A DNA stretch of 64,000 nt from a virus. A program made the translations under genes and the position numbers. Positions 1 to 64,000 of the stretch are shown here, one piece after another. The stretch's first letter is position 1. Each line of letters starts with the position of its first letter. The notes below the pieces were generated by a model. That model did not search any database. It was not told where the DNA came from and saw nothing but the letters and a program-made list of their open reading frames with translations. Where the stretch lies: positions 14,216 through 78,215 of the IMG/VR virus record IMGVR_UViG_3300048839_000424; one strand, written 5' to 3'.

Positions 1-2688
1 GGGAATACTATCCTGATCTCCTCGACGCAACCAGCGGCTATCGTCAGATCTAACGCCACCTTGTCGGGAGGATTGGACACACCGAACAAACCAACCCAGG
101 ATTCCGTCTATCGCAACGGAAACGTGTTGAGTTCATCTTCGGTTGCGCTACCGGATGACATTGAAGACCCTGACGTTGGCGTAGAAACTACAAAGCGGAT
201 TCAAGTTCAGTATCGGATTCGTACTACGACTTCGATAACAAATCTGAACTTTAAGACAGAGGCGGACGGGTTTTCCAACATCAACATTCTTGCTCAAGGG
301 CCGAACACAACTCCGATTGTGAACTACCCCTTTGTTCCAGCCGACCTTTCCAGTTTCCGCTTGAATTCAGACGCAAGGGAGAACACAGGATATGGGCTAC
401 TCGACAACGGGCTTTATATTGCGGGTAATGGGAGTTCGACTTCAGCTAGCGATCTCAACACTCTGGACGGGTTTATTTACGCGATTCCGATAGGGTTCGT
501 GTTCCGTCGCAATGACGCTTATAATGGTGGCGCAGGAACCGGCTTTGACCCGGAGAACAACACCAATGGAGGACTGACCTACAATCACGGTCCTTTTGCG
601 AACCCTTACGTCTATGGTCTAGTCAACCCTGGGTTTTCAGACAGACCGGATGGAGCTTTTGCAGACGCCATCAATGAGAACGATATTTTGGATCTTCGAC
701 GCACGGTGAAACCCAACGGGGTGGATCTAGCGGCGGAGCTTCAGTATCAGATTCAGGCCCTCCAGGACGGTAACTACCGAACATGGGCGATTGACACCGC
801 TTCCAAGCAACAGTTGGGGAACGGCTCAGGAGATGTGTCTCCTCGAAACCTCGTGTGCAACGAAGTCGGACGCCTTGCAGCACAAGGAGGAAACCCACCA
901 CTTTCGGGAACTACAACCCGTGGTGGAACGGTTCGAAACTTCGACCACTTCGCGCGTCGCTTTGGAGATCAGCCGGTAGTTGAGCGAGTTGTTCTGGAGT
1001 TCCGACCAACGGATACTATTGGAGCCAACCCTGGCAAGTATGTCAGCCGCCCTCTCTATGCTCTGGGGTTCAACGGTTGGGCAGAGGGGGACACACTGAC
1101 CCTGGATCTCTCAAATCTGAATGTGACCACCATTGGAGACTTCGATCCCGCTGGGGCTACGGTTCCAGTTGGATACTTCGACTTCTATGCTCCACCGGGA
1201 ACAATCATTACGGATGTGTTGAGCGCCTACCACGATGACGGGAATTTCAATGCCGCCGTGGACCAGAAGGTACAAATCGCTACCGTAGTTGGTATTGGTA
1301 CTACGGTCTTGCAGGTTGGTTTGGATGTCAATCCAAACCAGGTTACTGGTGGATTGCCTTTGCCAGCGCATGATATGGTAGGAACGTCGGGTACGGGAGA
1401 TGTTGGTTCTACACGTAGAATCTTCTTGGAGGTCGAGGTTACGTACCCACTTGGAGAGGGTTTGACGGATACTCCTGATTGGGAGATCGAGCCCGATGCT
1501 GCACCCTATCCATATGGCCCTATGTTGGAGAATGACGTGCCTTTTGGTAGTTCCCAAAGACCTACGGACATGGAACGTCCTTTGGCTCCTTCCTTCCGAC
1601 AGGGGTTCCGAGAGGTGATGACCGAGTATGTCGCCAACGACCCCACGGGCGGTGGAAACCCTGGAGTTCCGATTGGCACCTTGACCCCAGAGACGGTGGT
1701 TTCGATTGACCCTTTGACGGTGAGAGCACCCCGTCGAGTTTACGGGGACATGTCTACTACGGTGGCGATCACGGACCTGAACGATGCGTTGCCTCGTTCT
1801 ACGGATGACCCTAATACGGACTACGGGGCTTCGACACGGATTGTTCGGTTGGAGAACACTGGTATTGCCCCAGCGGTTCCTCTTTCTGGAGCGGGACAGA
1901 CCTTGGTGAATATCCAGTATTTCGCACAGGATGCGATTCCTAACTATGGAGCACCGGGTTTGGGGTATCAACAGTCGTTCTATTTCCGAACCAATGCACC
2001 GCAAACGGCGGGGGTTAAGGAGGGAACGATATCCGTGCCAGGAAACGCTGTGTTCCCATACACCGGGACGGACCCACTTCCAACACCATTGTTGGTGGAG
2101 CCTTTGTACGTGAGTGAGCAAGTATGGACGGGTCAAGTTGGGATGGGCAGTGTTGAGCTTCCGTTCCCTTACTTCGCACCCCTAGACCAGATTCCTGTCA
2201 ATGACGGAAGAACGGAGATTCCTCCAGCGCCTACGACTTTCCCAGGGGAATGGTACTTTGCTGCAACAGCGAATGTGTCTATTGCGGACTTCGACGCACA
2301 GGTGGGCACCTTGGCGTTGCAACAGTTGGTACCAGCGGACGGCTCGACCCTTTGGAACATCGGAGGGGTGTTGACCACGGAGGTGCCTTTCAAAGATACG
2401 GAGTTCCGAGTTGTGTTCCCCTTCATCAACCGCGATGATGCTCGACCTACGGCGATGGCACAACCGATGTCGAACGTGATTCGTCATAAGGTTTTTGTAC
2501 CTTGCCTTGTTCGAGCTTTGCAGGACTCGGCTTTGTTCCGAAAGGATGAGGTCTTGCTGGTTGTTCTGACTCGATGGGGTGAGTTGGATGATGAGAATGT
2601 CATCAAATTCACAGACTCGGGCAATCACTCAGGAGCAGCGGTGTTCCGAACCAAGAATCTACTACTAATCGCAGGAAACCGGGAGTAA
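1..2688 (+). CDS. Large virion structural protein (baseplate/tail-associated), 5'-truncated by the window
   Basis: Frame is open from base 1. Rich in G/P/T/N/D. Shares motifs TTKRIQVQYRIR, DGFIYAIPIGFVFRRN and RPDGAFAD..DILDLRR with the 10084..15759 protein. Confidence 0.6.
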   Translation, partial: GNTILISSTQPAAIVRSNATLSGGLDTPNKPTQDSVYRNGNVLSSSSVALPDDIEDPDVGVETTKRIQVQYRIRTTTSITNLNFKTEADGFSNINILAQGPNTTPIVNYPFVPADLSSFRLNSDARENTGYGLLDNGLYIAGNGSSTSASDLNTLDGFIYAIPIGFVFRRNDAYNGGAGTGFDPENNTNGGLTYNHGPFANPYVYGLVNPGFSDRPDGAFADAINENDILDLRRTVKPNGVDLAAELQYQIQALQDGNYRTWAIDTASKQQLGNGSGDVSPRNLVCNEVGRLAAQGGNPPLSGTTTRGGTVRNFDHFARRFGDQPVVERVVLEFRPTDTIGANPGKYVSRPLYALGFNGWAEGDTLTLDLSNLNVTTIGDFDPAGATVPVGYFDFYAPPGTIITDVLSAYHDDGNFNAAVDQKVQIATVVGIGTTVLQVGLDVNPNQVTGGLPLPAHDMVGTSGTGDVGSTRRIFLEVEVTYPLGEGLTDTPDWEIEPDAAPYPYGPMLENDVPFGSSQRPTDMERPLAPSFRQGFREVMTEYVANDPTGGGNPGVPIGTLTPETVVSIDPLTVRAPRRVYGDMSTTVAITDLNDALPRSTDDPNTDYGASTRIVRLENTGIAPAVPLSGAGQTLVNIQYFAQDAIPNYGAPGLGYQQSFYFRTNAPQTAGVKEGTISVPGNAVFPYTGTDPLPTPLLVEPLYVSEQVWTGQVGMGSVELPFPYFAPLDQIPVNDGRTEIPPAPTTFPGEWYFAATANVSIADFDAQVGTLALQQLVPADGSTLWNIGGVLTTEVPFKDTEFRVVFPFINRDDARPTAMAQPMSNVIRHKVFVPCLVRALQDSALFRKDEVLLVVLTRWGELDDENVIKFTDSGNHSGAAVFRTKNLLLIAGNRE

Positions 2689-2692
2689 ACGT

Positions 2693-5600
2693 ATGCCAAG
2701 AAAAATCAACCCCGGCATCATCAAGAACGGGTCAGGACTTGCAAATGTGGATAGCGTAGACGCCAGTGCGTTTACGGATTCCCTTGTATTGGGCCAACAA
2801 AGCGTCACCAAGGCGATTGCAGAGGGCGACCAAAAACTCGGGAATGCCTACCAGATTACGACGACGGGTACGTTCGGTCAGTACTTCACCCAGACCGTTC
2901 AAGGGAATCTTGACGAAATTGCCGCCCTCATCCCTCAAAAACCTCCCGCATTGGGGGAGTATTCCAACATCTTGAATTTCTCGGGTATTCCTGATTGGGG
3001 GTATCTGAAACTCAACGACGCAGGGTTGATTGCTCGGGGGTTGGTAATTCCTCCCGATGTAACGAACCCGAACTCGGATCGTGATATCTATCCGTACTAC
3101 TGGGTTCCCCCAGAGGTTGCGGATGACGACAACGGGACAAATCCGCTGCCATTCGTCCCCCAAGGAAATGATCCAGCAACGGACCCAGTGTTCAATGTCG
3201 CAGACGTATTTTACAGCGGAGGTGGGCCTGGGATTGCTCATGCTGGTGGATTCACTCGCTTTGGAGCGGTGATCGAGACGGCTCGTGTTATCCCTCCAAC
3301 TTCGTTCCCCAATGTTGTCATTTCAGGGGCTCTGTTCCCAGCGGATAGAGGTGTATTAGCTTTGATTCACTGGCCACCCGGAGCGGATAGGGCAGGCTTC
3401 CTCCTTCAAGCCATCGATCAACGATGCCCCGCAGCGATCTTGCTCGGACAGGGCATCAATGGTGCATCCCCTGATTCTTGTGGTGGAGGTGCTGGGGGTA
3501 TTTTCTCCGAGGGGGATATATATGAGTTCCCAGGGCGTGCGACCGGGCAGTTGGATTTGGTAGAAATTCACTCGGGATTTAACTTCCAGACGGGATCTCC
3601 GTTACCAGCCGGACCATTACCAGCAGCAGGTAAGGTGAGACTCGGTACAGATCCAAGTGCTGGTCCTGTGGTTCCAGGAGGTATTCCTATCTTGGGTGGT
3701 ACGTCGATTGCGGATGGTGGTGGAGATGACAATAACTTCTTCAGGTACCGACTTCCTTACTTAGAGGACTACTCAACCACAACAGGAATTAAGTACACCC
3801 CAACGGTGGAAAAACCTCGTTATTTCACGAAGCCTGTCATTTCATTGGACCCCCTTGTAGATCTGACACAGGCAGGTAACTACGACAACTTCGGGACGGA
3901 CTATTGGACCTACCAAGTCGCTCGATACCGTCATCGCTTTGAGTTCATCACCGCATGTGGATGTCCACCGGGCGTTCTTGTGGATGACGGAACGTACATT
4001 TTACTGCATTTCAAGTCCGAGAGAAACTTCGAGGCTTTCGTCCGAGACGGTATCTTCCCTGATGACCCTACAGACGGGTATGAGCTTTGGGGAGCCGGGT
4101 TGGTGGACTATGCAAACCCAGAGAGCCCTGACAATTTGACCCAGGGCGGTCTCCCAGCGGATTTAGACATCCCCGCTTCTACAGCGTACCACACGATTCG
4201 AAGCGCAGTCGCACAGGACTTGGACATCGTAGACCTGAGCGCGGTCGATGCTACTTACAACTTCACAAACACTGTAGACAGCGTAATGTCCGTATCCGGT
4301 GTCCAATACTTCGTCAGCAACAATACGGCTCCAGGAGATGGATTCCAGATCAATGATGTGAACCTATTGGTAGATCGAATCTATCGAAACAGCTATCTAT
4401 TGGGTCAGTCCTCGGTAGCCTCGGATATCACCCCCGGTCTTCGACATCGCCAACCGTTGTTCATGTACGTCGGTGGGTTCACCTCGACGAATCTCATGAA
4501 TCTTCCAGGGATCCCAACCTTTGCTGGTGTTCCTTTGCCACAGAGAATTGAGTTCAACTATGTGGAGATCGGAAACCCAAGCGGACCTTACAGCTTGGTT
4601 GCAGGTCCAGCCGTGGGCGACCAGGCTTCGCTAGTTCTGACCCCTGTAGATCCACCTCTGTTCTTCTTCGGTGATGATATCACTTGTCACTTCTGGAAAG
4701 ATGCTCGGGTACGAGCTTTCGGACGACGACCCAAGGACCATGAGACGATCGCTGGTTCCGCCATCGAAATGCTGTTTGACCGACCCGGTGGAGACCGATT
4801 ACTCTTTCACACGACCTCACAAGGACCGAACTATGTGAGCTTGGGTGAATATGGGAACTTCACCGTAGCCCCTAACAACTTCCCGCGTGCTGGGTTGGAA
4901 ACGGCTCGGAAAGACACGGAGGAGCTTTTCCTCGATGAAGTTTACCGATGGTTCATTGAAGGCATCCCTCTTGCCGAAGGCCCATTCGACGGAATACGAG
5001 GTAATATCACCGGACCCGGCTTGCCTTTCGTGACCGGGAAGATCGAAGTCCCTGTTCGAGTGGGATCGAGTAACCCCGTGACCTTTGGTCAAGCGAGCTT
5101 CTTGCAACAAAACAAGCATTTAGTGGATCTTGCCACCGATTTAACCGTGAACCGTGAACTTCAAGTAGGGGGTTTCCCCGACAAGAACCCACCCTTGTCA
5201 GAGGGCGTGACCGGACCTGTTCCACAGACGGGTCTCCTGCAATATCCTAAGCTGAATTTTACGACCGGATACCGTCCAAGTTTCCTTGCGGGAGATATTA
5301 CGAATCCTCAGTTTGATTACACGACAGCAACGGGTGACAGGAGCTACGTTCGAGTTTTTGACGTAGGCTTCAAGAATGCGGCACCTGAAGATCAAACCCC
5401 TGAAGCTGAAGGACAACCCTTCACCAAGCTGTTTATTCGAGGGTTGACGCTTGGGGACATCGTGTACTTCCCCGGTCTTGGACCTGGAAATGCGGCTATC
5501 TCGATTGAGGTAAAAGTCCCAGGGTTGACTTCGTGGATGGACATAGGTCGTCGAGATGGAGACGGTCCAAGCAAGCAAGATCCTTGGATGGATGGCGCGG

Positions 5601-5902
5601 GTTGTCAGGTTGTCGGAGCGGAAACTTTCGATGCAGTCAATCCGACTACTGGGGAACTCGGTTGCCAAGTGAAAATCAATGTTGGCCCCGTGGCGACGTT
5701 CTTCAAGAACCTAGACCCTTCGATTGAGCAAGACATCATTCCTTTGATGGTCAAGGTGACTATTAAAGACACCCCTGAAGGTCGAGCTTTGGATTGGACA
5801 CAGGGGACTGTGAACACTCAAACCTCTGGATGCCGAGGGCTCGTTGCTATCGGTATTGTTCCCAAGAACGGGTCAGTTCTAAACCCAATTCCTATCGCGT
5901 GA
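2693..5902 (+). CDS. Large putative virion structural protein
   Basis: 1069-aa ORF with G/P-rich, beta-type composition in a tight operon of giant ORFs. Confidence 0.5.
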   Translation: MPRKINPGIIKNGSGLANVDSVDASAFTDSLVLGQQSVTKAIAEGDQKLGNAYQITTTGTFGQYFTQTVQGNLDEIAALIPQKPPALGEYSNILNFSGIPDWGYLKLNDAGLIARGLVIPPDVTNPNSDRDIYPYYWVPPEVADDDNGTNPLPFVPQGNDPATDPVFNVADVFYSGGGPGIAHAGGFTRFGAVIETARVIPPTSFPNVVISGALFPADRGVLALIHWPPGADRAGFLLQAIDQRCPAAILLGQGINGASPDSCGGGAGGIFSEGDIYEFPGRATGQLDLVEIHSGFNFQTGSPLPAGPLPAAGKVRLGTDPSAGPVVPGGIPILGGTSIADGGGDDNNFFRYRLPYLEDYSTTTGIKYTPTVEKPRYFTKPVISLDPLVDLTQAGNYDNFGTDYWTYQVARYRHRFEFITACGCPPGVLVDDGTYILLHFKSERNFEAFVRDGIFPDDPTDGYELWGAGLVDYANPESPDNLTQGGLPADLDIPASTAYHTIRSAVAQDLDIVDLSAVDATYNFTNTVDSVMSVSGVQYFVSNNTAPGDGFQINDVNLLVDRIYRNSYLLGQSSVASDITPGLRHRQPLFMYVGGFTSTNLMNLPGIPTFAGVPLPQRIEFNYVEIGNPSGPYSLVAGPAVGDQASLVLTPVDPPLFFFGDDITCHFWKDARVRAFGRRPKDHETIAGSAIEMLFDRPGGDRLLFHTTSQGPNYVSLGEYGNFTVAPNNFPRAGLETARKDTEELFLDEVYRWFIEGIPLAEGPFDGIRGNITGPGLPFVTGKIEVPVRVGSSNPVTFGQASFLQQNKHLVDLATDLTVNRELQVGGFPDKNPPLSEGVTGPVPQTGLLQYPKLNFTTGYRPSFLAGDITNPQFDYTTATGDRSYVRVFDVGFKNAAPEDQTPEAEGQPFTKLFIRGLTLGDIVYFPGLGPGNAAISIEVKVPGLTSWMDIGRRDGDGPSKQDPWMDGAGCQVVGAETFDAVNPTTGELGCQVKINVGPVATFFKNLDPSIEQDIIPLMVKVTIKDTPEGRALDWTQGTVNTQTSGCRGLVAIGIVPKNGSVLNPIPIA

Positions 5903-5906
5903 TATC

Positions 5907-8900
5907 ATGCCTACCTTTACTGACCAAGATAAAGCCATCCTAGACATCTTACGTAAGGTATACGAGAAATCGGCCTATACGGAGGCGTCTCGGGATCCGT
6001 GGCAGGAGTTGTTCACCCGTGAGACCTCCCATTACGCAGCCAAGTCCGTATTGGCCGCCAGCATGGTCAAGGGTTTTACAGGGTCATGGGCGGCTTCGTT
6101 TAACTTCGGTTATGGGGCATCGGACATTTTCCTCTTTGATTCCTTCACGGAAACGAATCAGGATCTCAATGGGGCGACGCCTACACCCATTCGTGAAGTC
6201 ACGTCCAAGTTGGGACAAAGAGGTGTTCCTGACATTGACTTCGTTCCCTACAACTGGAGAACCAATCGGTTTGGAAGCAAAGGCCCTTCACTTATCGGCC
6301 ATCCGATTTCTTTCGAGGTAGTTGGCCCCACACTTAAATCTCCTGCATGTGATTGGGTCTGGGATTTCGTTCCCGGTGGTGGTCCAAACGGTGGAGACCT
6401 GTTAACGATGGCGGAACGGTATGACGGTGGTGTCCCTACTTGTACAACCATCGCAAGCGCCTACAACTTGCCTACCTTCACCATTGGGAACTCCAGCGAA
6501 CCCAATGGAGGATTGTATGTGGTAATCTCAGATGTGGGTGCGGACCCAGGGTCGATGCCTCCCGGCAAAGGAGAGGAGATTCAAGACCGATACATCGAGA
6601 CACTTCCATATGAGCTTTTTCGAGTTGCTTCGGTGGGTGCCAACTTCATCGAGCTTCATCCTTCCAAGCCATTGGCTCCTTTTTTGACCTCCCCCTTTCC
6701 AACCCCTGCGATTCGAGCCATCACGCTCTTGCAGCCCTTCGTGACGAAGCTAGTGGCGGTACCGAACTCGGGAGCGGGGAAGGGTCGTGAGCAAACCTTC
6801 ATCGTTGTGACCCCCGAGAGAGCGGCACAGAGCGATTTGTACCCTCCCTATGACGGTGGCAATCCTGGAGATGGGACTTGGCTTCAGGGCGGATTCACGG
6901 GTGCAACAGTCGTTGCGGGTAGCCCTTCGGCTTACGGCGGGAGAAACATTCTTCCAGTGCCCGTTCCTAGAGATGAGCGAAACGGTGAGCTAGACAGAGA
7001 TTTGGTTCCAACCTATCTCCCAGTGGGTCGATTCCGAATGCAAAATACCGCTGCTTTCGCTTCGGACGTAGGGGATATTATCAACGTCTACGACATCGCC
7101 AACGGAAACAGAGCACCGACGACTTTCTCATCGGACTCCGTTCTCGGGTGGTTTCAAATCGTAGACCAACCCAGCCCTGGGTATCTTGAACTCCAGCGAA
7201 CGGTAGAGATCGATCCCACCTCTGGGAACACCTATTTCGGTCCCGGACCTTTGTTGACCGCAGCGGACAATGCACAGTCGTATCTCTCGTACACGGTGCA
7301 TGACCCTGTGTCCGTGCTTTGGGAGGGGAACTTCAAAGCCGACTACGTAGATTCCTGTCGTTTGACGAATCTGATTGATCCTCGTTATGTAGAGCGGCTG
7401 GAGAAAACGATTTCACAGCCGTCAGCGGGTGGAGACCCACAGTATGCTCCTCCAGGAGCGAACGGAGGGCGAAGTGACCGTGCTATTTTCAACACGGCGA
7501 CCTTACCGAATCTCTCGGGTATCCGCTATGCGGACAACCCAGGAAGCCTTCTAGACCTTGGATTCCGAATGGTCCTTTTTCCCGCCAAGGATGGCGGAGG
7601 GTTCCCGATTCCTGACTTTGATCGCCCTATCTATAGCCGGGAAGCCATCATTGACGGTGGGTTAGATCCTAGCATCAAGCAGTACATCGACATTGACTAC
7701 TCGGCGGGCATTGTGCGGTTGAGCGTTCCTCCTCCGACCTTGGGACGAGGTGGGTTACCCTCCGTAGCAACGGACATTATTCCGAACGGTATCATTGGCC
7801 CCGCTCAAAATGAGCGAGGGGAAGTCATCTTGTATGCCGCTTGTGTTCCGTTCTCTATGGAACCCGGTCAGATCGGTACCGGAACTCGTGTCACTGGGAA
7901 GAAAATCGGTTCAACGCACGACGTAGATGTTCTCTCGGATGAGATCGCAGCGTATGTAAATACAGTAGCAACACCGATTACCCCAGGACTTCCGGGGTTC
8001 ACAAACATTGTTCTTGATCGCAAATGGGATGGCCCCAAGACGGGTGTGGTGGAAATCCGTGCTGGAAGTTCTGACACCGTTTCTTATGGTATCTGGCAAT
8101 ACAATGACGTACAGGATACGACTATTGTGCCTTTTGGTGGTATTGAGTTCACATTTAGCACTTTAATTGGAGTTCAGGCAAGACCCTCGAACAGCCCTCC
8201 TTTGGTCCCATTGAGTCCGAACAGTTCGTACTATGTGGTTTTGCGTCGTCAAGCGGCGACGGGCCAACTGGCGTTAGATCCGGGCGAGCTTTACGAAATT
8301 GGTCAAATCGACACTTCGTATGGAGCTTCGGCTCGTCCCTCAGCGATGAGGTTCAACGGAGCGGACGTTGAATATTTGCTAGATGGTTCCGTGGAAATCA
8401 CTCCTCAAGTGGACCCACAGAGATGGCAGGCATGGGGTACGGTTCACCCTTCGTTGCGCACTCGTGTGTACAACGATGGTGGGGTGCCTAACCATGTTTC
8501 TACGTTTGTACGACCGGACGGATTGTTCAGCGATGCTGCTTTCTTCAATGAACATGGTCAGGTTACAACTCCAGGCCCTCTGCTTACGGTGCCTACGGAT
8601 TATTTCCAACAGACGTTAGACACTTGCAGAAGTCAGTCAGACCCGGAGGGCCAGTATCTTCAGTTTACTCTTGCCAACCCTGGTGACATCCGGGCGATGG
8701 CATTCTTTAAACCTCTGGTTCGTACAAGTCACAAGTTCCGTTTTGTGAGCAAGTTCTCCTTCATTGCGAATGACCCGCTGGGGGACTTCGTGATGTACCA
8801 GGGATTCCTGAACCCAGGGGTATTTACGAACATTGCCAATGTGGCGTTAGCCAACCCTGGTCTTTTTGCAACGAACCCCTTCTTGGGACTTCGATTCCAG

Positions 8901-9260
8901 GGAGACCCCCAGGATTTGACCACCCCTTGGGAGATTATTATTTCCGATGGGGCGGGCTTTGTGTTGCAGGAACCCACGATTAGGTTGAATCCTCTCCTGT
9001 CGCATTATCTTGTCATTGAGACGGAGGCTGATGGGTTTGGTAGTCCCCTTCCAAATCGAATCAAGTTCGCCATTTTTGATGTTAACTTGAGGCTCCAGTA
9101 CAAGCGAGTATTTAAGCCCGGTGAGTTCACCCTGCCTTCCGATCAGATTATGTACCCCTTCTTCGGTATCCGAGGAATCGTGGTTCCGGCAAGAACGGAG
9201 TTTAATTCCTACTACATGACCTATGTGACACGCAAGGGTGAACCTGGACCCCGCTTCTAG
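5907..9260 (+). CDS. Large putative virion structural protein
   Basis: 1117-aa ORF; IDIDYSAGIVRL resembles the 'IDY..G.I' motif of phage tail/baseplate proteins; operon context. Confidence 0.5.
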   Translation: MPTFTDQDKAILDILRKVYEKSAYTEASRDPWQELFTRETSHYAAKSVLAASMVKGFTGSWAASFNFGYGASDIFLFDSFTETNQDLNGATPTPIREVTSKLGQRGVPDIDFVPYNWRTNRFGSKGPSLIGHPISFEVVGPTLKSPACDWVWDFVPGGGPNGGDLLTMAERYDGGVPTCTTIASAYNLPTFTIGNSSEPNGGLYVVISDVGADPGSMPPGKGEEIQDRYIETLPYELFRVASVGANFIELHPSKPLAPFLTSPFPTPAIRAITLLQPFVTKLVAVPNSGAGKGREQTFIVVTPERAAQSDLYPPYDGGNPGDGTWLQGGFTGATVVAGSPSAYGGRNILPVPVPRDERNGELDRDLVPTYLPVGRFRMQNTAAFASDVGDIINVYDIANGNRAPTTFSSDSVLGWFQIVDQPSPGYLELQRTVEIDPTSGNTYFGPGPLLTAADNAQSYLSYTVHDPVSVLWEGNFKADYVDSCRLTNLIDPRYVERLEKTISQPSAGGDPQYAPPGANGGRSDRAIFNTATLPNLSGIRYADNPGSLLDLGFRMVLFPAKDGGGFPIPDFDRPIYSREAIIDGGLDPSIKQYIDIDYSAGIVRLSVPPPTLGRGGLPSVATDIIPNGIIGPAQNERGEVILYAACVPFSMEPGQIGTGTRVTGKKIGSTHDVDVLSDEIAAYVNTVATPITPGLPGFTNIVLDRKWDGPKTGVVEIRAGSSDTVSYGIWQYNDVQDTTIVPFGGIEFTFSTLIGVQARPSNSPPLVPLSPNSSYYVVLRRQAATGQLALDPGELYEIGQIDTSYGASARPSAMRFNGADVEYLLDGSVEITPQVDPQRWQAWGTVHPSLRTRVYNDGGVPNHVSTFVRPDGLFSDAAFFNEHGQVTTPGPLLTVPTDYFQQTLDTCRSQSDPEGQYLQFTLANPGDIRAMAFFKPLVRTSHKFRFVSKFSFIANDPLGDFVMYQGFLNPGVFTNIANVALANPGLFATNPFLGLRFQGDPQDLTTPWEIIISDGAGFVLQEPTIRLNPLLSHYLVIETEADGFGSPLPNRIKFAIFDVNLRLQYKRVFKPGEFTLPSDQIMYPFFGIRGIVVPARTEFNSYYMTYVTRKGEPGPRF

Positions 9261-9293
9261 GTATTATGACTATATCTAGAGGCTGTTAGAACC

Positions 9294-10070
9294 GTGCGTA
9301 TTTTGGCGGATATCTCATCGAATGCAATCCTTCAGGTGGAGAAAAACTCCCCGCTTGGGACGCCTATTTCTCACAATGGGAGGTACAGCATTCCTGTGCC
9401 GGAGGGAGTGTCCGTTAAAGTTCGACCGGGAAGCATTGTGCTTCCAAGCTCGTCTCCCAATTCGGTTGTTCAACAGGGGTATGCGGGATTACTCGCTCAA
9501 ATGCCCTACTTTGAACATGTTCTGTTCAATCCTCTGATTGAGGCCACGGACATGGATGACCTGGACTTCTCTGGGATACTCAATGAGGGTTCTCCAGCGG
9601 TTCCTTATGGCCCACGGTTTCAAGTCGGACGAGGTACGGGAGGCCCGTTGCCAGCGGGTCATGCCCCCAACTCGGTAGCCATTTTAGAGCAAAACAATAC
9701 GGTCGCACCTCCGAAACCCGGAGTTCTAGTCACGGACACGATTGATTTGAGTGTGCTGACAGGAGGGGCTGGAGCGGCTGATTTTGCGGTCTATTGGTAC
9801 GTGTACGAGTTCGACACGACAGTAGATGTCAGGTCCACGGTTGGTACTTTTGCGAACCAGAACAATCCTTCGATTCGTCAGTTGATTGAAACAGACCAAG
9901 AGGCATCAGACTTCGAGGTGTTTATTTCGGTCAACGGCGGAGCCAACTTTTTCCCAGTGGAACGTCTCGTTCCCATTTCTTTCTGTTCCCCCACGAATGC
10001 GGTGAAACTAGCATTCAAAAACACGGGTAGTGTCAAGAAGTATCTTGCTACCTACGCAGTATTATTCTGA
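9294..10070 (+). CDS. Putative virion protein
   Basis: 258-aa ORF with GTG start, lying between structural genes. Confidence 0.45.
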   Translation: MRILADISSNAILQVEKNSPLGTPISHNGRYSIPVPEGVSVKVRPGSIVLPSSSPNSVVQQGYAGLLAQMPYFEHVLFNPLIEATDMDDLDFSGILNEGSPAVPYGPRFQVGRGTGGPLPAGHAPNSVAILEQNNTVAPPKPGVLVTDTIDLSVLTGGAGAADFAVYWYVYEFDTTVDVRSTVGTFANQNNPSIRQLIETDQEASDFEVFISVNGGANFFPVERLVPISFCSPTNAVKLAFKNTGSVKKYLATYAVLF

Positions 10071-10083
10071 GAGGATTTGAGCT

Positions 10084-13000
10084 ATGTCCGAAGATTTTGG
10101 CAATGGTGTAAGTCGTACCCTTTCTGCTCTCCAGCGACAGTTTCAGAACGTCGTCTTTCAGAAGGGCAAGCCCCCGCTGGATAGCGAGTTCAATCTTGTT
10201 TCCCAGGCATCAGGAGAAGCCCTCCGCCAGTTCGTGAGTAGTCAAGTCCACTCGGGGTTTTTCCTCGACCCAACCTTGGCGCTCGAAGATTTTGTTACGG
10301 ACCCACTCAACTCGAATCAGTTCTTCCTCGGTACTCAAAAGAACGATGATGACGGGAACGTCGAGGAACTAGACCCCGTTGTTTTCGCCAACGTCAATGG
10401 TTGGATTATCCCTATCACCGGGACGATTATTAATCAACAGGGGGCAACGACCAATCAGGTTCGTTTAAACCCTCCTCCTGAGTCGGATAATCGTATTGAC
10501 TTCGTGTTCCTTGAGGCTTGGCAGGTACTTGTTTCCGCCAACCCCAGCACGGACAACAAACCGTCCGCAAGTACGATTTGGAAGTACGGTAACACCGAAT
10601 ACGGTGGTGTGAACATCACAGATGATCTCGTAGACCCAACTATTGGATTTCCTACCACTCGTCGAGTTCAGTTGCAGTATCGGATTCGAGTCGTAGGTTC
10701 CGGTAACGGGGCTGGTTCGAGCCCGGATCTTTCGATCTACCCAGATGGTTTGGGAGACCCGAACATCACAGCACAGGGTCCAAATGACAGCGCCTCGGCT
10801 TTCGTGTATGAGAACATGCGCAAGGCATTGGGAGATGCTTCTCTTTGGAGGGCCGGTGACGGTGACCCAGATAATGCGTTAGGAACGGTAGATGGATATG
10901 TATACGCAATTCCGATCTGTGCAGTTTTCCGTCGCAACTCGCTTCCTTTCGTAGCGGCGACGCTATCAGGCAACCCCAACCAGAATGGTGCATTTAATCG
11001 CAACCCTTCGGCTATCCTTTTGACCAATCCTCTTGAGGGAGCTAAGAAGCTGACTCAAATGAGTCTAATCAATGCTCTACCCGCGCAACAGTTTACGGTA
11101 GACACGGTAGTTCAGGTGGATTTCGGTCAGGGCTCTGGGTTTGACGACCCTTCGATGGACTTGAACAAGACTTTCATGGTGATTGACAATGAGGTCATCG
11201 CGATCAAGTCCATCAATACGGCGGTGAACCCAAATCAGGTTGTAGTTCCAGCGGGAGGAAGAGGTCGATGGGGTTCGGACATCGTGACGCACGAGGGTCG
11301 AACAGATCCTACAGTTACGGGAACGGGGTCCAAGATCAACTTCTTCAACACGCGACCCGATGGTAAATTCGCAGACGAGATTGCTCAAGACGACATCTTG
11401 GATCTTCGACGTGGCATCAATATTGGGGATTGGGACTATGAGCGCCTACTGCTTCACAATATCGCCATGTTGATTCGAGGCCGTCTTCGTTCGACATGGA
11501 AGCAGGCGGGAGTTCCCGGTGGGGATACCGAGGGTGTGGATGTCATTGAAGTGGACTACCTTCTTCAAGACGGAGCAACGGCAGTGCCGAATGGGACCGA
11601 AGCGGTTGATGGTCCTGACGGTATTCGTCAAGTATGGTCTGATGCGGCAGCAATTCAAGGAGATGTCACGGTCCTCTGTGACAACGACGGGACGATTTCT
11701 TCAGGATTCGTTCAGACCCTTGATGACCTAGTTGAGTGGGATGTCGGAGCGGATTTCAAACCATCCGGTTTCATCAACAACTTGGGGAGCAATGGATACA
11801 CGAACGGAACCACGATTTTCCTTCATATCGGAGGTGATGACGGAAACCAAGGTGCAAGAAAGACCTTCCGAGCTAACGGCACGAGAGCAGTACGCTTTGT
11901 ATCTCCCAAGGAGTATTTCAAGCGTATTCTGCCTGAGACAGACACAGGGTTACAGACTCCAGTGTCTTTGCTGTGGACCAGTACGGATCAGGCTAATGCT
12001 GGAGTTCAAGCTCCAGGGGCCGGATTGCAGGCATTGATTCCTGCCAGTGCGGGTGAGTCACAGACCGAGCACCCAGGTCCAATGTACCCCTTAGCAGCCC
12101 AGAACTTCGAGTACCCATATCTCGTGACGGGTGGCGTCGTGAATAACGCTCTTGTGGTCACGGGCATCAGTGGAGCGACCCAGCTTATTGGTAACTCGTT
12201 GAATCCGACCATTCCTCTTGGTGAGGGTGAGATCGTTCTCCCAGGACTGAATTTCGATGCGGTTGGGGACTGGTATTCTCTCAATGCACAAGGGTTGTTT
12301 GCGAACAATCCAGGTGTTCTCAATTTCCCTCTGTTGAGAGGTCAGAGGACTCTGTTCGACATGATTACCAATGGTGGTCGTGATCGTACTGGAAACTCCT
12401 CGGAGTTGTACCTGATTCTTTTCGGGGATGATGAGACCACTGCGAACAACGGAGTTTGGAAGGTCATTGGAGCGGGTACCGCAACGGATGCTTCCGGGTC
12501 TGGTTTGACAACAAACCCAGCATCGGCGTCGGATCGAGTTCGGGTCAAGTTCATGACTGTAGATCCCTCTGCGGTTGCTGCTCCCTTCATCTATCAGGAC
12601 TTCGACAACACGACAACCAAGACCTTGACAGCGCAGATTCGCTCTCAGATTACCAACGCTGAGGATGGTCCTGGTGCTGCGGTTGGTCCGGCTTCGTTGT
12701 GTGTAACACTGACCGATATCAGCGCAAAACTCGGAGGAGCATCTAACCCTTGGAGTGAGACGAACATTAACCCAAGTTCGCTTCCGGGATTCACCTTGGA
12801 GCAGCCCTTTAACGAGAAGCTGGTCATCAATCTGACTCTCCTGTATCATCCCGGTCGTGGGGCAACTCAGCGTGTGGCAACTCGTATGGACCGTGTGGCG
12901 ATGCAAAGTGCGCCAAGCAAGGTTCTTCGTCAGTCCAAGGCGGTGCTGGACCCTACTTTCCCAACGGCCACGGGGGCACCCTCGAATCCAGCGGAAACAC

Positions 13001-15759
13001 AGTTCGATCCAGTTCACGTTCAGACATGGAACCGTTTGCCGAGCTTAGGGTTGCCTGCACCCCAGGCTCCTAACTACGGAGGAAATGTCGTTCTGTTCTC
13101 CGAGATTGATCGTGAGAATGAGGTGTTCTTCGACAATGGGTCCAAGACTCTGGTACTCCGCCCCGTACAGCGTCAGTCTATGACGATTCAGGGGATTACG
13201 GTCACTCCCCCTACGGTTGGAGCAACCCTGCTTGGAATTCCAACGATTGACAATCCGAGCGCGGGGACTACATATCCCAACCCCGCATTGATTCCAAGCG
13301 GATGGGATGGCCCCAAGGACGATGCGCAGATTTTCACCACGGGACTTCGAGGTGGATATGCAGTACCACAACAGTATATGCCACGTTTTGGTCGTCAGGA
13401 CATCCCTTACTACCAGGACAATGGCCCAGCTTTCGGTACGGGACAGTTCCTCGAAGGAATAAACCACCTGTTCCTGGACACCACGGATGTAACAAACCCC
13501 GTGTTCAATATCATCGGTGGTCAGGATAATCTCTCTGGAGGGAACCTAGTCACTCGATTCCTTCTTCAGACGGGGACCACGAGCGGGCTCGATTACGCTC
13601 AATATGGAACCATCACGGGGACTACAAGTCAAGCCTATCAAGCACGTTTGACTACGGAGATCGACAACTGTTGTTCCGGTGGTGAGGAAATCGCGGAGTA
13701 TCTGGCCAATGTGACCTCCTCGGACTTCGGCACGGGACTTCGTGGTATCCAGCTTCCTCCTTATCTGGGAATTGTTCGTCTCTATGGTGTGTATGACCGT
13801 AGAGATTTCGTAGCCAAGGGTGGGGTGACCTACCAGGCTAACCGAGTCACCCCCGAGGCGAACCGAGCAACAAACTTGCTTCGTCGTGATGCGACCAAGC
13901 AGACGTTGTTTATTTGCAAGGACGGTGCGATTGATCTTACGGGTGAAGCTGACGACCACACGTACATTATTCCAGAGAATGTACTGGACCTCACTAAGTC
14001 TCCTTTCTATGCTGGAGAGGACTTCTCGGAGATGGAGTATGTTGTTGAGTTCACCTGCTTTGGGTTCTCAAAGGGCTTCATCAACAAGAACAACTTCGTC
14101 ATGGCTCGCCGCCATAACGGACAAGGGGCTTTAATCACGGATGGGGACAACCCAGAGCTTGAGGGCGTGCTTATGTGCATCCCGAGCGCGGCTCCTGACT
14201 CTAGCCGAGTCTATGTGTCCTCTACACGTACTGTATACCAGGGAGACCCCTACTTCTCCAGAGCAGGAACGACAAGAACCCTCTCTGACTATGAGACTCG
14301 GTACGGACAGATTTCTCAAAGCGACGCTTTCGAGCTTAGCAAGAGAATTCAACAGTTCGACGCCAATGGAAATCAGATTCCAGAGATTCCAAATGCTCGT
14401 AAGTTCCAAGTTCTTGCAGCATTGGATTTCTACACGACCTTGGGATCTGGGAATATCGGTGGTCGTTTGTACCCCGGTACTCCTTTGGATGTGGGGTTCA
14501 CCCAGAACACTCCCGATGCGGCAACGAGAATCCCTGCCAGTGTGACCACACCGGCTTGGAGAGTGCTCACCCGTGCGTTTACAGAGGGACAGCAAAAGAA
14601 CAGTAGCCGAGCTTCGGCTATCCTGGAGATCATTGGTACCAACGCGACCTTTGATTTCGTAACGCCTTCGACGTTCTCGGTGCAGACTCTTTCGGGAGCC
14701 CTTGTACAATTCAGGGCGGTCAATGGGCCTACTTTGAACCCGGATGAGTTCGATGCGTCATCCCCGGACCCAACGGTTATCGCTCGTGAGCTTTTCGAGA
14801 AAATCAATGAGCGTGCTGACCTCAGTGACACGTTGATTGCGTTCAACGATATCGACAGCACTCAAATCGAGTTGGTGTCCCGAGTGGTTGGGGCTGAAGG
14901 GAACGAAATTATCGTTTCCATCAACGATGAGGAGAACTTCCTACTCAACGTTGCTCGAAGCGGAGATGAGGGGTTCAACTCTCTGATCACTTCGACCAAT
15001 TTACGAGGTGGGGAGGACATTGTAGCTAACGGAGGAAATGGTACGACTCAACTTGAACTCACGGGTATGACGGAGCGGTTGCCGCTCGGTATTCTCCTTC
15101 AGGACTCGGACTTCATCGGGGAGAACCCTCTAAATGACAACACTTCGGCGTTCCAGACGCTTCTTGGAGGAATCCGTCCAAGTCAGATCTTGCTACCTTT
15201 GACTCGTTCTGGTGGTGAGGAGTACACGAGATTTACGGGAGCCCCAGGTGAGCTTATCGCTCAAGGGGATGGTGCTATCTTGGCGTATGGTGCGTATAAT
15301 GCAACGACGAATCCTACGGGTAGCAAACGGTTCCGTTTGTTCCGTGGCGGTGGTTCTTTGTTTGTGCTCAACGGTCGTAACCCCGGTGGTCCGATTGATT
15401 GGGTTTCGGACACCTTGGAGCCTGCATTGAAGCCTGTGCTTAAAGGTGGATTACTGGCGTGTAAGGCTCTGTTGGTACGCAACTACGTGGAAAATGCGTT
15501 CTCTGACGATGCAGTTACCACAGACGGAGATGAGATTCAGTTGATTATTATCTCCCAGGGAATCCTTGGAGATGGTACGACTCAAATCCGAGGATTGGAT
15601 CTCAATGGTATCATTTCACCAACAGGATTTGGTGAAGGTATGGCCGCTTCGGATCGTTACCGCATCGCTGGTAAGCCCATGTATCAGGGTCGTGTACGCA
15701 CGGCGCCAAATCCAGATGACATTCTGCTTGCAGTTTTCCCTGGACGTAACGCCTTCTGA
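10084..15759 (+). CDS. Very large virion structural protein (baseplate/tail), paralogue of 1..2688
   Basis: 1891 aa; GAGGA RBS; N-terminal VVFQKGKPPLDSEFN motif typical of phage baseplate/tail proteins; motif blocks shared with the first ORF. Confidence 0.6.
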   Translation: MSEDFGNGVSRTLSALQRQFQNVVFQKGKPPLDSEFNLVSQASGEALRQFVSSQVHSGFFLDPTLALEDFVTDPLNSNQFFLGTQKNDDDGNVEELDPVVFANVNGWIIPITGTIINQQGATTNQVRLNPPPESDNRIDFVFLEAWQVLVSANPSTDNKPSASTIWKYGNTEYGGVNITDDLVDPTIGFPTTRRVQLQYRIRVVGSGNGAGSSPDLSIYPDGLGDPNITAQGPNDSASAFVYENMRKALGDASLWRAGDGDPDNALGTVDGYVYAIPICAVFRRNSLPFVAATLSGNPNQNGAFNRNPSAILLTNPLEGAKKLTQMSLINALPAQQFTVDTVVQVDFGQGSGFDDPSMDLNKTFMVIDNEVIAIKSINTAVNPNQVVVPAGGRGRWGSDIVTHEGRTDPTVTGTGSKINFFNTRPDGKFADEIAQDDILDLRRGINIGDWDYERLLLHNIAMLIRGRLRSTWKQAGVPGGDTEGVDVIEVDYLLQDGATAVPNGTEAVDGPDGIRQVWSDAAAIQGDVTVLCDNDGTISSGFVQTLDDLVEWDVGADFKPSGFINNLGSNGYTNGTTIFLHIGGDDGNQGARKTFRANGTRAVRFVSPKEYFKRILPETDTGLQTPVSLLWTSTDQANAGVQAPGAGLQALIPASAGESQTEHPGPMYPLAAQNFEYPYLVTGGVVNNALVVTGISGATQLIGNSLNPTIPLGEGEIVLPGLNFDAVGDWYSLNAQGLFANNPGVLNFPLLRGQRTLFDMITNGGRDRTGNSSELYLILFGDDETTANNGVWKVIGAGTATDASGSGLTTNPASASDRVRVKFMTVDPSAVAAPFIYQDFDNTTTKTLTAQIRSQITNAEDGPGAAVGPASLCVTLTDISAKLGGASNPWSETNINPSSLPGFTLEQPFNEKLVINLTLLYHPGRGATQRVATRMDRVAMQSAPSKVLRQSKAVLDPTFPTATGAPSNPAETQFDPVHVQTWNRLPSLGLPAPQAPNYGGNVVLFSEIDRENEVFFDNGSKTLVLRPVQRQSMTIQGITVTPPTVGATLLGIPTIDNPSAGTTYPNPALIPSGWDGPKDDAQIFTTGLRGGYAVPQQYMPRFGRQDIPYYQDNGPAFGTGQFLEGINHLFLDTTDVTNPVFNIIGGQDNLSGGNLVTRFLLQTGTTSGLDYAQYGTITGTTSQAYQARLTTEIDNCCSGGEEIAEYLANVTSSDFGTGLRGIQLPPYLGIVRLYGVYDRRDFVAKGGVTYQANRVTPEANRATNLLRRDATKQTLFICKDGAIDLTGEADDHTYIIPENVLDLTKSPFYAGEDFSEMEYVVEFTCFGFSKGFINKNNFVMARRHNGQGALITDGDNPELEGVLMCIPSAAPDSSRVYVSSTRTVYQGDPYFSRAGTTRTLSDYETRYGQISQSDAFELSKRIQQFDANGNQIPEIPNARKFQVLAALDFYTTLGSGNIGGRLYPGTPLDVGFTQNTPDAATRIPASVTTPAWRVLTRAFTEGQQKNSSRASAILEIIGTNATFDFVTPSTFSVQTLSGALVQFRAVNGPTLNPDEFDASSPDPTVIARELFEKINERADLSDTLIAFNDIDSTQIELVSRVVGAEGNEIIVSINDEENFLLNVARSGDEGFNSLITSTNLRGGEDIVANGGNGTTQLELTGMTERLPLGILLQDSDFIGENPLNDNTSAFQTLLGGIRPSQILLPLTRSGGEEYTRFTGAPGELIAQGDGAILAYGAYNATTNPTGSKRFRLFRGGGSLFVLNGRNPGGPIDWVSDTLEPALKPVLKGGLLACKALLVRNYVENAFSDDAVTTDGDEIQLIIISQGILGDGTTQIRGLDLNGIISPTGFGEGMAASDRYRIAGKPMYQGRVRTAPNPDDILLAVFPGRNAF

Positions 15760-16544
15760 TGCACCACATTAAACAATCAGACCTGACCTTTGACCTACGC
15801 CGGGACCATGTTCGAGAATTCCGGCGTAGGATTAAAGATACTCTTCGGTACGGTGGTCATTCGGAAGAACACCGAAAGTTTCTTGAGTATCAGCTATTAA
15901 AAGTTGAGGGGAACGGGGTATACTTGGGCGAACCTCCTAGACCCCCCGGAGCGATTGATGGAAAAGTTCCTGTCAAGAGACCGGAGATTACGCTAGAAGG
16001 AGCGAGCTACGAATACTTAAATCAGTTCCGCATGACGGACCTCATTGAGCTTGGAAAGACGCTTGGGTTGAATTTCGAGCAAACGACGAAAGCCGGGATC
16101 ATTCAACGTCTATTAGAGACCGCAGATGACACAGAAAGACGAAAGATGACACAGAAAGACGAAATTCTAAAAGCCTTCTTGCAGAGGGAAAACGAACCTC
16201 AAGTTCGTGAAGTAAAAGGAGAGATTACACCTCTGACTTGTCGATGTGGTGGGTACCTACAAGAAGTACAGCATCTAGTGGAATTTCCAATCCCACAACC
16301 ACCTCGTCATCGAAAGAAGCGGATCGCTAAAAAATGGAAGGTTCGACGGGAGAAAGAGTCAAGAGGAACAAGATTGATCAATGCTTTAAGTGGATTGATC
16401 AGTCGTCCACAATATAGTTGTTCGAAATGCGGGAAATCCGAAGGGTTTTATGCCGCGATAGGCCGGAACATGTTTCCGGTGCAACTTTTACCAGACGGTG
16501 CAAACCCCGTCTATCTAGAAAGCAACGGAGAATCAGACACATGA
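15759..16544 (+). CDS. Hypothetical protein, apparently two genes fused in frame; C-terminal half has CxC/CxxC Zn-ribbon
   Basis: A 20-bp tandem duplication at 16124-16163 joins the two halves; internal ATG at 16146. Confidence 0.55.
   Translation: MHHIKQSDLTFDLRRDHVREFRRRIKDTLRYGGHSEEHRKFLEYQLLKVEGNGVYLGEPPRPPGAIDGKVPVKRPEITLEGASYEYLNQFRMTDLIELGKTLGLNFEQTTKAGIIQRLLETADDTERRKMTQKDEILKAFLQRENEPQVREVKGEITPLTCRCGGYLQEVQHLVEFPIPQPPRHRKKRIAKKWKVRREKESRGTRLINALSGLISRPQYSCSKCGKSEGFYAAIGRNMFPVQLLPDGANPVYLESNGESDT
16124..16163 (+). repeat. Perfect 20-bp tandem duplication AGATGACACAGAAAGACGAA x2
   Basis: Read directly from the sequence. Confidence 0.95.
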
Positions 16545-17194
16545 AGAAACTACTAGTCACACTTTCATTTCTAACCACGGCATTGTTTGCCACGGCTACC
16601 CTTGCAGCACCACCGGAGGGTGATACCTCTTCGACCGGCGCAGTAGAGGTTGTCTCTACCACGGGCGAGGCTGCTTCTACGAGCGGCGATGCAACCCCTG
16701 ATACTTCAGGTGGTGAAGCTCCCGTAGCGGGAGATCTTGGCGTCGTTGCCTCCAGCACGGGGGGCGAGGAGGACAGCACCGGCAGTGATTCAGGTGCAGT
16801 GGACACCACTGGTGGTGAGACAGGTCCAGCCGAGATTGCTTCCGATGAGGAAGCAGTTGCGGCAGCGAAGGCCCTTTTCGGAGCCCTTCAGGTGGGTGAC
16901 ATCCCCCTGGCAGTTGCCCTGGGTTTGATGCTACTCGTCTATATCGTTCGTCGTACCCATGTCGCTGACATGTCGAACGCTTGGATTGCCGCTGGCCTCT
17001 CGGTCGTAGGTTATGTTGCCGCCGACCTTCTTACCGCTGGAGCAGGGAATGTTCTCAACTCCGTGATGAGCGGTCTGATGGCCGGTATTGCCGCCGCTGG
17101 ACTTGGTGAGCTTGTTGTCGCCCGTCTGATGAGCGGTAAGGCCGAACCCGCGAAGGCCGAGCCTGCAAAGGCGAATGAGGAGAAGTCCGAGTAA
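16541..17194 (+). CDS. Membrane protein: signal peptide, acidic S/T/G linker, 3-4 TM helices (holin-like or envelope protein)
   Basis: MKKLLVTLSFLTTALFATATLAA signal peptide; ATG overlaps upstream TGA; GGAG RBS; hydrophobic C-terminal segments; KAEPA repeats. Confidence 0.65.
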   Translation: MKKLLVTLSFLTTALFATATLAAPPEGDTSSTGAVEVVSTTGEAASTSGDATPDTSGGEAPVAGDLGVVASSTGGEEDSTGSDSGAVDTTGGETGPAEIASDEEAVAAAKALFGALQVGDIPLAVALGLMLLVYIVRRTHVADMSNAWIAAGLSVVGYVAADLLTAGAGNVLNSVMSGLMAGIAAAGLGELVVARLMSGKAEPAKAEPAKANEEKSE

Positions 17195-17209
17195 TCCTCT
17201 CCCCTAAAG

Positions 17210-17246
17210 AAAAAGCCCCGGTTAGTAACCACTGACCGGGGTTTTT
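17210..17246. terminator. Intrinsic (probably bidirectional) terminator
   Basis: AAAAAG-CCCCGGTTAG-taacca-CTGACCGGGG-TTTTT hairpin flanked by A and T tracts. Confidence 0.85.
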
Positions 17247-17276
17247 CCTTTTAAGCGTGGGTATGATCTAATTGTC

Positions 17277-17501
17277 ATGCGAGTGTACGTAAATCTCGAC
17301 CCACATACACAAGAGGAAGATGTCGAAGCCATCCGTTCGGATTTGGCTCTGAATATGCGAAATGAGTATCCTCATGTGAGTATAGATGTTGGTATTGGAT
17401 CGGCATTTTCAGTATCCTTTATTGGAGTCCCTGAGAAACTCAAAGCGGAAATCTATCTACTGATCAATAGTTACTTTCATGGCGAAGAAGACGACCTCTA
17501 A
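17277..17501 (+). CDS. Small hypothetical protein
   Basis: 74-aa ORF overlapping the chaperonin start. Confidence 0.5.
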   Translation: MRVYVNLDPHTQEEDVEAIRSDLALNMRNEYPHVSIDVGIGSAFSVSFIGVPEKLKAEIYLLINSYFHGEEDDL

Positions 17502-19032
17502 AAAAGTCCACCACGGATTGCAAGCAAGAAAAGGGCTACTGAAAGGTGCCCTTGATTTGTCACGTCTCGTAGGGGTTACATACGGCCCCTACGGTCGTAA
17601 TGTCGTTCTTGACCGTCCCGTAGGGATTCTATCTACCAAGGATGGCGTCACCGTTGCTTGGGAATACGAACCTCAAGACCCGGTAGAACGCATGGGAGTT
17701 CGAATCGTACAGGAGGCGTGCTCGAAAGTCTCCAAGTCCGCTGGAGATGGGACAACAAGTACGGCGGTTCTGATCGGAGCTATCTTGCGAGAAGCCCATA
17801 AATGGGTCGTGGCAGGAAAAGACCCTATGCTCATCGCTCAAGAGATGCAGACGTTCGTGCAGGAGAGCCTGGAGGAGATGTTGAATCTCTGGAAACGTGA
17901 TGTAAGCACGGACACGGACCTACTAACCGTTGCATTAAGAGCCTGTAACGGAGATAGGGAACTAGCAACGGCGTTGGTTCAGGTCATGGGCAAGATCGGA
18001 ACGAAAGGCGTCGTTGTTCTGGAAGAAGGAAAATCCCGAGAGATCGAGATGGTTTTCAAGCAAGGGTTAGAAACTGACAGAGGTTGGGAGAGTTCGGATT
18101 TTTGTCCCTCGGATGACAGTAAGGTGTTTTTCGAGTTGCCCTTGGTCGCTCTGGTAGATGACGTGTTGGAGAAAGCCGAGCAGGTAGTTCCTATCCTCGA
18201 AGAAGCCTCCCAGTTTCCGCATCCTTTGGTGATCGTGTCCAAGGGCATGTACGGGGATGCGTTGAAAACACTCCTCATGAACCAAGAAACGGTGAAGTCC
18301 TGTGGGGTTCGTTGCATGGGACATCATGAGTTCATGAGAACACATTTAGAGGATTTAGCGGCGATATCGGGAGCAACCGTGTGGGCTAAAGAGTTGGGGG
18401 AATATAAGGCGGAGTATCTAGGTTCTGTTCAAACGGTCACGGTCAAGAAGGAGTCCTCGACATTCGTTGCTTTCCCTGATAAAAATGAGCAAGTAGCGAT
18501 GAGAATCCGTCAACTGGAGAATCAACTCGTAAGCACGGAGAGTGTTTTCGAGCAAGATAAGCTCAAGGAGAGAATCGCCAAACTTTCGGATGGGTTTTGT
18601 CTTTTGAGAGTCGGTGGGGATACGGAGTTAGAGATCAAAGAACGTCGTGGAAGATTGGAGGATGCTTTGTTTTCCATGAGATTAGCGGTAGAGCATGGGG
18701 TGGTTCCGGGGGGTGGGCTTACCTTTTTCAAGGTTGGTCAGTTGTTGGAGGATGCGGATAGCATTGGAGAGCGGATACTATCTGTGGCTTTGAAGGAACC
18801 ATTCCGCAAGATTTACAGTAATGGTGGTAAGAGTCCTCGCGTGTTAGAGGCTCAAATGGAGTATGTTCCAGTAGACTCTTGGGTAGGGTATACTCTTGAT
18901 GGGATACGGGATGTGTCTCAAGGTAAGGGATTGTTAGATTCGGCATCCTCTGTGTTAGAGGTGATTCGAGTTTCTGTTTCGACCGCGAGTACTATTCTTA
19001 CCTCAGAGGTTTCGATTACGAGTATCAAATGA
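17479..19032 (+). CDS. groEL: Phage-encoded GroEL/Cpn60-like chaperonin
   Basis: VTYGPYGRNVVL, TKDGVTVA, AGDGTTSTAVL, KLKERIAKLSDG and GVVPGGG motifs; no GGM tail. Confidence 0.93.
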   Translation: MAKKTTSKKVHHGLQARKGLLKGALDLSRLVGVTYGPYGRNVVLDRPVGILSTKDGVTVAWEYEPQDPVERMGVRIVQEACSKVSKSAGDGTTSTAVLIGAILREAHKWVVAGKDPMLIAQEMQTFVQESLEEMLNLWKRDVSTDTDLLTVALRACNGDRELATALVQVMGKIGTKGVVVLEEGKSREIEMVFKQGLETDRGWESSDFCPSDDSKVFFELPLVALVDDVLEKAEQVVPILEEASQFPHPLVIVSKGMYGDALKTLLMNQETVKSCGVRCMGHHEFMRTHLEDLAAISGATVWAKELGEYKAEYLGSVQTVTVKKESSTFVAFPDKNEQVAMRIRQLENQLVSTESVFEQDKLKERIAKLSDGFCLLRVGGDTELEIKERRGRLEDALFSMRLAVEHGVVPGGGLTFFKVGQLLEDADSIGERILSVALKEPFRKIYSNGGKSPRVLEAQMEYVPVDSWVGYTLDGIRDVSQGKGLLDSASSVLEVIRVSVSTASTILTSEVSITSIK

Positions 19033-20039
19033 GTGACAAATACAAAATCATACACGGAAATATGCTTGAAGTGTTGAAAACACTTCAAGAAAATAGCATC
19101 GACGCCATCGTTTGTGATCCACCCTATGAAATCAATTTCATGGGCCGAGGTTGGGACAAATCCGGCATCGCATTCCAAAAAGAAACATGGGCTGAATGTT
19201 TAAGAGTATTGAAGCCGGGAGGCTATTTAGTAGCATTTGGAGCGGCGCGAACGATGCATCGCATCACATGCGCGATTGAGGATGCCGGTTTCGAAATTCG
19301 AGACACGTTGCAGTGGGTTTTTGGAAATGGGTTTCCCAAGTCGCTGGACGTTGGTAAAGCTATTGCGAAACGTGCAGGCGGCGAAATCGAAGCGCGTGCA
19401 GCTATCGAGTGGATGAAGCGCGAACGGGAGAGGTTGGGTCTTTCCCGTGCAGCTCTTGAAGTCCGCATTTTCGGGCGCTGTGATGGCAACGTGAGGAACT
19501 GGGAGGACGCCATTTCGCTACCAAGGCCGGGGCTTTGGCCGCAGATTCGCGCGGCACTCGGGCACGGTGCGACGCTGTTCGACGCTGTGATGGAGAGGGG
19601 TGACGAAAAGGTAGGTGAGACAACCGGATCTTATGGGTATCAAGCTGACGGGTCTAGGTGGAAAAAGCCACGCGAGTTGCGAGAGCCGAACACAGAAGCA
19701 GCGAAAACCTGGCACGGCTACGGCACCGCACTAAAACCAGCGCACGAGCCGATCACGCTGGCCCGAAAGCCCTTACAGGGCACGGTCGCCGCGAACGTGG
19801 CGAAGTGGGGAACGGGCGGGATTGACGTTGACGGGTGTCGGGTCGGGGAGAGCAAGCGCGTGCCTGGTAACGCTAGCTGTGCTAGCGAGTATAAAGTGGG
19901 GCACATCGCAGAGGGTCACTACCTCAAGGGGCTAAGGTATCTAGCGGAAGGTGAGAGTTCCGGTAACGGTCCCAACGTAGGCCGCTGGCCGCCGAACCTC
20001 ATCATCGACGACGGCGCGGGCGAGGATCGCCCATGCTGA
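19029..20039 (+). CDS. Beta-class N4C/N6A DNA methyltransferase, N-terminal plus middle part (DPPY) with an inserted XRE-type HTH; lacks the SAM-binding FxGxG half
   Basis: IVCDPPY, LRVLKPGG, GFPKS, GYGTALKPAHEPI and GRWPPNL present; no HPTVKP/DPFxGSG; out-of-frame remnant tail ARIAHAE..DLNELFG* at 20020-20082. Confidence 0.85.
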   Translation: MSDKYKIIHGNMLEVLKTLQENSIDAIVCDPPYEINFMGRGWDKSGIAFQKETWAECLRVLKPGGYLVAFGAARTMHRITCAIEDAGFEIRDTLQWVFGNGFPKSLDVGKAIAKRAGGEIEARAAIEWMKRERERLGLSRAALEVRIFGRCDGNVRNWEDAISLPRPGLWPQIRAALGHGATLFDAVMERGDEKVGETTGSYGYQADGSRWKKPRELREPNTEAAKTWHGYGTALKPAHEPITLARKPLQGTVAANVAKWGTGGIDVDGCRVGESKRVPGNASCASEYKVGHIAEGHYLKGLRYLAEGESSGNGPNVGRWPPNLIIDDGAGEDRPC

Positions 20040-20058
20040 GGGAGAGATTTCGTTAGAG

Positions 20059-20082
20059 GATTTGAATGAGTTATTCGGATGA
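20059..20082 (+). repeat. Dispersed 24-bp repeat encoding DLNELFG-stop (copy 1)
   Basis: GATTTGAATGAGTTATTCGGATGA; near-identical copies at 29720 and 31700. Confidence 0.9.
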
Positions 20083-20375
20083 GGATTGTATCAGTGATAA
20101 GGAAGCCCTTTGAGGGATCGACAACGCAAAACGTGTTGGTTCATCATGTCTCGTGTATCAACATTGACGGGACCACCCATCAAACTCACGGTGCGGGAAG
20201 CAACGGGATTTATGGGAAGTATGCTGCCATTCAAAGCAACAAAACACGAGGACAGGAACTTGGCCGTTGGCCAGCAAACTTGATTTTGAGCTACCCAGAG
20301 GGTGTTGAGACATTGAATCAACAAACAGGGTTGGAGTACAATGGGGCAAGGTTCTTCAGGAATGTTCTGCTATGA
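20079..20375 (+). CDS. Stand-alone middle segment of a beta-class DNA methyltransferase (copy B1)
   Basis: MRIVSVIRKPFEGS..NV..INID..GRWPANLIL..GARFF; paralogue of 30218..30826; ATG coupled to the DLNELFG stop. Confidence 0.75.
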   Translation: MRIVSVIRKPFEGSTTQNVLVHHVSCINIDGTTHQTHGAGSNGIYGKYAAIQSNKTRGQELGRWPANLILSYPEGVETLNQQTGLEYNGARFFRNVLL

Positions 20376-21190
20376 AACGACTAGATCTAGTTCACTACCG
20401 CAAGGGGTCACTAACCTCCGACACGGTTGAAGCCCTCCGTCATTTGGAACTTCGTACCGCCAAAGCTGATAAGAGCTTTGTTCTTCATGTCTCATCCCGT
20501 GGGTTGGAATCCATGAAATGGGGTGAGGTTAGAGAAAACCCTGGTCCTACAGGATGCCGACCTGAATGGTCTGCGGTTCCTACGGGACGAGAGATTTACC
20601 TCCGATTGGAAATCAACGACGACCAAGGACACCCAGACTCAAAGCGAGAAAGAGAACTTGCCTTGCTCTGGGGGTTGGCAATCCCTCTTGGTTTTACCCC
20701 GTGGGTTCGTTACCCCCTCCCTGGTCCCGGTGATGATGTGTTTCACTACTATGGACCGTGGAGATCGTTGATGGACAGTTTGATGGGAATGGGTCGTGGT
20801 GAGGAAGCATGGCCAAGTTTCTGTTGTGCAGCACAGGTTGATGTCGGTGCTTGGGAGGGGAATAGACCTACCGAGCGATTTGTTCAAGCGCAGTTACACC
20901 GTATGGGATACAATCATGGTCCCGTAGATGGAATGGTTGGACCTCGAACAGAGACGGCTCTCAAGGGGGCTGGATTGCATGGGTTGGCCTTATCAGAGGC
21001 GGCAAAAAAACTCACCTCTCTGGAGTCTAAACCAGCCCAGCGGACGAAAAAAAGGAAGGGGCATATCGTTCTCCCGGAGACTAATTTCTCTATAACTTCC
21101 TATGGACAGGTGAGAACAATCCAAACGGCTCAGGGGGCTGCGGTCGAACTAGATGGCCCTGGTCGGATTATCATCACCACGCAGGAATAA
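20372..21190 (+). CDS. Peptidoglycan-binding protein (PG_binding_1) with a degenerate M15-peptidase-like N-terminus
   Basis: VQAQLHRMGYNHGPVDGMVGPRTETALK matches the PG-binding consensus. Confidence 0.7.
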   Translation: MKRLDLVHYRKGSLTSDTVEALRHLELRTAKADKSFVLHVSSRGLESMKWGEVRENPGPTGCRPEWSAVPTGREIYLRLEINDDQGHPDSKRERELALLWGLAIPLGFTPWVRYPLPGPGDDVFHYYGPWRSLMDSLMGMGRGEEAWPSFCCAAQVDVGAWEGNRPTERFVQAQLHRMGYNHGPVDGMVGPRTETALKGAGLHGLALSEAAKKLTSLESKPAQRTKKRKGHIVLPETNFSITSYGQVRTIQTAQGAAVELDGPGRIIITTQE

Positions 21191-21831
21191 TGACGAGATT
21201 ACACGAAAAGGTCGCATGGGCATGGTTAGACCGATTGCTCGGAAAGAAGGTCGTTGAGCCATCTCCCTCCGTGAACTCTGATTTGTCTGATGCACAGAAA
21301 AAAGCGATCATTGATGACTCGTACCAGAGGATCAAAAAAGACCTCCTTGCGGCTCTGAAAAACGGTCATGCGGAGATTTTTCAACAAGCGGAGAGAGCGG
21401 GTCGTAGGTGGGGAGTACAACCATTGTTTCTCCTCTATTTCCTCGCTGAAGGAAAAAACTGGCCATCACGTCTTGATGCTACGGTGAAGGAAAAGCTGCG
21501 ACTACTTCAGGCTCTTTTACTGAACTTTGGCGTGGCGGAGTTCTATCCGAACGAGATGGGGGAGTTCCCTGATTGGGACAGATTGACTTCAGCCATGATG
21601 GAGATGGGGACATATGGGTGGGGTGTTGTGGTCTGGAAGATTATCGTCCCGAGCTTTAATGCGGCGGTGAGTCGTGAGGCAAAGCGGGTGCTTCATATCT
21701 TCAAAAGACCGGGGGGTTCTAAAAACCCGGACGCTTTTTGGTATCTCTCCAAGTACTTCCAGAAGTCCTGGTGGCACGATAACATCCCCTACAAGCATAT
21801 CATCCTGATGCTGACTAAAGAACTGTTCTGA
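21190..21831 (+). CDS. Hypothetical protein
   Basis: 213-aa ORF; AGGA RBS; coupled to the upstream stop. Confidence 0.6.
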   Translation: MTRLHEKVAWAWLDRLLGKKVVEPSPSVNSDLSDAQKKAIIDDSYQRIKKDLLAALKNGHAEIFQQAERAGRRWGVQPLFLLYFLAEGKNWPSRLDATVKEKLRLLQALLLNFGVAEFYPNEMGEFPDWDRLTSAMMEMGTYGWGVVVWKIIVPSFNAAVSREAKRVLHIFKRPGGSKNPDAFWYLSKYFQKSWWHDNIPYKHIILMLTKELF

Positions 21832-21851
21832 AGGCGTATAATGCCTGACGT

Positions 21852-24800
21852 ATGGATGAGGCATTAAAAGTAGCGTATGAGAAATTGAAAGAGATCCGGG
21901 GTCGCAAGGATCTCGCCCTCAAACCCAACAAGTACCTCAAGGACACCTTTACGGGATTTGATGGGCAGGAGTATCCGTTCAAGCTACGGTACTACCAAGT
22001 CCAAGGGGTTCTTCACATGGTTGTGATGAATCGTTTTCTTCTTGGGGACGACACCGGCACAGGAAAGTGCCAGCCGTATGATTCTCTTGTTCTGACTGAC
22101 AGGGGTCTCCTAAAGATGGGGGAAATCGAAGATTGGTCAGACATGACACCTGATAGCTTTCGCCCTATGAGCAAAAGCCTTCATGTGTTAGTAGATGGGG
22201 AAAAACTCCCCATCAAGAGCTTTTACTATGGTGGGGTCAAGTCTACGGTTACGGTCCATACTAGGTATGGGTTTAAAAACACTGGGTCACAAGTTCACCC
22301 AATGTTAGTTCTTCGGGATGGTTCCCATCAATGGGTGCAGGCTAAAGATCTGATTGAGGGGGACTATCTTTGTATTGAGAGACGTGAGATGTCCTTCCCC
22401 GAGAGTGAGCCCAAGCTAATCGGGAAAGGCCCCTTGGAAGAGGTAACACCTGATTTTGCTCGATTTGTGGGTTACTACATTGGACGAGGTACTCTAATAG
22501 CTAGAGACCAGATAAGTGTCTCCCAGTACCCAGTGAACCCCCCCGAGGTGCTTGCAGACATTATCCGTGTTATGGGTTCAGTTTTCAATAAGGTTCCCTC
22601 ACATCTTAAGGGAATAGACTTGAGTGTCTGTGACACGAGAGCACGACGGTGGTTGGTTGAAAATGGTATGGGTTATCTGAAATCTGCATACCGAGACATT
22701 CCTGACTGTATTCTCCAGGCTTCAAAAACTAGCACTCAAGAGTTTTTACGAGCCTTTTTTGAGGGAGCGGGGCACGTGGATAAGTCCATCGAACTTACCA
22801 CCACATCAAAAACACTAGGGGAGCAGCTACAAGTCCTACTCCTGAGATTTGGTGTAGTAGCTAAGAGAGAAAAGGTCTATAGTCAAGGGGTCTATGGTCA
22901 AGAGGGTCATGTTTATTGGCGCCTGACTATATGTGATAGAGAAGCCGAAATCTTTCGTGACCAGATTGGGTTTGTGTCCTCTCGAAAAAAGGAGGCTTTA
23001 AATGCACTCGTCGATTGCAGTACGCCTCTTTTGAACACGTCGTATTTTTACGACCCTGTTGTAGAGATAGAACAAGGGGAAGAAGAGGTTTTTGACATTG
23101 AAGTGGATGACCCTCGTCATTGTTTCGTCAGCAATGGGTTTGTCAATCACAATACTGCGATGGCTATTTCATCCTATGCCTACGTCTTAGACAAAGAGCC
23201 GAATACGAAAGCAGTAGTGCTTACGAACAAGTCCGTGGTTGGTCAATGGGCCTTGGAATTCGAGAAGTTCACGAAACCGGGGATGATTCGAGTCATCCAA
23301 GTAAGTGGAACCCCAAAGAAGCGGGAAGCCGCTTATGAGGAGTTCAAGAATAGTCAAGGTCCAACCGTGATGATCATGGGATATGCGACTGCGCGACAGG
23401 ATGTCAAACAGCTTCAAACCATCAAGGACTACATTTTGATCACGGACGAAGCGAGTGCCTACAAGAACCCTTCCTCCCAGATTCACCAAGTCGTTCGGTT
23501 CATGGCGAATCAACAGGCGAAGCGCGTCTGGGCTCTCACAGCAACCCTGATCAAGAACAATCTAGTCGAGGGGTATGGGATCTATTCAGTCCTGTGTCCG
23601 GGATTGTTCCCCCCAACGAAAAATGCGTTCATCAACTCGTATGCAATCACGAGGATGCAGAAAATCGCGGGCTCTAATCGCCAAGTCCCGGTCATTGTAG
23701 GATATCGGAAGGACCACATTGAGAACTTCCGTAACAAAATTGACCCCTTCTTCCTGTCTCGGTCCAAGATGGACGTGGCTTCGGAACTTCCCGTGTTGAC
23801 GATTAGGGAGGACAAGGTAGCGTTGACGCCCGAGCAACAGACGAAATACCAGGAGGCTTTGGATGGTCTCCTAGAGATTGATACGACGGGTGAACAGAAG
23901 GAGACGACAAAACTCACGAGTCTAATCTACTGCCAACAAATCGTAGACCACCCGGACTTGATTGACTGTGAGGGGGGCTCGTACAAGATGGACCACTTGT
24001 TCGACATTCTCACGGAGGGCGATTTGGCAGGTGAGAAGGTCATTGTGTTCTCGCGGTTCCGCAAGATGATCGACCTCCTGGAGAAAGAGGCGAAGAAAAA
24101 GAAGATCACATCGGTGAGAATCACTGGTGCTGAAACCAAGGAGGAGGTGCGAAAGGAAGCGATGCAAAAGTTCCAGGATCCAAACTCTGATGTTCAGGTC
24201 TGCTTTATTACTACAGCGGCAGCAGAGGGAATTAACCTCCAAGCGGCGAAAGCCATCGTTTTCTTCGACTCTCCTTGGTCCGCTGGAGATTACCTTCAGT
24301 GTTTAGATGAGGATACAGAAATATTGACTCAAAGAGGTTTTGTGGGTCGTACCTCTATTAAAGAGGATGATTTAGTTGCTGCAATGAACACTCAAACCTC
24401 TGAAATTGAATGGCAGCCGATTCGTTCTATTACTGATCGTCCACGAGCGCAAGACGAACAAATGTATGAAGTCTCTACGAGACATGTAAATATACGTGTC
24501 ACAGGTGGACATCGTATGTTGTATAGAAGAAAAACGCTTAGAAACAACGTAGCGGTTTGGCCTATGGGGTGGGAAATTGAAACCGCTGAACAAATGGCAG
24601 TAGAGAAAACTCATTATCAAATCCCTGCCGCTGGTGAACAAAATTCAAAGGGGTTACCTCTCACTCAAGATCAACTTGAGTTTATAGGTTGGTTCTTGTC
24701 TGACGGTTCCCTTAACAAATCAAACCATCAATTGGTAATTTCGCAAGCAATACATCAACCTCAGATTGTAGATTTACGGCGATGCATTGAAAATTGTGGG

Positions 24801-25607
24801 TTTGATTGGAGCGAGTACAACCGAGATCCCAAAATGACTAAAGGATTTCCAAATGGTAAACCTCAAATAGTCTTCTCTATCCCCAAAGGAACACAAAACG
24901 GCACTCGTGCAAGGAAAGGATGGAAAGAACTAGAACCTTACCTTGACAAAGAGTTGTCACCCTTGTTAGAGGATGTAACCCCCGAACAATTAAGTGCCCT
25001 GCTCCGAGGGTTGCATCTAGGGGATGGGAGTAAATATAGAGGTGACAAGTGGAATCAAGCCTCTTATCACATTTTCACTGGAAGAAAGGTTTTTGCCGAA
25101 AGACTACAGAGCTTGTGTGTTAGACGCGGTTTTCGTTGTAATCTCTCTATTCGACAGGCTGCACCTGGAAGAAAAGAAGGGTACACACTACATATAAAAA
25201 AGACTAATGCGTGGTCTCTATGTGGAAATAAAAAAATGATAGGGCGCTCTCATATGTCCCCTTCCAAAAACATAGAACATGAGAGAGTATGGTGTGTTGA
25301 AAATGATTTGGGTACGCTCGTAACACGTCGTCGTGGAAAAGTAGCTGTTGTAGGAAATTGTATTGGGCGAATGATTCGCATTGGAAGTCAGCATGATCGT
25401 TGCTATGCGATTCACTTGGTCGCTTCGGGTACGATTGATGAGGATGTCATTGTGACCTTGAAGAAGAAGATGAAACTCGTAGAGAAAATCATGGGCAAGA
25501 GGTTGAAGGGTGAGAAGGATCAGGATGCCGTCATCGAGGCGGAAAACGACATCTCTGACCTATTTGATTCCGTCCGTGCGAATGCTCGAACTCGTAAGTA
25601 CAAGTGA
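21852..25607 (+). CDS. SNF2-family helicase/ATPase containing two inteins
   Basis: LRYYQ, GDDTGTGK|T, ITDEAS, LTATLIKN, KVIVFSRF, AEGINLQAA and Q|CIGRMIRIG motifs. Confidence 0.92.
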   Translation: MDEALKVAYEKLKEIRGRKDLALKPNKYLKDTFTGFDGQEYPFKLRYYQVQGVLHMVVMNRFLLGDDTGTGKCQPYDSLVLTDRGLLKMGEIEDWSDMTPDSFRPMSKSLHVLVDGEKLPIKSFYYGGVKSTVTVHTRYGFKNTGSQVHPMLVLRDGSHQWVQAKDLIEGDYLCIERREMSFPESEPKLIGKGPLEEVTPDFARFVGYYIGRGTLIARDQISVSQYPVNPPEVLADIIRVMGSVFNKVPSHLKGIDLSVCDTRARRWLVENGMGYLKSAYRDIPDCILQASKTSTQEFLRAFFEGAGHVDKSIELTTTSKTLGEQLQVLLLRFGVVAKREKVYSQGVYGQEGHVYWRLTICDREAEIFRDQIGFVSSRKKEALNALVDCSTPLLNTSYFYDPVVEIEQGEEEVFDIEVDDPRHCFVSNGFVNHNTAMAISSYAYVLDKEPNTKAVVLTNKSVVGQWALEFEKFTKPGMIRVIQVSGTPKKREAAYEEFKNSQGPTVMIMGYATARQDVKQLQTIKDYILITDEASAYKNPSSQIHQVVRFMANQQAKRVWALTATLIKNNLVEGYGIYSVLCPGLFPPTKNAFINSYAITRMQKIAGSNRQVPVIVGYRKDHIENFRNKIDPFFLSRSKMDVASELPVLTIREDKVALTPEQQTKYQEALDGLLEIDTTGEQKETTKLTSLIYCQQIVDHPDLIDCEGGSYKMDHLFDILTEGDLAGEKVIVFSRFRKMIDLLEKEAKKKKITSVRITGAETKEEVRKEAMQKFQDPNSDVQVCFITTAAAEGINLQAAKAIVFFDSPWSAGDYLQCLDEDTEILTQRGFVGRTSIKEDDLVAAMNTQTSEIEWQPIRSITDRPRAQDEQMYEVSTRHVNIRVTGGHRMLYRRKTLRNNVAVWPMGWEIETAEQMAVEKTHYQIPAAGEQNSKGLPLTQDQLEFIGWFLSDGSLNKSNHQLVISQAIHQPQIVDLRRCIENCGFDWSEYNRDPKMTKGFPNGKPQIVFSIPKGTQNGTRARKGWKELEPYLDKELSPLLEDVTPEQLSALLRGLHLGDGSKYRGDKWNQASYHIFTGRKVFAERLQSLCVRRGFRCNLSIRQAAPGRKEGYTLHIKKTNAWSLCGNKKMIGRSHMSPSKNIEHERVWCVENDLGTLVTRRRGKVAVVGNCIGRMIRIGSQHDRCYAIHLVASGTIDEDVIVTLKKKMKLVEKIMGKRLKGEKDQDAVIEAENDISDLFDSVRANARTRKYK
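22068..23153 (+). mobile_element. Intein (362 aa, LAGLIDADG-type remnants) in the SNF2 Walker A motif
   Basis: Begins CQPYDS, ends FVNHN followed by T; FLRAFFEGAG block. Confidence 0.92.
24300..25358 (+). mobile_element. Intein (353 aa, LAGLIDADG) in SNF2 helicase motif VI
   Basis: Begins CLDEDTE, ends VVGN followed by C; IGWFLSDGS and LRGLHLGDG blocks; visibly AT-richer than the exteins. Confidence 0.9.
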
Positions 25608-25623
25608 AGGGAGTATAAGGAGA

Positions 25624-26496
25624 ATGAGTAGGAACCCCTTTGCGGACCCCGCTTGTCCGAAATGTCACGGGCGTGGGTTTATTTATGCCGAGTCCATGTT
25701 AGATGGTGGGCGCTATTGTGAGTGTACGATGGAGGGGATGCGAGTCCAAAATATGACTCGCATCTGGGAATCCTTGGAATCAGCCAAGGAGATCTCGGTG
25801 TTGCGGAACGACCCCCCGCTCAAGAGATTCCTCAAAAAGTCCTGTCGAATCACGGCGCCCGTAGCTCTCTTTAAGGCTCATTTGAAGGCATTGGCGTACA
25901 ATATGCCTACGGCATGGAATGCTCGTGTCCATACGGATGCAGAACTCCTAGACGTATGGTTTGGCACCCTGAAGGCACAGGGGATGAAAATATACGACTT
26001 CGAGATTGAAAACTCGACGTTGAGGGCTATTGACATTCGAGACCTCGTAGAGCCCCATGACCTTTGCATCATCCTCATGGGGGTCAAGAAACTTCCCAAC
26101 AAGGAGGCGCCATCGAGCTTAGCGGAGGCGATTTCTTACCGGAACCACTTGGACAAACCCACTTGGGTGATCGACCAACCGGACTTACCTTTGGATGGTA
26201 ATCACAGATATCACAATCAGGAAGTCGAACGCATGTTGGCGAAATGGCCGCATGTAGTTCTCTCCGGCCCGAATGTAACGGTGACCAACGAACCACGTAC
26301 AAACTCTCCGGTGGCAACAAATGCTCTAGCGACCGTAGATGACCTACTGGTAACCGAGGATGGGCTTCAAGAGGAAGAAGAGGAGCTATTCGAGGAGGAC
26401 GTAGTTTCTGCCCCTCAAACGAAGAATTTGCTTTCGACATTGACGGTAGAATCGAAGTCCAAGAAGCCCTGGAAAGGGAATAGGCCCAAGCGATGA
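25624..26496 (+). CDS. Degenerate DnaC/IstB-like helicase loader with N-terminal Zn finger
   Basis: CPKCHGRG..CEC; HDLCIIL and ISYRNHLDKPTWVI resemble DnaC segments; no Walker A; lies directly upstream of dnaB; AAGGAG RBS. Confidence 0.55.
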   Translation: MSRNPFADPACPKCHGRGFIYAESMLDGGRYCECTMEGMRVQNMTRIWESLESAKEISVLRNDPPLKRFLKKSCRITAPVALFKAHLKALAYNMPTAWNARVHTDAELLDVWFGTLKAQGMKIYDFEIENSTLRAIDIRDLVEPHDLCIILMGVKKLPNKEAPSSLAEAISYRNHLDKPTWVIDQPDLPLDGNHRYHNQEVERMLAKWPHVVLSGPNVTVTNEPRTNSPVATNALATVDDLLVTEDGLQEEEEELFEEDVVSAPQTKNLLSTLTVESKSKKPWKGNRPKR

Positions 26497-28058
26497 AGAT
26501 TTTACTTCGATCCGTATTCATTGTCAATGCGAGTGACAGTGAGCAGTTGTTTCTCCAGAATTACCATGCCTTGGTTGAGTCCGGGCTTGGTTTTGACATG
26601 CTGGAGGACATCAATATTTGGAAGTTCATTCAGGATTTCTATCAGGGGCATGGTCACCTGCCTACACTCCAGACGATTCGTTCTCACTTCGAGCGCGTTC
26701 AGGAGCTAGAAGTTGTTGACCGTCTTGAACGCTTGGCGATGGAGTCCCCGAAAACTCGTGGTGACTTTATTTCGTTCTTGGAGACTCAGGCGGAAGACCG
26801 TCGTGTCAAAATCGTCATGGAACTTGCCAAGGAAATGGCGACCATCGCCCAAACGGGTATCGACGTAAAGGACAAGGGCGGGAAGAACTCCAAGAAGTTC
26901 CTTGGGGCCGTAGATGCCATCCGGTGGGTTCTCGATCGTTCGCATGAGCTAGTCTCTCCGACGCTGGGAAGTCGTCTCTCCGGCAATGTGGCGACCGATG
27001 GGGAGACCTTCATCACCCGGTATGAGCGCGTCAAATCGGACCCACAGTTTGGGATTGGGTGTTATACGGGGATTCGACAGGTAGACGATGCCTTGAAAGG
27101 GGCAAAGCGGTACGAGCTTTGGATTCACGCAGGATTCACGGGTTCGTTGAAGTCTAGTCTTGCTCTCCAGTGGGCCTACAATCAAATGGTCTACTACCGC
27201 AATTCGACCCTGTATTTTTCGTTGGAGATGCCTTACATTCAGTGCATGAACATGCTCTATGCGATGCACACGGCACATGAAAAGTTCGCACAGATTCGAG
27301 CGCAGTTGGGGATTCAAGATATCGGGCTCGACTACGAGCGGATGAAAAATGGTGTCCTAGCTCCCCATGAGGAGAAGTTCCTGTTCGATTACGTAGTTCC
27401 CGATTTCAACAAAAAATCCACGGTACCGGCGACGGGTCCATATCCCGTAGAGGCTCATGAGTATGGGGATATCTACATCGAGGTTGCTGACCCTGACAAA
27501 ACGGACTTCACGGTTTTGGAGCTACGAGCCAAGGCGGAGTTGATTTATTCCAAAACGCCGTTCAAGATGGTCGTGGTGGACCATGTGGGTTTGATGTCAC
27601 CACGGGAGCGATATGGGTCTACTACGGAGAAGATCAATGAGGTAGTTCGAGACTTGAAAAAACTAGCCATGAGTTTCAACCGGGGTATGGGTATTGCGGT
27701 CGTTGGGTTGGCTCAGTTATCTCGTGAGGGGTATCGAGCCGCTGAAAAGAACGGTGGTAAGTACAACTTGACTCACTTGAGTTATGCCAACGAGATTGAG
27801 CGTTCCGCTGACATTGTGACGGCGACTTGGATTGATGATGACCTGAAAAAAATCAACCGTGGTATTATTCAGTGTTTGAAGTCTCGTGACCAGGCACCAT
27901 TTGAACGATGCCCTCTTCGGGTAGAGTTCTCATGTCGTCGAATCACAACGGACAATACGTCCATTGATGAGATTGAGAACAAAATTCAAGCAAAGCGGGG
28001 GGACATAGACAAGATCAAACCCCACAAGTCGAAAGTACCTGACCTTGGAGACATATGA
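26493..28058 (+). CDS. dnaB: DnaB-like replicative helicase
   Basis: HAGFTGSLKS P-loop, YFSLEM, VVVDHVGLM, LAQLSRE and IERSADIV motifs. Confidence 0.9.
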   Translation: MKILLRSVFIVNASDSEQLFLQNYHALVESGLGFDMLEDINIWKFIQDFYQGHGHLPTLQTIRSHFERVQELEVVDRLERLAMESPKTRGDFISFLETQAEDRRVKIVMELAKEMATIAQTGIDVKDKGGKNSKKFLGAVDAIRWVLDRSHELVSPTLGSRLSGNVATDGETFITRYERVKSDPQFGIGCYTGIRQVDDALKGAKRYELWIHAGFTGSLKSSLALQWAYNQMVYYRNSTLYFSLEMPYIQCMNMLYAMHTAHEKFAQIRAQLGIQDIGLDYERMKNGVLAPHEEKFLFDYVVPDFNKKSTVPATGPYPVEAHEYGDIYIEVADPDKTDFTVLELRAKAELIYSKTPFKMVVVDHVGLMSPRERYGSTTEKINEVVRDLKKLAMSFNRGMGIAVVGLAQLSREGYRAAEKNGGKYNLTHLSYANEIERSADIVTATWIDDDLKKINRGIIQCLKSRDQAPFERCPLRVEFSCRRITTDNTSIDEIENKIQAKRGDIDKIKPHKSKVPDLGDI

Positions 28059-28660
28059 ACCTGACATTAAAACACGGTGATTGCGTAGAGCGATTGAAAG
28101 AAATCGAGTCGAACTCCGTAGATGCGGTCATTTGCGATCCGCCCTATGATATCGCGTTCATGTCTCGAAAATGGGATGATGAGAACACGTTGACGAACGA
28201 GGCGATCTGGCGCGAGTGTTACCGGATTTTGAAGCCAGGGGGTGAGATTCAAGCCTTTGCGGCAACAAGAACCTTTCATCGGTTAGCGAGGACGTTCAAG
28301 AACATTGGGTTTGAGGGTATGCGATTAAAAGCCTTCACCTATGGGAGTGGATTTCCGAAATCTACGAATATATCGAAGCAGATTGACAAACGAGCCAAGG
28401 CGGAGAGGAAGGTCGTGGGGTTCAAAAAAGGGGTTGGTGGTCAGAACTTGAATGACCTCGTGAACAACCGGGATGAGATCCGTAGTACGGATCAGGAAGG
28501 TGGTAAGGGGGTTGGAGCGTATGGGACGGGAGCGAAGCAAGTCGCAGTAGATGTACCTATCACGGAACCAGCGACACCGGAAGCCAAGCTCTGGGACGGG
28601 TATGGTACAGCCTTGAAGCCCGCATGGGAACCTATTGTCGTGGCCAAGAAACCTCTGTGA
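28055..28660 (+). CDS. Beta-class DNA methyltransferase, catalytic N-terminal half only (piece A2)
   Basis: HGDC, VICDPPY, YRILKPGG, YGSGFPKS; stops after GYGTALKPAWEPIVVAKKPL; no FxGxG. Confidence 0.85.
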   Translation: MNLTLKHGDCVERLKEIESNSVDAVICDPPYDIAFMSRKWDDENTLTNEAIWRECYRILKPGGEIQAFAATRTFHRLARTFKNIGFEGMRLKAFTYGSGFPKSTNISKQIDKRAKAERKVVGFKKGVGGQNLNDLVNNRDEIRSTDQEGGKGVGAYGTGAKQVAVDVPITEPATPEAKLWDGYGTALKPAWEPIVVAKKPL

Positions 28661-28672
28661 GTGATATAAAAA

Positions 28673-29743
28673 ATGAGCGAGAATAATATAAAATCCCCAT
28701 TCCCATATTTCGGCGGTAAGAGATTGATTGTAGATATGGTTTGGCAGCGCCTCGGAAAGCCAAAACAGTACATTGAACCATTCTGCGGAAGCGCGGCTAT
28801 GCTGCTCGGTGCTCCGTCTCCGGCATCTCTGGAGGTGATCTGCGACGGGTCCGGGTTCATTGCAAATTTTTGGCGCGCAGCAAAGCACCAGCCCGCCGCT
28901 GTTGCTGAACATGCCGATTACATTGTAAGCCACATCGACCTCGGAGCGCGGCATCGGTGGCTGATGGATCAGCGCGACCGCATCGGAGAAATCTTGCAAG
29001 ACCCCGATCACCCAGGCGATGCGAAGGTCGCGGGGTGGTGGCTATGGGGCCAGTGTTTATGGATCGGTAGTGGCTGGTGCGATTGGGACAAGACGGGACA
29101 GATCCCGCACGTCAGCGACGCCGGGAGGGGCGTGCAGGCGATCGGCAAGATCCCGCACGTCAGCGACGCCGGGTGTGGCGTGCAGGCGATCGGCCAGATC
29201 CCGCACGTCAGCGACGCCGGGAGGGGCGTGCAGGCGATCGGCAAGATCCCGCACGTCAGCGACGCCGGGTGTGGCGTGCAGGCGATCGGCCAGATCCCGC
29301 ACGTCAGCGACGCCGGGATGGGCGGCCTCATGACCAGTTCGGGCCGCGCCGCGTGGGTCGCCCTGCACGCACTCGCGGACAGGCTGGAGCGATGCCGGGT
29401 CATTCACGGAGACTGGTCGCGCGCTATGAATCACCATTATGGCGGGAACAACACAGCGGTGTTCCTTGACCCGCCATATGTCGCATATGAGAATCTCTAC
29501 GGCGTAAAACATCCGGTAGCACTTGATGTCGCAGAGTGGGCCAGGAAGCACGCTCATCTTCGCGTTGCTCTGTGCGGGCACATCGGAGACTACGAAATGC
29601 CGGGGTGGGACGCCGTGCCGTGGGAAAGGTCGCGATTGACATACGGCGGGGCATCGACCAAGGCGAGCGAGTGCATATGGTTCTCACCTGCATGTTTTCC
29701 ACCACCAGATGAATCGAAGGATTTGAACGAGTTATTCGGATGA
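28673..29743 (+). CDS. Dam/D12-family (alpha-class) adenine DNA methyltransferase with an internal 16-aa tandem repeat
   Basis: KSPFPYFGGKR, YIEPFCGSAA and VFLDPPY motifs; ends DLNELFG. Confidence 0.88.
   Translation: MSENNIKSPFPYFGGKRLIVDMVWQRLGKPKQYIEPFCGSAAMLLGAPSPASLEVICDGSGFIANFWRAAKHQPAAVAEHADYIVSHIDLGARHRWLMDQRDRIGEILQDPDHPGDAKVAGWWLWGQCLWIGSGWCDWDKTGQIPHVSDAGRGVQAIGKIPHVSDAGCGVQAIGQIPHVSDAGRGVQAIGKIPHVSDAGCGVQAIGQIPHVSDAGMGGLMTSSGRAAWVALHALADRLERCRVIHGDWSRAMNHHYGGNNTAVFLDPPYVAYENLYGVKHPVALDVAEWARKHAHLRVALCGHIGDYEMPGWDAVPWERSRLTYGGASTKASECIWFSPACFPPPDESKDLNELFG
29101..29317 (+). repeat. 48-bp coding tandem repeat, about 4.5 copies in alternating A-B-A-B pattern
   Basis: GATCCCGCACGTCAGCGACGCCGGG(AGG/TGT)GGCGTGCAGGCGATCGGC(AA/CA), encoding IPHVSDAG[R/C]GVQAIG[K/Q]. 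Confidence 0.95.
29720..29743 (+). repeat. DLNELFG-stop repeat (copy 2)
   Basis: GATTTGAACGAGTTATTCGGATGA. Confidence 0.9.
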
Positions 29744-29771
29744 TTCTCATCCGTAATCCATTAGGGGGTCC

Positions 29772-30221
29772 GTGACTTCCGAGTTGCTGATTTGTATAGG
29801 AGGAATTAGAACTCCTCCTGTGGATGTGGAATCCTTGGTCAAATGTCTTGGAGTATCTGTAATTTACAAGGACAGTGTAGAGGTTTCACGACTAGAGGTT
29901 AATGGTAACCAGGCTACTATTGTTGTGAACTCAAATGCTTCCAAGCAACGCCAGAGATTTGCTTTAGCGCATGAACTTGGGCATTTGTTGAGACATGACC
30001 TTACGAAACCAACATGCCATTATGATTTCAGAGGGCATGCTGCGATAGAGCGAGAGGCTAATATTTTTGCAGCCTCTCTTCTTATGCCAAGGTCTATGCT
30101 GGGGTTGTATCTTGGGTACACAAGCCTTGATCTCGACCAGATCGGCCGGGTTTTTGATGTACCACGAACTACTTGTGAGTACCGAGTAGCGCACTTTCTC
30201 CGTGGGTATCGTGATTTATGA
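29772..30221 (+). CDS. ImmA/IrrE-family (DUF955) Zn metallopeptidase
   Basis: RQRFALAHELGHLL (HExxH) and EREANIFAASLLMP. Confidence 0.9.
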   Translation: MTSELLICIGGIRTPPVDVESLVKCLGVSVIYKDSVEVSRLEVNGNQATIVVNSNASKQRQRFALAHELGHLLRHDLTKPTCHYDFRGHAAIEREANIFAASLLMPRSMLGLYLGYTSLDLDQIGRVFDVPRTTCEYRVAHFLRGYRDL

Positions 30222-30826
30222 GAGTAGTATCAGTGATAAGGAAGCCCTTTGAAGGGTCTGCGACTCAAAACATCGTAATCAATGAATGTGGTGGGTTGAA
30301 CATTGATGCCACTCGCATTGGAGGAGAACCTTCACCGTCAGTAGATAGACGTAAATATTCTCCAAAAGAGTGCGTTGGCGCTACAGGATGGACAACGCCA
30401 GCACGTCCAGCATCGTACAATGAACAACGCGCAGGTGAGCAGAGTGGCCGATGGCCAGCGAATCTGATGTTAGTACATACGCCTTTGTGTGTCTTTGAGG
30501 GTCATGTAAAGCAGAAGGGGTACATGATTAATCGTTGGACTGACGGTGCGAAACCTTTCGGTGGGGGAGCGGGACATGACTATGCGGGACAGCAGCAAAA
30601 CGATCTGAATGTAGAGTCGTGGAAATGTCATCCGACTTGTCCTGTTTCCCATATGGACTCTCAAAGTGGTGTTTCTAAATCCTCCGGTGGAAGAATAGGT
30701 AACGCTCAGGGGGTATACTCGAACCAAGGTCGCACTGGATGGGGTACAGGACATCAAGCGGGAGACCCTGGGTACGGAGATAGTGGTGGTGCATCACGGT
30801 ATTTCAAGCAGGTAAGGAGCAAATAA
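30218..30826 (+). CDS. Stand-alone middle segment of a beta-class DNA methyltransferase (copy B2)
   Basis: VIRKPFEGSATQN, GGLNIDATRIG, GRWPANL and GYGDSGGASRYF; neither DPPY nor FxGxG present. Confidence 0.8.
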   Translation: MRVVSVIRKPFEGSATQNIVINECGGLNIDATRIGGEPSPSVDRRKYSPKECVGATGWTTPARPASYNEQRAGEQSGRWPANLMLVHTPLCVFEGHVKQKGYMINRWTDGAKPFGGGAGHDYAGQQQNDLNVESWKCHPTCPVSHMDSQSGVSKSSGGRIGNAQGVYSNQGRTGWGTGHQAGDPGYGDSGGASRYFKQVRSK

Positions 30827-31723
30827 ATGTCACAAGAACCGGAAGAACTAAAATCCTATCTCCAACGCTTGATCTCCCCACCGGAACAAGTTGGCCCTAT
30901 CGTCATCGTCGAGGACGACCTCTCCCAAGTGGACTTTGCCTCCTATGCGGATTCCTCAGTCCACGGATTGATCACAAAGGGGAACCCAGAGAAGTATTTC
31001 GACGAAATCGACCGTATTCTGCGTCCCGGTGCCCACATTCTCCTGATCTCGGAGCAAGATGACATCAACTTCGAGGGCACTTGTGCTTTGGAGGATAGGG
31101 GGTACGAAGTCCGTGACAGCATTTGCCTCTTGGACTCTCCAGCGGATGAGTTCCTGTACACGACGAAAGCCTCCAAGTCTGAAAGGAACGCAGGTGTTCC
31201 TGAATACACCAATACAGTAGAACAAGCCGTGATTAAAGACGGTCTATCTGATGACCTCTATGCCGATATTCTCTTCCACTTGGAGGAAAATGGGTTCGAT
31301 TCCAGTAGCGAGGATGCCTACAAGTCTCTGAAGGGGAAGAAAATCGACCTGAAGCTCATTAGCAAGGAGTACTTGGAGCACTTCGACATTGTAAATACGG
31401 TGACTCAAGTCGTGCAGAATAATCACCCAACGGTCAAACCGATCTCTATTATGGAATTCTTGATGCAAGACTTGCCCCAGGGGGGTATTGTTGTAGACCC
31501 TTTCATGGGGTCTGGGACAACGGGTATTGCTTGTGTCAGAACGAACCATCAATTCGTTGGAATTGAGCGCGAGGCGGAGTATATTCGTATTGCTGATGCT
31601 AGAGTTCGGCATTTCATTGCCGAGAAGCTAGATTCGGTTGTCTTTGGTATAGTTTCGGAGGCACCCGCATCGCCATCCCCCATGTCTCAAATCGAGGATG
31701 ACCTGAATGAGTTATTCGGATGA
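30827..31723 (+). CDS. Beta-class DNA methyltransferase SAM-binding C-terminal piece fused to a catalytically degenerate N-domain (piece C)
   Basis: KASKSER, NNHPTVKP, VVDPFMGSGTTG and FVGIERE motifs; ITKGNP where DPPY is expected; ends DLNELFG. Confidence 0.85.
   Translation: MSQEPEELKSYLQRLISPPEQVGPIVIVEDDLSQVDFASYADSSVHGLITKGNPEKYFDEIDRILRPGAHILLISEQDDINFEGTCALEDRGYEVRDSICLLDSPADEFLYTTKASKSERNAGVPEYTNTVEQAVIKDGLSDDLYADILFHLEENGFDSSSEDAYKSLKGKKIDLKLISKEYLEHFDIVNTVTQVVQNNHPTVKPISIMEFLMQDLPQGGIVVDPFMGSGTTGIACVRTNHQFVGIEREAEYIRIADARVRHFIAEKLDSVVFGIVSEAPASPSPMSQIEDDLNELFG
31700..31723 (+). repeat. DLNELFG-stop repeat (copy 3)
   Basis: GACCTGAATGAGTTATTCGGATGA. Confidence 0.9.
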
Positions 31724-32274
31724 GAAAATCTATGAGAGAACCCACGACAGTACCAAGAGTCATTGCATTGACTGGACCCTTGGGCGTAGACAAAACTTCT
31801 GTTGCGAAGGCTTTACAGGGTCTACTGAAATCTAAGGGCAAAGAAACTGTGCTTGAGTCATTCACTGCACCTGTCCATGCGATTTTGTCCTCTTTGAACC
31901 TAGAGAATAATTGGGAGGTGAAGAAAGCAGTAATCGCTGCAATTCAAAAAAGCATGGGTTCTTGGGCATTGAATACTGCTCTGGAGAACAGGCTAACAGA
32001 AGATGGTGGGTTTAGTCTACACTTGATGCCAGGAGTCCTTCTCGACGATCTTCGCACGTATGAAGAGACGGAGTGGGTAAGGGAGTACCACGGTGCTATT
32101 GTGGAGATCACACACGAGGGTATCGAATACTCCGAAGATTGTGACCCAAATCAGTTTAACTTCGGTCAGACTTTTCAAGGTAGTGTAGATGCCACTGGGA
32201 AAACACCAAAGGAAGTAGCCTTAGAGGTGTTTGATTTGGTCAAGAGACGGGATTACTTGGTCAAGAGAATATGA
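31720..32274 (+). CDS. Deoxynucleoside monophosphate kinase-like P-loop protein
   Basis: VIALTGPLGVDKT (atypical P-loop), SFTAPV and LDDLRTYEE. Confidence 0.65.
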   Translation: MRKSMREPTTVPRVIALTGPLGVDKTSVAKALQGLLKSKGKETVLESFTAPVHAILSSLNLENNWEVKKAVIAAIQKSMGSWALNTALENRLTEDGGFSLHLMPGVLLDDLRTYEETEWVREYHGAIVEITHEGIEYSEDCDPNQFNFGQTFQGSVDATGKTPKEVALEVFDLVKRRDYLVKRI

Positions 32275-32281
32275 GGTACCA

Positions 32282-32596
32282 ATGTACACGTATAAAGGAA
32301 GAGTCATTAAAGTCGTAGATGGGGACACGTTGGATGTCGAGATTGACCTTGGATTTGACATCAAACACAGCATTCGAGTTCGACTGTTGAATGTCCATGC
32401 CCCGGAGATCCATTCCGTCAAGAAAGGTTCCGAGGAATATATTCGTGGTATGGAAGCCAAAGAAAAGGTTGACCAATGGGTCGCTAGCAACCCTGAAGTG
32501 AGGATCCTCACGGTCAAGGACAAAAAAGAGAAGTTCGGCAGGTACCTCGCTGAGATTTGGGACATTTCTCACACGTCTTGCCTGAACCACCTGTAA
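32282..32596 (+). CDS. Thermonuclease (SNase-like), possibly C-terminally clipped
   Basis: VIKVVDGDTL, VRLLNVHAPE and KFGRYLAEI; GAGGT RBS; stop codon lies inside the promoter motif. Confidence 0.88.
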   Translation: MYTYKGRVIKVVDGDTLDVEIDLGFDIKHSIRVRLLNVHAPEIHSVKKGSEEYIRGMEAKEKVDQWVASNPEVRILTVKDKKEKFGRYLAEIWDISHTSCLNHL

Positions 32597-32621
32597 AAAT
32601 CCTGGGGGTAGAAGCGTTTAG
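32592..32621 (+). promoter_or_regulatory. Putative phage promoter TGTAAAAA-N15-CGTTTAG
   Basis: Bipartite motif with identical 15-bp spacing at four sites, each just upstream of a start codon. Confidence 0.65.
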
Positions 32622-32633
32622 GGGGTAGAGCTT

Positions 32634-33626
32634 ATGAACAAGTTGACTAACATGACGAGCTTTGCTCGTAAGACCAAACACAAGAAGCCAAAATTCCAGT
32701 TGTACCAATTCGGTTTTAACGCCGGAACTGGCAAGTGGTTGGAAGGCTCTTGGGTGACGGTTTCCGAGGAAGACTGGATTAGCAAAAAGTCCGAGCATGA
32801 GGAGATGTGTCAACGTATCCTCATGGAGTTGAAAAATTACACCTACAACGGGTTTGGGGTTCCGCTCAACAGGATGACGAAAGAACAACGTCAAGCCTGG
32901 GAGCATTTTTCAGGGGTCGTGTTTTTTGATGTCGTTTACCCCAATAAATACATAGGCGTTTGGTCAGCAGAGATGTCCGGTAATCGCTTGTCGAAGCAGT
33001 CCGAAGAGTGGGCTCGTAAGCATGATATCAAGCTACTCCAGTGGGTCAAAGAAACGCCCCAGGGTGCGCCCCTTGATAAAGTCAAGGGGTATGACATCCC
33101 TAGTGATCTTATCATAAAAGGCTCCTCCAATAGAGAACCCGTTGACATAGGCCGTCGAATGTTTGATCAAAAGGTGGAGGATGAGATGATCCTGTTCTCA
33201 AGGATGACTGAGGTCTTAAGAGCAACCGATGCCTTGCCACCTAACTACTCATATCCTCCCGAAATCTTCGTCTCCGATCAAGTCCAGTTTTTTAGCGGTC
33301 TTGTGTTCTCACATCTTGTCTCCCAAGAAGAAAAGATTGTTCGTATCCAATGGGAAGAAAGTTGTGGCAACACACATCCATATACGAATGTCGAAAAAGA
33401 GCAAGAGCGATACGTTTGGATGCGGAACCTCGCATACAGTAAGTCCTTCGACAAAGCTACCTTTGATGACCGTTTGGCAGAGGCTCGAAAAGAGCATAAC
33501 CAGACCGCTAGAGAGGTTCTAGATTCTAGCAACGGATGTAGACTAGCTTTTGTTATCCCCAAATTCTATGAGGATGGGGCGTTTGATCCAGTTGGGGAGA
33601 AGGACTACCCTTGGGGGGAACTGTAA
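32634..33626 (+). CDS. Hypothetical protein
   Basis: 330-aa ORF lying between two promoter copies. Confidence 0.7.
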   Translation: MNKLTNMTSFARKTKHKKPKFQLYQFGFNAGTGKWLEGSWVTVSEEDWISKKSEHEEMCQRILMELKNYTYNGFGVPLNRMTKEQRQAWEHFSGVVFFDVVYPNKYIGVWSAEMSGNRLSKQSEEWARKHDIKLLQWVKETPQGAPLDKVKGYDIPSDLIIKGSSNREPVDIGRRMFDQKVEDEMILFSRMTEVLRATDALPPNYSYPPEIFVSDQVQFFSGLVFSHLVSQEEKIVRIQWEESCGNTHPYTNVEKEQERYVWMRNLAYSKSFDKATFDDRLAEARKEHNQTAREVLDSSNGCRLAFVIPKFYEDGAFDPVGEKDYPWGEL

Positions 33627-33651
33627 AAACTCGTAGGTTAGAGGCGTATAA
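33622..33651 (+). promoter_or_regulatory. Putative phage promoter TGTAAAAA-N15-CGTATAA
   Basis: Nearly identical to 34361-34390; followed by AGGAG RBS. Confidence 0.75.
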
Positions 33652-33659
33652 GGAGTGTC

Positions 33660-33938
33660 ATGGATACCGAAGCCCTACTCTCCAACGTCGAAGCGAAGCG
33701 CAAAGCACGCGCATCCGGCCTTCGAGTCGCCATCGTGAGCATGAACCCCCTTGACAAGACGTATCAAGGCAGGGTTCTTTCCTCCACGGGTGCGACATGG
33801 TATGAGGTTCGGTTGAATCTCTCTGGTCGTCGTTGTCGTTGTTCTTGTGAGGACTTCCAACGGAATCTCCGACCTTGTAAGCATCTCGCGGCCTTCGCCA
33901 AGGTGCTCAGGGACACCCAGACCGGGGTTGTGGCCTGA
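33660..33938 (+). CDS. SWIM zinc-finger protein
   Basis: YEV..CRCSCEDF..PCKHLAA (CxC..CxH). Confidence 0.85.
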   Translation: MDTEALLSNVEAKRKARASGLRVAIVSMNPLDKTYQGRVLSSTGATWYEVRLNLSGRRCRCSCEDFQRNLRPCKHLAAFAKVLRDTQTGVVA

Positions 33939-33940
33939 CC

Positions 33941-34351
33941 ATGTTCGATACTCTGTTAGAACTAGGTAAGCAGGTTAGCGAGGCTCCTGGATTCACCTAC
34001 CAGAAGGGCATGGTCGTAGTCTACCCCGATTCGGGGTCTGTGGACATGATCGTAGGTGAGGATGAAACCTATTGGCATACCGTCCCAATGGAGCACGGAT
34101 TAGTGACTTGGCTCAGAATCAACAAGTCAAAAATGTCATTTATTCCCAAGCTGGATGCTCCTTTGACACGGGCGATCCTCTTGGCTCAGATTCATGAGCG
34201 GTCAAGTAAAACTCGCTCCGTCCACATTGAGCCTTCTCACGAGGGGTTCGTTTGCCATATCCAGAAGGAAGGCGGAGTCGTGGTCACCTACTACTCGGAC
34301 AGCGAAGAAGGTGCCCTAGCCAAAGCCTACTGTGAGTACCCTCACGAATGA
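33941..34351 (+). CDS. Hypothetical protein
   Basis: 136-aa ORF in an operon. Confidence 0.6.
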   Translation: MFDTLLELGKQVSEAPGFTYQKGMVVVYPDSGSVDMIVGEDETYWHTVPMEHGLVTWLRINKSKMSFIPKLDAPLTRAILLAQIHERSSKTRSVHIEPSHEGFVCHIQKEGGVVVTYYSDSEEGALAKAYCEYPHE

Positions 34352-34360
34352 GAATCTAGC

Positions 34361-34390
34361 TGTAAAAACTCGTGGGTTAGAGGCGTATAG
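34361..34390 (+). promoter_or_regulatory. Putative phage promoter TGTAAAAA-N15-CGTATAG (probably a leaderless or short-leader ligase mRNA)
   Basis: Motif ends 5 bp before the ligase ATG. Confidence 0.75.
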
Positions 34391-34395
34391 CAGTT

Positions 34396-36294
34396 ATGCA
34401 GACACCGGACCAGATCGTGGACTTGCTGATGGCGGCTAAGGACGCCTATTATAACGGCGATCCTATCATGACCGATGCGGATTTCGATGCCTTGGAGGAT
34501 CGTCTCCGAGACCTGAATCCCAAGCATCCGTATTTCCGTATGGTCGGCGCAGCGGCGCCAACGGATACGAAATGGAAGAAAATGCTCCATAGCATTCCGA
34601 TGGGATCTTTGGACAAGGCACAGGACCATGCGGAAGTCGTTTCTTGGTATCAGCCGGACAAGGGAAACCTTGTTGTTACTGAGAAGCTAGACGGAATTTC
34701 CATCTCCCTCGAATACGAGGATGGGGTTTTTGTTCGTGCGATCACCCGAGGTGATGGTATCGAAGGTGAGGATATCACCCGTAACGTGATGCTCATGGAT
34801 TTCCCGAAGAAGGCTTCGAACCTGACGGGACATGTCCGTGGAGAGATTATTCTCACCAAGGCGAACCATGTTCACCTTCCAGAGTACAAGAATCTCCGCA
34901 ATGCCGCAAGTGGCATCGCCAAGCGTGAAAAAGACGCAGAGGCGTGCAAGTACCTTTCGGTCATGGCGTACCAAGTGATCTCCAAGGAACTAGTTTTCCC
35001 TCGTAAGGAGACGGAGATCCTGGTTCTCCAGAAGCTCGGATTCACAACCCCCAACTACACCCTTGCAACCTCCTTGGAGGAAGTCGAAAATACCTACGAG
35101 GTATATGTCCACTCGATTCGTGAGGGGCTGAACTACGATATTGATGGACTGGTTGTCGAGTATGACGATTTGTCGGTGATGGAGGAACTTGGGGTAAGCT
35201 CATCGGGCCGTCCACGAGGGGCCATCGCGTACAAGTTCCCACATGAGGAAAAAACCGCGACCTTGGAAATGATCGTGTGGCCTACTGGTCCTACGGGTCG
35301 AGTGACCCCCGTGGCGAAGTTCTCTCCGGTGGATCTGATGGGTGCGACGGTGGCCAAGGCTTCTTTGCACAATGTTGGAAATATTCAGCGGATCACGAAT
35401 AAGCAGGGGTTCCGTATTGGAGACAAGATCACGGTTTCTCGTCGAAATGACGTGATCCCTTATGTAGAGCGGCTTGTTTCTGCCGGTAAGGGCGAGAAGC
35501 TAGAGACTCCGACCGTGTGTCTCTCGTGTGTTCATCCGTTGACGCGGGTTGGTGAGTATCTGGTCTGCCAGCAAAAGAACAACTGTCCAGCACAGATTCT
35601 TGGTAAGCTGACCAATTGGGTCAAAAAGACCAATACGATGGATGTCGGTCCCGCGATTTTGGAAGCGGCGGTCAACGCAAGTCTTGTGTCATCTATCTCG
35701 GACTTGTACGGTCTGGCGGAGTCAATGTGGCGTAAGCTCAAGCTCGAAGGTCGGGTCATGGGAGACCTTGGGGCCATCGTGTATAATTCAATCATGGGCA
35801 ACACGGTTCTACCACCGGAGATTATTCTCGGCAGCCTGAATATTGACCTTTGCGGTCGAACCACCTGCAAGACCATCCTGGATAGTATCTCCTACAAGCC
35901 GGGCTCGGTGGCGGATTTGACTCTAATCCCCACCAAGGTCTCATTCGACCAGTTGTCCAAGATCCCTGGCATCGGACCACAGAGGGCTAAGGCGTTTCTC
36001 GATGGTATCACAGAAAACCACGATGAGATCCTCGAACTTGCTCACTTTTTGAGTTTCCCCAAGCGTATCACTAGCGGCAAGGTTCTCGGTAAGACCTTTT
36101 GCTTCACTGGATTCCGAGATCCCGCACTGGAAGCTCGAATCCAGAAGGAAGGCGGAGAAATGAAGTCTTCTGTCGTCAAGGGACTGGACTACCTCGTGGT
36201 AAAGGACAAGAGCACGTCGTCAACGAAGGCTCAAAAGGCGCAGTCCCAGGGTACGATGATCGTGAACCGTCAAGAGCTAGAGGCCATGCTATGA
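34396..36294 (+). CDS. ligA: NAD+-dependent DNA ligase
   Basis: DADFDALE, EKLDG, TRGDG..GEDIT, RNAASG, DGLVV, TGRVTPVA, C4 Zn finger and C-terminal BRCT (FCFTG). Confidence 0.97.
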   Translation: MQTPDQIVDLLMAAKDAYYNGDPIMTDADFDALEDRLRDLNPKHPYFRMVGAAAPTDTKWKKMLHSIPMGSLDKAQDHAEVVSWYQPDKGNLVVTEKLDGISISLEYEDGVFVRAITRGDGIEGEDITRNVMLMDFPKKASNLTGHVRGEIILTKANHVHLPEYKNLRNAASGIAKREKDAEACKYLSVMAYQVISKELVFPRKETEILVLQKLGFTTPNYTLATSLEEVENTYEVYVHSIREGLNYDIDGLVVEYDDLSVMEELGVSSSGRPRGAIAYKFPHEEKTATLEMIVWPTGPTGRVTPVAKFSPVDLMGATVAKASLHNVGNIQRITNKQGFRIGDKITVSRRNDVIPYVERLVSAGKGEKLETPTVCLSCVHPLTRVGEYLVCQQKNNCPAQILGKLTNWVKKTNTMDVGPAILEAAVNASLVSSISDLYGLAESMWRKLKLEGRVMGDLGAIVYNSIMGNTVLPPEIILGSLNIDLCGRTTCKTILDSISYKPGSVADLTLIPTKVSFDQLSKIPGIGPQRAKAFLDGITENHDEILELAHFLSFPKRITSGKVLGKTFCFTGFRDPALEARIQKEGGEMKSSVVKGLDYLVVKDKSTSSTKAQKAQSQGTMIVNRQELEAML

Positions 36295-36536
36295 TTGTTT
36301 TCAAGACAGAGACGGGTAGCGTCTATCAATGGGACAAGGAGCAAGGGAGAATCCGTAGGCTCTCTGGGGATACACCTCCAACGAGCCGTGTAGGAGATGG
36401 ATGGAAAACAGCGATCCATGTTCACCTGGAAGTAGGTCGGTCAGCGGTTATCGTCTGGGCGATCACGGACGAAGGGATCTCGCAAACGACGGTCACCTCC
36501 TTTGTAGTGGAGATTAATCATGCCGAGCTTAATTAG
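36291..36536 (+). CDS. Small hypothetical protein
   Basis: ATGA-coupled to the ligA stop (MIVFKTETGSVY...). Confidence 0.6.
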   Translation: MIVFKTETGSVYQWDKEQGRIRRLSGDTPPTSRVGDGWKTAIHVHLEVGRSAVIVWAITDEGISQTTVTSFVVEINHAELN

Positions 36537-36777
36537 TCAACTCAATGACTTGTCGGTGTCAGTTAGCTCACTTCGCTACGTGCGAATTCTGCTTGCTAGT
36601 CAACAGATCGTAGGCTATACTTTGATCACCGACGATGATTTTCAAGCGTTGGACGAGAACAGCACCTATCAGGTGCCCTCAACCCGATGCTTGGAATTTG
36701 ATGATCTAGAGAAGGTCATCAATTTCTGTGTGCAACAAAAACTCACGCTCGATGGAGCGGTGGAAATTTACCTCTAA
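36520..36777 (+). CDS. Small hypothetical protein
   Basis: 85-aa ORF; GGAG RBS. Confidence 0.55.
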   Translation: MPSLISQLNDLSVSVSSLRYVRILLASQQIVGYTLITDDDFQALDENSTYQVPSTRCLEFDDLEKVINFCVQQKLTLDGAVEIYL

Positions 36778-36791
36778 CCAAACAGACAAAA

Positions 36792-37007
36792 ATGGAACTA
36801 ATCAGCAAGGAACAGGCAAAGCTCATTCGTACTCTAGGCGCACCGGATGATGGGGATGTATACCCTCTCGGACCCGGCAAGAACGCGGAGTTCGATGCCT
36901 CCAAGAAGGGGTTCACTATCCGAATCAACGGCAAGATCGTTGGAACAGTCCCCCTTCGAGCGGTGATGTCAGGAAGCAAGGATGATGGCTCCCGAGAAAA
37001 CAGTTGA
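36792..37007 (+). CDS. Small hypothetical protein
   Basis: 71-aa ORF in an operon. Confidence 0.55.
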   Translation: MELISKEQAKLIRTLGAPDDGDVYPLGPGKNAEFDASKKGFTIRINGKIVGTVPLRAVMSGSKDDGSRENS

Positions 37008-37343
37008 TTGGGAGACGCTTTTGAAGCAAATGGAGACCCTTCATAGGGGGGTCTCCTTTCTTCTGTTGCCTACACGAACGTCACCGAAGTGTTCTCTCGT
37101 ACAGAGGGCGCTCGAAAACCAGAGGTCTGTCTTCTTCCCAACTTTGAGGATGATGGGGAAGAAGCCGTATTGTCATGGTCCTATCAGGGTATAAGGTCCA
37201 AGACCGTTTCCCTGGAGTTCACAACCGACCGAATCTCATGGTTCGTGATGGATGGTGAAAAATGCCTCGGGGGAAATGGAACAAAGATCCCGGATTGGGT
37301 GTATGATACCATCCAGAGAGTATTCCCAGAGGAGTCGCCATGA
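36982..37343 (+). pseudogene. Hypothetical gene apparently frameshifted at a G6 tract (37046-37051)
   Basis: One extra G joins MMAPEK..LHR to GGLLSSVAY..EESP; the downstream frame opens right at the G run. Confidence 0.5.
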
Positions 37344-37678
37344 ACTCAGATAAGACCAAGTGGGTGTTAGTGAATAACGACGCGCAGACTACATATACCT
37401 TGGGTAATGAGAATTGGCCAAGTTTGAATGGGAAGTCCCCGGAGGAGATTGCTTCAGAAGATCTCCTAGAGAAACTAATGGACGACGTGTTTCAGTGGAC
37501 TGAAGATTATATGCACCACGAGGAATTGGTAATTTTGAGCCTGATCTGGGAAAAGCTCAAATCTCTAGTGACAGAAAATCCTGTGCTAATCCTCTCTGAA
37601 TCAGAGGTTGAGGAGCACTGCAAAGGGTATACAAGCATCGGAGAGCTAACCTTAGATAGTCTATGGTATGGAGAATAA
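37340..37678 (+). CDS. Small acidic hypothetical protein
   Basis: GGAGGAG RBS; ATGA overlap. Confidence 0.6.
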   Translation: MNSDKTKWVLVNNDAQTTYTLGNENWPSLNGKSPEEIASEDLLEKLMDDVFQWTEDYMHHEELVILSLIWEKLKSLVTENPVLILSESEVEEHCKGYTSIGELTLDSLWYGE

Positions 37679-37681
37679 ACC

Positions 37682-38071
37682 ATGACTGACGACGAGTTTC
37701 AAGCTAAAAAAGAGGAGGCTATACGTAGAGGGTATCGCATTGGATACTCTTGCGTAGTCCCCGGTTTGTCTCAAGGTTGGTTGGGTAGTAACCCATGTAC
37801 CGGGTCGTATGACACCGATGAGGAGGTTTGGGTTGCCATTGTCAAAAGCATGGAATCCGATGATGCTCGCTGGGCACGGAGGTCATCCCGGCTCTCCATA
37901 GAGCGAGCACATCCTTATGACAAAAACCCCTCCCACCTGTACATATACGTGCGGTATGACGGTACTGTGAAGGGGTCGTATCGTCGAGATCTTGCTGAAC
38001 TACTGGCAGCGGATGATCACGTAGACCCTAGCAAAATAATCGAGGTCAACTATGCCAAAAAAGAAGACTGA
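37682..38071 (+). CDS. Hypothetical protein
   Basis: 129-aa ORF; GGAG RBS. Confidence 0.6.
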   Translation: MTDDEFQAKKEEAIRRGYRIGYSCVVPGLSQGWLGSNPCTGSYDTDEEVWVAIVKSMESDDARWARRSSRLSIERAHPYDKNPSHLYIYVRYDGTVKGSYRRDLAELLAADDHVDPSKIIEVNYAKKED

Positions 38072-38405
38072 AACCTTCACCGAGAAGGTCGTAAAAAAGA
38101 CCCGGAAGAAGAAGCCCACTGTCGAGAACTTCTACGTCCAAGGGTCATGGCCCATTGGAATCAAAGAACTCCCCTTGCTTTTAATCCGACCCTCTGAGGA
38201 GGTCAAGAAGGTCATGGGCAAGGTCAAAGCAGTTGCCTCGACAATGGACCAGTCCTTGATGATTTGGATGAGTGGCCCCTTGGGGGATGATATCGTGACC
38301 AAAATGAACGATGCAACCCGGATGTTCATTTGGGCGACTTACGATGACGCCAGCGGGCTCGTGTTTGATTTTGAACGAGAGGTGCCCACTAGCTCGACAT
38401 GGTGA
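38052..38405 (+). CDS. Hypothetical protein with basic N-terminus
   Basis: 117-aa ORF; GAGGT RBS. Confidence 0.6.
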   Translation: MPKKKTETFTEKVVKKTRKKKPTVENFYVQGSWPIGIKELPLLLIRPSEEVKKVMGKVKAVASTMDQSLMIWMSGPLGDDIVTKMNDATRMFIWATYDDASGLVFDFEREVPTSSTW

Positions 38406-38992
38406 CGAGAACGCAAGCACGGGCGGCTAGGGTTCGCAGGAAAGTAGATCTCGGGCATCTACTGCGTAGCTATGGCTACGATGTCTACCCTGACGCGGAA
38501 CGGGAACAGCAGTTCCGTTGTGACTTGCACGGTTCGGATAATAAACCATCGGCTCGCTTCTATCCGGCGACCAATAGTACCTACTGTTGGGTGTGTCAAA
38601 AATCCCGTGGTCCCTTGGACTACGTGATGGAAAAGGAGGGTATTGAAATGCGCCCTGCCTTGGACATCCTCGAAGCCAAGTACGACTTGGGTGAGTTGAG
38701 GTGGTCGGATGAGGCCGAAGATAACCCCCTCCAAAGGTTCGAACAGGAACTCCAAAGTCTTGAGCATCCGAATCGAGGGTTCGATGATGAACGAAAATCC
38801 GTAAGACGGTTGCTGGACACGGTAACCCGCGAGAGGGATCTGGATCTCCAAACGACTCTAAAACTCTGGGAGGTCTATGACCGACTTGTCTATGGGGCCA
38901 AATATGAGTCTTGGGGGGAGAAGGAAAGTCTTGAGGGACTTCAGACGTTAAAAACCTCCGTGTTCAAGGAACTGAAAGCGAGAGCGGAATGA
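38399..38992 (+). CDS. Stand-alone DnaG-type CHC2 zinc-binding domain protein (no Toprim domain)
   Basis: FRCDLHGSDNKPS..YCWVC..GPLDYVMEKEGI..AL..L. Confidence 0.82.
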   Translation: MVTRTQARAARVRRKVDLGHLLRSYGYDVYPDAEREQQFRCDLHGSDNKPSARFYPATNSTYCWVCQKSRGPLDYVMEKEGIEMRPALDILEAKYDLGELRWSDEAEDNPLQRFEQELQSLEHPNRGFDDERKSVRRLLDTVTRERDLDLQTTLKLWEVYDRLVYGAKYESWGEKESLEGLQTLKTSVFKELKARAE

Positions 38993-39444
38993 TCCCCGGT
39001 CTGCGATATGCGGTCATCAATGACCCGGATCGGCATGGGTCATTCAGTGTCCTCTATCCAACGCCTTTACCCGGAAACATCTGGGGTGTACTGGCGCCGA
39101 TTAAAGAGCATCCTTGGGGTGCATTGATTCCCACGGTGAGCGGAGATTTGTTGTCTCATGCGCTTCATGGTCATCCGAGGGAGTTGAGAAACGCTCTGGG
39201 TCGTCCTCCGTTGCATCGTCCCAAGCTGTTAGTGTTGAAGGATAAGCTCTGCATGGAGCATCAAAAGGATCTCTGTGTGATTCGAGGCCCCCATTGTATG
39301 CCCGGAAGCGGGAAGCTCCCGGACTGTTATGTAGCTCCGTATGAGGATATCGAGCTACGAAGACTTCTGACGGTGATTGGGAAAGCCTGGGACGAAGGAC
39401 GTTATGTGTTCGTGGTTGAGGGGGATGAATTCCTTGTCACCTGA
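38989..39444 (+). CDS. Hypothetical protein with Cys cluster
   Basis: 151-aa ORF; ATGA overlap. Confidence 0.6.
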   Translation: MIPGLRYAVINDPDRHGSFSVLYPTPLPGNIWGVLAPIKEHPWGALIPTVSGDLLSHALHGHPRELRNALGRPPLHRPKLLVLKDKLCMEHQKDLCVIRGPHCMPGSGKLPDCYVAPYEDIELRRLLTVIGKAWDEGRYVFVVEGDEFLVT

Positions 39445-39464
39445 GCGTATAGTGTCAGATAGCT

Positions 39465-42400
39465 ATGGAAGATTTCCTGAATTGGTCTGAAGAAGAACGC
39501 CGCCCTAAAGTCCAGAAAAAACCCTGGATGGACCACAAGAAGATGGTTCTGGGCACCGTTGATAACCTCGACGATATCATTGACGAGTGCATCAAATCGG
39601 GACGGTACGCCATCGACCTCGAAACGACGGGGTTGAATAAAAACTCGTATCAGGTTACGATTACGGAAGGTCGAACGAAGGACCAAATCGTAGGGGTCTG
39701 TTTATCCCCCGATGGGAATGTTGGATACTATCTCCCTATTCGCCATCGGAAGGGGGAGGAGCATAACATCCCCGTCTCTCGGGTGGAGAGGGCGCTACGG
39801 AAGTTGGTGGAGTCTAATTCAGTAGCGACTTTTCATCATGCTCGATTCGACCAGGAGTTCTTGCAGTTCTCGGGAGGAAATAATCCCATCGGTACATGGG
39901 ATGACCCTAAAAAATGGGATGACACGCTGATTCTAACATATCTCATCAACACCCGAGAGCACAATAAGGGACTGAAGCATCAGTCCAAGGTTCAGTTGGG
40001 TTTCGAGATGATCGAAATTGACGAGTTGTTCCCAGAGGACCACAAGGGAGGATATGACTTCTCCGAGTTGGACCCCTCTTGGGAACCCGTGCTTTGGTAT
40101 GCGGCTTCGGATGCGATCTGTACTTACTGTCTGTATGAAAAAATCTCCCCCATCGTATTGAAGGGGACATCAGAGAGGAAAGCACAGGATCAGGTCTATC
40201 TCCTGGAGAAGATGTGTCTCCCTGCGACTCGATGGATGGAACGGGTTGGAATCAACATTGATCAGAACGTGGTCATTGACTTGATTCGACTTGGACAGAA
40301 GGAGTTTTTCACCTGTCTTGAGGAAACCTACGACTTCCTGAATGCCAACCTTGGGAGAAAAGTCGAGCCCGGTTGGTTCTCCTTGCTCCGAGCGAAGAAA
40401 AATCTCGATGACGTAGACTTCAATATCTCGGACCAAATCGAGGAGTTCCGTAAGGAAGCCAAGCGTGAGGGAATGGATGCCCTTGATGAGAAGGGGCATT
40501 ACCTTGTGCTAAAACAGCATAACGGGGAATGGCCAGAGAAGTACGATATTCTTTCTCGACCCCAGCTAGGGCCTTTGTTTGAGGAGTTGGAGATCCCTGA
40601 CCTTGCCCGTACTGAAAAATCAGGGCAAGTCAAGACCACACAGGATGAGATTGATCGTCTCTTTCAGAAGTTCGGAGATCAGTACCCGTTCCTGCCAAAA
40701 ATCAAGAGGCTAGGTGAGTTGCAGAAAGCCTTGGGGACGTATTTAATCTCTCTTCGACGGGATGTTGGTCCTGATGGTTGTTTGCATCCGTACTACAATC
40801 AGTTGGGGACGGATACGGGAAGATATACGACCCCGAGTTCGGATAAACCTCAGTTGGACGGGGGCACGTCTTTCCCTGTACATGGAACACCGGCTACGTA
40901 TGACACGAGCCGTCCCGCCTGTCTATTGGGTATTCGCAAGGCGGTCAAAGCCCGTAAGGGGAAGGTTCTTGCGGCATGTTTTGCAGAGGGTAGCCTAGTC
41001 TCAACAAAGAGAGGTTTGATCCCTGTAGAACAAGTCGAAGATACAGACGAGGTTCTCACGGAGGATGGGTGGAAAACCGTATCTTGGGCTGGCTATACGG
41101 GGGATAAAAACACAATAGCAATACAGACTCAAAAAGGGTTTGAGCTTCAAGTTACCGAGGACCACCTAATCCTAATTGCGGGTGAGAAAGGCTTCTCTTG
41201 GAAAGAAGCAAAGGATCTACAATCAGGAGATTGGGTTGTGCAAGTATCCGGTCATCCAATAGGGCAATCTGATAAGTTACCCGAAACACCTTGGTCATCC
41301 AAAACTATTTCAGTGGTGCAAGAAAAACGCTATCCCTTGAAAACGCCTTCTTATATGACTGAAGGGTTAGCTGAATTTCTCGGTAGATTTATGGGTGATG
41401 GTTCAATCTCGCATGATAACGAATCCCCTGTGTCTGTAAACATTGCCTTGGGGTTAGATGTTAATGAATTACTGCCCAGCCTCAACAGGACCGCAAAAGC
41501 ATTGTTTGACCGAGAATTTGTGCATAAAGGGAGAGGGGATGTTACCATTAGCTCTCGTGTGTTAGCTCGTTGGTTGTGCCTGATTACCAACAAAAATAAA
41601 GATGTCACAGAATTAGAGGTGCCTCAAGCTATTCTAAGAGGGGGTGAAAACCACACTGCTGCTTTCTTGAGAGGATTGTTTGATGCTGATGGATCGATAA
41701 AGAATAGAAAAGGTGACAATATAACCCTTTGGGTTACTTCAACAAAAATGTCACAACAAGTGCAGTTGATGCTACTGCACCAAGGCATCCAAGTACGTCG
41801 AGTTTCCTGTTCGAGAATAACAAACTTTGGAAGCATCCAAGGGTGGGAAATATCTATTTCTGGTATCAAAAACCTTGATCGGTTTAAAGAACGGATTGGT
41901 TTTTTGACACCACGTAAAACTGAACGCCTCAATCGTTTATTGGCATCGGGGAGAAATAGGGATATGTCCGAATTTTTCCCATTGAGTCTTGCTAAACAAG
42001 CGGTGATATGCCCACGGAACGAAAAAACTCGAAGGGTATTTACCAATGGTAGGCGAAAAAACCGGGTAAGTCGTCATCTGCTAAATGCAGCACTACACCA
42101 CCAAGAGGACTTGAATATGGAGTGGATGCACCTGCTTTTAGATGGACCTCTTTTATTTGATACTGTGGTGCATACCTCTCAGGTTGGAATCCAGAAGGTA
42201 TATGATGTAACAGTACCGGAGGGTCAAAAACTCCAGGTGAATGGACTCCTTGCTCACAATTGCGACTTCGGTGGGGTTGAGTTGCGTATTGCTACCAATC
42301 TGTCCCGAGAGCCCAAGTGGATGAAGGAGTATTTCCACTGTAGCTCTTGTGATTTGATCTTCGACAATGGGGATGGGGAGAGCACTCCGATTCCTCCACC

Positions 42401-44237
42401 GGCTTACTGTCCTCGATGTGGTTCAGACAAGATTGGAGACCTTCACACGTTGACGGCGTTGGCTTTCTACGGTGAAGACAAGGCAAGTACGAAGGAATTC
42501 AAGCAGCTAAGACAGAACGCCAAGAGCGCAAACTTTGCGCTGGCATATGGAGGAGGCCCTTCCGCATTGATGAGGGCTACTGGTTGTGATGAGAACGAGG
42601 GTGCAAGGCACCATAGAACGTTCAATCAGACCTACTCGGTACTAAAACAATGGTGGGATGACACGAAGTCTTTTGCCAAGAGACATGGATATGTAGCGAC
42701 GGCCTTTGGTCGTCAGTATCCGTTACCTGACATCAAGTTGCCTATCACACCGGCTGAAGAACCGGACCCACAGAAGCGGGAGATGAATCGTAAGTTTCGA
42801 GCGAAAGCGGAACGAAACGCTACGAATGGCCCGATTCAGGGTTGTATCCATCCTGAAGAGCGTATCCTAACATCACTAGGGTTCCTACCCATTGAGGAGC
42901 TTGATCGTCTAGGTCAGTCTTTTATGGTGTGGACTGGAAAATCCTGGTCAGAGGGACGGGTGTTCTCGTCTGGTCTGAAAGAGGTCCGCAAAACAACACT
43001 GGATTCTGGGCGTGAGCTAAAAACTAGCCCTGACCATAGATTCCTAACTTGGCAGAGAGGTGTTTTAGGGTGGACCCCTCAAAGTGAGCTATCCACGGGG
43101 GACTGGGTTGCTATCAATTCGAAGGACATTAGTCTCCTACTAGGAGATGGTAGTGAAAAATCACTATGGCTTGGTTGTGGTGACACGGCCCCACCTGAAT
43201 TAATCAAGTGTGTAGGGGAGGTGGTCAGAGCGTCCTCTATTTGGGCTACCCTAACAGCACCAGAAAAGTCAGCGGTGTCTAGGCTCATGGTGGGGTCTGG
43301 AAGCAAGCCTCAATGTGTAAAATACCTGAGTCGAGTACCTGAATCCGAGGCCCCTGCATTCTTGTGGGATTACCTGGAATACGATTGGGAGAGAGTGACC
43401 ACCCTTGAAAATCTCGAAGAACAGGTCGGGATGTTTGATATCGAAGTGTTCGACAAGGAGCACGCTTTTGTAGCTAACGGTGTCGTAGTCCATAACTGTT
43501 CAGCGGACCTGACGAAATTGGCAATGGGTCTGATCTACAAAGAGGTCAAGAAACGCGACTGGTTCGAGAAGGTCCATATGATCATTTCGATCCATGACGA
43601 GTTGGTGTTCGAGATTGATAAGGACATCTTGGCGGAGGCGCTAGAGGTCTTTCAGGACATCATGACTCGTAACAAGGCGGTTCTACAACTCAAGTGGCCC
43701 GTGCCTTTGACTACCGATTGTGAGATCGGGTATGACTGGACCGTCAAATGGAATCTCAAGGACTTTCAAGCCCGTCGAGTTCGTTCTGATGGTGTTCAAG
43801 TCGATGAGAAGGGGAAGCCCGATGGCAAAGTGTGGCCTGAAGAGTTCATTCGTATCTTCGGAAGTCGATATGGCTTCGCAGATTTGCCTATAACGGATAG
43901 TAATACTAAGCAGGATGAAGAAAGCACGTCCAACATACAAGCCTCTCAAGAGCCCACGGCGCCCTATCAAGAGTCCAAAGGCGTAACCCCTAGCGTAGCA
44001 CCCCTCCAAGTGGAGAAGCCACAGCGAGGCGACAGCTACGTTTTCCAGTTACGGACTTTGAGCATTGGTGTTGCCGATAGACTCGCCCAAGTCATTGTTC
44101 AATGTGAGGGTCGAGGTACAAATCTGTTGGAGATTCGCACTCCGACGGGAGAAATTATTGCTCCTGGGCCAGAGAAGATCTACGTGAACCCGTTGGAGTT
44201 CGCAACGGTTGCTAAAATCCACGGTTTGTTAGGGTAG
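39465..44237 (+). CDS. polA: Family A DNA polymerase (3'-5' exonuclease plus polymerase) containing two inteins
   Basis: AIDLETTG, HHARFD, YAASDA, TDTGRYT, motif A CDFGGVELRI, motif B RQNAKSANFALAYG, motif C IHDELVF. Confidence 0.96.
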   Translation: MEDFLNWSEEERRPKVQKKPWMDHKKMVLGTVDNLDDIIDECIKSGRYAIDLETTGLNKNSYQVTITEGRTKDQIVGVCLSPDGNVGYYLPIRHRKGEEHNIPVSRVERALRKLVESNSVATFHHARFDQEFLQFSGGNNPIGTWDDPKKWDDTLILTYLINTREHNKGLKHQSKVQLGFEMIEIDELFPEDHKGGYDFSELDPSWEPVLWYAASDAICTYCLYEKISPIVLKGTSERKAQDQVYLLEKMCLPATRWMERVGINIDQNVVIDLIRLGQKEFFTCLEETYDFLNANLGRKVEPGWFSLLRAKKNLDDVDFNISDQIEEFRKEAKREGMDALDEKGHYLVLKQHNGEWPEKYDILSRPQLGPLFEELEIPDLARTEKSGQVKTTQDEIDRLFQKFGDQYPFLPKIKRLGELQKALGTYLISLRRDVGPDGCLHPYYNQLGTDTGRYTTPSSDKPQLDGGTSFPVHGTPATYDTSRPACLLGIRKAVKARKGKVLAACFAEGSLVSTKRGLIPVEQVEDTDEVLTEDGWKTVSWAGYTGDKNTIAIQTQKGFELQVTEDHLILIAGEKGFSWKEAKDLQSGDWVVQVSGHPIGQSDKLPETPWSSKTISVVQEKRYPLKTPSYMTEGLAEFLGRFMGDGSISHDNESPVSVNIALGLDVNELLPSLNRTAKALFDREFVHKGRGDVTISSRVLARWLCLITNKNKDVTELEVPQAILRGGENHTAAFLRGLFDADGSIKNRKGDNITLWVTSTKMSQQVQLMLLHQGIQVRRVSCSRITNFGSIQGWEISISGIKNLDRFKERIGFLTPRKTERLNRLLASGRNRDMSEFFPLSLAKQAVICPRNEKTRRVFTNGRRKNRVSRHLLNAALHHQEDLNMEWMHLLLDGPLLFDTVVHTSQVGIQKVYDVTVPEGQKLQVNGLLAHNCDFGGVELRIATNLSREPKWMKEYFHCSSCDLIFDNGDGESTPIPPPAYCPRCGSDKIGDLHTLTALAFYGEDKASTKEFKQLRQNAKSANFALAYGGGPSALMRATGCDENEGARHHRTFNQTYSVLKQWWDDTKSFAKRHGYVATAFGRQYPLPDIKLPITPAEEPDPQKREMNRKFRAKAERNATNGPIQGCIHPEERILTSLGFLPIEELDRLGQSFMVWTGKSWSEGRVFSSGLKEVRKTTLDSGRELKTSPDHRFLTWQRGVLGWTPQSELSTGDWVAINSKDISLLLGDGSEKSLWLGCGDTAPPELIKCVGEVVRASSIWATLTAPEKSAVSRLMVGSGSKPQCVKYLSRVPESEAPAFLWDYLEYDWERVTTLENLEEQVGMFDIEVFDKEHAFVANGVVVHNCSADLTKLAMGLIYKEVKKRDWFEKVHMIISIHDELVFEIDKDILAEALEVFQDIMTRNKAVLQLKWPVPLTTDCEIGYDWTVKWNLKDFQARRVRSDGVQVDEKGKPDGKVWPEEFIRIFGSRYGFADLPITDSNTKQDEESTSNIQASQEPTAPYQESKGVTPSVAPLQVEKPQRGDSYVFQLRTLSIGVADRLAQVIVQCEGRGTNLLEIRTPTGEIIAPGPEKIYVNPLEFATVAKIHGLLG
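40977..42260 (+). mobile_element. Intein (428 aa) with LAGLIDADG homing endonuclease, in polymerase motif A
   Basis: CFAEGS...LLAHN|C; LGRFMGDGS and FLRGLFDADG blocks. Confidence 0.95.
42843..43496 (+). mobile_element. Short intein (218 aa, endonuclease largely lost) in the NGPIQG|CSAD motif of the polymerase
   Basis: CIHPEE...TSPDHRF...VVVHN|C. Confidence 0.92.
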
Positions 44238-44248
44238 GGTGTTAGTAC

Positions 44249-45265
44249 GTGAGCAAGCCTAAAAAGAGTCTCCCCACCATCCAAGAGCATGTGATGGGGA
44301 TGATAAAAAAGGACAAGTTCGATTCATTGCAGATCTGTAATGATCCTCGGACTCCGTTCTACATGGACAATGCGAAGTTCACCCAGACGTTTTGCCGCCG
44401 ATGTCGCAACGAGGAATGTATTCGAGCCGGTGGTGCGCAAACCCCTTGGCATTGGCGCATGGAGAACCAACCCGAGTATCTACTCAACAACCCCATTTTT
44501 TCCGACATGGGGACGGATGAACATAAGCGGTTGGCTGAAATGGCATTCAAGCTCATTAATGACAAGATGCAGAGGATTGAGATTCAGTCTCAAACCTGGG
44601 AGCCATTAGACCAGATTGACCTGCCCTCGGATGGTATTGACCGAGTTTCCTCACCTGCTGTCACGGATGAATTCGATGAAGCCGCCAAGGTTTTGTCGAA
44701 AGCCAAGGGGAAGAAAGTCAAGGAGTTCCCCAAACCACAGGAGTCTACGCAGGAAAAGCCCGCGAACTTTATCGAAGCCCCACCTGACGTATCAACCCCA
44801 TCCGAAGATAACAATCCTCCAGAAGAGGAAAGTGATGAGGGTGTTTTATTCGAGACTCCATTCGTATCGAAGGATGGAAAAACGACGTACCGGGTATGGT
44901 TGGACAAGGATAGCTATTGGCATTGTACATGTGAGGGGTTCAAACATAAGGGCACCTGTTACCATGTCGTTGAGACCGATGCCTGGTTGAAAAAGCAGAG
45001 TCAAGAAGCAGAGGAGAGAGAACGAGAGGCGGAGCGAGTTCGGAATCTCCCACCTCCACCACAACCGAAACCCGTGAATCCTTCGACCCTGAATACACCT
45101 CCGCCCACGGCTGGCGTGATGATTGGAGGGGGGACACCACCACCCACGGCAAGTCGATTGCCTCCTGCACGGGTTATCCCCGCTGTTGACGACCCTTGGT
45201 CAGCCCCCAAGGAAAAAGTCGTAAAACCCGGTGCTAAAATCATCGTAGGTAAAAAAGATGACTAA
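44249..45265 (+). CDS. Hypothetical protein with Cys cluster, SWIM finger and Pro-rich tail
   Basis: CRRCRNEEC and WHCTCEGFKHKGTCYH. Confidence 0.7.
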   Translation: MSKPKKSLPTIQEHVMGMIKKDKFDSLQICNDPRTPFYMDNAKFTQTFCRRCRNEECIRAGGAQTPWHWRMENQPEYLLNNPIFSDMGTDEHKRLAEMAFKLINDKMQRIEIQSQTWEPLDQIDLPSDGIDRVSSPAVTDEFDEAAKVLSKAKGKKVKEFPKPQESTQEKPANFIEAPPDVSTPSEDNNPPEEESDEGVLFETPFVSKDGKTTYRVWLDKDSYWHCTCEGFKHKGTCYHVVETDAWLKKQSQEAEEREREAERVRNLPPPPQPKPVNPSTLNTPPPTAGVMIGGGTPPPTASRLPPARVIPAVDDPWSAPKEKVVKPGAKIIVGKKDD

Positions 45266-46277
45266 AGACGAGCTACTGTCTCATCCTGCCATTGGTCTTG
45301 TACTTCGAGACATTCGAGAGGGTCGCCTAGACCTGAAACATGCCTTAGAAGAAATATCCAAGGTTCTCCCGGTTGAAGTAGATGCCGTCGAGAAGGTCTT
45401 GATGGAGTTGTTCTCGGAGTTGAAGCAAGACCTAGTTCTCTACACAGAGGACAGCGATAATCGTCTCCAGGAGTTGGGTCTTACGAAGGAAGACCTTGTA
45501 TTCCAACCCGACCCAGACCGGGACACGATCATGCTGAACCCGATGTTCCAGGCTTTGCTCGTGGAGATTCTTCAGTTCGATGGGGATATCCCAGAGCTTC
45601 GCACAGGGGACTTACCAGAAGGAGCAACGCCAGCGGTTCCGGTTCATTCGAGTTCGGTGACCAACCCCGTTCTTCTTGGAGAAATGTTGAAAAGGGCGTC
45701 TTCGACCGTCCATGAAAAACTCAACGAGGCTCGATTAAAGATCCTCACGTCAATCAACGACGTGTCCGAGAACACGGCCTTGACGCCCTATGAGAAAAAA
45801 CAAGAGCTAGCTCGGTTGGTTAGCACCCCCGTGAGTATACCTGGGTACGAACCTGGAAAGCTGGCCAAGCCGGTCACGGTAACTGTCGCTCCAATGGAGG
45901 TCGAGAGTTTGTCAGACAGGGACAAGCAAGACTTAGCACACAAGGCGTTGACCAGCACGCAGGGGCGAAGATCATCGGTTTCAACGATTGAGACGCTTGT
46001 GATGGAGGAACTTTTGAGAGAGGGGTTCCAAGGGGTGTCCGTTGGCCCCGTGAAGAACCCTTTGATTCGTACTGAATGGAGTACGTCGATTGATGGAGGG
46101 AGTCGAGAAATTAACCCGAAGTTCTCGTACATCCAAGTAGCGGCTCGGTCCTTGGCTCGCCAGATTAAAAATGAGATTGCAGGTAAGGCTGGGAGATATT
46201 CTCACTTGAGCCTATCCGTGCGGCCTTTGAACACGGTCAGTGAAAGTAGAGTTGGGTTTGTAGCGGAATTGGAGTAA
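45258..46277 (+). CDS. Hypothetical protein
   Basis: 339-aa ORF in an operon. Confidence 0.65.
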   Translation: MTKDELLSHPAIGLVLRDIREGRLDLKHALEEISKVLPVEVDAVEKVLMELFSELKQDLVLYTEDSDNRLQELGLTKEDLVFQPDPDRDTIMLNPMFQALLVEILQFDGDIPELRTGDLPEGATPAVPVHSSSVTNPVLLGEMLKRASSTVHEKLNEARLKILTSINDVSENTALTPYEKKQELARLVSTPVSIPGYEPGKLAKPVTVTVAPMEVESLSDRDKQDLAHKALTSTQGRRSSVSTIETLVMEELLREGFQGVSVGPVKNPLIRTEWSTSIDGGSREINPKFSYIQVAARSLARQIKNEIAGKAGRYSHLSLSVRPLNTVSESRVGFVAELE

Positions 46278-46286
46278 TACGGATAC

Positions 46287-46610
46287 ATGCTGACCATTAA
46301 TTCGTTGTTCAAGCTCAACACGGTGTTTAGTCAGGCGGTTCAGGAGGATGACGAGTGGTTCGTCATCATGACCGTTGAGAAGTATGCGGAGAAAGCTCGT
46401 GCTTTGTTGCTGTCCCTTCCTAATGCGATGCTTGGGGGTAGAACGGCTTTGCTCCGAAACGGGACCAGGGTGTCTGTGGTAACGTTAGATACGGACCTGA
46501 AGCCCGATGGTAAGAGCGTGATGTTTTTTGGGCTGGAGGAGGAAATGCTCTCCCCTTCCTTCGAGGAAAAAGCTCTTGTGTGGAGAAAGTCCGCACGTAA
46601 GATTCTATGA
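46287..46610 (+). CDS. Hypothetical protein
   Basis: 107-aa ORF. Confidence 0.6.
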   Translation: MLTINSLFKLNTVFSQAVQEDDEWFVIMTVEKYAEKARALLLSLPNAMLGGRTALLRNGTRVSVVTLDTDLKPDGKSVMFFGLEEEMLSPSFEEKALVWRKSARKIL

Positions 46611-47035
46611 AGACTCAGTACACATTCGTGATTTCCGGGGGTGATCCTTTGACGTTACAGTTGAGGGGGTGTCCACCTATGCGATATGAGGGTCCGGGGT
46701 CTACGGTGTTCCATGTCATTTGCACGCGGGAGGAAGCTCTTCATGTTGAGATGACTTTCAAGGAAGCCCACTGCAAGGTCGTTGTCCATACGCATGGGGA
46801 GACGGTCGAGCAGAAACAAATGAGGGTCAATCTTCTTGCATTACAGGGGGAGAACAGTTTTCCGACGAAAGACTGTCCCTCTTGCCCTTGGTTTGATCCC
46901 GAGATTTCAGGTCTCTGTGGGGCTGGTAAGACTGGGAGTGAGCAATACTCCGAAGCTGTGATTAAACATCAAATGAAGTCGGAGCGATTTAAGGACGCCT
47001 ACAACAACTGCACATGGGACACGAAATCAAACTGA
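46607..47035 (+). CDS. Hypothetical protein with CxxC
   Basis: 142-aa ORF; ATGA overlap. Confidence 0.6.
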   Translation: MKTQYTFVISGGDPLTLQLRGCPPMRYEGPGSTVFHVICTREEALHVEMTFKEAHCKVVVHTHGETVEQKQMRVNLLALQGENSFPTKDCPSCPWFDPEISGLCGAGKTGSEQYSEAVIKHQMKSERFKDAYNNCTWDTKSN

Positions 47036-47817
47036 CGCCCGCATTGGAGGGCCTGAAGGGGATGGATTCTTCAGTAGGGCTCGTAGTTACGGACCCACCT
47101 TACAACACGTTGGAAAAGTGGCGTGCTGTAGGGACGACGACCAGGCTTACCAAGTCGGATGCAAGTTCGAATGAATGGTTCCCTACAGTTGACTTCGACT
47201 ATTTAAAGGACGTGTTTCGAGAGTGCTACCGGGTATTGAAGCCCAATACTCACATGTACATCCTGTGCGATGAGGAGACGGCGGATCACCTAAAACCCAT
47301 CGTAGACGAGATTGGATTCAAACGGAAGAAGTCCTTGATTTGGCACAAGGTCGGTAAAAAAACCGACGTTCACTGTCCAAAATGCGGCACTTTTGTTCAC
47401 ACGACGAACAGCCCCGGTGCTCCAGGTATGGGTTATCCGTATCGATCATCGTATGAGATGATTCTCCTGTTGGAGAAGGGGAAGCGCCCTATGCCTACGG
47501 ATTTGAGCGTTCGGAATGTGTTGAGTTTCCCGTACCTGAAGGGAAAGTCGTACTACCCTACGGAGAAGCCGGTAGACATGTTGGAGGTGTTTATCACTCA
47601 GAGTTCCAATCCTGGAGATTTAGTTCTTGACCCGTTTGCTGGAAGTGGTTCGACTGGTGTAGCAGCATACAATTTGGGACGAGAATTCCTTGGGTTTGAC
47701 GTGCAGGAGAGAAGCCTGGAGTATTTTTCATCTCGGTTGGGTGAGGTGTCTCTAGTATCCGATACGGAGGATACCAAGAGTGAGCCCAGCGTCTTTGACC
47801 TGTTTGGGGATGAATGA
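47014..47817 (+). CDS. Complete beta-class N4C/N6A DNA methyltransferase with a short CPKC insertion
   Basis: VVTDPPY, YRVLKP, YPTEKP and LDPFAGSGSTG; ends SVFDLFGDE. Confidence 0.92.
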   Translation: MGHEIKLTPALEGLKGMDSSVGLVVTDPPYNTLEKWRAVGTTTRLTKSDASSNEWFPTVDFDYLKDVFRECYRVLKPNTHMYILCDEETADHLKPIVDEIGFKRKKSLIWHKVGKKTDVHCPKCGTFVHTTNSPGAPGMGYPYRSSYEMILLLEKGKRPMPTDLSVRNVLSFPYLKGKSYYPTEKPVDMLEVFITQSSNPGDLVLDPFAGSGSTGVAAYNLGREFLGFDVQERSLEYFSSRLGEVSLVSDTEDTKSEPSVFDLFGDE

Positions 47818-48353
47818 TGGATGTATATCTAAAGGGGTTAGGTCTACAACAGACGGCGGAGTCCTTAAACACTTTTTACAGGGAGGATGATCGCACCGTA
47901 GATTTGATCTTAGTGACTAAACCACGTTCCTTCCAACTGACCACCATAAATGACTTCTCTCAAGTTGAGACAGTTCACATACCCTCTATCAAAATAGGTT
48001 TCAGATTATCCCGTGGGTTTTTAGTGCCTCAAGACGACCATCAGTGGATGGTTCTTGAAGCCTTGCATGAAATGGTGGCGAATTATGGGATTTACTGTGA
48101 CCCCAGGGCGTTCTCTAAAATCGAGGTTGCAATGGATTGGGGTAGTAGTACTACCCCTGTCCTTCGGTTTTTGCCGTTGGCAAAGCATCCGGTTTGCGAC
48201 TCCTATGACTTTCACCCTGAACTAGAATGTCCGGGATGTGGGTCACAGTTTTACAACCCTGCTGATCCTGTACTATGGTTAGGTACTCCAATTGGGTACG
48301 TTCATGAGAGGTGCGTTGGGAGTATACTGAGTGATGCTACACCCGGACGTTGA
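47814..48353 (+). CDS. Hypothetical protein with C-terminal CxxC..HxxC finger
   Basis: CPGCG..VHERC. Confidence 0.55.
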   Translation: MMDVYLKGLGLQQTAESLNTFYREDDRTVDLILVTKPRSFQLTTINDFSQVETVHIPSIKIGFRLSRGFLVPQDDHQWMVLEALHEMVANYGIYCDPRAFSKIEVAMDWGSSTTPVLRFLPLAKHPVCDSYDFHPELECPGCGSQFYNPADPVLWLGTPIGYVHERCVGSILSDATPGR

Positions 48354-48801
48354 ACAGTGGATCGATGAAAATCCTCGTGAGGGATTCGCGTTTAATAACA
48401 TGCCTGACAGCTATCCTGTCAAGCAGTTGGTCATCAATTCCATCCTCAAGGGGTCAATACCCCAGATTTTGCTCCTGGAACTCAATTACTTCATGAACGC
48501 CTATGAGCACTATCGAAAGGTAGGTGTAGACTGTTCGGAGGAGCTAGAGTCCTCAAAAGGGCTACGTCGCCCCTATGACCTCAAAATTGTCGCTTGGAAC
48601 CTCTACCGGAAGAATAGTGAGAAAGTCTTCCGCGTAGATTTCACTACCCCTCACGGTTGGAGTGGGTATTTTGACACGAACAATCCTTCAGTCTTGTCCA
48701 GACTCAAACAGGACACGGTGGTAACCATCATTGGGGAGATTGAGTCCGTCGTCACTCCCTACTATGTTGTACTAGGCGGGAAAATTGGAGTATCGAAATG
48801 A
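48331..48801 (+). CDS. Hypothetical protein
   Basis: 156-aa ORF. Confidence 0.55.
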   Translation: MMLHPDVEQWIDENPREGFAFNNMPDSYPVKQLVINSILKGSIPQILLLELNYFMNAYEHYRKVGVDCSEELESSKGLRRPYDLKIVAWNLYRKNSEKVFRVDFTTPHGWSGYFDTNNPSVLSRLKQDTVVTIIGEIESVVTPYYVVLGGKIGVSK

Positions 48802-49178
48802 CGGATACACTTGAAATAGATCATGCTGAACTGAGACGGATGCTTCTTACGGTCACAAATCAGCACCCTGAACTTCTCCTGACAGCGGTTGAAGTCTCGC
48901 AAGCACTCTCTGAGTTTGAGGTGCAACTTAATCAGAACCCTTTGACAAAGACCTATGCTGAAGCACAGCAAGGTAAAGGGGCCTACTACACCGTAACCAG
49001 TCAAGGGAAGATTGAGATTCATAAAGCTGGTCGAAGAAAAAAGTCCAAGGTGGAATACGAGGATGTTCCGAAGACCGGACCTGATGAGACTCAGACGCAC
49101 CCGGATATTGAGACTCCCCCCAAGGGATTTTTTAAGACCGGAGACGCCTTGACCCAGCCCGAAGTCGTGTCTGACTAA
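48798..49178 (+). CDS. Hypothetical protein
   Basis: 126-aa ORF; GGAG RBS. Confidence 0.6.
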   Translation: MTDTLEIDHAELRRMLLTVTNQHPELLLTAVEVSQALSEFEVQLNQNPLTKTYAEAQQGKGAYYTVTSQGKIEIHKAGRRKKSKVEYEDVPKTGPDETQTHPDIETPPKGFFKTGDALTQPEVVSD

Positions 49179-49219
49179 TTACGCTATAACGCGGGTTAGT
49201 TAGAGGCGGTGGTAAAAAA

Positions 49220-49642
49220 ATGCCCTTTCCAAGATGTCAGCCGAAGCAAAAGAAGGTTCAGACGAAAGAACCTCCGATTAATTTCTGGATGACAGAAACG
49301 GGGGACAATATGTTGAAGGGTTGCTGTGGTGATGAGGAAAACCCCATCAAGCTCGGTGACTGCTTCATCGTCGATGCTTTGCAAAGAAACCCCAGGGCAA
49401 GATCGGATTTTTGTCTGCTTTACCCCACGCTCTCTGAATGTGAGAAAGAGCGGTTTGATGTCTTGATGCGGGATAATCCGCTGTTGTTCAAGATGATCAC
49501 GGATTGTCAGTCGTTGACTGACAAGTTCCAATCCGCTCTCAACAAAACGCCTATTTATACGGCGGGACCACAGGGAGGGAGAAGACTACCCATTGGATGC
49601 GCACCTCTCCCGGTCCATTTAAGAACGAAGGGGTGTTGCTAA
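49220..49642 (+). CDS. Cys-rich hypothetical protein
   Basis: 140-aa ORF. Confidence 0.6.
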   Translation: MPFPRCQPKQKKVQTKEPPINFWMTETGDNMLKGCCGDEENPIKLGDCFIVDALQRNPRARSDFCLLYPTLSECEKERFDVLMRDNPLLFKMITDCQSLTDKFQSALNKTPIYTAGPQGGRRLPIGCAPLPVHLRTKGCC

Positions 49643-49893
49643 TGAGTGAAAAATCTCCGCTACAATCGAAGAAGTTTTGGGCATATCTTGTCAGTGAGGT
49701 CGGATTTTTCATCCTCATGGGCATGTTTATTCTCCGCGCTGACTTAAATACCATCGGAGCGAACCTGGCTTTCCAGATCTTATCTGTGACGGCTGGGTTC
49801 GTTGCGATTGGGTATATTCTTGGTCAGTCGTATGTAGACCGTTACCTCAATGCGGTCAAAACCACGCTAGGAAGAGACCATGACAAAGACTAA
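49642..49893 (+). CDS. Small 2-TM membrane protein (holin-like)
   Basis: MSEKSPLQSKKFWAYL.. two hydrophobic helices ..YILGQSYVD; TAATG coupling. Confidence 0.6.
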   Translation: MSEKSPLQSKKFWAYLVSEVGFFILMGMFILRADLNTIGANLAFQILSVTAGFVAIGYILGQSYVDRYLNAVKTTLGRDHDKD

Positions 49894-50242
49894 AATAATC
49901 CTTCTCGCGCTTGTACTCGCCCTCACCTCTTGTAAGAGTGTGGTACTCCGTGATGCCTCCGTCTACTGGAACGAAATTCGGTTCTTTGAGATGGCTCTTC
50001 AGAAGAACAAAGCCCTCCTCATGGCACATTTGAGGGACGGATCGTGTTCCTGCGATGAGCAGGGCAAGTGGAGTGATGTTGTTTGTCAGGAGTCCGCTGA
50101 CACCGTAGCCGTGTTGGAGGCTCGCTTGGCCTGGCATGTGGCCCAGATGGAATACCTGGGTCGTTTCAATGCCAAGGAACCACCAGCGGAAGAACCACCA
50201 ATCCCAGATAGTTCCTACCTCTGTAATGGAGACTCCCAATGA
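49880..50242 (+). CDS. Lipoprotein (possible spanin-like lysis protein)
   Basis: MTKTKIILLALVLALTS-C lipobox. Confidence 0.6.
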   Translation: MTKTKIILLALVLALTSCKSVVLRDASVYWNEIRFFEMALQKNKALLMAHLRDGSCSCDEQGKWSDVVCQESADTVAVLEARLAWHVAQMEYLGRFNAKEPPAEEPPIPDSSYLCNGDSQ

Positions 50243-50619
50243 GTTTCAAGGACAAGTTCCTCGACCTAATCCCGAAGATTGGGGAGACAGGGGTTGACTT
50301 ACTGAGCAAGGAGTTTGAGCGTCAGTCGGATTTGGCGGATGAGCCTTGGAAGAAGTCGGTATTGAGCGTTTTCGCTGATTCTACACAGAAGCTAGGGCCT
50401 ACGGGTATTGTGTTAGCACAGACGGTCCTAGAGGATCTACTGGACAAAAAGTCTGTAGATATCAGTAAGGTGACGGACGATTTGGCGGTGGCAAGCAATC
50501 TCTTGGCGGAGATGCAAAAAGCCGAAGTGAAGAAAAAGAAGTTGATGAGAAAGTTCGTCAAGGAGTTGGCGAAGACTCTCCTCCACCTACTCAAAACAAT
50601 CGTGAAAGTGGTGATTTAA
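50239..50619 (+). CDS. Helical hypothetical protein
   Basis: 126-aa ORF; GGAG RBS. Confidence 0.6.
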   Translation: MSFKDKFLDLIPKIGETGVDLLSKEFERQSDLADEPWKKSVLSVFADSTQKLGPTGIVLAQTVLEDLLDKKSVDISKVTDDLAVASNLLAEMQKAEVKKKKLMRKFVKELAKTLLHLLKTIVKVVI

Positions 50620-50620
50620 C

Positions 50621-50872
50621 ATGTCGAATCAGAAGTATCTCCCCCATGTTCCAGGGCAGAGGAAGCTCCGTAAGTTCCCCCCAGCCCCGTCCAAGAACGT
50701 TATCCCGGCCCCCGTAGCGGTCGAGGAAAAGAAGCCGGTCGTGATTGAGCCGGATCCCGTTGTTGTTCCTGACGAGCCCTCCGTCGAGGCTCCTGTGGTG
50801 GTAGAGAAGCCCGTCAAGAGAAGCAAGAAGAAGGACAAGGAATCCAACCCAAGCCCAGATTCCGCTGAGTGA
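50621..50872 (+). CDS. Pro/Val/Lys-rich small protein
   Basis: 83-aa low-complexity ORF. Confidence 0.55.
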   Translation: MSNQKYLPHVPGQRKLRKFPPAPSKNVIPAPVAVEEKKPVVIEPDPVVVPDEPSVEAPVVVEKPVKRSKKKDKESNPSPDSAE

Positions 50873-50884
50873 TTTGGATCGTGC

Positions 50885-51328
50885 GTGAACGGTGTGACTA
50901 CCAGAATGAAGGTGGAGAAATACCACCCTGGTAAGCTCTATGGCTTCGTTCGGAACGACTCCGGCGACCAAGTGTTTTTTCACATCCGTGCGTTCGATTG
51001 GAATGGGTTTCGACTCTATCCCCCTCCCATTGTAGGAGAGACGGTTGAAGTCACCTATGAGGTAAGTCCGAGTTCGGACTCAGCACCTAAAGCCAAAAAA
51101 GTCAAGAGATTAGTGGACCCCATCCCTTTGTATGGAACTGTGGAGAGTTTCAATACGGAAAGTGGGTGGGGTTTTATTCGTGATGGTGTGGGTCGGAATC
51201 ACTATCTTCATCGAAGTGAGATGACGGACTCTAAGATTCCTCTGCCCGGTATGGCGGTAACATTCTACGAAGGCTATCGTAAGAATCGTTCCCGAGCCTG
51301 TTACATTAAGATTCAAGGAAACACATGA
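50885..51328 (+). CDS. Tandem cold-shock-domain (2x CSD) nucleic-acid-binding protein; alternative start at 50906
   Basis: RNP1/RNP2 motif pairs LYGFV..QVFFHIRAF and GWGFI..HYLHRSEM. Confidence 0.88.
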   Translation: MNGVTTRMKVEKYHPGKLYGFVRNDSGDQVFFHIRAFDWNGFRLYPPPIVGETVEVTYEVSPSSDSAPKAKKVKRLVDPIPLYGTVESFNTESGWGFIRDGVGRNHYLHRSEMTDSKIPLPGMAVTFYEGYRKNRSRACYIKIQGNT

Positions 51329-51954
51329 AAAAACTCGACAAGAATCCTCTCAAGAACCTGGAAACGAACGCCTTCGGTGGAAAGAACCCACATGGGTTGT
51401 ATGTCCCAATGACAGACATCGAAATGGAAGCCCTTGCTCGTCTCATCGAGGAAAATGCCTTCAGGGTTGAAATCAAGGATTGGGGGTATGTCGAGAACTT
51501 CAAACGAGGAGTTGGGTTTAAGCCGGAACTTTGGGATGGGAGTCCTACCATTGTATTTGGTGATAAGAGGGTGTCGTTTTACTTCCTCATGAACTTTTCG
51601 GCACCTCTTGTGCCTCAACCGAACTGGTATTTCGATATGGAGGTATGGGCGAAGGGAAAGAGACTCTTTGGTCCTCAGAGGTACCCTACGACCAATGCAG
51701 GAAACCCGATCAGCATTGTAGCAGGTATGCAGTTGGGGTTAGCTTTGGACGTAGCGATTGACCAGATTGACCCAGCTTTCATCAAGGAAGTCATGCCTGG
51801 GGTAATTGGGTTGACTACGAGACAAGGGAATATGCGCTTGGATACGGAGAAGTCGCGTCTCCTCTCTGACTTGCAAAAAAATGAGGCTGCTGTTAGGAAT
51901 GTCATCAAAAAAGACGCTATACTTGCCACTAAAAAGGCAAAGGGCGAGGCGTGA
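51325..51954 (+). CDS. Hypothetical protein
   Basis: 209-aa ORF; AAGGA RBS. Confidence 0.65.
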   Translation: MKKLDKNPLKNLETNAFGGKNPHGLYVPMTDIEMEALARLIEENAFRVEIKDWGYVENFKRGVGFKPELWDGSPTIVFGDKRVSFYFLMNFSAPLVPQPNWYFDMEVWAKGKRLFGPQRYPTTNAGNPISIVAGMQLGLALDVAIDQIDPAFIKEVMPGVIGLTTRQGNMRLDTEKSRLLSDLQKNEAAVRNVIKKDAILATKKAKGEA

Positions 51955-52112
51955 TTAAGAGACCAAAAAACATCATTGTGACAAGTCGTCCGAAAAATGA
52001 GGTTCAATCCTCATCCGGGAGACACCTCAATCAACTGAAAATCAAATCACAGATAGACAGGAATGGTTTGGCTCCGAGTATCGGGGCCATACGAATCATT
52101 CTTCGGGCTTGA
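51951..52112 (+). CDS. Small basic hypothetical protein (53 aa, not in the ORF track)
   Basis: GTGA-coupled start; MIKRPKNIIVTSRPK...IRIILRA fills the intergenic gap. Confidence 0.4.
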   Translation: MIKRPKNIIVTSRPKNEVQSSSGRHLNQLKIKSQIDRNGLAPSIGAIRIILRA

Positions 52113-52148
52113 ATAGTAAGCTGATATTAGAGAGGTAATTGAACGGCT

Positions 52149-52838
52149 ATGGCTACTTTCGACAGCAATTTTTCCGCCATTCTAGCCTTGATGGCTGGGG
52201 GGTCAGGAGCGTTAGTAGCCGTACTTACGGCTGGCAACACGACGGGCGATAACGCTATCGTCGTGAGCAATCAACCCAACGCAAGGATTCAGGGTGAAGA
52301 CTCTAACATAGCCAACGCTGGAGATTTGAATCTTCGAGGTGGTAACACTACGGCTGGGGATGGTGGGGATGTTGTGATTTCGGCGGGACTTGGTTCCGTC
52401 AATGATGGCCAAGTCATTATCAACGGAGAGGTTCAAATCAACGGGGACTTAACATCCGACTATCTCCGTTATGGGACAGGGACACCCGAGGGGGTGGTAA
52501 CCGCTGATGTAGGCACTCTCTATAGAAGGTTAGACGGGACGGTTGGAAATACCCTGTACACGAAAGTCTCTGGGGTAGGGAACACAGGATGGATTCCTGT
52601 AGGGCCACGAGTATGCCAGGACTTCATTGGGGATGGTGTTACCAGTGGGTTTGTTACCACGAGACCTTACATTATCCGGGCTTTGGATAACTTGAAGCCT
52701 ACTGTCTATTGGAATGGACAAAAACTGCGAGATGGGCTTCTCAACGATTTTGTGTTCACTCCACCAAACACGATTAATATGACTATCACACCTTTGATTG
52801 GAGACATCATCTCCATCGAATTTTTACCCGCAGACTAA
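52149..52838 (+). CDS. Short fibre/appendage virion protein
   Basis: LVAVLTAGNTTG and GTGTPEGVVTADVGTLY modules; C-terminal VYWNGQKL..DF domain. Confidence 0.6.
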   Translation: MATFDSNFSAILALMAGGSGALVAVLTAGNTTGDNAIVVSNQPNARIQGEDSNIANAGDLNLRGGNTTAGDGGDVVISAGLGSVNDGQVIINGEVQINGDLTSDYLRYGTGTPEGVVTADVGTLYRRLDGTVGNTLYTKVSGVGNTGWIPVGPRVCQDFIGDGVTSGFVTTRPYIIRALDNLKPTVYWNGQKLRDGLLNDFVFTPPNTINMTITPLIGDIISIEFLPAD

Positions 52839-52853
52839 CAGAGGAACTGAAAC

Positions 52854-55800
52854 ATGGCCGCAACTTTAATTCGTCACATTCAGATTCGTAACCAGGGGGT
52901 CTACAATGACACTATTACCCCCAACGTTACGAACTTTGAAACAAACCCAACCACCCTCCGAGACGACGTAAACAACCTCGTTTCGGCAATTAAGAATCTC
53001 AAGGGAGCATCGAACAACTGGTACGATGATTTCGACGGTTCTGCTGACAACTTGCGTCCCGTAGCCACCTTGGGTACGGACCTTGCCACTGTCGAGGACA
53101 AGCGATTCCTTTTCCGCAACCAGCTTATCAACGATGTAACTGTTGGCGCTGGTAACAACTATGTCATCCTTGGTGCCGGTGAAATCCCATCGGCTCCTTA
53201 CGATGTGGCGGCGATTGTTACCACCACGGTTGGTTCGGTAGCGGCTTTCCATGCGGGTACTTTCGGTACCCACAGCTTGGCTGAAATTGCTGGTCCGAAT
53301 GCATTGAACCCCCTCAACTTGGTCACCATCCGTGACGCAACCACTTTCGACAGCATTACTTCGGGTGGGCGTGAGGTGTTCGCTCTGTTCCAGTATGAGC
53401 AGAACGTAGACGGTGGGTCCATCACAACCACAACTCCTAACCGCGTTCAGCTTTCGTTCGTTCGTTCCAACGCTGGTGGTACGGACCTTGAGGCGGTTCC
53501 AGTGGCCGACATCGAAGGGCGCGTCATCAACTACGCGAACCCCGTCCGTGTTGCTTACTTGAACATTCCTGAGTGGGCGTTCATCACGGGACTTTTCGTT
53601 GACCAGGCAGCGGCTACAGACGTAACTCTGACCAATGCCATCGCCAACCAGAGCGGCGAGGCCCCACAAAACCAGAACATCGACGTTGCAGTTGCTTCGA
53701 CCTTCTCTTGGGATTTCCTTGCAGGTTCCGGTGGGTCGTCCATCGCCAACTTCGCCAACAATGCCGGTGTTGCTACCCTCACCCTCGGATCTGCGGGCAC
53801 AGCCGTAACCACGGTTGAGGGTACGACGTTGGATATCAACGTCACCGCACCTGTTACGATTGCAAGCAGCCTTGTGGTCGAGGACGGTGGTAACCCTGAC
53901 GTTCGTATCGCTGGCGCAGCGGGGTCGGGAACGATTGATACTGCCACGGGTGCTCTGTCGCTCGTAGGTGCCTCTGGGTTGAACGCAACGGCTACCACTG
54001 GTAACGTTGCCATCACAAGCACAGCGGCAGCAGTGACCATTGACGGAGCCGGGTTGGTAGAAATCAACTCCTCCGGTGCGGCCATCAACATCGGTAACGA
54101 TGCTGACGCTTTTGCAATCAATGTTGGTACCGGCGCGGCGGCTCGTGCAATCACGGTTGGTAACGCAACCGGAGCTACTTCGGTCAATCTGGACTCGGGT
54201 ACTGGAGGGTTCACCTTCGACTCGACAGTTGGCGGTGGCGCAGCTTTCGCTACGGTTACGACCAGCGGGGCTGATGGTGATTCAGTATCTTGGTTTGTAA
54301 GTGATCTTGATCCTTCGGCGGGTGCAGGTGTTGCCGCTCCGGTGGGTTCGATGCTTTGGAGAGACCAGGGTGGTGCAGGGACCGTAGGTCAAGTCTGGAT
54401 TAAGACGGGCTCGGCTGATACTGCATGGGAGCAGGTTCGTACCGGAACTTCGGGGGCTGATACCCTCCAGACAGCTTACGAAAATGGAAACACGATCGTA
54501 ACCGACGCCGGAAATGGTCCTTTGGACGTTTCTGGGACCGAGGCTATCAGCCTCGATGCTGGTGCAGCATCGAACTTCACCGTCACAGGTGGAAACCTTG
54601 TGTTGGAGACAGTCACCTCCGGTTCAGTTGATGTCAACTCCGCAGCAGCGGTCACGATTGACTCGACCACGGGAATGTCCCTGACTTCGGGGGGTACGGC
54701 TAGCTTCCAGTCCGCTGGAGCGATGTCCATCCTTACCCAAACCGGGTCGGGTAACCCCATCACGGTCTCCGCTGGGTCTGGTCCTACGAATACCGTAGGT
54801 GGTGCTCTGTCTCTGTCATCAGGTAACGGCAACGGCACTGGAAACGGTGGTGCGGTAACTGTCACTGCTGGGGCTGGTGGTGCAACGGGTGTTGGTGGTG
54901 ACATGACCCTTACCGCTGGTGCAGGTGGGTCTACTTCCGGAAACGGTGGTAACCTTTTACTAGTTGCGGGACTTCCCGTTGACGGCAATGGTGGTATTGC
55001 GGCCCTCGCTGGGCGTGATGGCGTAGGCACTGACCGCGATGGTGGCAGTGCAGCACTAGCTGCTGGTGATTCTACCGGATCTGGGAGTGCAGGTTCAATT
55101 AGCGGTCAAGCCGGAGATGGTACTGCAACAGGGGATGGTGGTGATGTCATCTTTGATGCCGGTGATGGTAATCGAGCAGGTAACGTCAATCTCACCGCCG
55201 GTAACGGCCTCTCTACCGCTGGTGGTAACCTCAACTTCAATGCCGGTAACGGTGCTGGAGCAGGTAACGGTGGTGGCACGGTTACCATTAACTCCGGTGG
55301 TGCAGCCGATGGTAATGGTGGTGACATCAGTCTTGTCGCTTCCGCAGCAACAGGAACGAACCGCGATGGTGGTGATGTCTTCCTGAGTTCCGGTTTGAAC
55401 ACAGGAACGGGTAACGCGGGTACGATTCAGCTTCGTACACCCGCTGGGGGTGCAGCGGTTGGACAAAGCTGGCAGGTCGCTCAGTTGAATAACCGTGGTA
55501 CGGGTACCGGAGGTGGAGAAGTCATGGGTCTGTACACTGGTACAGCGGCTCCTACACATACGGCCCCAACTGGTTCGTTGTTCCTGTTTGATAACAACTC
55601 GACTGGAGCGGTGTATGTCAACGTTTCCGCTGGTGGTTCTGGTACTACCTGGCAGGAACTTACGACTGCGGCATCTACCGCTAGCCGTTTGTTCTTCCAG
55701 GACACGGTAGCAAGTGCTGTTTCCGCTGGTAACCCTCTGACGGGAACAGACATGACTGGAGGCGTTCTGCCCACCAAGCCCGCATCGATCACCAACTCTG

Positions 55801-55961
55801 CGACATTCGCAACCTTTGCTGAAGTCTACATCAATGGTGTGCTTCAGTTCAACGGTGCTGCTAATGACGTAGACTACGCTGCGGGTACGGATATCAACCT
55901 CGTGCTCGCTTCGGTTTCGATTGGAGACGTGGTAACTATCATCTACTACAACAATATTTGA
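52854..55961 (+). CDS. Gly-rich tail/capsid fibre protein
   Basis: 1035 aa with repeated GG.(V/I).L.AG.G beta-turn units; C-terminal VYINGVLQ..DVDY domain. Confidence 0.7.
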   Translation: MAATLIRHIQIRNQGVYNDTITPNVTNFETNPTTLRDDVNNLVSAIKNLKGASNNWYDDFDGSADNLRPVATLGTDLATVEDKRFLFRNQLINDVTVGAGNNYVILGAGEIPSAPYDVAAIVTTTVGSVAAFHAGTFGTHSLAEIAGPNALNPLNLVTIRDATTFDSITSGGREVFALFQYEQNVDGGSITTTTPNRVQLSFVRSNAGGTDLEAVPVADIEGRVINYANPVRVAYLNIPEWAFITGLFVDQAAATDVTLTNAIANQSGEAPQNQNIDVAVASTFSWDFLAGSGGSSIANFANNAGVATLTLGSAGTAVTTVEGTTLDINVTAPVTIASSLVVEDGGNPDVRIAGAAGSGTIDTATGALSLVGASGLNATATTGNVAITSTAAAVTIDGAGLVEINSSGAAINIGNDADAFAINVGTGAAARAITVGNATGATSVNLDSGTGGFTFDSTVGGGAAFATVTTSGADGDSVSWFVSDLDPSAGAGVAAPVGSMLWRDQGGAGTVGQVWIKTGSADTAWEQVRTGTSGADTLQTAYENGNTIVTDAGNGPLDVSGTEAISLDAGAASNFTVTGGNLVLETVTSGSVDVNSAAAVTIDSTTGMSLTSGGTASFQSAGAMSILTQTGSGNPITVSAGSGPTNTVGGALSLSSGNGNGTGNGGAVTVTAGAGGATGVGGDMTLTAGAGGSTSGNGGNLLLVAGLPVDGNGGIAALAGRDGVGTDRDGGSAALAAGDSTGSGSAGSISGQAGDGTATGDGGDVIFDAGDGNRAGNVNLTAGNGLSTAGGNLNFNAGNGAGAGNGGGTVTINSGGAADGNGGDISLVASAATGTNRDGGDVFLSSGLNTGTGNAGTIQLRTPAGGAAVGQSWQVAQLNNRGTGTGGGEVMGLYTGTAAPTHTAPTGSLFLFDNNSTGAVYVNVSAGGSGTTWQELTTAASTASRLFFQDTVASAVSAGNPLTGTDMTGGVLPTKPASITNSATFATFAEVYINGVLQFNGAANDVDYAAGTDINLVLASVSIGDVVTIIYYNNI

Positions 55962-55978
55962 TAGTGTCTAACTAGACT

Positions 55979-56012
55979 GACTCCGGGGTATGATCTCATG
56001 CCCCGGAGTTTT
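55979..56012 (+). terminator. Intrinsic terminator
   Basis: ACTCCGGGGTATGA-tc-TCATGCCCCGGAGT hairpin followed by a T tract, after the fibre gene. Confidence 0.75.
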
Positions 56013-56022
56013 GCATTTAATC

Positions 56023-56508
56023 ATGCCAGGAACGAATATAAACCGAATCAAGGAACAACTCATGGAAACCATCGAAAATCACCAAGCAGCCAAACAATCC
56101 ACTCTCAACAACGCCGAACTCATTGAATCCCAACTCCGTCCCATTGAAGACACCTTGATCAAGTTCAAGGGAATTCACGAAGGTGTTATGATCGTGAATA
56201 ATCACCTCCAACGCTTGGAGGGCTTGGATGAACAGACGATGCGAACCGCCCTCAAAATCGTCGAACAACTCCTCGACGCCGCCAATCAACAGCTTTTAAA
56301 GCAAGAAGGGGCGCTACTAGCGTACAAAAACACGGTTGCTCTTCTAAAAAATAAAGCTCAAGAGCACGAGATGATGATTCGAGGGAAAACGGCGGTGATG
56401 GAGAAAGCTGATAAATCGTCTATCAATCCCCCAGAAGAGAAAGCCCCTGTTATTACTACTACCCCCTCGTTACCGAAGGGGGCTAAAAAGACAGGTAAAA
56501 GGAAGTAG
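56023..56508 (+). CDS. Coiled-coil protein (possible fibre assembly chaperone)
   Basis: Heptad-rich helical sequence between two fibre genes; likely start MPGTNIN at 56023. Confidence 0.55.
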   Translation: MPGTNINRIKEQLMETIENHQAAKQSTLNNAELIESQLRPIEDTLIKFKGIHEGVMIVNNHLQRLEGLDEQTMRTALKIVEQLLDAANQQLLKQEGALLAYKNTVALLKNKAQEHEMMIRGKTAVMEKADKSSINPPEEKAPVITTTPSLPKGAKKTGKRK

Positions 56509-56510
56509 AC

Positions 56511-59500
56511 ATGCCATTAAATCCGCAACTGTCCCGTCGTCCCGCTGTTGACGCAAGTATTGTCCAAGCGGACACTGTACGAGGTTACGACGCCCCCAAT
56601 GCCGCTGAAACCGAGGCGGATCTGATCATCTCGAATGGTCGAAACGCGGGTACGGGCGCAGTTGCGGATATTCTCATCTGGAATCGCACGGACTTGGTGA
56701 CTCAACCAATGTTCGTGCTCGCCCCAGGGTCCGTACTGGCATCCTCGACCAAGTTCGAGGTCTATGCCGGTGCAGCGGTAGATCCGAATGGGGTTGTAAC
56801 CAGCCCCATTGGCTCTCTCTATCTGTCCAACAATCCAGCCGCATTGTGGCAAAATCAGGATGGTGGAACGGTATGGAAGAAAATCTCCGACGATCTCGGT
56901 GGTGAAAATCTAGCGCAGACGTTGGCTATTGGGAACACGTCGGGTAGCAATAATATCATCATGTCCAAGACCCCCGGTGGGCCTTTGGTCTCAGCGGCGA
57001 TTTTAGGCGAGTCTGTTGCGGATGGTACCAATGGGGGTAGTTTACTTCTTGGGGGAGGTGAAGCGACCGGAGTCACTGGGAATGGTGGCCAAGTCATCAT
57101 TTCATCGGGGTCGAGTCTCAATGCGAACTCCGGGTCAGTAATCATGGCTTCTTTCCCTGCATCAGCGGCATCAGCGGCATCAGGGCAGGTTTCAGTGCTC
57201 ACGGGTGATTCAGCCCTTGGTCCTTCTGGAGACATGATCATTGGCACTGGAAACGCCAATGGGGACGTGGGGGACATTCTTCTTGCCACAGGGGCTTCGG
57301 CAACGGGCAACGGTGGCAACATCGCTATTGGAGCCTTTGGTGGTCCTTTGAGCGGTGGTTCGGTGATTATCGCAGCGGGTACGCCCACAGGAGCGGGCAC
57401 GATTGCTGGTGGTCAAGTTACCATCACTTCCGGTAATGCCACGGGAGCGGGTGGAGGTGGAAATTTGTTCATCACGGCTGGGAACAGTGGTCCAAGCGGT
57501 GGTGTTGGTGGGGAAATTATTCTGACCGCTGGTACTGCGGTCAATCCCGTGAATAACGGGCAGATTCGTGGTATTGGTACCTTTGTAGCGACGAACTATC
57601 GTCGTGGGGCATCGGACCCGAATACGTTGGGACTATCCCCTGTTGACGAAGGTCATGTGTTTCAGGACAAACGATCCGGGAACGGGGCGCTTTGGGTCAA
57701 CACGAATGGTTCTCCGGTTGGGTGGAAGAAGTTAGCCTTTGCGGCTGACTTCGTGAACTCCTTTGCTCGGTTGTCTTACGGAACATGCACACCTTCGGGA
57801 GATAGAACGAACCCTGGTGATGTACAGGATGACTTGAGTGATTTTGGGTTGTTCGAGGGAGCGGAGATTCTTGAACTCGCAGGTGGTGTCCAATCCAGAA
57901 CCGTAGACGAGTACGGACCCCTTAACTTGTTCTCTACCGCAGCAGCAGGTGATGGTGCTGGTTGGAGAATCATCAACACGGCAGCGGGGAATACCAGCGG
58001 ATTTCAAAAGAGACAGCGGTTTCTTGCGGTCTTTAAGCTCTCTCTCCCACAGGACATCAACACTCAACGAGTTGTTGTAGGGTTTTCGAGCGAAAACTTA
58101 CAAACCCACTTGATCAACAATAATCCCGGTGGTGAGTATGTCCTAGTCCAAATCCCTCTGTCTAACACTTGGAGAGTATTTACACAAGGTCCGGGAGGTT
58201 CTTTGGCTCAAGGGCTACCCTCCACCATGTTCGCTGGATTGGATGTACCTCTCTACTGCGTCTTTGACTTCACAGATCCGACCACCATTAAAGTTCAGAT
58301 GCTCGATGAGGGGTTTAACCTCATTCAAGAGCGCACTTTGACCGGGGCCAACTTGGCGTTTGGCCCACAGGACTCTACCAACCTGTTTCCCATCTTTGGC
58401 ATTTACCAAGATGCAGGGCCTACACCGCTAGGGTTGAAGTTCTATTCCGCGAATTTAATCGTCGAAGCCGATCAGATTCTTTCCGCCGCTGGGCTAAGCT
58501 CCAATCCAACCTTGGAGCAAGTTCTCATCGCAGGGAACACCACTGGGGCAACCCCAATTATCTTCGAGCCCGGTTCGTTCATCACGACTTCAGATGGGGC
58601 TACAGGAACCAATCTCAGTATCACTACGGGGGATCCAACAAACCCCGCTGGTAACTCAGGTAGCGTTTCCATCTTCAGTTCCAATATAACCGATCTCGCA
58701 AACGTTGGAAGTTCGGGGGATATATCGATCCAAACGGGTCAACATATCGGCCTTGGTGGATCTGGGTCTATCGTCTTGCGAACCGGGCAAGTTACCACCC
58801 CCGGTCAACAAACTGGAAGCATTCAGCTTCGAGTCAGTCAGTTCCCGACAACGGGAGTTTTCCCCGGTCAGTTGAATCTTAATGGTCAGGATGTCGTAGG
58901 TGCTGGAGACTCTGGTGGAAATGTAACCATTGATGCTGGTGGGTACGTAGGTGCTTTGGCTGGTAACGGTGGAAGTCTGTTCTTACGAGGTGGTCAGAAC
59001 ACAGGACCAGGACCAGTAGGTGGTGTGACTGTTAGCACTCCCGGTACTGCATTGGGTACGGGAGGCCCTATTTTCATTGGAACAGGGGTAGCGGCTTTGG
59101 GCTCGGGAGGGGTGACCATTGAGAGTGGTGATAGCACTGGTCCTGGGGCTACCTCGGGTAAGATCGATATCATCGGTGGCAATGCACCTGTCGGGACTGG
59201 AGGAGCGATTGCTATCACAGCAGGGAATGGGCTAACGGGTGGTCAAATCGACGTTACGGCGGGTACGTCAAGCTCTGCAAACGGGCCAAATGTAACAGTC
59301 ACGGCGGGGGACTCCTTGGTTGCTCTGGGGGTTGGAGGAAGCATTGTTCTCAACCCTGGAAATGGTCCTGGAGGTGCTGGGGAAGTCCTTATCAACGGCA
59401 AGTTGAGCGTCACAGGATTGATCGATCCTACGGGACTTGTGCTTGACGCACAGGGGGTCGTTCCGTATGCACCAGCGATTGGTCAAGGATTGCTTTGGGT

Positions 59501-61145
59501 GAACTCTGCCACGGATGAGTTGTTCTTCACGAACTCCGGTGGTACGACGAATATTTCCGCAACGGCACCGGCAACGAGTTTAGCAACGCTGTCGGATGTC
59601 ACTCTGGGGGTGTTAAATCCTGGGGATGTACTCACGTACAACGGAGCATTTTGGATCAATGTACCTGGAGGTGGAAGCCCTGATGATCTTGCAACGGTCT
59701 TGGCGACTGGAAATGCAACGGGTGCCAACTCGATTCTGATTGAGAATTCGCTCGGTTCTAGCTTGACTTCGGATGGGGACTTGGTAATCAATCCTGGAAG
59801 CAATCCTGGGGAGCAAATCGTTCTTGATGGGTTGCGTTGGCCGCAAGTCGATGGTCTTGCTGGAGAGGTATTGACTACGGACGGGGCTGGGAATCTTTCT
59901 TTTGCCCCTGGTGGGGGTACACCACCCCTTTCGAGCGTTTTGCTCACTGGAAATGTGACCAGCGGTTCAGACGTTGTACTTACGGGTGGTAGCGTTCTTC
60001 GAGGTGCGGATGCAAGTCCGGGAGGAGATGCCACCATTCGAGGTGGCAATGGGTTTAGCCCTGGGGATAACGGTGGGAATCTTTTCTTGAGAGGCGGGAA
60101 CGCGGTCAATCCAGCATTCGGTGGAGAGGTCTTGCTGACTTCGGGAGATGGTGATACCGCTGGTAACTTGACGGTACAGACGGGGGTCTCTGTAACCTCT
60201 CCTTCTGTGCTTCAAATCTTGGCGAATGGGGCTACTAATGGTGTGGGTGGTATCCTTGGTATCAAGAACGGAGATGCGGGTGATGGTGCTGGTGGATTCA
60301 TGCAGATCCAAGGTAGCAATGCAACGGGTCCAGTTGGAGGAAACGGTGGCATTATTGACATTCAAGCTGGTAATGCAGCGGTAACTGGAGATGGTGGTCT
60401 GATTCGGTTGGATGCTGGGAATGCAGACGACTCTGGGGACGGCGGTGCTCTTTCATTTGAGGCTGGTATGGGTGGGGTTTCTACGGGAACAGGTGGCAAT
60501 ATAACGATTCTTGCTGGAGCCAGAAGAAACACGTTAGGTACAGACTTCGCTGGAGCAGTCACGATTAGAGGTGGAGGGACCGTGGGTGCTGGGGCTGGAA
60601 CTCAAGGTGGTCCAGTTACTATTCGAGGTGGGGATATCGGCACCCCCCTCCCATTTCCAGGAATTGCTAATCCTCAACGGGGTGGGGATGTTCGGATTGT
60701 TGGAGGTTTCGGTGGTACCAATGGGGATGGTGGAACATTAATCCTCAACGGAGGAAATGGAAACGGCACCGGACTCGGAGGCAATGTAAACATCACTCCC
60801 GGATCTGGTGCTACCAACGGACAGATTAACCTCAATGGCGCCGTGTTCCTAACGAACAACGACGTTGGGGGTATTCAGTTTGGAACCTTCAACCTGAATG
60901 GATATGTAACAGACGTGTCAGGGAACATAGTATTTGACTACACCACGGACTTTTCTTTCACTGACTTGCTCTCAAACCCCAGGTTCATCTCCGTAGACAT
61001 CACAAGCTCTGTCCTTCGACATGCTAGAGTGATTTCTAGCACAGGGGTGTCCGTAACCGTTCGATTCTATGACGCTACAGGGGCAGCCCTCACAAGTTTC
61101 GGATTCGTGGGAACCGACTTCTTGCGAATCCTGATTGTTGCCTAA
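56511..61145 (+). CDS. Long Gly-rich fibre protein
   Basis: 1544 aa; four L..(V/T)L..GN..G modules, many GG.I.I..G repeats and a LATLSDV..GDVLTYNG..W fibre repeat. Confidence 0.72.
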   Translation: MPLNPQLSRRPAVDASIVQADTVRGYDAPNAAETEADLIISNGRNAGTGAVADILIWNRTDLVTQPMFVLAPGSVLASSTKFEVYAGAAVDPNGVVTSPIGSLYLSNNPAALWQNQDGGTVWKKISDDLGGENLAQTLAIGNTSGSNNIIMSKTPGGPLVSAAILGESVADGTNGGSLLLGGGEATGVTGNGGQVIISSGSSLNANSGSVIMASFPASAASAASGQVSVLTGDSALGPSGDMIIGTGNANGDVGDILLATGASATGNGGNIAIGAFGGPLSGGSVIIAAGTPTGAGTIAGGQVTITSGNATGAGGGGNLFITAGNSGPSGGVGGEIILTAGTAVNPVNNGQIRGIGTFVATNYRRGASDPNTLGLSPVDEGHVFQDKRSGNGALWVNTNGSPVGWKKLAFAADFVNSFARLSYGTCTPSGDRTNPGDVQDDLSDFGLFEGAEILELAGGVQSRTVDEYGPLNLFSTAAAGDGAGWRIINTAAGNTSGFQKRQRFLAVFKLSLPQDINTQRVVVGFSSENLQTHLINNNPGGEYVLVQIPLSNTWRVFTQGPGGSLAQGLPSTMFAGLDVPLYCVFDFTDPTTIKVQMLDEGFNLIQERTLTGANLAFGPQDSTNLFPIFGIYQDAGPTPLGLKFYSANLIVEADQILSAAGLSSNPTLEQVLIAGNTTGATPIIFEPGSFITTSDGATGTNLSITTGDPTNPAGNSGSVSIFSSNITDLANVGSSGDISIQTGQHIGLGGSGSIVLRTGQVTTPGQQTGSIQLRVSQFPTTGVFPGQLNLNGQDVVGAGDSGGNVTIDAGGYVGALAGNGGSLFLRGGQNTGPGPVGGVTVSTPGTALGTGGPIFIGTGVAALGSGGVTIESGDSTGPGATSGKIDIIGGNAPVGTGGAIAITAGNGLTGGQIDVTAGTSSSANGPNVTVTAGDSLVALGVGGSIVLNPGNGPGGAGEVLINGKLSVTGLIDPTGLVLDAQGVVPYAPAIGQGLLWVNSATDELFFTNSGGTTNISATAPATSLATLSDVTLGVLNPGDVLTYNGAFWINVPGGGSPDDLATVLATGNATGANSILIENSLGSSLTSDGDLVINPGSNPGEQIVLDGLRWPQVDGLAGEVLTTDGAGNLSFAPGGGTPPLSSVLLTGNVTSGSDVVLTGGSVLRGADASPGGDATIRGGNGFSPGDNGGNLFLRGGNAVNPAFGGEVLLTSGDGDTAGNLTVQTGVSVTSPSVLQILANGATNGVGGILGIKNGDAGDGAGGFMQIQGSNATGPVGGNGGIIDIQAGNAAVTGDGGLIRLDAGNADDSGDGGALSFEAGMGGVSTGTGGNITILAGARRNTLGTDFAGAVTIRGGGTVGAGAGTQGGPVTIRGGDIGTPLPFPGIANPQRGGDVRIVGGFGGTNGDGGTLILNGGNGNGTGLGGNVNITPGSGATNGQINLNGAVFLTNNDVGGIQFGTFNLNGYVTDVSGNIVFDYTTDFSFTDLLSNPRFISVDITSSVLRHARVISSTGVSVTVRFYDATGAALTSFGFVGTDFLRILIVA

Positions 61146-61769
61146 TCAGTCGAGGACACAGACCCCGATCGAACCCCCTTGGGCCACATCAGGCTCAAGG
61201 GTGCTCGAAGCATACATACTGAGACAAGTCCGACCAGACCCGCACACGTTCGGCAGAGCAGGGTTGCAGAACATCGCACAGCAAGCCGTGTCCGTGGGAT
61301 CGTCGCACAAGATTCCGTCATTCGGGAAGCACTGTCCGTCCACACACTCGGTAAAGTCCAGGGTATCAGCGGGGCTTCCCGTGGCCTCAACACCGCAAGC
61401 GGAACCATCCGTACCGTCCGACTGCGGATTGACAAGAGGCTGACAGGTGAAGATGCGCTTGTCATTTACATCGTCCCATCCAGCCGGAGCACAAGCGAGA
61501 TCTCCATCACAAGCGGGCTCGTTGTTGATGGTCAGGTGAGGGTTGCAATTCTCGCCCATCTTGGGCAGAACATCGCCGTCACCGTCTCCGTCGCCATCCC
61601 CGTCACCGTCTCCGTCGCCGTCGCCATCACCATCGCCATCTCCGTCACCATCACCATCGCCAGAGGTCTCGGTATCACCAAAACCCTCGTCCTCCATGTC
61701 GATGAAGTTGCCACGGCATCCCGTGGTAAGAACTAGGGCGATCACTGCAAGATTGGTCAGATTCTTCAT
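61146..61769 (-). CDS. Myxobacterial-type Cys-rich lipoprotein with (GD)n linker
   Basis: [18 protein letters not shown] lipobox; GDGD tract; CNP..C..CCAMFC..IGVC; AAGGAG RBS. Confidence 0.85.
61572..61661 (-). repeat. Coding (Gly-Asp)n repeat, about 15 units
   Basis: GGNGAY repeats with varied synonymous codons. Confidence 0.9.
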
Positions 61770-61789
61770 TGGATTTGTCTCCTTAGCTA

Positions 61790-61819
61790 CTAAACGACGA
61801 TAACTCCCTATTTTTTACA
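61790..61819 (-). promoter_or_regulatory. Putative phage promoter TGTAAAAA-N15-CGTTTAG on the minus strand
   Basis: Reverse complement reads TGTAAAAA-atagggagttatcgt-CGTTTAG, upstream of the 61769 start. Confidence 0.65.
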
Positions 61820-61861
61820 TCGGAGACGAGATTTTCTTACATCAGCGCGATTCGCGCATAT

Positions 61862-61896
61862 AAAAAGCCCCGGAACCTGTGAAATTCCGGGGCTTT
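61862..61896 (-). terminator. Intrinsic terminator
   Basis: AAAAA-GCCCCGGAA-loop-TTCCGGGGC-TTT; T tract on the minus strand after the 61922 stop. Confidence 0.85.
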
Positions 61897-61921
61897 CGGT
61901 AGCTAGGTTAGGTTTGTGAGG

Positions 61922-62830
61922 TCACTGTGGGATGATGCACTTGCCGAGCTTGCCAAGTGGGTCTGGCGTCCCCTGGGGGTAAATCGCCACACATTCGACA
62001 CCCGTAAGGCCAGCATCCGCACACTGCTGGTCTGGGTTCGCGGAGTTGATGTCACACAGAGCCGTGCAACAAGCCTGGGTGCTGGGGTCAACATCGGGGC
62101 AGTTGTCAAGACCAACATTGGCTGGGTCTTCGCACATGGTCCCCGTCTGGCAACAGTTGGCGCACACACACGAATCACCGACGCTACCAGGCATACCTGT
62201 ACCGGGTGGAACACACACGAAGGAGTCTGGAACTTCAGGATCTCCCGTGTACGCAGGGATGCAAAGCAGGGTACCACCACAAGCCGAGTTGATTGGATCG
62301 CATGGGAGCAAGCAGAGGTTCAACACGCCCTCATTGATACCCGCGAGACAAGCCGTACCCGACTGCGGGCACGAAGGTGCGTTCTCTGGACCAACACATT
62401 CTTCAACGCACTGACCAATGCCAGTGTCAGGATCTTGACCCCAACAGAAGCCGGTTGCGTCACAGGTGTCCTGGCCGTTCACACCGCCTTCGACGAAGGT
62501 ACAGTCCGAACCTGGGGGCTGATCACCAGCGGGAACACAGACATTCGCATCCCATGCCGCACCGATTGGATCAAGAACGATTGGGGTGCATTTCTCACCG
62601 GCTGGGCAGTCCTCCACCCAAGGGTCACACATGGGAATAGACATGGCATCCATCGGAGGAATGAAGGACGTGTCATCCACGTCATCATCCCCGGTGTCTG
62701 TATCCCCGCCTGAGCTATCTCCGTCCGAGGTGGTATCTCCATCACCACCCTCGTCTTCGGATTTATTCTGACAAGCGAAAAGACAGAGTACAAGTGCGCT
62801 TGCGATGCTGATGTTTTTGAGTGTACACAT
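61922..62830 (-). CDS. Myxobacterial-type Cys-rich lipoprotein
   Basis: MCTLKNISIASALVLCLFA-C lipobox; acidic G/D/T linker; CDPWVEDCPAGEKC, CDP..C and CCTALCD repeats; GAGGA RBS. Confidence 0.85.
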   Translation of the reverse strand: MCTLKNISIASALVLCLFACQNKSEDEGGDGDTTSDGDSSGGDTDTGDDDVDDTSFIPPMDAMSIPMCDPWVEDCPAGEKCTPIVLDPIGAAWDANVCVPAGDQPPGSDCTFVEGGVNGQDTCDATGFCWGQDPDTGIGQCVEECVGPENAPSCPQSGTACLAGINEGVLNLCLLPCDPINSACGGTLLCIPAYTGDPEVPDSFVCVPPGTGMPGSVGDSCVCANCCQTGTMCEDPANVGLDNCPDVDPSTQACCTALCDINSANPDQQCADAGLTGVECVAIYPQGTPDPLGKLGKCIIPQ

Positions 62831-62847
62831 TTTGATGTTTATTCCTC

Positions 62848-64000
62848 TCAACCAACGAAACAGGGGTATTTTACGTCTACAGTCCCCACGTCTTTGAGTT
62901 CGTCACATGATGCCCCACAGAGTTCAATCGCTGTGTAGCTGGTATCGGTATAGACCCACCCGTCTGATAGGCCATCACAGGTATATACGCCTTGATGGTA
63001 GGTGAGCTTCATGGTCATTGGTGGAATTCGCACTTCCACCTTATGAACCTGATTTGCATCCGGTGCGGGATCCAGAGGAACAACACAGGAAGGGATTTCT
63101 CCAGCAATAGACGCCAAGGCATCCTGGAGTTCGCTGAGATTTTCCGCGTTGTAGAACGAACCGTCTAGGGGGTCCGATGGAGTCTTGGGGACACCTCCTA
63201 CATCCGCGACCTCGTTGAGCTTTTCATACGGGTTGATGTCCTTGGGATTTCCCGGTGCCCAATTACACTCCAAGGCTCCACCATTGTACTGCGCACAGGT
63301 CTCTCCAGCCGCAAGGTTACAAGCCGGATCGGAACCGAACACACCACAAGCGGTCTTGCTCGGCGTGTGGTCTTGAATACCGATGCCCACGACGAACGTA
63401 GGAATTCCGTTATTTAGGTATGCATCCTGAACTACGGTCGCTACATCATCATCATAGGTCTCGAATCGCTCATAGAAGGGAGCATTGGTCTCTACAGCGG
63501 TTTTATTGCAGTTGGCGGCACCATCCGTAACTAGAATAATGAACGAACCCGCTTCATTGTTGGAGGCAATGAGCGCGTCTACAGCAGCGGTCAATCCGAA
63601 AGCCGTTGGGGTTGCTCCCTTGGCGTCCGGGTCCGTAGACACGGAGTTTTGAGCCGGGAGAGCCATGAGAATACTGTCCGAGGCATCTAGTTGGATGTTT
63701 GTAGTCAGCGTTGCACTAGTCGTGCAAGAACCATTTCCGCTGACTCCTTTATTGGGGAACAGTTTTGATCCGAAGAGGATGCTTTGGTCGTACTGCGTCA
63801 CCGTTGTTTCCACGACGCCGTAGAGACCATTCCAGCGCGTCACGTTCGGAGCGATATTATTTGTCCACATGGACCCTGACTTGTCCAACACGAGCACAAC
63901 ATCGGGAGGTGGGACTTCGAGAGTGATATCAAAATCTTCACAGGGGATGATATCATCACCGTCACCATCGCCATCGCCGTCGCCGTCTCCGTCTCCGTCG
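62848..64000 (-). CDS. VWA (MIDAS) domain Cys-rich protein with (GD)n linker, CglB-like; 5' end lies beyond the window
   Basis: VLVLDKSGSM (DxSxS), GATPT, IILVTDGAANC, TFVVGIG; frame stays open to base 64000 through DGDGDG repeats. Confidence 0.85.
   Translation of the reverse strand, partial: DGDGDGDGDGDGDGDDIIPCEDFDITLEVPPPDVVLVLDKSGSMWTNNIAPNVTRWNGLYGVVETTVTQYDQSILFGSKLFPNKGVSGNGSCTTSATLTTNIQLDASDSILMALPAQNSVSTDPDAKGATPTAFGLTAAVDALIASNNEAGSFIILVTDGAANCNKTAVETNAPFYERFETYDDDVATVVQDAYLNNGIPTFVVGIGIQDHTPSKTACGVFGSDPACNLAAGETCAQYNGGALECNWAPGNPKDINPYEKLNEVADVGGVPKTPSDPLDGSFYNAENLSELQDALASIAGEIPSCVVPLDPAPDANQVHKVEVRIPPMTMKLTYHQGVYTCDGLSDGWVYTDTSYTAIELCGASCDELKDVGTVDVKYPCFVG

Follow-up and report, generated by a model that had tools for sequence, protein, structure and literature searches.

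Bacillus phages SPR, phi3T, and rho11s produce multispecific C5 methyltransferases in which tandem recognition domains reside in one polypeptide. Single-chain beta-class N6A/N4C methyltransferases (PF01555; PHROG 67 in phages) are ordered as a DPPY half, a middle region, and a half with motif X and FxGxG. Division of a methyltransferase between chains is known for C5 enzymes; M.AquI and M.EcoHK31I naturally consist of two polypeptides, with the break in M.AquI occurring in the variable region, and fragment complementation is known for M.BspRI, M.BsuRI, M.HhaI, and M.SssI (PMC3404938). A separate DNA-reading chain that is variable between docking regions accompanies a catalytic methylase subunit in Type I systems (HsdS) and in the Type IIB BcgI system (BcgI B) (PMC3592466). 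In a literature search, we found no description of a beta-class methyltransferase served by free-standing recognition subunits.

We analyzed a window (the whole stretch of 64,000 nucleotides) from a viral record whose source is an uncultured phage, probably a very large one. Three ORFs (A2, B2, and C), each with its own start and stop, encode a beta-class PF01555 methyltransferase at 28055-31723 in place of one polypeptide containing the whole fold, and two unrelated genes lie inside the locus. The gene order matches the motif order of single-chain enzymes, but C has an extra non-catalytic N-half and the middle piece is unlike solved recognition domains. As in M.AquI and M.EcoHK31I, the fold would be divided among separate, reassembling chains. 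However, each of those cytosine-5 enzymes is built from two pieces, has a single fixed specificity, and lacks a free recognition subunit, whereas the system described here is an amino-methyltransferase in three pieces with relatives that contain arrays of alternative middles. The likeness to HsdS and BcgI B lies in the division of labor, but their catalytic partners are gamma-class; the partner here is beta-class, no restriction subunit is present with the system, and there is no sequence relationship. Likewise, SPR, phi3T, and rho11s enzymes provide several recognition modules per catalytic core, presumably against several restriction systems, but within one C5 chain instead of as separate genes of a beta-class enzyme. 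We estimate a probability of roughly 70% that 28055-31723 encodes a natural three-polypeptide beta-class amino-methyltransferase and that a second locus in the window is a damaged copy.

Catalytic and cofactor-binding halves in separate genes

The A1, B1, A2, B2, and C pieces were all found where the original prediction had placed them, although it had not mentioned the D12/Dam-like and ImmA genes that lie between A2 and B2 (Table 1). The single-chain template assumed by that prediction also exists, as ~70 IMG/VR loci and P0102 carry DPPY..LKPAxEPIxxARKP..NIDxxR..GRWPAN..HPTxKP..DPFxGSG in one frame. In the window and in relatives, the split A gene is directly 3' of the DnaB gene. Within the D12/Dam-like gene, a 48-nt unit is tandemly repeated in frame (29100-29324), and the ImmA gene stop and B2 start overlap as ATGA. 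This ImmA-B junction was also observed in a contig from another study.

Table 1. Features of the split locus, the second locus, and their surroundings
Feature	Position	Strand	Description
A1, single-chain-type methyltransferase, 336 aa	19029..20039	+	PF01555 profile positions 1-89; DPPY; without motif X and motif I
Methyltransferase tail remnant, out of frame (+1)	20038..20082	+	Ends in EGEISLEDLNELFG and stop; stop overlaps B1 start; contains a copy of the 26-nt repeat
B1, mini middle piece, 98 aa	20079..20375	+	RKP strand, NIDG, GRWPAN, ARFF; without H/C module
DnaB-like replicative helicase	26493..28058	+	PF03796; 4-nt overlap with A2; upstream synteny anchor
A2, catalytic N-terminal half, 201 aa	28055..28660	+	PF01555 profile positions 1-73; ends in EPIVVAKKPL and stop
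D12/Dam-like (alpha-class) DNA methyltransferase	28673..29743	+	PF02086, TIGR00571; between A2 and B2; ends in DLNELFG and stop
ImmA/IrrE-type M78 metallopeptidase (HELGH)	29772..30221	+	PF06114, E 6.5e-20; between A2 and B2
B2, stand-alone middle piece (putative target-recognition subunit), 202 aa	30218..30826	+	Starts with MRVVSVIRKPFEGS, ends in GGASRYFKQVRSK and stop; homology to single-chain middle
C, cofactor-binding half, 298 aa	30827..31723	+	PF01555 profile positions 33-219, E 3e-17; KASKSER, HPTVKP (motif X), DPFMGSG (motif I)
NAD-dependent DNA ligase	34396..36294	+	Downstream synteny anchor, common to relative L087
Intact small single-chain PF01555 methyltransferase	47014..47817	+	Ends in SVFDLFGDE and stop

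A2, A1, and C matched PF01555 by sequence as well as CcrM (6PBD), M.BceJIV (8URK), M.RsrI (1EG2), and M1.HpyAVI (5HEK). A2 contains motif IV DPPY, GFPKS, a conserved GAYGTGAKQ insert, and ALKPAWEP..KKP, and terminates as predicted just past EPIVVAKKPL, one residue beyond the RKP-type motif. DPPY is present in both A2 and A1 and is invariant in the A-family alignment; in A2 it suggests N6-adenine as the likely target, judging from characterized enzymes with this motif. Over 100 top A2 homologues are stand-alone proteins of ~200 aa (50-70% identical to it, from contigs as long as 618 kb) that end in EPVVVARKP. Similarly, 36 of 57 A genes from related metagenome loci stop 0 to 11 residues past RKP, most of them within 0 to 3.

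C was predicted to supply KASKSER, HPTVKP, and DPFMGSG, and all three are present; the latter two are invariant in the C-family alignment. C begins with a conserved non-catalytic copy of the N-half, with VEDDL and SVHGLI where DPPY would be expected. We counted this copy in C as an observation against a split enzyme. Among relatives, C is commonly found both on its own and as B-C. With both halves of the fold in one C chain (profile positions 33-219) and with C and B-C lacking A in some short loci, C could be self-sufficient or regulatory, with A and B working elsewhere (e.g., as DNA-binding proteins or inhibitors) and no A-B-C enzyme forming. We find this improbable, since the catalytic DPPY tetrapeptide is missing from all 22 aligned C members, A alone amounts to half a Rossmann fold, A, B, and C occur together in relatives' loci with enough flank, and a three-chain model completes the A/C sheet. 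A model of C alone superposed poorly on solved methyltransferases (TM of ~0.23).

The C-terminal tail of C is DDLNELFG, and all methyltransferases of the window, as well as relatives' C-type proteins, carry tails of the form [ST]L(D/E)D(L/F)FG. The LFG-type tail is common to all of these enzymes, since the intact single-chain methyltransferase at 47014..47817 carries it too. The tail may be a peptide that binds a sliding clamp; no clamp family was found in the 78-kb fragment, which represents only ~15% of the genome.

A variable middle piece

B2 has its own ATG and ends at GASRYF, as predicted, and its beginning repeats the RKP strand with which A2 closes. It consists of an N-terminal RKP strand, NIDATR, hypervariable residues 37-76, GRWPAN, an H87/C91/C137/C141 module, and a C-terminal GGASRYFKQV. 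B1 and B2 did not match any Pfam family (E ≤ 0.01), NCBIfam, or PHROG except for a weak match to the methyltransferase family phrog_3008, and B had no detectable similarity to solved recognition domains. We rejected B as an HsdS-like Methylase_S member, as neither B1 nor B2 matched such a family. A split-intein or trans-spliced protein was also rejected; Pfam gave no Hint or intein family for A2, B2, or C, and the ends at the break read KKPL and MRVVSV.

Homologues of B2 include the middle part of single-chain methyltransferases as well as ~40 clusters of stand-alone proteins. In a search of 1.8 billion representatives, ~43 stand-alone proteins matched B2 end to end and ~12 had B at the N terminus of a longer protein, mostly B-C fusions; fused A-B-C forms were also found. 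The ESM Atlas neighbors of B2 were 30 viral clusters, none with a Pfam family. The B-family alignment contains two variable regions between invariant docking motifs, and B is labeled a specificity subunit because of its position in the chain and this variability. Compared with its near-identical allele P0121, B2 differs at 8 of ~165 positions outside residues 37-76 and is essentially unrelated inside. By sequence comparison, the difference is a wholesale replacement of the variable residues. Close counterparts also exist for A2 (P0001, 99% identical) and C (P0271, 94% identical). P0001, P0271, and P0121 may represent one relative strain, since a 5.8-kb contig is on record for the P0001 and P0271 clusters and for P0121.

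Conservation of the split in relatives

Close relatives share the gene order dnaB, A, (0 to 2 genes), B-C, and then 1 to 6 more tandem B genes, whereas C comes first in L097 and L098 (C, A, B, B, and onward). Most close relatives have B fused to C, an observation that we counted against a split enzyme, given that extra free B proteins would still have to reach a C half. Some loci contain multiple B starts (seven in L087, six in L092, and four in L109) versus one A and one C. B array genes begin with ATG or GTG on MR(V/I)VTVARKP and end with GGASR(F/Y)FKQV. In L087 and L092, these genes have 4-nt stop/start overlaps and an AGGAG-type site before each B start which, together with their own starts, indicate that they are translated. 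Between L087 and L092, dN/dS was 0.14 for DnaB, 0.26 for B-C, and 0.17, 0.18, and 0.27 for stand-alone Ba, Bd, and Bf, respectively. Two checks proposed with the original prediction thus gave positive results: an A|B break with stand-alone B and C is conserved in many uncultured phages, and both B-C and stand-alone B are under purifying selection.

These comparisons also bear on whether the pieces at 28055-31723 are pseudogenes, with a single-chain gene broken by a Dam-like/ImmA cassette and a nonsense codon. Two foreign genes do separate A2 and B2, and B2 and C are in one frame with a single TAA between them, the C start ATG being directly 3' of the B2 stop. However, dozens of diverged phages have A ending and B starting at the same points, no insert separates A from B in some of them (L086 and L097), stand-alone B genes have dN/dS values of 0.17 to 0.27, and in relatives at 82% and 94% identity, B and C are likewise called as separate genes. 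We therefore regard decay as a very remote explanation overall, with serious weight only for the A1/B1 locus. The prediction that the split does not reflect random decay accordingly stands for 28055-31723 as a conserved natural split, but the A1/B1 locus looks decayed.

A different possibility is that stand-alone B genes mainly serve as recombination donors into an expressed B-C (or A-B-C) gene, similar to pilin or hsdS shuffling. Such a library would fit the conserved ends around variable B cores, the wholesale replacement of the variable region between near-identical alleles, and the one B fused to C in most close relatives. Repeated DNA points in the same direction. The predicted near identity of B1 and B2 5' DNA was borne out (83% identity over 54 nt, around a core of 26 identical nt), and a separate 26-nt repeat, AGGATTTGAATGAGTTATTCGGATGA, which spans the tail, stop, and next start, occurs in three copies on the plus strand (20057-20082; 29718-29743, 96%; and 31698-31723, 88%). 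On the other hand, the start codon, AGGAG-type site, and 4-nt overlap of each B gene in L087 and L092 argue for translation, and purifying selection over the whole B length fits expressed proteins. Paralogous 5' ends in these two loci show ordinary synonymous divergence with ~50% identical codons, so that frequent gene conversion is not evident there. No inverted repeats or recombinase were seen beside the arrays. Considering both sides, a role for stand-alone B genes mainly as donors seems unlikely to us.

A predicted three-chain complex

Modeling of C, B2, and A2 with A2 as the partner gave a score of 0.87, compared with 0.48 for the best of three controls. In calibration, 58 of 80 solved complexes passed this mark, as did 2 of 110 mismatched pairs; the counts are only a rough guide here because custom alignments and three chains were used. 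Contact agreement between runs was at least 65%, and partner pLDDT was at least 71. In the model, C residues 221-224, the strand leading into motif I (DPFMGSG), pair with A2 residues 23-26, the strand preceding DPPY, as would be expected of an intact Rossmann sheet, and B2 residues 26-31 and 78-83 touch A2 residues 183-187. Since solved single-chain beta-class methyltransferases exist, the result may simply echo single-chain folds. The multimer modeling proposed with the original prediction thus placed A2 on B2 and C. Together, the conserved break, purifying selection, and three-chain model with its controls lend good support to the heteromeric methyltransferase that had been predicted.

We infer assembly of the three chains, with B determining specificity and several B proteins using one A/C core in common. 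In such an enzyme, A2 would provide the catalytic half with motifs IV-VIII and C would provide motif X and the AdoMet-binding motifs I-III, with the non-catalytic N-half copy in C probably acting as a scaffold. B2 would dock through its conserved ends. Its RKP strand at the N terminus, NID, and GRWPAN would bind the YGTALKP region of A; together with docking by the C-terminal SRYF end, this would leave hypervariable residues 37-76 to face DNA. The split system lies in a block of replication genes that follows dnaB, and the Dam-like methyltransferase and ImmA genes have invaded the system.

We consider it an even proposition that this extends to a large clade of phages, all uncultured and most of them very large. 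In these phages, an A and C core would accept several free-standing, rapidly exchanged B proteins, creating a Type-I-like division of labor inside an orphan beta-class enzyme for multi-site self-protection, with the LFG tail possibly holding the core at the replication fork. Exchangeable middle subunits, as predicted, find support in the tandem arrays of relatives and in the allele swap, but A2+B1+C, or A1 as a second catalytic piece, is a weak proposal here, as A1 and B1 look damaged. B2 is the only intact B gene found in the 78-kb record, which has no further B gene besides B1, and we doubt that pieces are mixed and matched within this genome. Escape from several restriction systems of hosts, as also proposed, would be a conceivable benefit.

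If correct, large-genome phages would protect their DNA from many restriction systems at low coding cost, and a big viral family of "hypothetical proteins" (B), so far without a family name, would gain one. The system would also provide a natural scaffold whose DNA specificity could be altered by exchanging a ~200-aa module or just a 40-residue segment of it, which is of interest for methylome engineering. The window contributes a clean three-gene example and an informative allele pair.

A second locus, most likely damaged

A1 was predicted to be a second DPPY piece cut at the same boundary as A2. DPPY is present, but A1, rather than being cut at RKP, continues through this motif, NVAKWGTGGIDVDGCR, and its own middle region to GRWPPN before stopping. 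A1 also has an extra ~100-aa insert, and B-family profile matches lie inside it. The claim that one break point occurs twice thus holds only for the B starts, both of which are ATGA overlaps, because A1 reads through RKP.

For this locus, decay is in line with the absence of motifs X and I from A1 followed by an out-of-frame tail remnant, with the divergence of relatives' contigs at 20014 and 20026, and with the loss of nine residues from B1. In some relatives' contigs, matching to the window ends at 20025/20026, and other contigs begin matching at 20014; A1 looks truncated by an internal deletion. A1, the tail remnant, and B1 most likely form a damaged copy, a single-chain enzyme without its C-terminal half followed by a mini-B with a nine-residue deletion. 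As a decayed locus, it illustrates gain and loss of such modules. Compared with relatives, B1 has a 27-nt in-frame deletion that takes out the nine residues, among them the family-invariant Arg of NIDxxR, and contigs of three runs from two studies contain a 27-nt insertion at 20165/20170.

A probable split methyltransferase at locus 2

The original prediction described a beta-class DNA methyltransferase encoded as separate genes, and each of the pieces that it named was found where it had been placed: a catalytic half (A2), a middle piece (B2) and a cofactor half (C) at locus 2, and the related genes A1 and B1 at locus 1. The single-chain enzyme assumed as a template likewise exists, since ~70 IMG/VR loci and the homologous protein P0102 carry all motifs in one frame of ~350 to 450 aa. 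The ATG of B2 overlaps the stop of the preceding gene (ATGA). At the B2/C junction (30824-30829), the reading frame is unchanged and only a lone TAA and then an ATG separate the two genes; in most close relatives, this junction is open (a sense codon), yielding a B-C fusion of ~400 to 500 aa with the internal Met retained. In Pfam, family PF01555 matched A2 and C; B1 and B2 matched no family in Pfam or NCBIfam. The near-identity proposed for their 5' DNA extends over 54 nt at 83%, with an identical core of 26 nt.

The assignment of C as the SAM-binding part stood in that HPTVKP and DPFMGSG are present, but it was incomplete. The N terminus of C is a conserved copy of the N-terminal half of the enzyme in which DPPY is replaced (by VEDDL in the window and by SVHGLI-type sequences across the family). 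Because other blocks of this copy, including RVLxPGAH and EDxGFEIRD, are conserved in a 22-member alignment, the alignment argues that it is a maintained noncatalytic module and not debris.

Coordinates and properties of features in the window
Feature	Coordinates	Strand	Details
Cpn60-like chaperonin	17479-19032	+	
A1	19029-20039	+	336 aa
Tail remnant	20038-20082	+	Out of frame with A1
B1	20079-20375	+	
DnaB-like helicase	26493-28058	+	
A2	28055-28660	+	201 aa; DPPY, GFPKS, ALKPAWEP; stop one residue past KKP; PF01555 profile 1-73
D12/Dam-like methyltransferase	28673-29743	+	
48-nt tandem repeat, in frame	29100-29324	+	4.7 copies, 93% matches; inside Dam-like methyltransferase
M78 ImmA/IrrE peptidase, stand-alone gene	29772-30221	+	Translationally coupled to B2
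B2	30218-30826	+	202 aa; order MRVVSVIRKPFEGS.., NIDATR, GRWPAN, ..GGASRYFKQVRSK
C	30827-31723	+	298 aa; KASKSER, HPTVKP, DPFMGSG; PF01555 profile 33-219
26-nt repeat with DLNELFG	20057-20082, 29718-29743, 31698-31723	+	88-96% identical
NAD-dependent ligase	34396-36294	+	
Family-A DNA polymerase	39465-44237	+	Intein splicing, Hint and LAGLIDADG domains
Small intact PF01555 methyltransferase	47014-47817	+	Ends ..VFDLFGDE (tail 47788-47817)

Conservation of the split in related phages

The split at locus 2 is real biology. Separation into A, B and C genes is conserved in related phages, with the A end, stand-alone B and stand-alone C recurring in both metagenome loci and protein searches. The best ~100 homologues of A2 are proteins of ~200 aa with 50 to 70% identity, all ending ..EPVVVARKP(x), and are encoded on contigs of up to 618 kb. 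Among 80 metagenome loci, the A gene stops 0 to 11 residues past RKP in 36 of 57, and the remainder are fused. When B2 was searched against 1.8 billion representative proteins, ~43 of the best 150 matches were stand-alone proteins aligned 1-200 to 1-200, and ~12 carried B at the N terminus of a longer protein, mostly a B-C fusion with the identical start residue; B was internal in the remainder of these 150. Stand-alone C and B-C forms were both frequent. A single-sequence IMG/VR scan produced no match with B2 and one distant locus with C.

In the closest relatives, the shared order of genes is dnaB, A, zero to two unknown genes, B-C and more B genes, with seven B starts in one metagenome locus (L087) and six in another (L092), and the order in L097 and L098 is C, A, B, B and onward. 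B genes of relatives start with ATG or GTG on MR(V/I)VTVARKP and end ..GGASR(F/Y)FKQV; within the arrays of L087 and L092, all B starts have an AGGAG-type site ahead of them and share 4 nt with the stop of the gene before. The dN/dS below 1 anticipated in the original prediction was observed for orthologous pairs of these two loci, at 0.26 for B-C and 0.17, 0.18 and 0.27 for the stand-alone genes Ba, Bd and Bf, with DnaB at 0.14. For two more pairs, which gave 0.46 and 0.68, orthology is unlikely. Gene conversion at the 5' ends of B genes was unsupported in L087 and L092, in which ~50% of identical residues had identical codons.

We also observed interruptions within A genes of relatives. An in-frame stop or a frame change breaks the gene immediately behind DPPY in L098, L108, L113, L115, L116, L119, L120 and L154, and a ~320-aa insertion lies ahead of the GFPKS region in L123 and L126. 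Such interruptions may represent additional splits, mobile inserts or errors of assembly.

Predicted assembly of A2, B2 and C

The heteromeric reading of A2, B2 and C is well supported overall, and complex prediction agrees with it. With family alignments and A2 as the partner, the model of C, B2 and A2 scored 0.87, compared to 0.48 for the best control. In a calibration that is only roughly valid for three chains and our own alignments, 58 of 80 solved complexes attained the score mark, as did 2 of 110 mismatched pairs. Agreement between runs covered at least 65% of contacts, with a partner pLDDT of at least 71. The tightest modelled contacts place C residues 221-224, the strand into DPFMGSG, beside A2 residues 23-26, the strand leading to DPPY, a pairing that would rebuild the central sheet over two chains. 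In the same model, B2 residues 26-31 and 78-83 rest on A2 residues 183-187 (YGTAL). Because single-chain beta-class structures have already been solved, this result may reflect likeness to them; the model thus supports binding among A2, B2 and C rather than proving it. Modelled alone, C matched beta-class methyltransferases by Foldseek probability, yet with a TM score of only ~0.23, and this model permits no firm statement on the packing of its two halves.

B as the putative recognition piece

B occupies the stretch of the chain that separates the half with motifs IV-VIII from the half with motifs X and I-III, which is the place of the target-recognition domain in beta-class enzymes. The B family alignment contains invariant blocks (the RKP strand, NIDxxR, GRWPAN and SRYF), which are putative docking blocks, and two variable regions. 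His87, Cys91, Cys137 and Cys141 of B2 (30476-30640, residues 87-141) do not vary among 32 stand-alone B proteins, suggesting a metal-binding module; the set is missing from B1 and other mini-B proteins.

What appears most telling about the role of B is the allele pair formed by B2 and the homologous protein P0121, which are identical before residue 37, nearly so after residue 76 and essentially unrelated between, as is the pattern of swapped recognition regions in hsdS and mod alleles. Relatives of A2 (P0001) and C (P0271) are 99% and 94% identical, respectively, and because the records of the P0001 cluster, the P0271 cluster and P0121 share one contig of 5.8 kb, all three may derive from one relative strain. 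The B2-alone model was poor (pLDDT of 63.5), with residues 34-77 unstructured, and Foldseek found no match to it in the PDB. The B arrays of relatives and the B2/P0121 allele swap support the proposal that B subunits are exchangeable.

Natural two-chain C5 enzymes (M.AquI and M.EcoHK31I) and engineered fragment complementation have been described (PMC3404938), and specificity subunits are separate in Type I and Type IIB systems (PMC3592466). In full-text literature searches, no split beta-class enzyme served by free recognition subunits was found, and a comparative survey of jumbo-phage methylases (PMC7824862) describes none.

Locus 1

A1 had been taken to be cut at RKP, which was not the case. 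Instead, A1 runs past RKP (..ARKPLQGTVAANVAKWGTGGIDVDGCR..GRWPPNLII) and then stops, without motif X or motif I. The next 15 codons in the +1 frame behind it encode ..EGEISLEDLNELFG and a stop, the tail also found at the end of C and of the Dam-like gene. In relatives, contigs from three runs lose their match to the window at 20025/20026 and others gain a match at 20014, a pattern that would be expected had the lineage of the window lost an internal segment between short repeats. The one close relative of B1 is 107 aa long; compared with this protein and with contigs from two studies (three runs), B1 is missing 27 nt (9 residues), among them the NIDxxR Arg, which is invariant across the B family alignment. 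Because A1 is without motifs X and I, its tail is out of frame and B1 has lost 27 nt, locus 1 appears from its sequence to be a damaged copy and not a second functional set. Since locus 1 carries these deletions, mix-and-match within the window genome via A1 and B1 is doubtful.

Residues ~117-215 of A1 (19375-19670) form a ~100-residue insert (..LGLSRAALEVRIFG..VRNWE..) at the position of the conserved GAYGTGAKQ insert of A2, and this segment looks by eye like a helix-turn-helix.

Genes lodged between A2 and B2

Two unrelated genes absent from the original prediction, encoding the Dam-like methyltransferase and the ImmA/IrrE peptidase, lie between A2 and B2. With both inside a 1.5-kb gap, a split intein, read-through and frameshifting were ruled out for the break between A and B. 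Because A adjoins B directly in some relatives (L086 and L097), comparison of gene orders indicates that this insertion is secondary. The 48-nt repeat units encode IPHVSDAG(R/C)GVQAIG(K/Q) between the FCGSA and DPPY motifs of the Dam-like methyltransferase and may constitute a length-variable recognition region. The ImmA/IrrE-B2 junction is also present in a metagenomic contig of stromatolite origin.

A shared C-terminal tail

In split systems, the C-type proteins terminate in an acidic linker and [ST]L(D/E)D(L/F)FG(x), an ending that fused single-chain relatives do not have. An acidic linker with an ..LFG-type tail is found in the window methyltransferases (Dam-like, C and the small intact PF01555 enzyme) and in the A1 remnant, where it is out of frame. 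The 26-nt repeat follows A1 and also closes the Dam-like gene and C, and its copies include the ATG of the next gene. The tail resembles C-terminal sliding-clamp-binding peptides (T4 gp43 and PIP-type motifs) and by this analogy may be a shared docking peptide and candidate clamp-binding motif, which we offer as a lead only. The 78-kb fragment yielded no sliding-clamp gene family, a result that is uninformative at 15% completeness.

Phage and gene neighbourhood

The window spans bases 14216-78215 of a 78-kb IMG/VR virus record. As this record is rated only 15% complete by CheckV, the phage genome is probably very large. No DNA match to the window was found in the GenBank phage collection, and protein matches there were distant only, to single-chain methylases of mycobacteriophages and to one uncultured phage of 485 kb that is unannotated. 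Promoter-like and terminator-like sites were no more frequent than chance. The sequencing runs listed as sharing sequence words with the window included none from RNA, and the DNA runs, which shared small fractions of its words, served solely for the placement of contigs. The genes surrounding the split methyltransferase are all on the + strand and tightly packed. Like the DNA polymerase gene, a helicase-like open reading frame (21852-25607; 1251 aa) apparently carries Hint-like inserts, two by eye.

Follow-up and report, generated by a model that had tools for sequence, protein, structure and literature searches.

Proteins that dock on the bacterial beta sliding clamp do so through the pentapeptide QL[SD]LF, which is bound in the hydrophobic cleft of DnaN, and the clients of this motif are the polymerases Pol II, III, IV and V, MutS, MutL, Hda and delta. 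DNA methyltransferases (MTases) are not listed as beta-clamp clients in the literature that we searched, where we also found no published description of clamp-binding motifs of bacterial or phage DNA MTases. In phage T4, the gp45-binding end of gp43 is EKASLDFLFG, and a loop of the T4 ligase, EPEGLDFLFD, binds gp45 as a short helix; the gp45 clients that are named are gp43, the ligase and gp33, and DNA MTases are not among them (PMC6212786). In eukaryotes, DNMT1 is tethered to PCNA via a PIP box (PMC9690074).

The window analysed here is a stretch of viral DNA of 64,000 nucleotides (IMG/VR record IMGVR_UViG_3300048839_000424, positions 14,216 to 78,215). It is a fragment of a phage of ~500 kb. 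In this window, MTases of two classes end in the same heptapeptide, DLNELFG.

The tail repeat and the methyltransferase locus

A degenerate DNA pattern for DLNELFG has exactly three matches on the + strand (20059, 29720 and 31700), whereas the chance expectation is none (0.00 matches in dinucleotide-preserving shuffles). A repeat search returned a 26-nt family at 20057-20082, 29718-29743 (96%) and 31698-31723 (88%), and the heptapeptide and its stop are encoded by a repeat of 24-26 nt at 20057, 29718 and 31698. The features of the locus are the following.

19029-20039, + strand: A1, N6_N4 (beta-class) MTase with DPPY and middle region; Pfam PF01555 positions 1-89 only
20057-20082, + strand: tail repeat copy 1, DLNELFG then stop, in the +1 frame relative to A1
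20079-20375, + strand: B1, 98 aa, short copy of the MTase middle module, beginning at the ATGA of copy 1
28055-28660, + strand: A2, N-terminal (DPPY) piece of a split beta-class MTase; Pfam PF01555 positions 1-73
28673-29743, + strand: Dam-like (D12 class) MTase; homology to relatives stops at residue 341 (SPAC), last 15 residues replaced
29718-29743, + strand: tail repeat copy 2, DLNELFG then stop on the Dam-like MTase; 25 of 26 nt identical to copy 1
29740-29775, + strand: ORF of 11 codons that begins in the ATGA of copy 2 and ends in a TGA overlapping the GTG start of the next gene
29772-30221: IrrE/M78-like gene, GTG start
30218-30826, + strand: B2, middle module of the split MTase; TAA stop, then the ATG of piece C in frame
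30827-31723, + strand: piece C, SAM-binding part (HPTVKP, FMGSG), then flexible linker and tail; Pfam PF01555
31698-31723, + strand: tail repeat copy 3, DLNELFG then stop, native tail of piece C

Rearrangement of the locus is plain to see: an MTase is split, the B module is duplicated and genes are inserted. B1 and B2 begin alike, with 83% identity over the first 54 nt of B1. A1 aligns to residues 1-330 of the contiguous MTases of 533-543 aa encoded by LR745208, a 485-kb relative, and A2 aligns to the first ~200 aa of the same proteins. A1 is truncated by an internal deletion and a frameshift, read from the three-frame translation, ahead of the SAM-binding part. Its own frame stops at 20037, and copy 1 lies outside it, reading ...ARARIAHAEGEISLEDLNELFG and then a stop in the +1 frame. 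Copy 1 is the remnant of the original C-terminus of A1, left behind the internally deleted MTase. The first-pass annotation had described three MTase genes ending in DLNELFG from near-identical DNA; the three copies are there, copy 1 being out of the A1 frame and a remnant, as it had proposed.

The final ATGA of each copy had also been described as the start of the next ORF. For copies 1 and 3 it opens a real ORF (B1 at 20079 and a kinase-like gene at 31720), but at copy 2 it opens just the 11-codon ORF. Overlaps of this kind are a general habit of the genome, and the idea that they are special to the tail was rejected because ATGA is found at 13 of the 62 gene junctions.

At the DNA level, the three copies resemble one another more than their common peptide demands (P = 0.017). 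This modest excess of identity and the single chimeric gene described below weakly support the earlier suggestion that the 24-bp repeat serves as a recombination joint; they attest a single exchange and not a mechanism that recurs. The exact tail DNA has no occurrence in IMG/VR, and a nucleotide search of a phage collection detected no close relative.

Conservation of the tail in related methyltransferases

Two further proteins of the window carry a similar segment near their C-terminus.

47014-47817, + strand: fourth MTase, N6_N4, complete, 267 aa; Pfam PF01555, E = 1.6e-36
47788-47817, + strand: tail of the fourth MTase, SVFDLFGDE then stop
25551-25571, + strand: DISDLFD in the SNF2 protein (21852-25607), 11 residues before the protein end

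The ending SVFDLFGDE is as first annotated. Its codons differ from those of the repeat though the peptide type is the same, and this tail is not a DNA copy; because the same peptide type is coded here with different codons, selection acts on the peptide. A scan for a C-terminal motif had been proposed as a check; the strict motif [LIVMF]x[DE][LMIF]F[GDE] occurs only four times in the 25,863 aa of ORFs, always at most 12 residues from the C-terminus, on three MTases and on the SNF2 protein.

In the AlphaFold2 model of piece C, the fold ends near residue 267 and is followed by a linker (268-284) and a low-confidence helix (285-297). The alignment of 41 relatives reveals that Phe297 is invariant and that Leu293 and Gly298 are conserved in at least 90% of sequences, while the linker varies in length and sequence. 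The pattern h-x-[DE]-h-[FLW] is found within the last 14 residues in 86 of 120 relatives of piece C (72%) and in 73 of 120 relatives of the fourth MTase (61%), against 0.9% and 4.6%, respectively, of body windows and ~2% of shuffled tails. In these relatives, h-x-[DE]-h-F(G) is preceded by an acidic linker and the Phe is usually followed by Gly and 0-5 residues. A 94%-identical relative from another sample has the tail intact. Neither piece C nor the fourth MTase gained its tail here: both tails are ancestral to their families and are present in many other phage contigs. The first-pass annotation had held that occurrence of the tail on cellular homologues, or at random on proteins that do not act on DNA, would speak against its idea. 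Homologues do bear the tail, but they are MTases of phages or prophages and its occurrence is not a random scatter, which strengthens the functional reading.

The segment DISDLFD of the SNF2 protein is present as first described, and belongs to a C-terminal helix conserved only in close SNF2 relatives. Only the closest of them retain D-L-F-D-S; in more distant relatives the sequence is DLDDIY, DLGELL or SLKDLV and the helix is longer. As the motif is missing there, its identity with the MTase tag was dropped from the core claim, and it seems doubtful that the two are the same device. Some distant SNF2 relatives end in D[IV]PF.

Exchange of the tail on the Dam-like methyltransferase

The bodies of A1 and of the Dam-like gene had been noted as GC-rich, and the values agree: 0.56 for A1 and 0.60 for the Dam-like gene (0.57-0.74 within its body), compared with 0.42-0.47 in the flanks and 0.51 in the genome. 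The Dam-like MTase was acquired from a GC-rich phage or prophage lineage. The protein is 74% identical to its relative P0125 up to residue 341, and the final 15 residues are unrelated. At the position of the tail, 58 of 119 Dam-like relatives have Qxx[LM]F, against 0.1% of controls, with endings that include QLGLF, QLSLF, QFSLF, QVDMF and QERLF. In the 21 IMG/VR loci considered, Qxx[LM]F tails are found only on proteins with MTase motif IV. The Qxx[LM]F-type tail of the Dam-like gene has been swapped for DLNELFG, in the same DNA as that of the phage's own MTases. This swap speaks for a common function of the phage-type tail and the canonical bacterial clamp motif. It is also in keeping with the earlier proposal that foreign MTases are 'domesticated' by gaining a tag, a proposal that does not extend to piece C and the fourth MTase with their ancestral tails.

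The genomic context of homologues was taken from IMG/VR and GTDB loci. LR745208 encodes six N6_N4 MTases and a DUF6094 MTase, all of which terminate in tails of the type [ST][IV]LD[LM]F. In a Planctomycetales contig, a Dam-like MTase and the neighbouring N6_N4 MTase both have Q-type tails (QPSLF and QASLF). Together with the shared DLNELFG of both classes in this window, these sequences show that the tail type tracks the genetic element rather than the enzyme family.

Comparison with known docking peptides

The likeness to the gp43 C-terminus EKASLDFLFG (PMC6212786), pointed out in the first reading, is borne out. The consensus of the tail family is S-L-D-D-L-F-G-h, against S-L-D-F-L-F-G in gp43, and the gp45-type epitope LDFLF(G/D) has its counterpart here in L-N-E-L-F-G at the C-terminus. 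Both peptides have the near-identical core L-D/N-x-L-F-G at the extreme C-terminus and a flexible segment, the one considered here being predicted helical, and in both cases one peptide is common to several unrelated enzymes of one phage. Unlike in T4, no gp45/PCNA-type clamp was detected here, the polymerase is without the epitope, and the clients are DNA MTases.

With the bacterial motif QL[SD]LF or QLxLxL, the tail has in common that it is short, terminal and borne by a flexible linker and that it closes with [DS/E]-L-F, and textbook versions stand at this position in the Dam-like relatives. Like the exposed motifs in terminal or flexible regions of beta-clamp clients, it forms the last 7-9 residues after a linker of low confidence (AlphaFold2). 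However, DLNELFG and SVFDLFGDE have no Gln, only [DE]-L-F fits, and the Asn of DLNELFG sits where the motif has a hydrophobic residue. The PIP box (QxxLxxFF) is not present either: Gln and the double aromatic are missing, and only the L-x-x-L-F spacing is similar. DNMT1 on PCNA is alike as a DNA methyltransferase with a clamp-binding peptide that acts on newly replicated DNA, but this is an analogy only, since motif, clamp and enzyme family all differ. SSB-type tails (DDDIPF) combine an acidic run with a free C-terminal Pro-Phe, whereas the present tails end in LFG or LFGDE.

Clamp genes, clamp loaders and replisome

A phage clamp gene had been proposed as a check, and none was found. Profile searches (PF00712, PF02768, TIGR00663, PF02916, PF09116 and PF00705) detected no sliding clamp (beta, gp45 or PCNA) in the 78-kb record, in LR745208 or in five related huge-phage fragments, an absence limited by the 78-kb record being only about 15% of a genome; PF02916, PF09116 and PF00705 are absent from this record and/or LR745208. 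A sub-threshold gp45_C match (E = 0.01) was disregarded, as it lies inside an 833-aa ORF. Four orphan ORFs of ~330 aa (25510, 32634, 44249 and 45258) gave no clamp lead in PHROGs or the protein atlas. A complex prediction of E. coli DnaN with residues 252-298 of piece C, made without control runs, had a score of 0.00 and counts neither for nor against binding.

Genes for DnaX-like clamp-loader subunits are present in LR745208 and in a 289-kb relative, from which we conclude that the lineage deals with clamps. One of these genes, small and delta-prime-like, is directly upstream of a tailed MTase. The replisome of the present phage consists of PolA (family A) and a DnaB-like helicase; PolA ends in ...HGLLG, and neither PolA nor the ligase bears the tail. 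A family A replicative polymerase classically works without a clamp.

Interpretation of the tail

The data support a real, selected and modular C-terminal peptide on MTases of different classes. It is very probably a functional docking peptide, whatever its partner. Judged from the sequence comparisons, we give a probability of about 0.5 to the whole statement that it is a modular C-terminal docking peptide for the sliding clamp, the most likely partner. DLNELFG would be the version of this phage lineage, made of a flexible, mostly acidic linker and then h-x-[DE]-h-F-G, and borne by phage MTases of several families. We infer that it would tether the MTases to the sliding clamp, so that new phage DNA would be methylated at or just behind the fork, like DNMT1 on PCNA. 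The clamp would probably be the beta clamp of the host, and a DnaX-like loader of the phage itself might load it. The three copies differ in their history. Copy 3 belongs natively to the beta-class MTase of this phage, and copy 1 is the tail of a paralogous MTase, stranded after the internal deletion. Copy 2 replaced the Qxx[LM]F tail of the horizontally acquired Dam-like MTase via DNA exchange with an A1-type copy.

Several observations count against the clamp. No clamp family was detected in the searched records, the polymerase is of family A and is without the tail, as is the ligase, DLNELFG has neither the Gln nor the position-2 hydrophobic residue of the bacterial pentapeptide, and the tail hardly occurs outside MTases, although further clients would be expected of a clamp. 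The missing clamp gene, the replisome of PolA and DnaB-like helicase and the near confinement to MTases would also suit docking on another partner, be it the family-A polymerase or helicase, the neighbouring SNF2 translocase or a hub protein specific to huge phages, as would the strongly acidic linkers and the SNF2 genes found near MTase genes in both this phage and LR745208. In T7, gp4 and gp2.5 bind the polymerase in such a manner through acidic tails that end in Phe, but there the Phe is free at the C-terminus whereas here Gly and 0-5 residues usually follow it; with the canonical beta-clamp motif at the same position in the Dam-like family and the clamp-loader genes of the relatives, this makes a partner other than the clamp rather unlikely.

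A short exposed hydrophobic C-terminal peptide on a flexible linker, as modelled here and restricted to one enzyme class, could also mark the MTases for degradation or regulation (through a host AAA+ protease or adaptor, for example) and so limit their levels, and would then be no replication tether. Known C-terminal degrons are ssrA-type tags ending in LAA; the tail has no likeness to these, is close to proven clamp peptides and is interchangeable with Qxx[LM]F in the Dam-like family, and such a role is improbable. The excess of DNA identity (P = 0.017), the dead remnant and the rearranged locus would be expected if the repeat were the mere scar of duplication and recombination among MTase gene fragments and the peptide had no function. 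This is already contradicted by the family-wide conservation of the tail, since most relatives in three MTase lineages, drawn from many other samples, have this peptide type at their end, and by the different codons of the fourth MTase, by Phe297 staying invariant while the linker drifts and by the intact tail of the 94%-identical relative, so that a functionless scar is hardly credible.

Taking the clamp as partner, a wider scheme can be put forward as a tentative one, itself rather doubtful. The clade of ~500-kb phages would have a 'plug-in' methylation, in which every MTase bears an L-x-[DE]-L-F-G tail that docks on a clamp set by the phages' own DnaX-like loader, this clamp being either that of the host (beta) or a phage ring that has escaped recognition. 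A captured foreign MTase would have its bacterial Qxx[LM]F tail exchanged for that of the phage via the 24-26 nt cassette, and the tail code would separate phage-directed from host-directed methylation.

The tail swap on the Dam-like MTase is a natural experiment, and the tail type could serve as a marker that ties orphan MTases to a replicon or host. Should the tail hold MTases on the replication clamp, phages would methylate their DNA during its synthesis, which would solve the race between restriction and self-protection, and they would provide a bacterial-virus counterpart of DNMT1 on PCNA.

Genomic context of the tailed methyltransferases

The source IMG/VR virus record (78,215 bp, linear), of which the window covers bases 14216-78215, represents 15% of a complete genome according to the CheckV estimate and is therefore only part of a phage genome of roughly 500 kb. 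Its sole sizeable relative in the phage collection searched is the 485-kb uncultured phage LR745208; the family-A polymerases (PolA) of the window and of LR745208 share 43% identity across 83% of the protein. Nearly all genes in the window lie on the + strand. The copies of the C-terminal peptide DLNELFG (hereafter the tail) are surrounded by a replication and DNA-modification module composed of a Cpn60-like chaperonin, an SNF2 helicase with an intein, a DnaB-like helicase, an NAD-dependent ligase, a family-A polymerase with inteins, and several methyltransferase (MTase) genes or pieces.

Chaperonin and MTase genes or pieces of the window
17479-19032: phage-encoded Cpn60/GroEL-like chaperonin, directly upstream of A1 with an ATGA overlap
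19029-20039: A1, beta-class (N6_N4) MTase truncated before its SAM-binding part
28055-28660: A2, N-terminal piece of a beta-class MTase in three pieces
28673-29743: Dam-like (D12-class) MTase, ended by tail copy 2
30218-30826: B2, middle module of the three-piece MTase
30827-31723: piece C, SAM-binding part of the three-piece MTase, ended by tail copy 3
47014-47817: fourth MTase (complete, N6_N4)

Inteins are abundant in the window (21852-25607, 26493-28058 and 39465-44237). The SNF2 intein contains a LAGLIDADG domain, PolA carries at least two intein/Hint segments, and the family matches of the DnaB-like helicase are split into two separated stretches. The window ends with three convergent genes (61146-63897, - strand), one of which weakly resembles the myxobacterial gliding lipoprotein CglB (sub-threshold, E = 3e-15, 56 bits against a cut-off of 200), a hint that the host is possibly a member of the Myxococcota.

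Three DNA copies of the tail

The back-translated pattern of DLNELFG has three matches (20059, 29720 and 31700) against 0.00 expected. They belong to a 26-nt repeat (20057, 29718 and 31698) whose second and third copies are 96% (25/26) and 88% identical to the first, which bears out the first-pass annotation that the peptide and its stop are shared through near-identical DNA. Copy 1 is located 20 nt past the stop of A1, in the +1 frame, which reads ...ARARIAHAEGEISLEDLNELFG, that is, the last helix typical of the MTase family of A1, then the tail. This reading confirms copy 1 as a remnant of A1, whose SAM-binding part was lost by an internal deletion and a frameshift near 20000-20010; the relatives of A1 in LR745208 are contiguous (533-543 aa). 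The ATGA overlap noticed earlier at the tails is real but not special to them, since 13 of 62 gene junctions have one; at copy 2 the ORF that it opens has just 11 codons and runs into the IrrE-like gene.

Three independent encodings of DLNELF were simulated from the phage genome's own codon usage, Gly and stop being excluded because the ATGA overlap fixes them. The observed similarity was reached in 1.7% of simulations. All three copies contain the rare Leu codon TTA (8% usage), and their identity stops at the 24-26 nt limits. The DNA of the copies points to shared descent, by duplication and one exchange; it does not demonstrate that the recombination joint proposed earlier is a recurrent site. 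The fourth MTase, whose ending SVFDLFGDE was confirmed in its ORF, has the same type of peptide with different codons, which shows that selection acts on the peptide.

A2 and B2 are separated by two inserted genes, the Dam-like and the IrrE/M78-like one. The TAA of B2 directly precedes the ATG of piece C, in frame, and in LR745208 each orthologue of the three-piece MTase is one polypeptide (515-543 aa). Piece C starts with ~197 residues that look like a decayed MTase half, with KGNP where DPPY is expected. The two free-standing middle modules, B1 and B2, each begin at an ATGA overlap. Over their first 54 nt (20079-20132 and 30218-30271) they share 83% identity, including a core of 26 nt without a mismatch, and the residues with which they open, MR[IV]VSVIRKPF, are homologous to those that close A2, EPIVVAKKPL.

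Distribution of the tail among MTase families

The strict motif [LIVMF]x[DE][LMIF]F[GDE] has four occurrences in the 25,863 aa of the record's ORFs, each at most 12 residues from the C-terminus of a DNA-acting enzyme. We took the 120 best relatives of piece C from the metagenomic protein collection: 86 of them carry h-x-[DE]-h-[FLW] in the final 14 positions, usually behind an acidic linker and with the consensus ...SLDDLFG[FLMI], against 0.9% for body windows and 2.5% for shuffled tails. Alignment of 41 relatives shows an invariant F297, L293 and G298 conserved in at least 90%, and a variable linker. For the family of the fourth MTase the pattern is ...TGG[IV][LF]D[LM]FG[DE], seen in 73 of 120 relatives. 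LR745208 has [ST][IV]LD[LM]F-type tails at the ends of every one of its six N6_N4 MTases, of a DUF6094-type MTase (1323 aa) and of an MTase-like protein (301 aa). The records with close tailed relatives are all fragments of phages estimated at ~370-530 kb. Among the more distant N6_N4 relatives from IMG/VR the endings vary (41 tail-less, 15 with the Q-type tail Q-x-x-[LM]-F, 17 with another tail having an [LMIF]-Phe pair near the end, 7 of DLNELFG type), so the tail is a module added onto a conserved catalytic core.

Four small LR745208 proteins (97-211 aa) to which no function is assigned also have tail-like ends; they may be further clients of the partner of the MTase tails, or competitors for it.

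Small LR745208 proteins with tail-like ends
54651-54944: GLAGLLGL
246379-246789: GLLGLLGL
345338-345784: FSDLFDKRK
403540-404175: ELFGLFSDK

The SNF2 protein (21852-25607) does contain DISDLFD 11 residues from its C-terminus, and its closest relatives keep the segment (EVNDLFDS, DLSDLFDS). We nevertheless left it aside as doubtfully the same device, because in more distant relatives it grades into a longer basic helix (DLDDIY, DLGELL, SLKDLV). Several distant relatives (P0468, P0472, P0480, P0486, P0500 and P0510) end in an SSB-like D-[IV/A/L]-P-F (for example DEIPF, DDIPF), a docking tail of another kind within this helicase family.

Tail exchange on the Dam-like MTase

Relatives of the Dam-like MTase (56-74% identity) come from IMG/VR contigs with a GC content of 56-71% and from MAG contigs spread over many phyla; three of the MAG contigs were examined, and in two the neighbours are prophage-like (such as RecT, YqaJ or a second MTase). 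These proteins end with a conserved ...SPAC[LF]P, a short linker, then a Q-type tail (QERLF, QLGLF, QFSLF, QVDMF, QLDIF), present in 58 of 119 against 0.1% of controls. This tail is the bacterial beta-clamp pentapeptide QL[SD]LF. In 21 IMG/VR loci (~400 ORFs), Q-type tails are restricted to proteins with MTase motif IV, two of which are non-Dam MTases (QLSLF, QVPMF); one Planctomycetales contig encodes a Dam-like MTase and an adjacent N6_N4 MTase, both with Q-type tails.

The Dam-like protein of the window is 74% identical to its relative P0125 up to residue 341, then diverges totally into PPPDESK-DLNELFG. The body of the gene is GC-rich (0.57-0.74, flanks 0.42-0.47), as previously remarked. 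Together with the 25/26 match of its tail DNA to copy 1, these features support the earlier proposal that foreign MTases gain the phage tail: a foreign MTase with a bacterial-type clamp tail received it by DNA exchange. Tail type tracks the genetic element rather than the enzyme family. Five tandem 48-nt repeats within the gene (29096-29335) encode IPHVSDAG[RC]GVQAIG[KQ] units; the repeat is characteristic of the family and P0125 has it too.

Probable docking role and putative partner

The tail is very probably a functional docking peptide (probability about 0.85). In the AlphaFold2 model of piece C, the fold ends near residue 267 and is followed by an unstructured linker (268-284) and a low-confidence helix (285-297). 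That the tail is conserved across families and samples contradicts the reading as a pure recombination scar; a degron, although possible, has no positive support.

The MTase tail is nearly identical to two T4 peptides that bind the gp45 clamp, the gp43 C-terminus EKASLDFLFG and the ligase loop GLDFLFD, the latter binding as a short amphipathic helix (PMC6212786). This likeness and the interchange with Q-x-x-[LM]-F make a sliding-clamp docking peptide the best reading, the clamp itself being slightly favoured as partner. Another partner (the phage polymerase or helicase, as in T7, the SNF2 protein, or a hub protein of unfamiliar kind) is a serious rival, because the family-A replicative polymerase is tail-less, the Gln of the bacterial motif is missing from the tail and the clients of the tail are nearly all MTases. 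No clamp of the beta, gp45 or PCNA families was detected in the record, LR745208 or five related fragments. Genes for DnaX-like clamp-loader subunits are present in LR745208 and in a 289-kb relative; one subunit, in LR745208, contains an intein and the DnaX lid domain. At 436207-438056 of LR745208, a delta-prime-like loader gene (205 aa) lies immediately upstream of, and overlaps, an MTase gene whose product ends in SLLEMLGM. Loader genes without a recognised clamp gene would suit a phage that relies on the host's beta clamp, or on a ring of its own that escaped recognition.

The open-access literature searched yielded no paper on clamp-binding tails of bacterial or phage DNA MTases; DNMT1-PCNA is a eukaryotic analogue of an MTase placed on newly replicated DNA (PMC9690074). 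By docking on a sliding clamp, the tail would likewise place the phage MTases on newly replicated DNA.

Follow-up and report, generated by a model that had tools for sequence, protein, structure and literature searches.

Phage morons can encode envelope proteins, as is the case for Bor and Lom of phage lambda. The moron concept itself has been set out elsewhere (PMC3594210). Phage T5 makes Llp, an early lipoprotein that blocks FhuA, and the llp gene adjoins the receptor-binding gene pb5 on its downstream side (PMC9586334). Cor of T1, phi80 and their relatives is likewise encoded beside receptor-binding or fibre genes and, like Llp, is a small protein of one domain (PMC9586334). Among bacterial proteins, CglB of Myxococcus xanthus is a MIDAS-dependent gliding adhesin (PMC9946355). 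It is a lipobox lipoprotein with a VWA domain that contains all five MIDAS residues, an extra small beta domain and 17 Cys in 416 aa (4.1%), many of which are likely to form disulfides (PMC9946355). Outer-membrane lipoproteins, CglB included, pass between Myxococcus cells (PMC4488436).

Here, three lipoprotein genes were examined at one end of a 64,000-nt stretch of viral DNA (positions 14,216 to 78,215 of IMG/VR record IMGVR_UViG_3300048839_000424), which is referred to as the window; the source record ends at window position 64000. The contig represents part of the genome of a very large, uncultured, baseplate-bearing phage with a GC content of about 51%. Phage identity is given by an encoded baseplate wedge, accompanied by genes for GroEL, DnaB, NAD ligase, an intein-bearing PolA and an intein-bearing SNF2 helicase. 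PolA shows 45% identity to that of a 485-kb uncultured phage, LR745208.1, in which no homologue of the ORFs at 56511-61145 or 52149-52838 was found. No signs of lysogeny were seen within the 78 kb of the record, and no sigma factor was present among the 52 ORFs scanned in the window.

Gene layout and transcription signals

The three minus-strand ORFs at the contig end, which form the sole minus-strand block within the window, are convergent with a Gly/Thr/Ser-rich ORF of 1544 aa (56511..61145, plus strand). This ORF and a second one of 1035 aa (52854..55961, plus strand) are putative tail fibres. Neither gave a Pfam, PHROG or PDB sequence match, so we infer their identity from composition and from a swapped C-terminal tip, described below. 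The original prediction had placed the lipoproteins next to fibre genes; the convergent arrangement stood, while the fibre assignment is kept as putative.

LP1 (61146..61769, minus strand) encodes a 207-aa lipoprotein with a signal peptide, the lipobox LTTGC, an acidic (GD)n linker and a 141-aa Cys-rich domain. Its stop codon abuts that of the putative fibre ORF, with zero intergenic space at 61145/61146. LP2 (61922..62830, minus strand) encodes a lipoprotein of 302 aa, counted from an ATG with a GAGGA RBS, in which an LFAC lipobox is followed by an acidic linker and a disulfide-rich domain of about 230 aa. The gene for the VWA lipoprotein (62848..64000, minus strand) has lost its 5' end at the contig end, within the GD linker. 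All three proteins are Cys-rich with acidic GD linkers, and the two lipobox lipoproteins originally described as such were confirmed in LP1 and LP2. The contig stops within a GD repeat, which likely caused the assembly to break there.

A promoter-like motif, TGTAAAAA-N15-CGTTTAG, is found on the minus strand at 61790..61819, where it ends 21 nt upstream of the LP1 start and is followed by an AAGGAG RBS. It occurs exactly twice, at 61819-61790 (minus strand) and at 32592..32621 (plus strand), with 0 occurrences expected from shuffled sequences. When one mismatch was allowed, a further copy appeared at 34361..34390 (plus strand), upstream of the NAD-dependent DNA ligase gene, and a CGTATAA variant is located at 33622..33651 (plus strand). 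All four copies, none of which would be expected by chance, lie just upstream of start codons, those of the other three genes being at 32634, about 33660 and 34396. The proposal that LP1 has a promoter in common with phage genes was therefore upheld.

An intrinsic terminator 3' of LP2 (61858..61897, minus strand) consists of a 16-bp GC-rich stem and a subsequent U run; it has a folding energy of -32.3 kcal/mol (z -4.65), which was equalled by 0 of 200 shuffles. No clear terminator was found 3' of LP1. Given that the VWA stop codon is only 17 nt before the LP2 start, these two genes likely form one operon, whose transcription would end at this strong terminator. LP1 would be transcribed separately, from the phage-type promoter that it has in common with the DNA ligase gene and two others.

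Residence of the genes in the phage

We regard it as close to certain that the three genes have long resided in this very large phage. GC3 values of 0.536 (VWA), 0.561 (LP2) and 0.606 (LP1) were obtained, against a phage mean of 0.546, whereas 181 segments of cellular VWA homologues had a mean of 0.94 and a minimum of 0.63; the base composition of the cluster is phage-like, as had been predicted. GARP/FYMINK amino-acid ratios, used to approximate the GC content of the relatives, gave no discrimination.

Contigs from two other studies contain the same junction. A 16,492-bp sediment-metagenome contig carries the fibre gene, LP1, LP2 and the VWA gene at about 90% identity and continues for a further ~10 kb past the cluster. 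Its depth is 23x, and contigs of the same sample over the upstream phage region have depths of 22-24x. A wastewater contig spans 61055-62124 and so bridges the fibre/LP1 junction. Taken with the abutting stop codons, the phage-like GC3 and the phage promoter motif, these contigs bear out the claim that the cluster is phage-resident. Neither an att site near 61.1 kb nor a chimeric assembly, which had been named as possible counter-evidence, was found. Two spikes in depth, at 61.2-62.0 kb and 63.6-64.0 kb, were discarded because they come from GD-repeat DNA of other organisms that cross-matches here.

In the sediment variant, the last ~265 codons of the putative fibre gene are replaced by unrelated sequence (871 unlike bases). 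Despite the swapped tip that adjoins it, LP1 is ~91% identical in this variant.

Sequence, fold and family of the VWA protein

A full-length relative of the truncated VWA protein, P0001, has 445 aa, is 94-97% identical and begins with a signal peptide and the lipobox ILASC (residues 17-21). The VWA protein (Pfam VWA match, E 4.6e-6) combines a MIDAS-bearing VWA domain with a Cys-rich insert and, at the C-terminus, a beta domain. The MIDAS had been described as intact, and indeed all residues are present: DKSGS at residues 39-43, T130 and TDG at 158-160 contribute D39, S41, S43, T130 and D159, which are invariant or nearly so in 18 aligned family members. A structure model contains the VWA fold and a C-terminal beta-rich domain at residues ~305-380. 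The best Foldseek matches to this model were PitA (7w6b), SpaC (6m48), RrgA (2ww8), BatB and integrin I domains. The Gram-positive pilus-tip adhesins and integrin I domains have a VWA fold with MIDAS in common with the phage protein (Foldseek E 1e-9 to 1e-6), but the likeness is confined to the VWA domain, with 13-18% identity and a low whole-model TM.

A family search returned 312 proteins at E <= 0.001, with the best cellular matches at 1e-49 to 1e-51 and 94-97% coverage. The cellular homologues (30-39% identical) were all from Nannocystaceae or Myxococcota, as were all 80 of the VWA-family genome loci kept, and a metagenome scan recovered only host-type homologues at 32-39% identity. Members of this Nannocystaceae lipoprotein family, which occur in Nannocystis, Enhygromyxa, Plesiocystis and MAGs, are annotated just as 'VWA domain-containing protein'. 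Homology to the phage protein is full-length (E about 1e-50), and the lipobox, low-complexity linker, MIDAS VWA domain and C-terminal Cys-bearing beta domain are all alike; 8 Cys columns of the alignment are invariant or nearly so. The phage protein differs from the family in its position on a long separate branch with three metagenomic relatives, and in its Cys-rich insert of ~26 residues, which among the 18 aligned members is otherwise found only in P0042. It also has a GD linker in place of the Thr/Pro-rich linker of the Nannocystis copies, and the GC3 of its gene is 0.54, as opposed to 0.94.

In a rooted tree, the phage VWA clade groups with 70 cellular members and apart from 6 CglB-like outgroups (SH-aLRT 100, branch 1.59). 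Placements of the clade within the Nannocystaceae family and as its sister were not distinguished (AU p 0.49).

Comparison with CglB

The VWA protein had been proposed as a CglB-like adhesin. In architecture this stands: like CglB, it is a lipobox lipoprotein with a complete MIDAS and many likely disulfide Cys, its C-terminal beta-rich domain may correspond to the small beta-jellyroll domain of CglB, and the CglB model NF033757 is the best NCBIfam match to the window copy (58.6 bits, E 5e-16). Orthology does not stand. NF033757 is an equivalog model with a curated cut-off of 200 bits, below which the full-length P0001 also falls (55.3 bits), and only profile positions 81/82-208 of 402 align, corresponding to the first half of the VWA domain. 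The phage relative is poorer in Cys (13 in 445 aa, 2.9%), and the VWA protein belongs to another paralogue family with no seen Agl-Glt link. The phylogeny recommended in the original prediction gave the same answer, with the VWA protein among Nannocystaceae paralogues and the CglB-like outgroups split off at 100% support. Neither four Nannocystaceae genomes nor a sample of 151 from Myxococcota yielded a CglB match above the cut-off, and the window showed no Glt-type genes.

LP1 and LP2

LP2 contains 31 Cys, and an alignment of its family (19 sequences) has 24 invariant Cys columns. The family is large: each of four Nannocystaceae genomes has 28-45 matches (best E 1e-57 to 1e-75), and LP2-type Atlas clusters are mostly from Myxococcota. 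Automatic names given to LP2-type proteins, such as 'ribulose-phosphate 3-epimerase family protein', are apparent misnomers. The LP2 structure model (pLDDT 76) had no significant PDB match by Foldseek or VIA-align, which returned just knottin- or colipase-like modules at Z <= 3.1. A close relative, P0121, whose longest contig is as long as the 16,492-bp sediment contig (nucleotide identity of the latter about 89.5%), differs from LP2 at 15 residues; just 2 of these fall within the 230-aa Cys domain, and the signal peptide or linker accounts for the other 13. This distribution indicates that the Cys domain, and with it the envelope protein, is apparently kept under purifying selection.

LP1 has 15 Cys in all, and its only homologues are three distant proteins of the same layout (P0147, P0149 and P0150). 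As its Cys-rich domain was not found in the 61 Nannocystaceae genomes searched, a host origin of LP1 is not supported. The earlier assignment of the lipoproteins to Nannocystaceae-type families thus held for the VWA protein and LP2 and was not borne out for LP1. A weak C-terminal resemblance between LP1 and LP2 (hhalign probability 17%) and Atlas feature scores of 0.85-0.87 are treated as leads only. PADLOC defence models gave no family at E <= 0.01 for LP1, LP2 or P0001, and the only PHROG matches to the cluster proteins were low-complexity ones to the GD linker.

Searches for related phages in IMG/VR, carried out with single proteins and profiles (VWA, LP2, fibre and P0147), found none, and a back-translated P0001 signal-peptide pattern matched nothing there. 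Among 50,697 GenBank phage records, no tblastn match to the VWA protein or LP2 was obtained.

Origin of the genes and likely host

From their homology, the VWA protein and LP2 very probably derive from paralogous envelope-lipoprotein families of Nannocystaceae. An origin of the trio as a copied host operon was rejected, as an LP2-like gene lies within 10 kb of the VWA gene in only 2 of 162 cellular loci. The families suggest that the likely host of the phage is a member of the Nannocystaceae. Nannocystaceae loci have a median GC content of 70%; because the phage is far below this at ~51%, the host link is drawn from the gene families alone. A non-exhaustive literature search found no described phage of Nannocystaceae and, to our knowledge, none has been reported.

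Discussion

Overall, we lean towards the explanation that these are resident, host-family-derived, exported envelope binding proteins that remodel the surface of the infected cell. This reading of function draws on architecture and gene position. Judged from the lipoboxes, the complete MIDAS and the folds closest to the VWA model, export of the proteins as envelope binding proteins is likely: the precursors would be exported via host Sec, lipidated at the lipobox Cys and disulfide-bonded in the periplasm. Long acidic GD linkers would then tether the proteins to the membrane, probably the outer one, and the VWA MIDAS head and disulfide-rich modules would bind ligand at the surface. By occupying or masking a surface component, the proteins could spare further phages and lysis-released progeny unproductive adsorption. 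Exclusion or receptor masking of this sort is the most plausible purpose; it is less certain than remodelling in general, and by analogy we offer it as a tentative suggestion that falls somewhat short of an even chance.

The analogy is with Llp and Cor, whose genes adjoin receptor-binding genes as LP1 abuts a putative fibre gene. Llp is made early, and the LP1 promoter is in common with a replication-type gene, that for the ligase. Unlike Llp and Cor, to which they have no sequence similarity, the proteins described here are multidomain, of 207-445 aa, and include homologues of host families. LP1 was also unchanged when the fibre tip was swapped. An exclusion protein matched to the receptor should vary along with the tip if the tip sets the receptor, so the ~91% identity of LP1 counts against exclusion. 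LP1 further resembles a moron in being self-contained, with its own promoter, a terminator before it and a position on the opposite strand after tail-fibre genes, but differs from one in that its composition matches the phage and its promoter is of the phage's own type.

The main rival is that the phage VWA adhesin and its Cys-rich partners change the adhesion of the infected cell to substrate, prey or kin, which would hold it in the swarm or stop it gliding so that progeny are freed beside new hosts. We consider this rather unlikely, although several observations speak for it: a MIDAS-complete VWA fold closest to true adhesins, the CglB model as best NCBIfam match, CglB being itself a MIDAS-dependent gliding adhesin (PMC9946355), and host families that are large and diversified, as surface adhesins are. 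The failure of LP1 to co-vary with the fibre tip is also consistent with a function that does not depend on the receptor. Set against these are a score of 58.6 bits where orthology to CglB demands 200, the four Nannocystaceae genomes with no CglB match over the cut-off and a window with no Glt-type genes. A broader version, in which a ~500-kb phage of gliding, social myxobacteria steers the behaviour of infected cells through its own versions of surface adhesins, is doubtful; gliding may be halted, the cell glued to kin or prey, or proteins passed to neighbours.

It is very unlikely that the phage supplies a functional CglB orthologue fitting the Glt outer-membrane platform of the host. Both proteins are lipoproteins with a MIDAS VWA domain, many Cys and, apparently, a small beta domain (PMC9946355), and the E of 5e-16 is the best in NCBIfam, but the score is far under the equivalog cut-off, the alignment stops halfway through the VWA domain, and the tree sets the protein among Nannocystaceae paralogues, apart from the CglB-like outgroups. 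More improbable still is that the lipoproteins reach kin cells by TraAB-type exchange and exclude or sensitise them; all three are lipoproteins, and exchange of such proteins, including CglB, between Myxococcus cells is described in PMC4488436, but the sequences carry nothing that bears on transfer. A contig end of host chromosome, as a prophage flank or chimeric join, is hardly credible and already largely refuted: the cluster is at the contig end where known sequence stops at 64 kb, is the one minus-strand block in the window and has cellular relatives, but the junction has no intergenic space and is bridged by independent contigs, codon usage and the LP1 promoter are those of the phage, and the GD repeat is a likely cause of the break.

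The cluster widens the known range of phage-made envelope proteins, from the small Llp and Cor to large proteins of several domains that copy adhesin-type families of the host. It also offers a concrete Nannocystaceae host assignment for a very large uncultured phage, and it draws attention to two large, little-studied lipoprotein families of Nannocystaceae that are likely to act where phage and host meet, be it as receptors, adhesins or partners. Should these proteins alter adhesion or gliding, the phage would count among the rare examples of viruses that influence the social behaviour of bacteria.

Identification of the contig as phage

The IMG/VR record is 78,215 bp long, of which the window forms the final 64,000 bases, and its completeness was estimated at 15% by CheckV. 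The contig is phage: it opens with a gene for a baseplate wedge protein (phrog_6, E 4e-30; locus L175, positions 3–2447) and encodes GroEL, a DnaB-type helicase, an NAD-dependent ligase, a SNF2 helicase split by an intein with a LAGLIDADG domain (window 21852–25607) and a family-A DNA polymerase with two inteins (39465–44237). The polymerase is 45% identical to its counterpart in LR745208.1, an uncultured 485-kb phage, and GC content stays at ∼0.46–0.56 along the whole contig. After the baseplate wedge gene comes a row of giant ORFs of 814 to 1891 aa (window 1–15759), which gave no family match and are probably baseplate or fibre proteins. The ORFs scanned in window 9294–56508 included one each with a Peptidase_M78 (IrrE-like), a cold-shock and a PG_binding_1 domain, and five matching DNA methyltransferase families.

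Organization of the lipoprotein genes

Three minus-strand ORFs lie at the end of the window. LP1 (61146–61769) encodes 207 aa, with a signal peptide, the lipobox LTTGC, a GD-repeat run and a 141-residue Cys-rich domain (15 Cys in total). LP2 (61922–62830) encodes 302 aa, 31 of them Cys, and has the lipobox LFAC and an acidic linker. Translation of LP2 truly begins at the ATG at 62830, preceded by a GAGGA ribosome-binding site and 17 nt past the VWA stop; P0121, a database relative 99% identical to LP2, starts at the matching position. The VWA gene extends from 62848 up to the contig end, where it is truncated within its GD linker; its full-length relative P0001 (445 aa, 94–97% identical) opens with a signal peptide whose lipobox is ILASC. 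All five MIDAS residues (D39, S41, S43, T130, and D159) are present and kept across the family alignment, and the predicted metal-dependent binding site is intact. ORFs, lipoboxes, and alignment together confirmed the original observation of two Cys-rich lipoproteins beside a GD-linker VWA protein, with predicted export and lipidation signals.

The promoter said to be common to the last gene and phage genes was recovered: exact copies of TGTAAAAA-N15-CGTTTAG occur at 32592 (plus strand) and 61819–61790 (minus strand), where shuffled sequence gave an expectation of 0. Near-identical copies at 33622 and 34361 give the overall form TGTAAAAA-N15-CGT(A/T)TA(G/A). All four copies (window 32592–34390 and 61790–61819) lie shortly 5′ of a start codon, that of the ligase gene among them, and LP1 is placed behind a promoter motif that is the phage's own. 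The scan of window ORFs turned up no sigma factor gene. The gap separating LP2 from LP1 contains a hairpin with a 16-bp GC-rich stem and a U run (−32.3 kcal/mol, z −4.65), which with the promoter motif gives the order VWA–LP2 operon, terminator, phage promoter, LP1.

Convergent with the cluster, and adjoining it, are Gly-rich ORFs of 1035 and 1544 aa. These had been called fibre genes; neither has a sequence match in Pfam, PHROGs, or PDB, and we infer only that they are fibres.

Residence of the cluster in the phage

Four independent lines agree that the cluster is part of the phage. The 1544-aa ORF ends at 61145 and the LP1 stop occupies 61146–61148, so that the touching stop codons leave no space for an attachment site or junction. 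Third-position GC is 0.536 for VWA, 0.561 for LP2, and 0.606 for LP1, compared with an average of 0.546 over 18 phage genes; 181 cellular VWA-homologue segments average 0.945 (minimum 0.63), the median GC of cellular VWA loci being 0.70. The composition of the cluster genes is fully adapted to the phage. The promoter motif of LP1 is the third line, and the fourth is coverage of the junction by contigs assembled independently in other studies. A 16,492-bp sediment metagenome contig aligns to window 57634–60349 and resumes at 61143–63942 at ∼90% identity, with ∼10,044 bases running past the window's end; its depth is 23.1, and that of the same sample's other contigs over the upstream phage region 52000–57577 is 22.1–24.3. 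A wastewater contig spans 61055–62124, across the junction. Neither an attachment site near 61.1 kb nor a chimeric assembly was found, and an artefact is among the less likely explanations. The record ends within the VWA gene, at window position 64000, in GD-repeat DNA to which many foreign contigs are also drawn, and the assembly probably broke there for that reason.

In the related sediment phage, 871 unrelated bases take the place of window 60349–61143, the last ∼265 codons of the putative 1544-aa fibre, between flanks of ∼90% identity, which looks like the swap of a receptor-binding tip.

The longest contig for P0121 is 16,492 bp, the same size as the sediment contig, which differs from the window by ∼10% of nucleotides over the LP2 stretch. 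P0121 differs from the window LP2 at 15 residues, 13 in the signal peptide or linker and 2 in the 230-residue Cys-rich domain. This clustering indicates that the folded LP2 domain is probably under purifying selection and the linker drifting freely.

Origin of the VWA and LP2 families

VWA homologues number in the hundreds at full length (30–39% identity, E down to 1e-51), and the named ones are all annotated as Nannocystis, Nannocystaceae, or Myxococcales. A scan with one genome per species gave 129 relatives, and all 80 kept belong to Nannocystis, Enhygromyxa, Plesiocystis, or related MAGs, each genome having several copies. In the tree, the window protein, P0001, and the metagenomic P0002 and P0003 (∼50% identical) group together on a long branch with good support. 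Rooting with six CglB-like proteins of other Myxococcota placed this branch within the Nannocystaceae clade (SH-aLRT 100), weakly beside an Enhygromyxa/Plesiocystis paralogue group (support 42); a constraint tree grouping all cellular copies was not rejected (AU p 0.49), so the data are compatible with nested and sister positions. The LP2 family, whose alignment has 24 invariant Cys columns, has 28–45 matches in each of four genomes (N. exedens, N. punicea, P. pacifica, and E. salina), and LP2 lies among Myxococcota clusters in the Atlas. VWA and LP2 are of host-family (Nannocystaceae) origin.

The Nannocystaceae-type assignment held for these two families but not for the Cys-rich domain of LP1, which was absent from matches in the 61 Nannocystaceae genomes searched and has only three distant relatives of the same layout, all metagenomic. 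The signal-peptide/lipobox/GD-linker part of LP1 matched in 20 of the 61, E. salina among them (for example, locus L178), but the type strains of Nannocystis and Plesiocystis gave no match; as these matches are low-complexity, their distribution may be a weak hint of host lineage. Weak hints likewise tie LP1 to the LP2 superfamily. The LP2 model (pLDDT 76) had no significant PDB match, parts of it resembling only small knottin-, colipase-, or Dickkopf-like modules.

Derivation of the trio from a copied host operon was rejected, an LP2-like gene lying within 10 kb of only 2 of 162 cellular VWA loci. At one of these, in Nannocystis sp. RBIL2 (L026, 7129–13470), three tandem VWA lipoprotein genes are followed by another ORF, which by eye resembles a GH18-type chitinase, and then by an LP2-type gene; this grouping may hint at the native role of the families. 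P0042, a cellular VWA homologue with a Cys-rich insert as in the phage copy, and P0137, an LP2 homologue, are both on NCBI contig(s) of 55,515 bp, and their genes may be neighbours in one genome.

Comparison with CglB

M. xanthus CglB, which co-occurs with the Agl–Glt gliding machinery, is a lipoprotein of the outer membrane that combines a VWA domain bearing a MIDAS with a small β-jellyroll domain and 17 Cys (PMC9946355). The AlphaFold model of the phage VWA protein (pLDDT 79.5) has a VWA fold and a C-terminal β-rich domain; its closest PDB structures are the pilus-tip adhesins PitA, SpaC, and RrgA, followed by BatB and integrin I domains. The phage protein resembles CglB in architecture, and CglB is also its best curated family, but its score of 58.6 bits falls short of the cut-off of 200, and the alignment covers only profile positions 82–208 of 402. 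Nannocystis VWA homologues score the same. Nothing in four Nannocystaceae genomes exceeded the cut-off (best ∼50 bits, including members of the phage protein's own family), nor did anything in 151 sampled Myxococcota genomes, a sample thus containing no positive control. The predicted CglB-like adhesin therefore stands as to build: the protein belongs to a different, Nannocystaceae-specific paralogue family, and orthology to CglB is not supported. A true CglB replacement is one of the less likely roles.

Possible functions

The proteins would be produced during infection, exported, lipidated, and disulfide-bonded, and their long acidic tethers would hold them at a membrane, where a ligand would be bound. 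Exclusion is the best-documented role for phage lipoproteins encoded beside receptor-binding genes: the gene for T5 Llp, an early product that closes the receptor FhuA, adjoins pb5, and a similar action is attributed to Cor proteins (PMC9586334). By this analogy we tentatively rank exclusion first, as a possibility somewhat short of probable; against it, the sediment variant has swapped its fibre tip, yet the adjacent LP1 has not been exchanged. Defence-system models did not match the proteins. The main rival, which we regard as rather doubtful, has the adhesin-type VWA head and its partners altering how the infected cell adheres, coheres, or glides. Service as cargo for outer-membrane exchange is less likely than either.

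VWA and LP2 have no relative in 50,697 GenBank phage records, in IMG/VR by pattern search, or in PHROGs, and a non-exhaustive literature search returned reports of neither such phage genes nor Nannocystaceae phages. The probable host of this huge phage is a myxobacterium. Phage-made envelope lipoproteins are already known; what is new here is a large, host-paralogous cassette of adhesin type in a huge phage.
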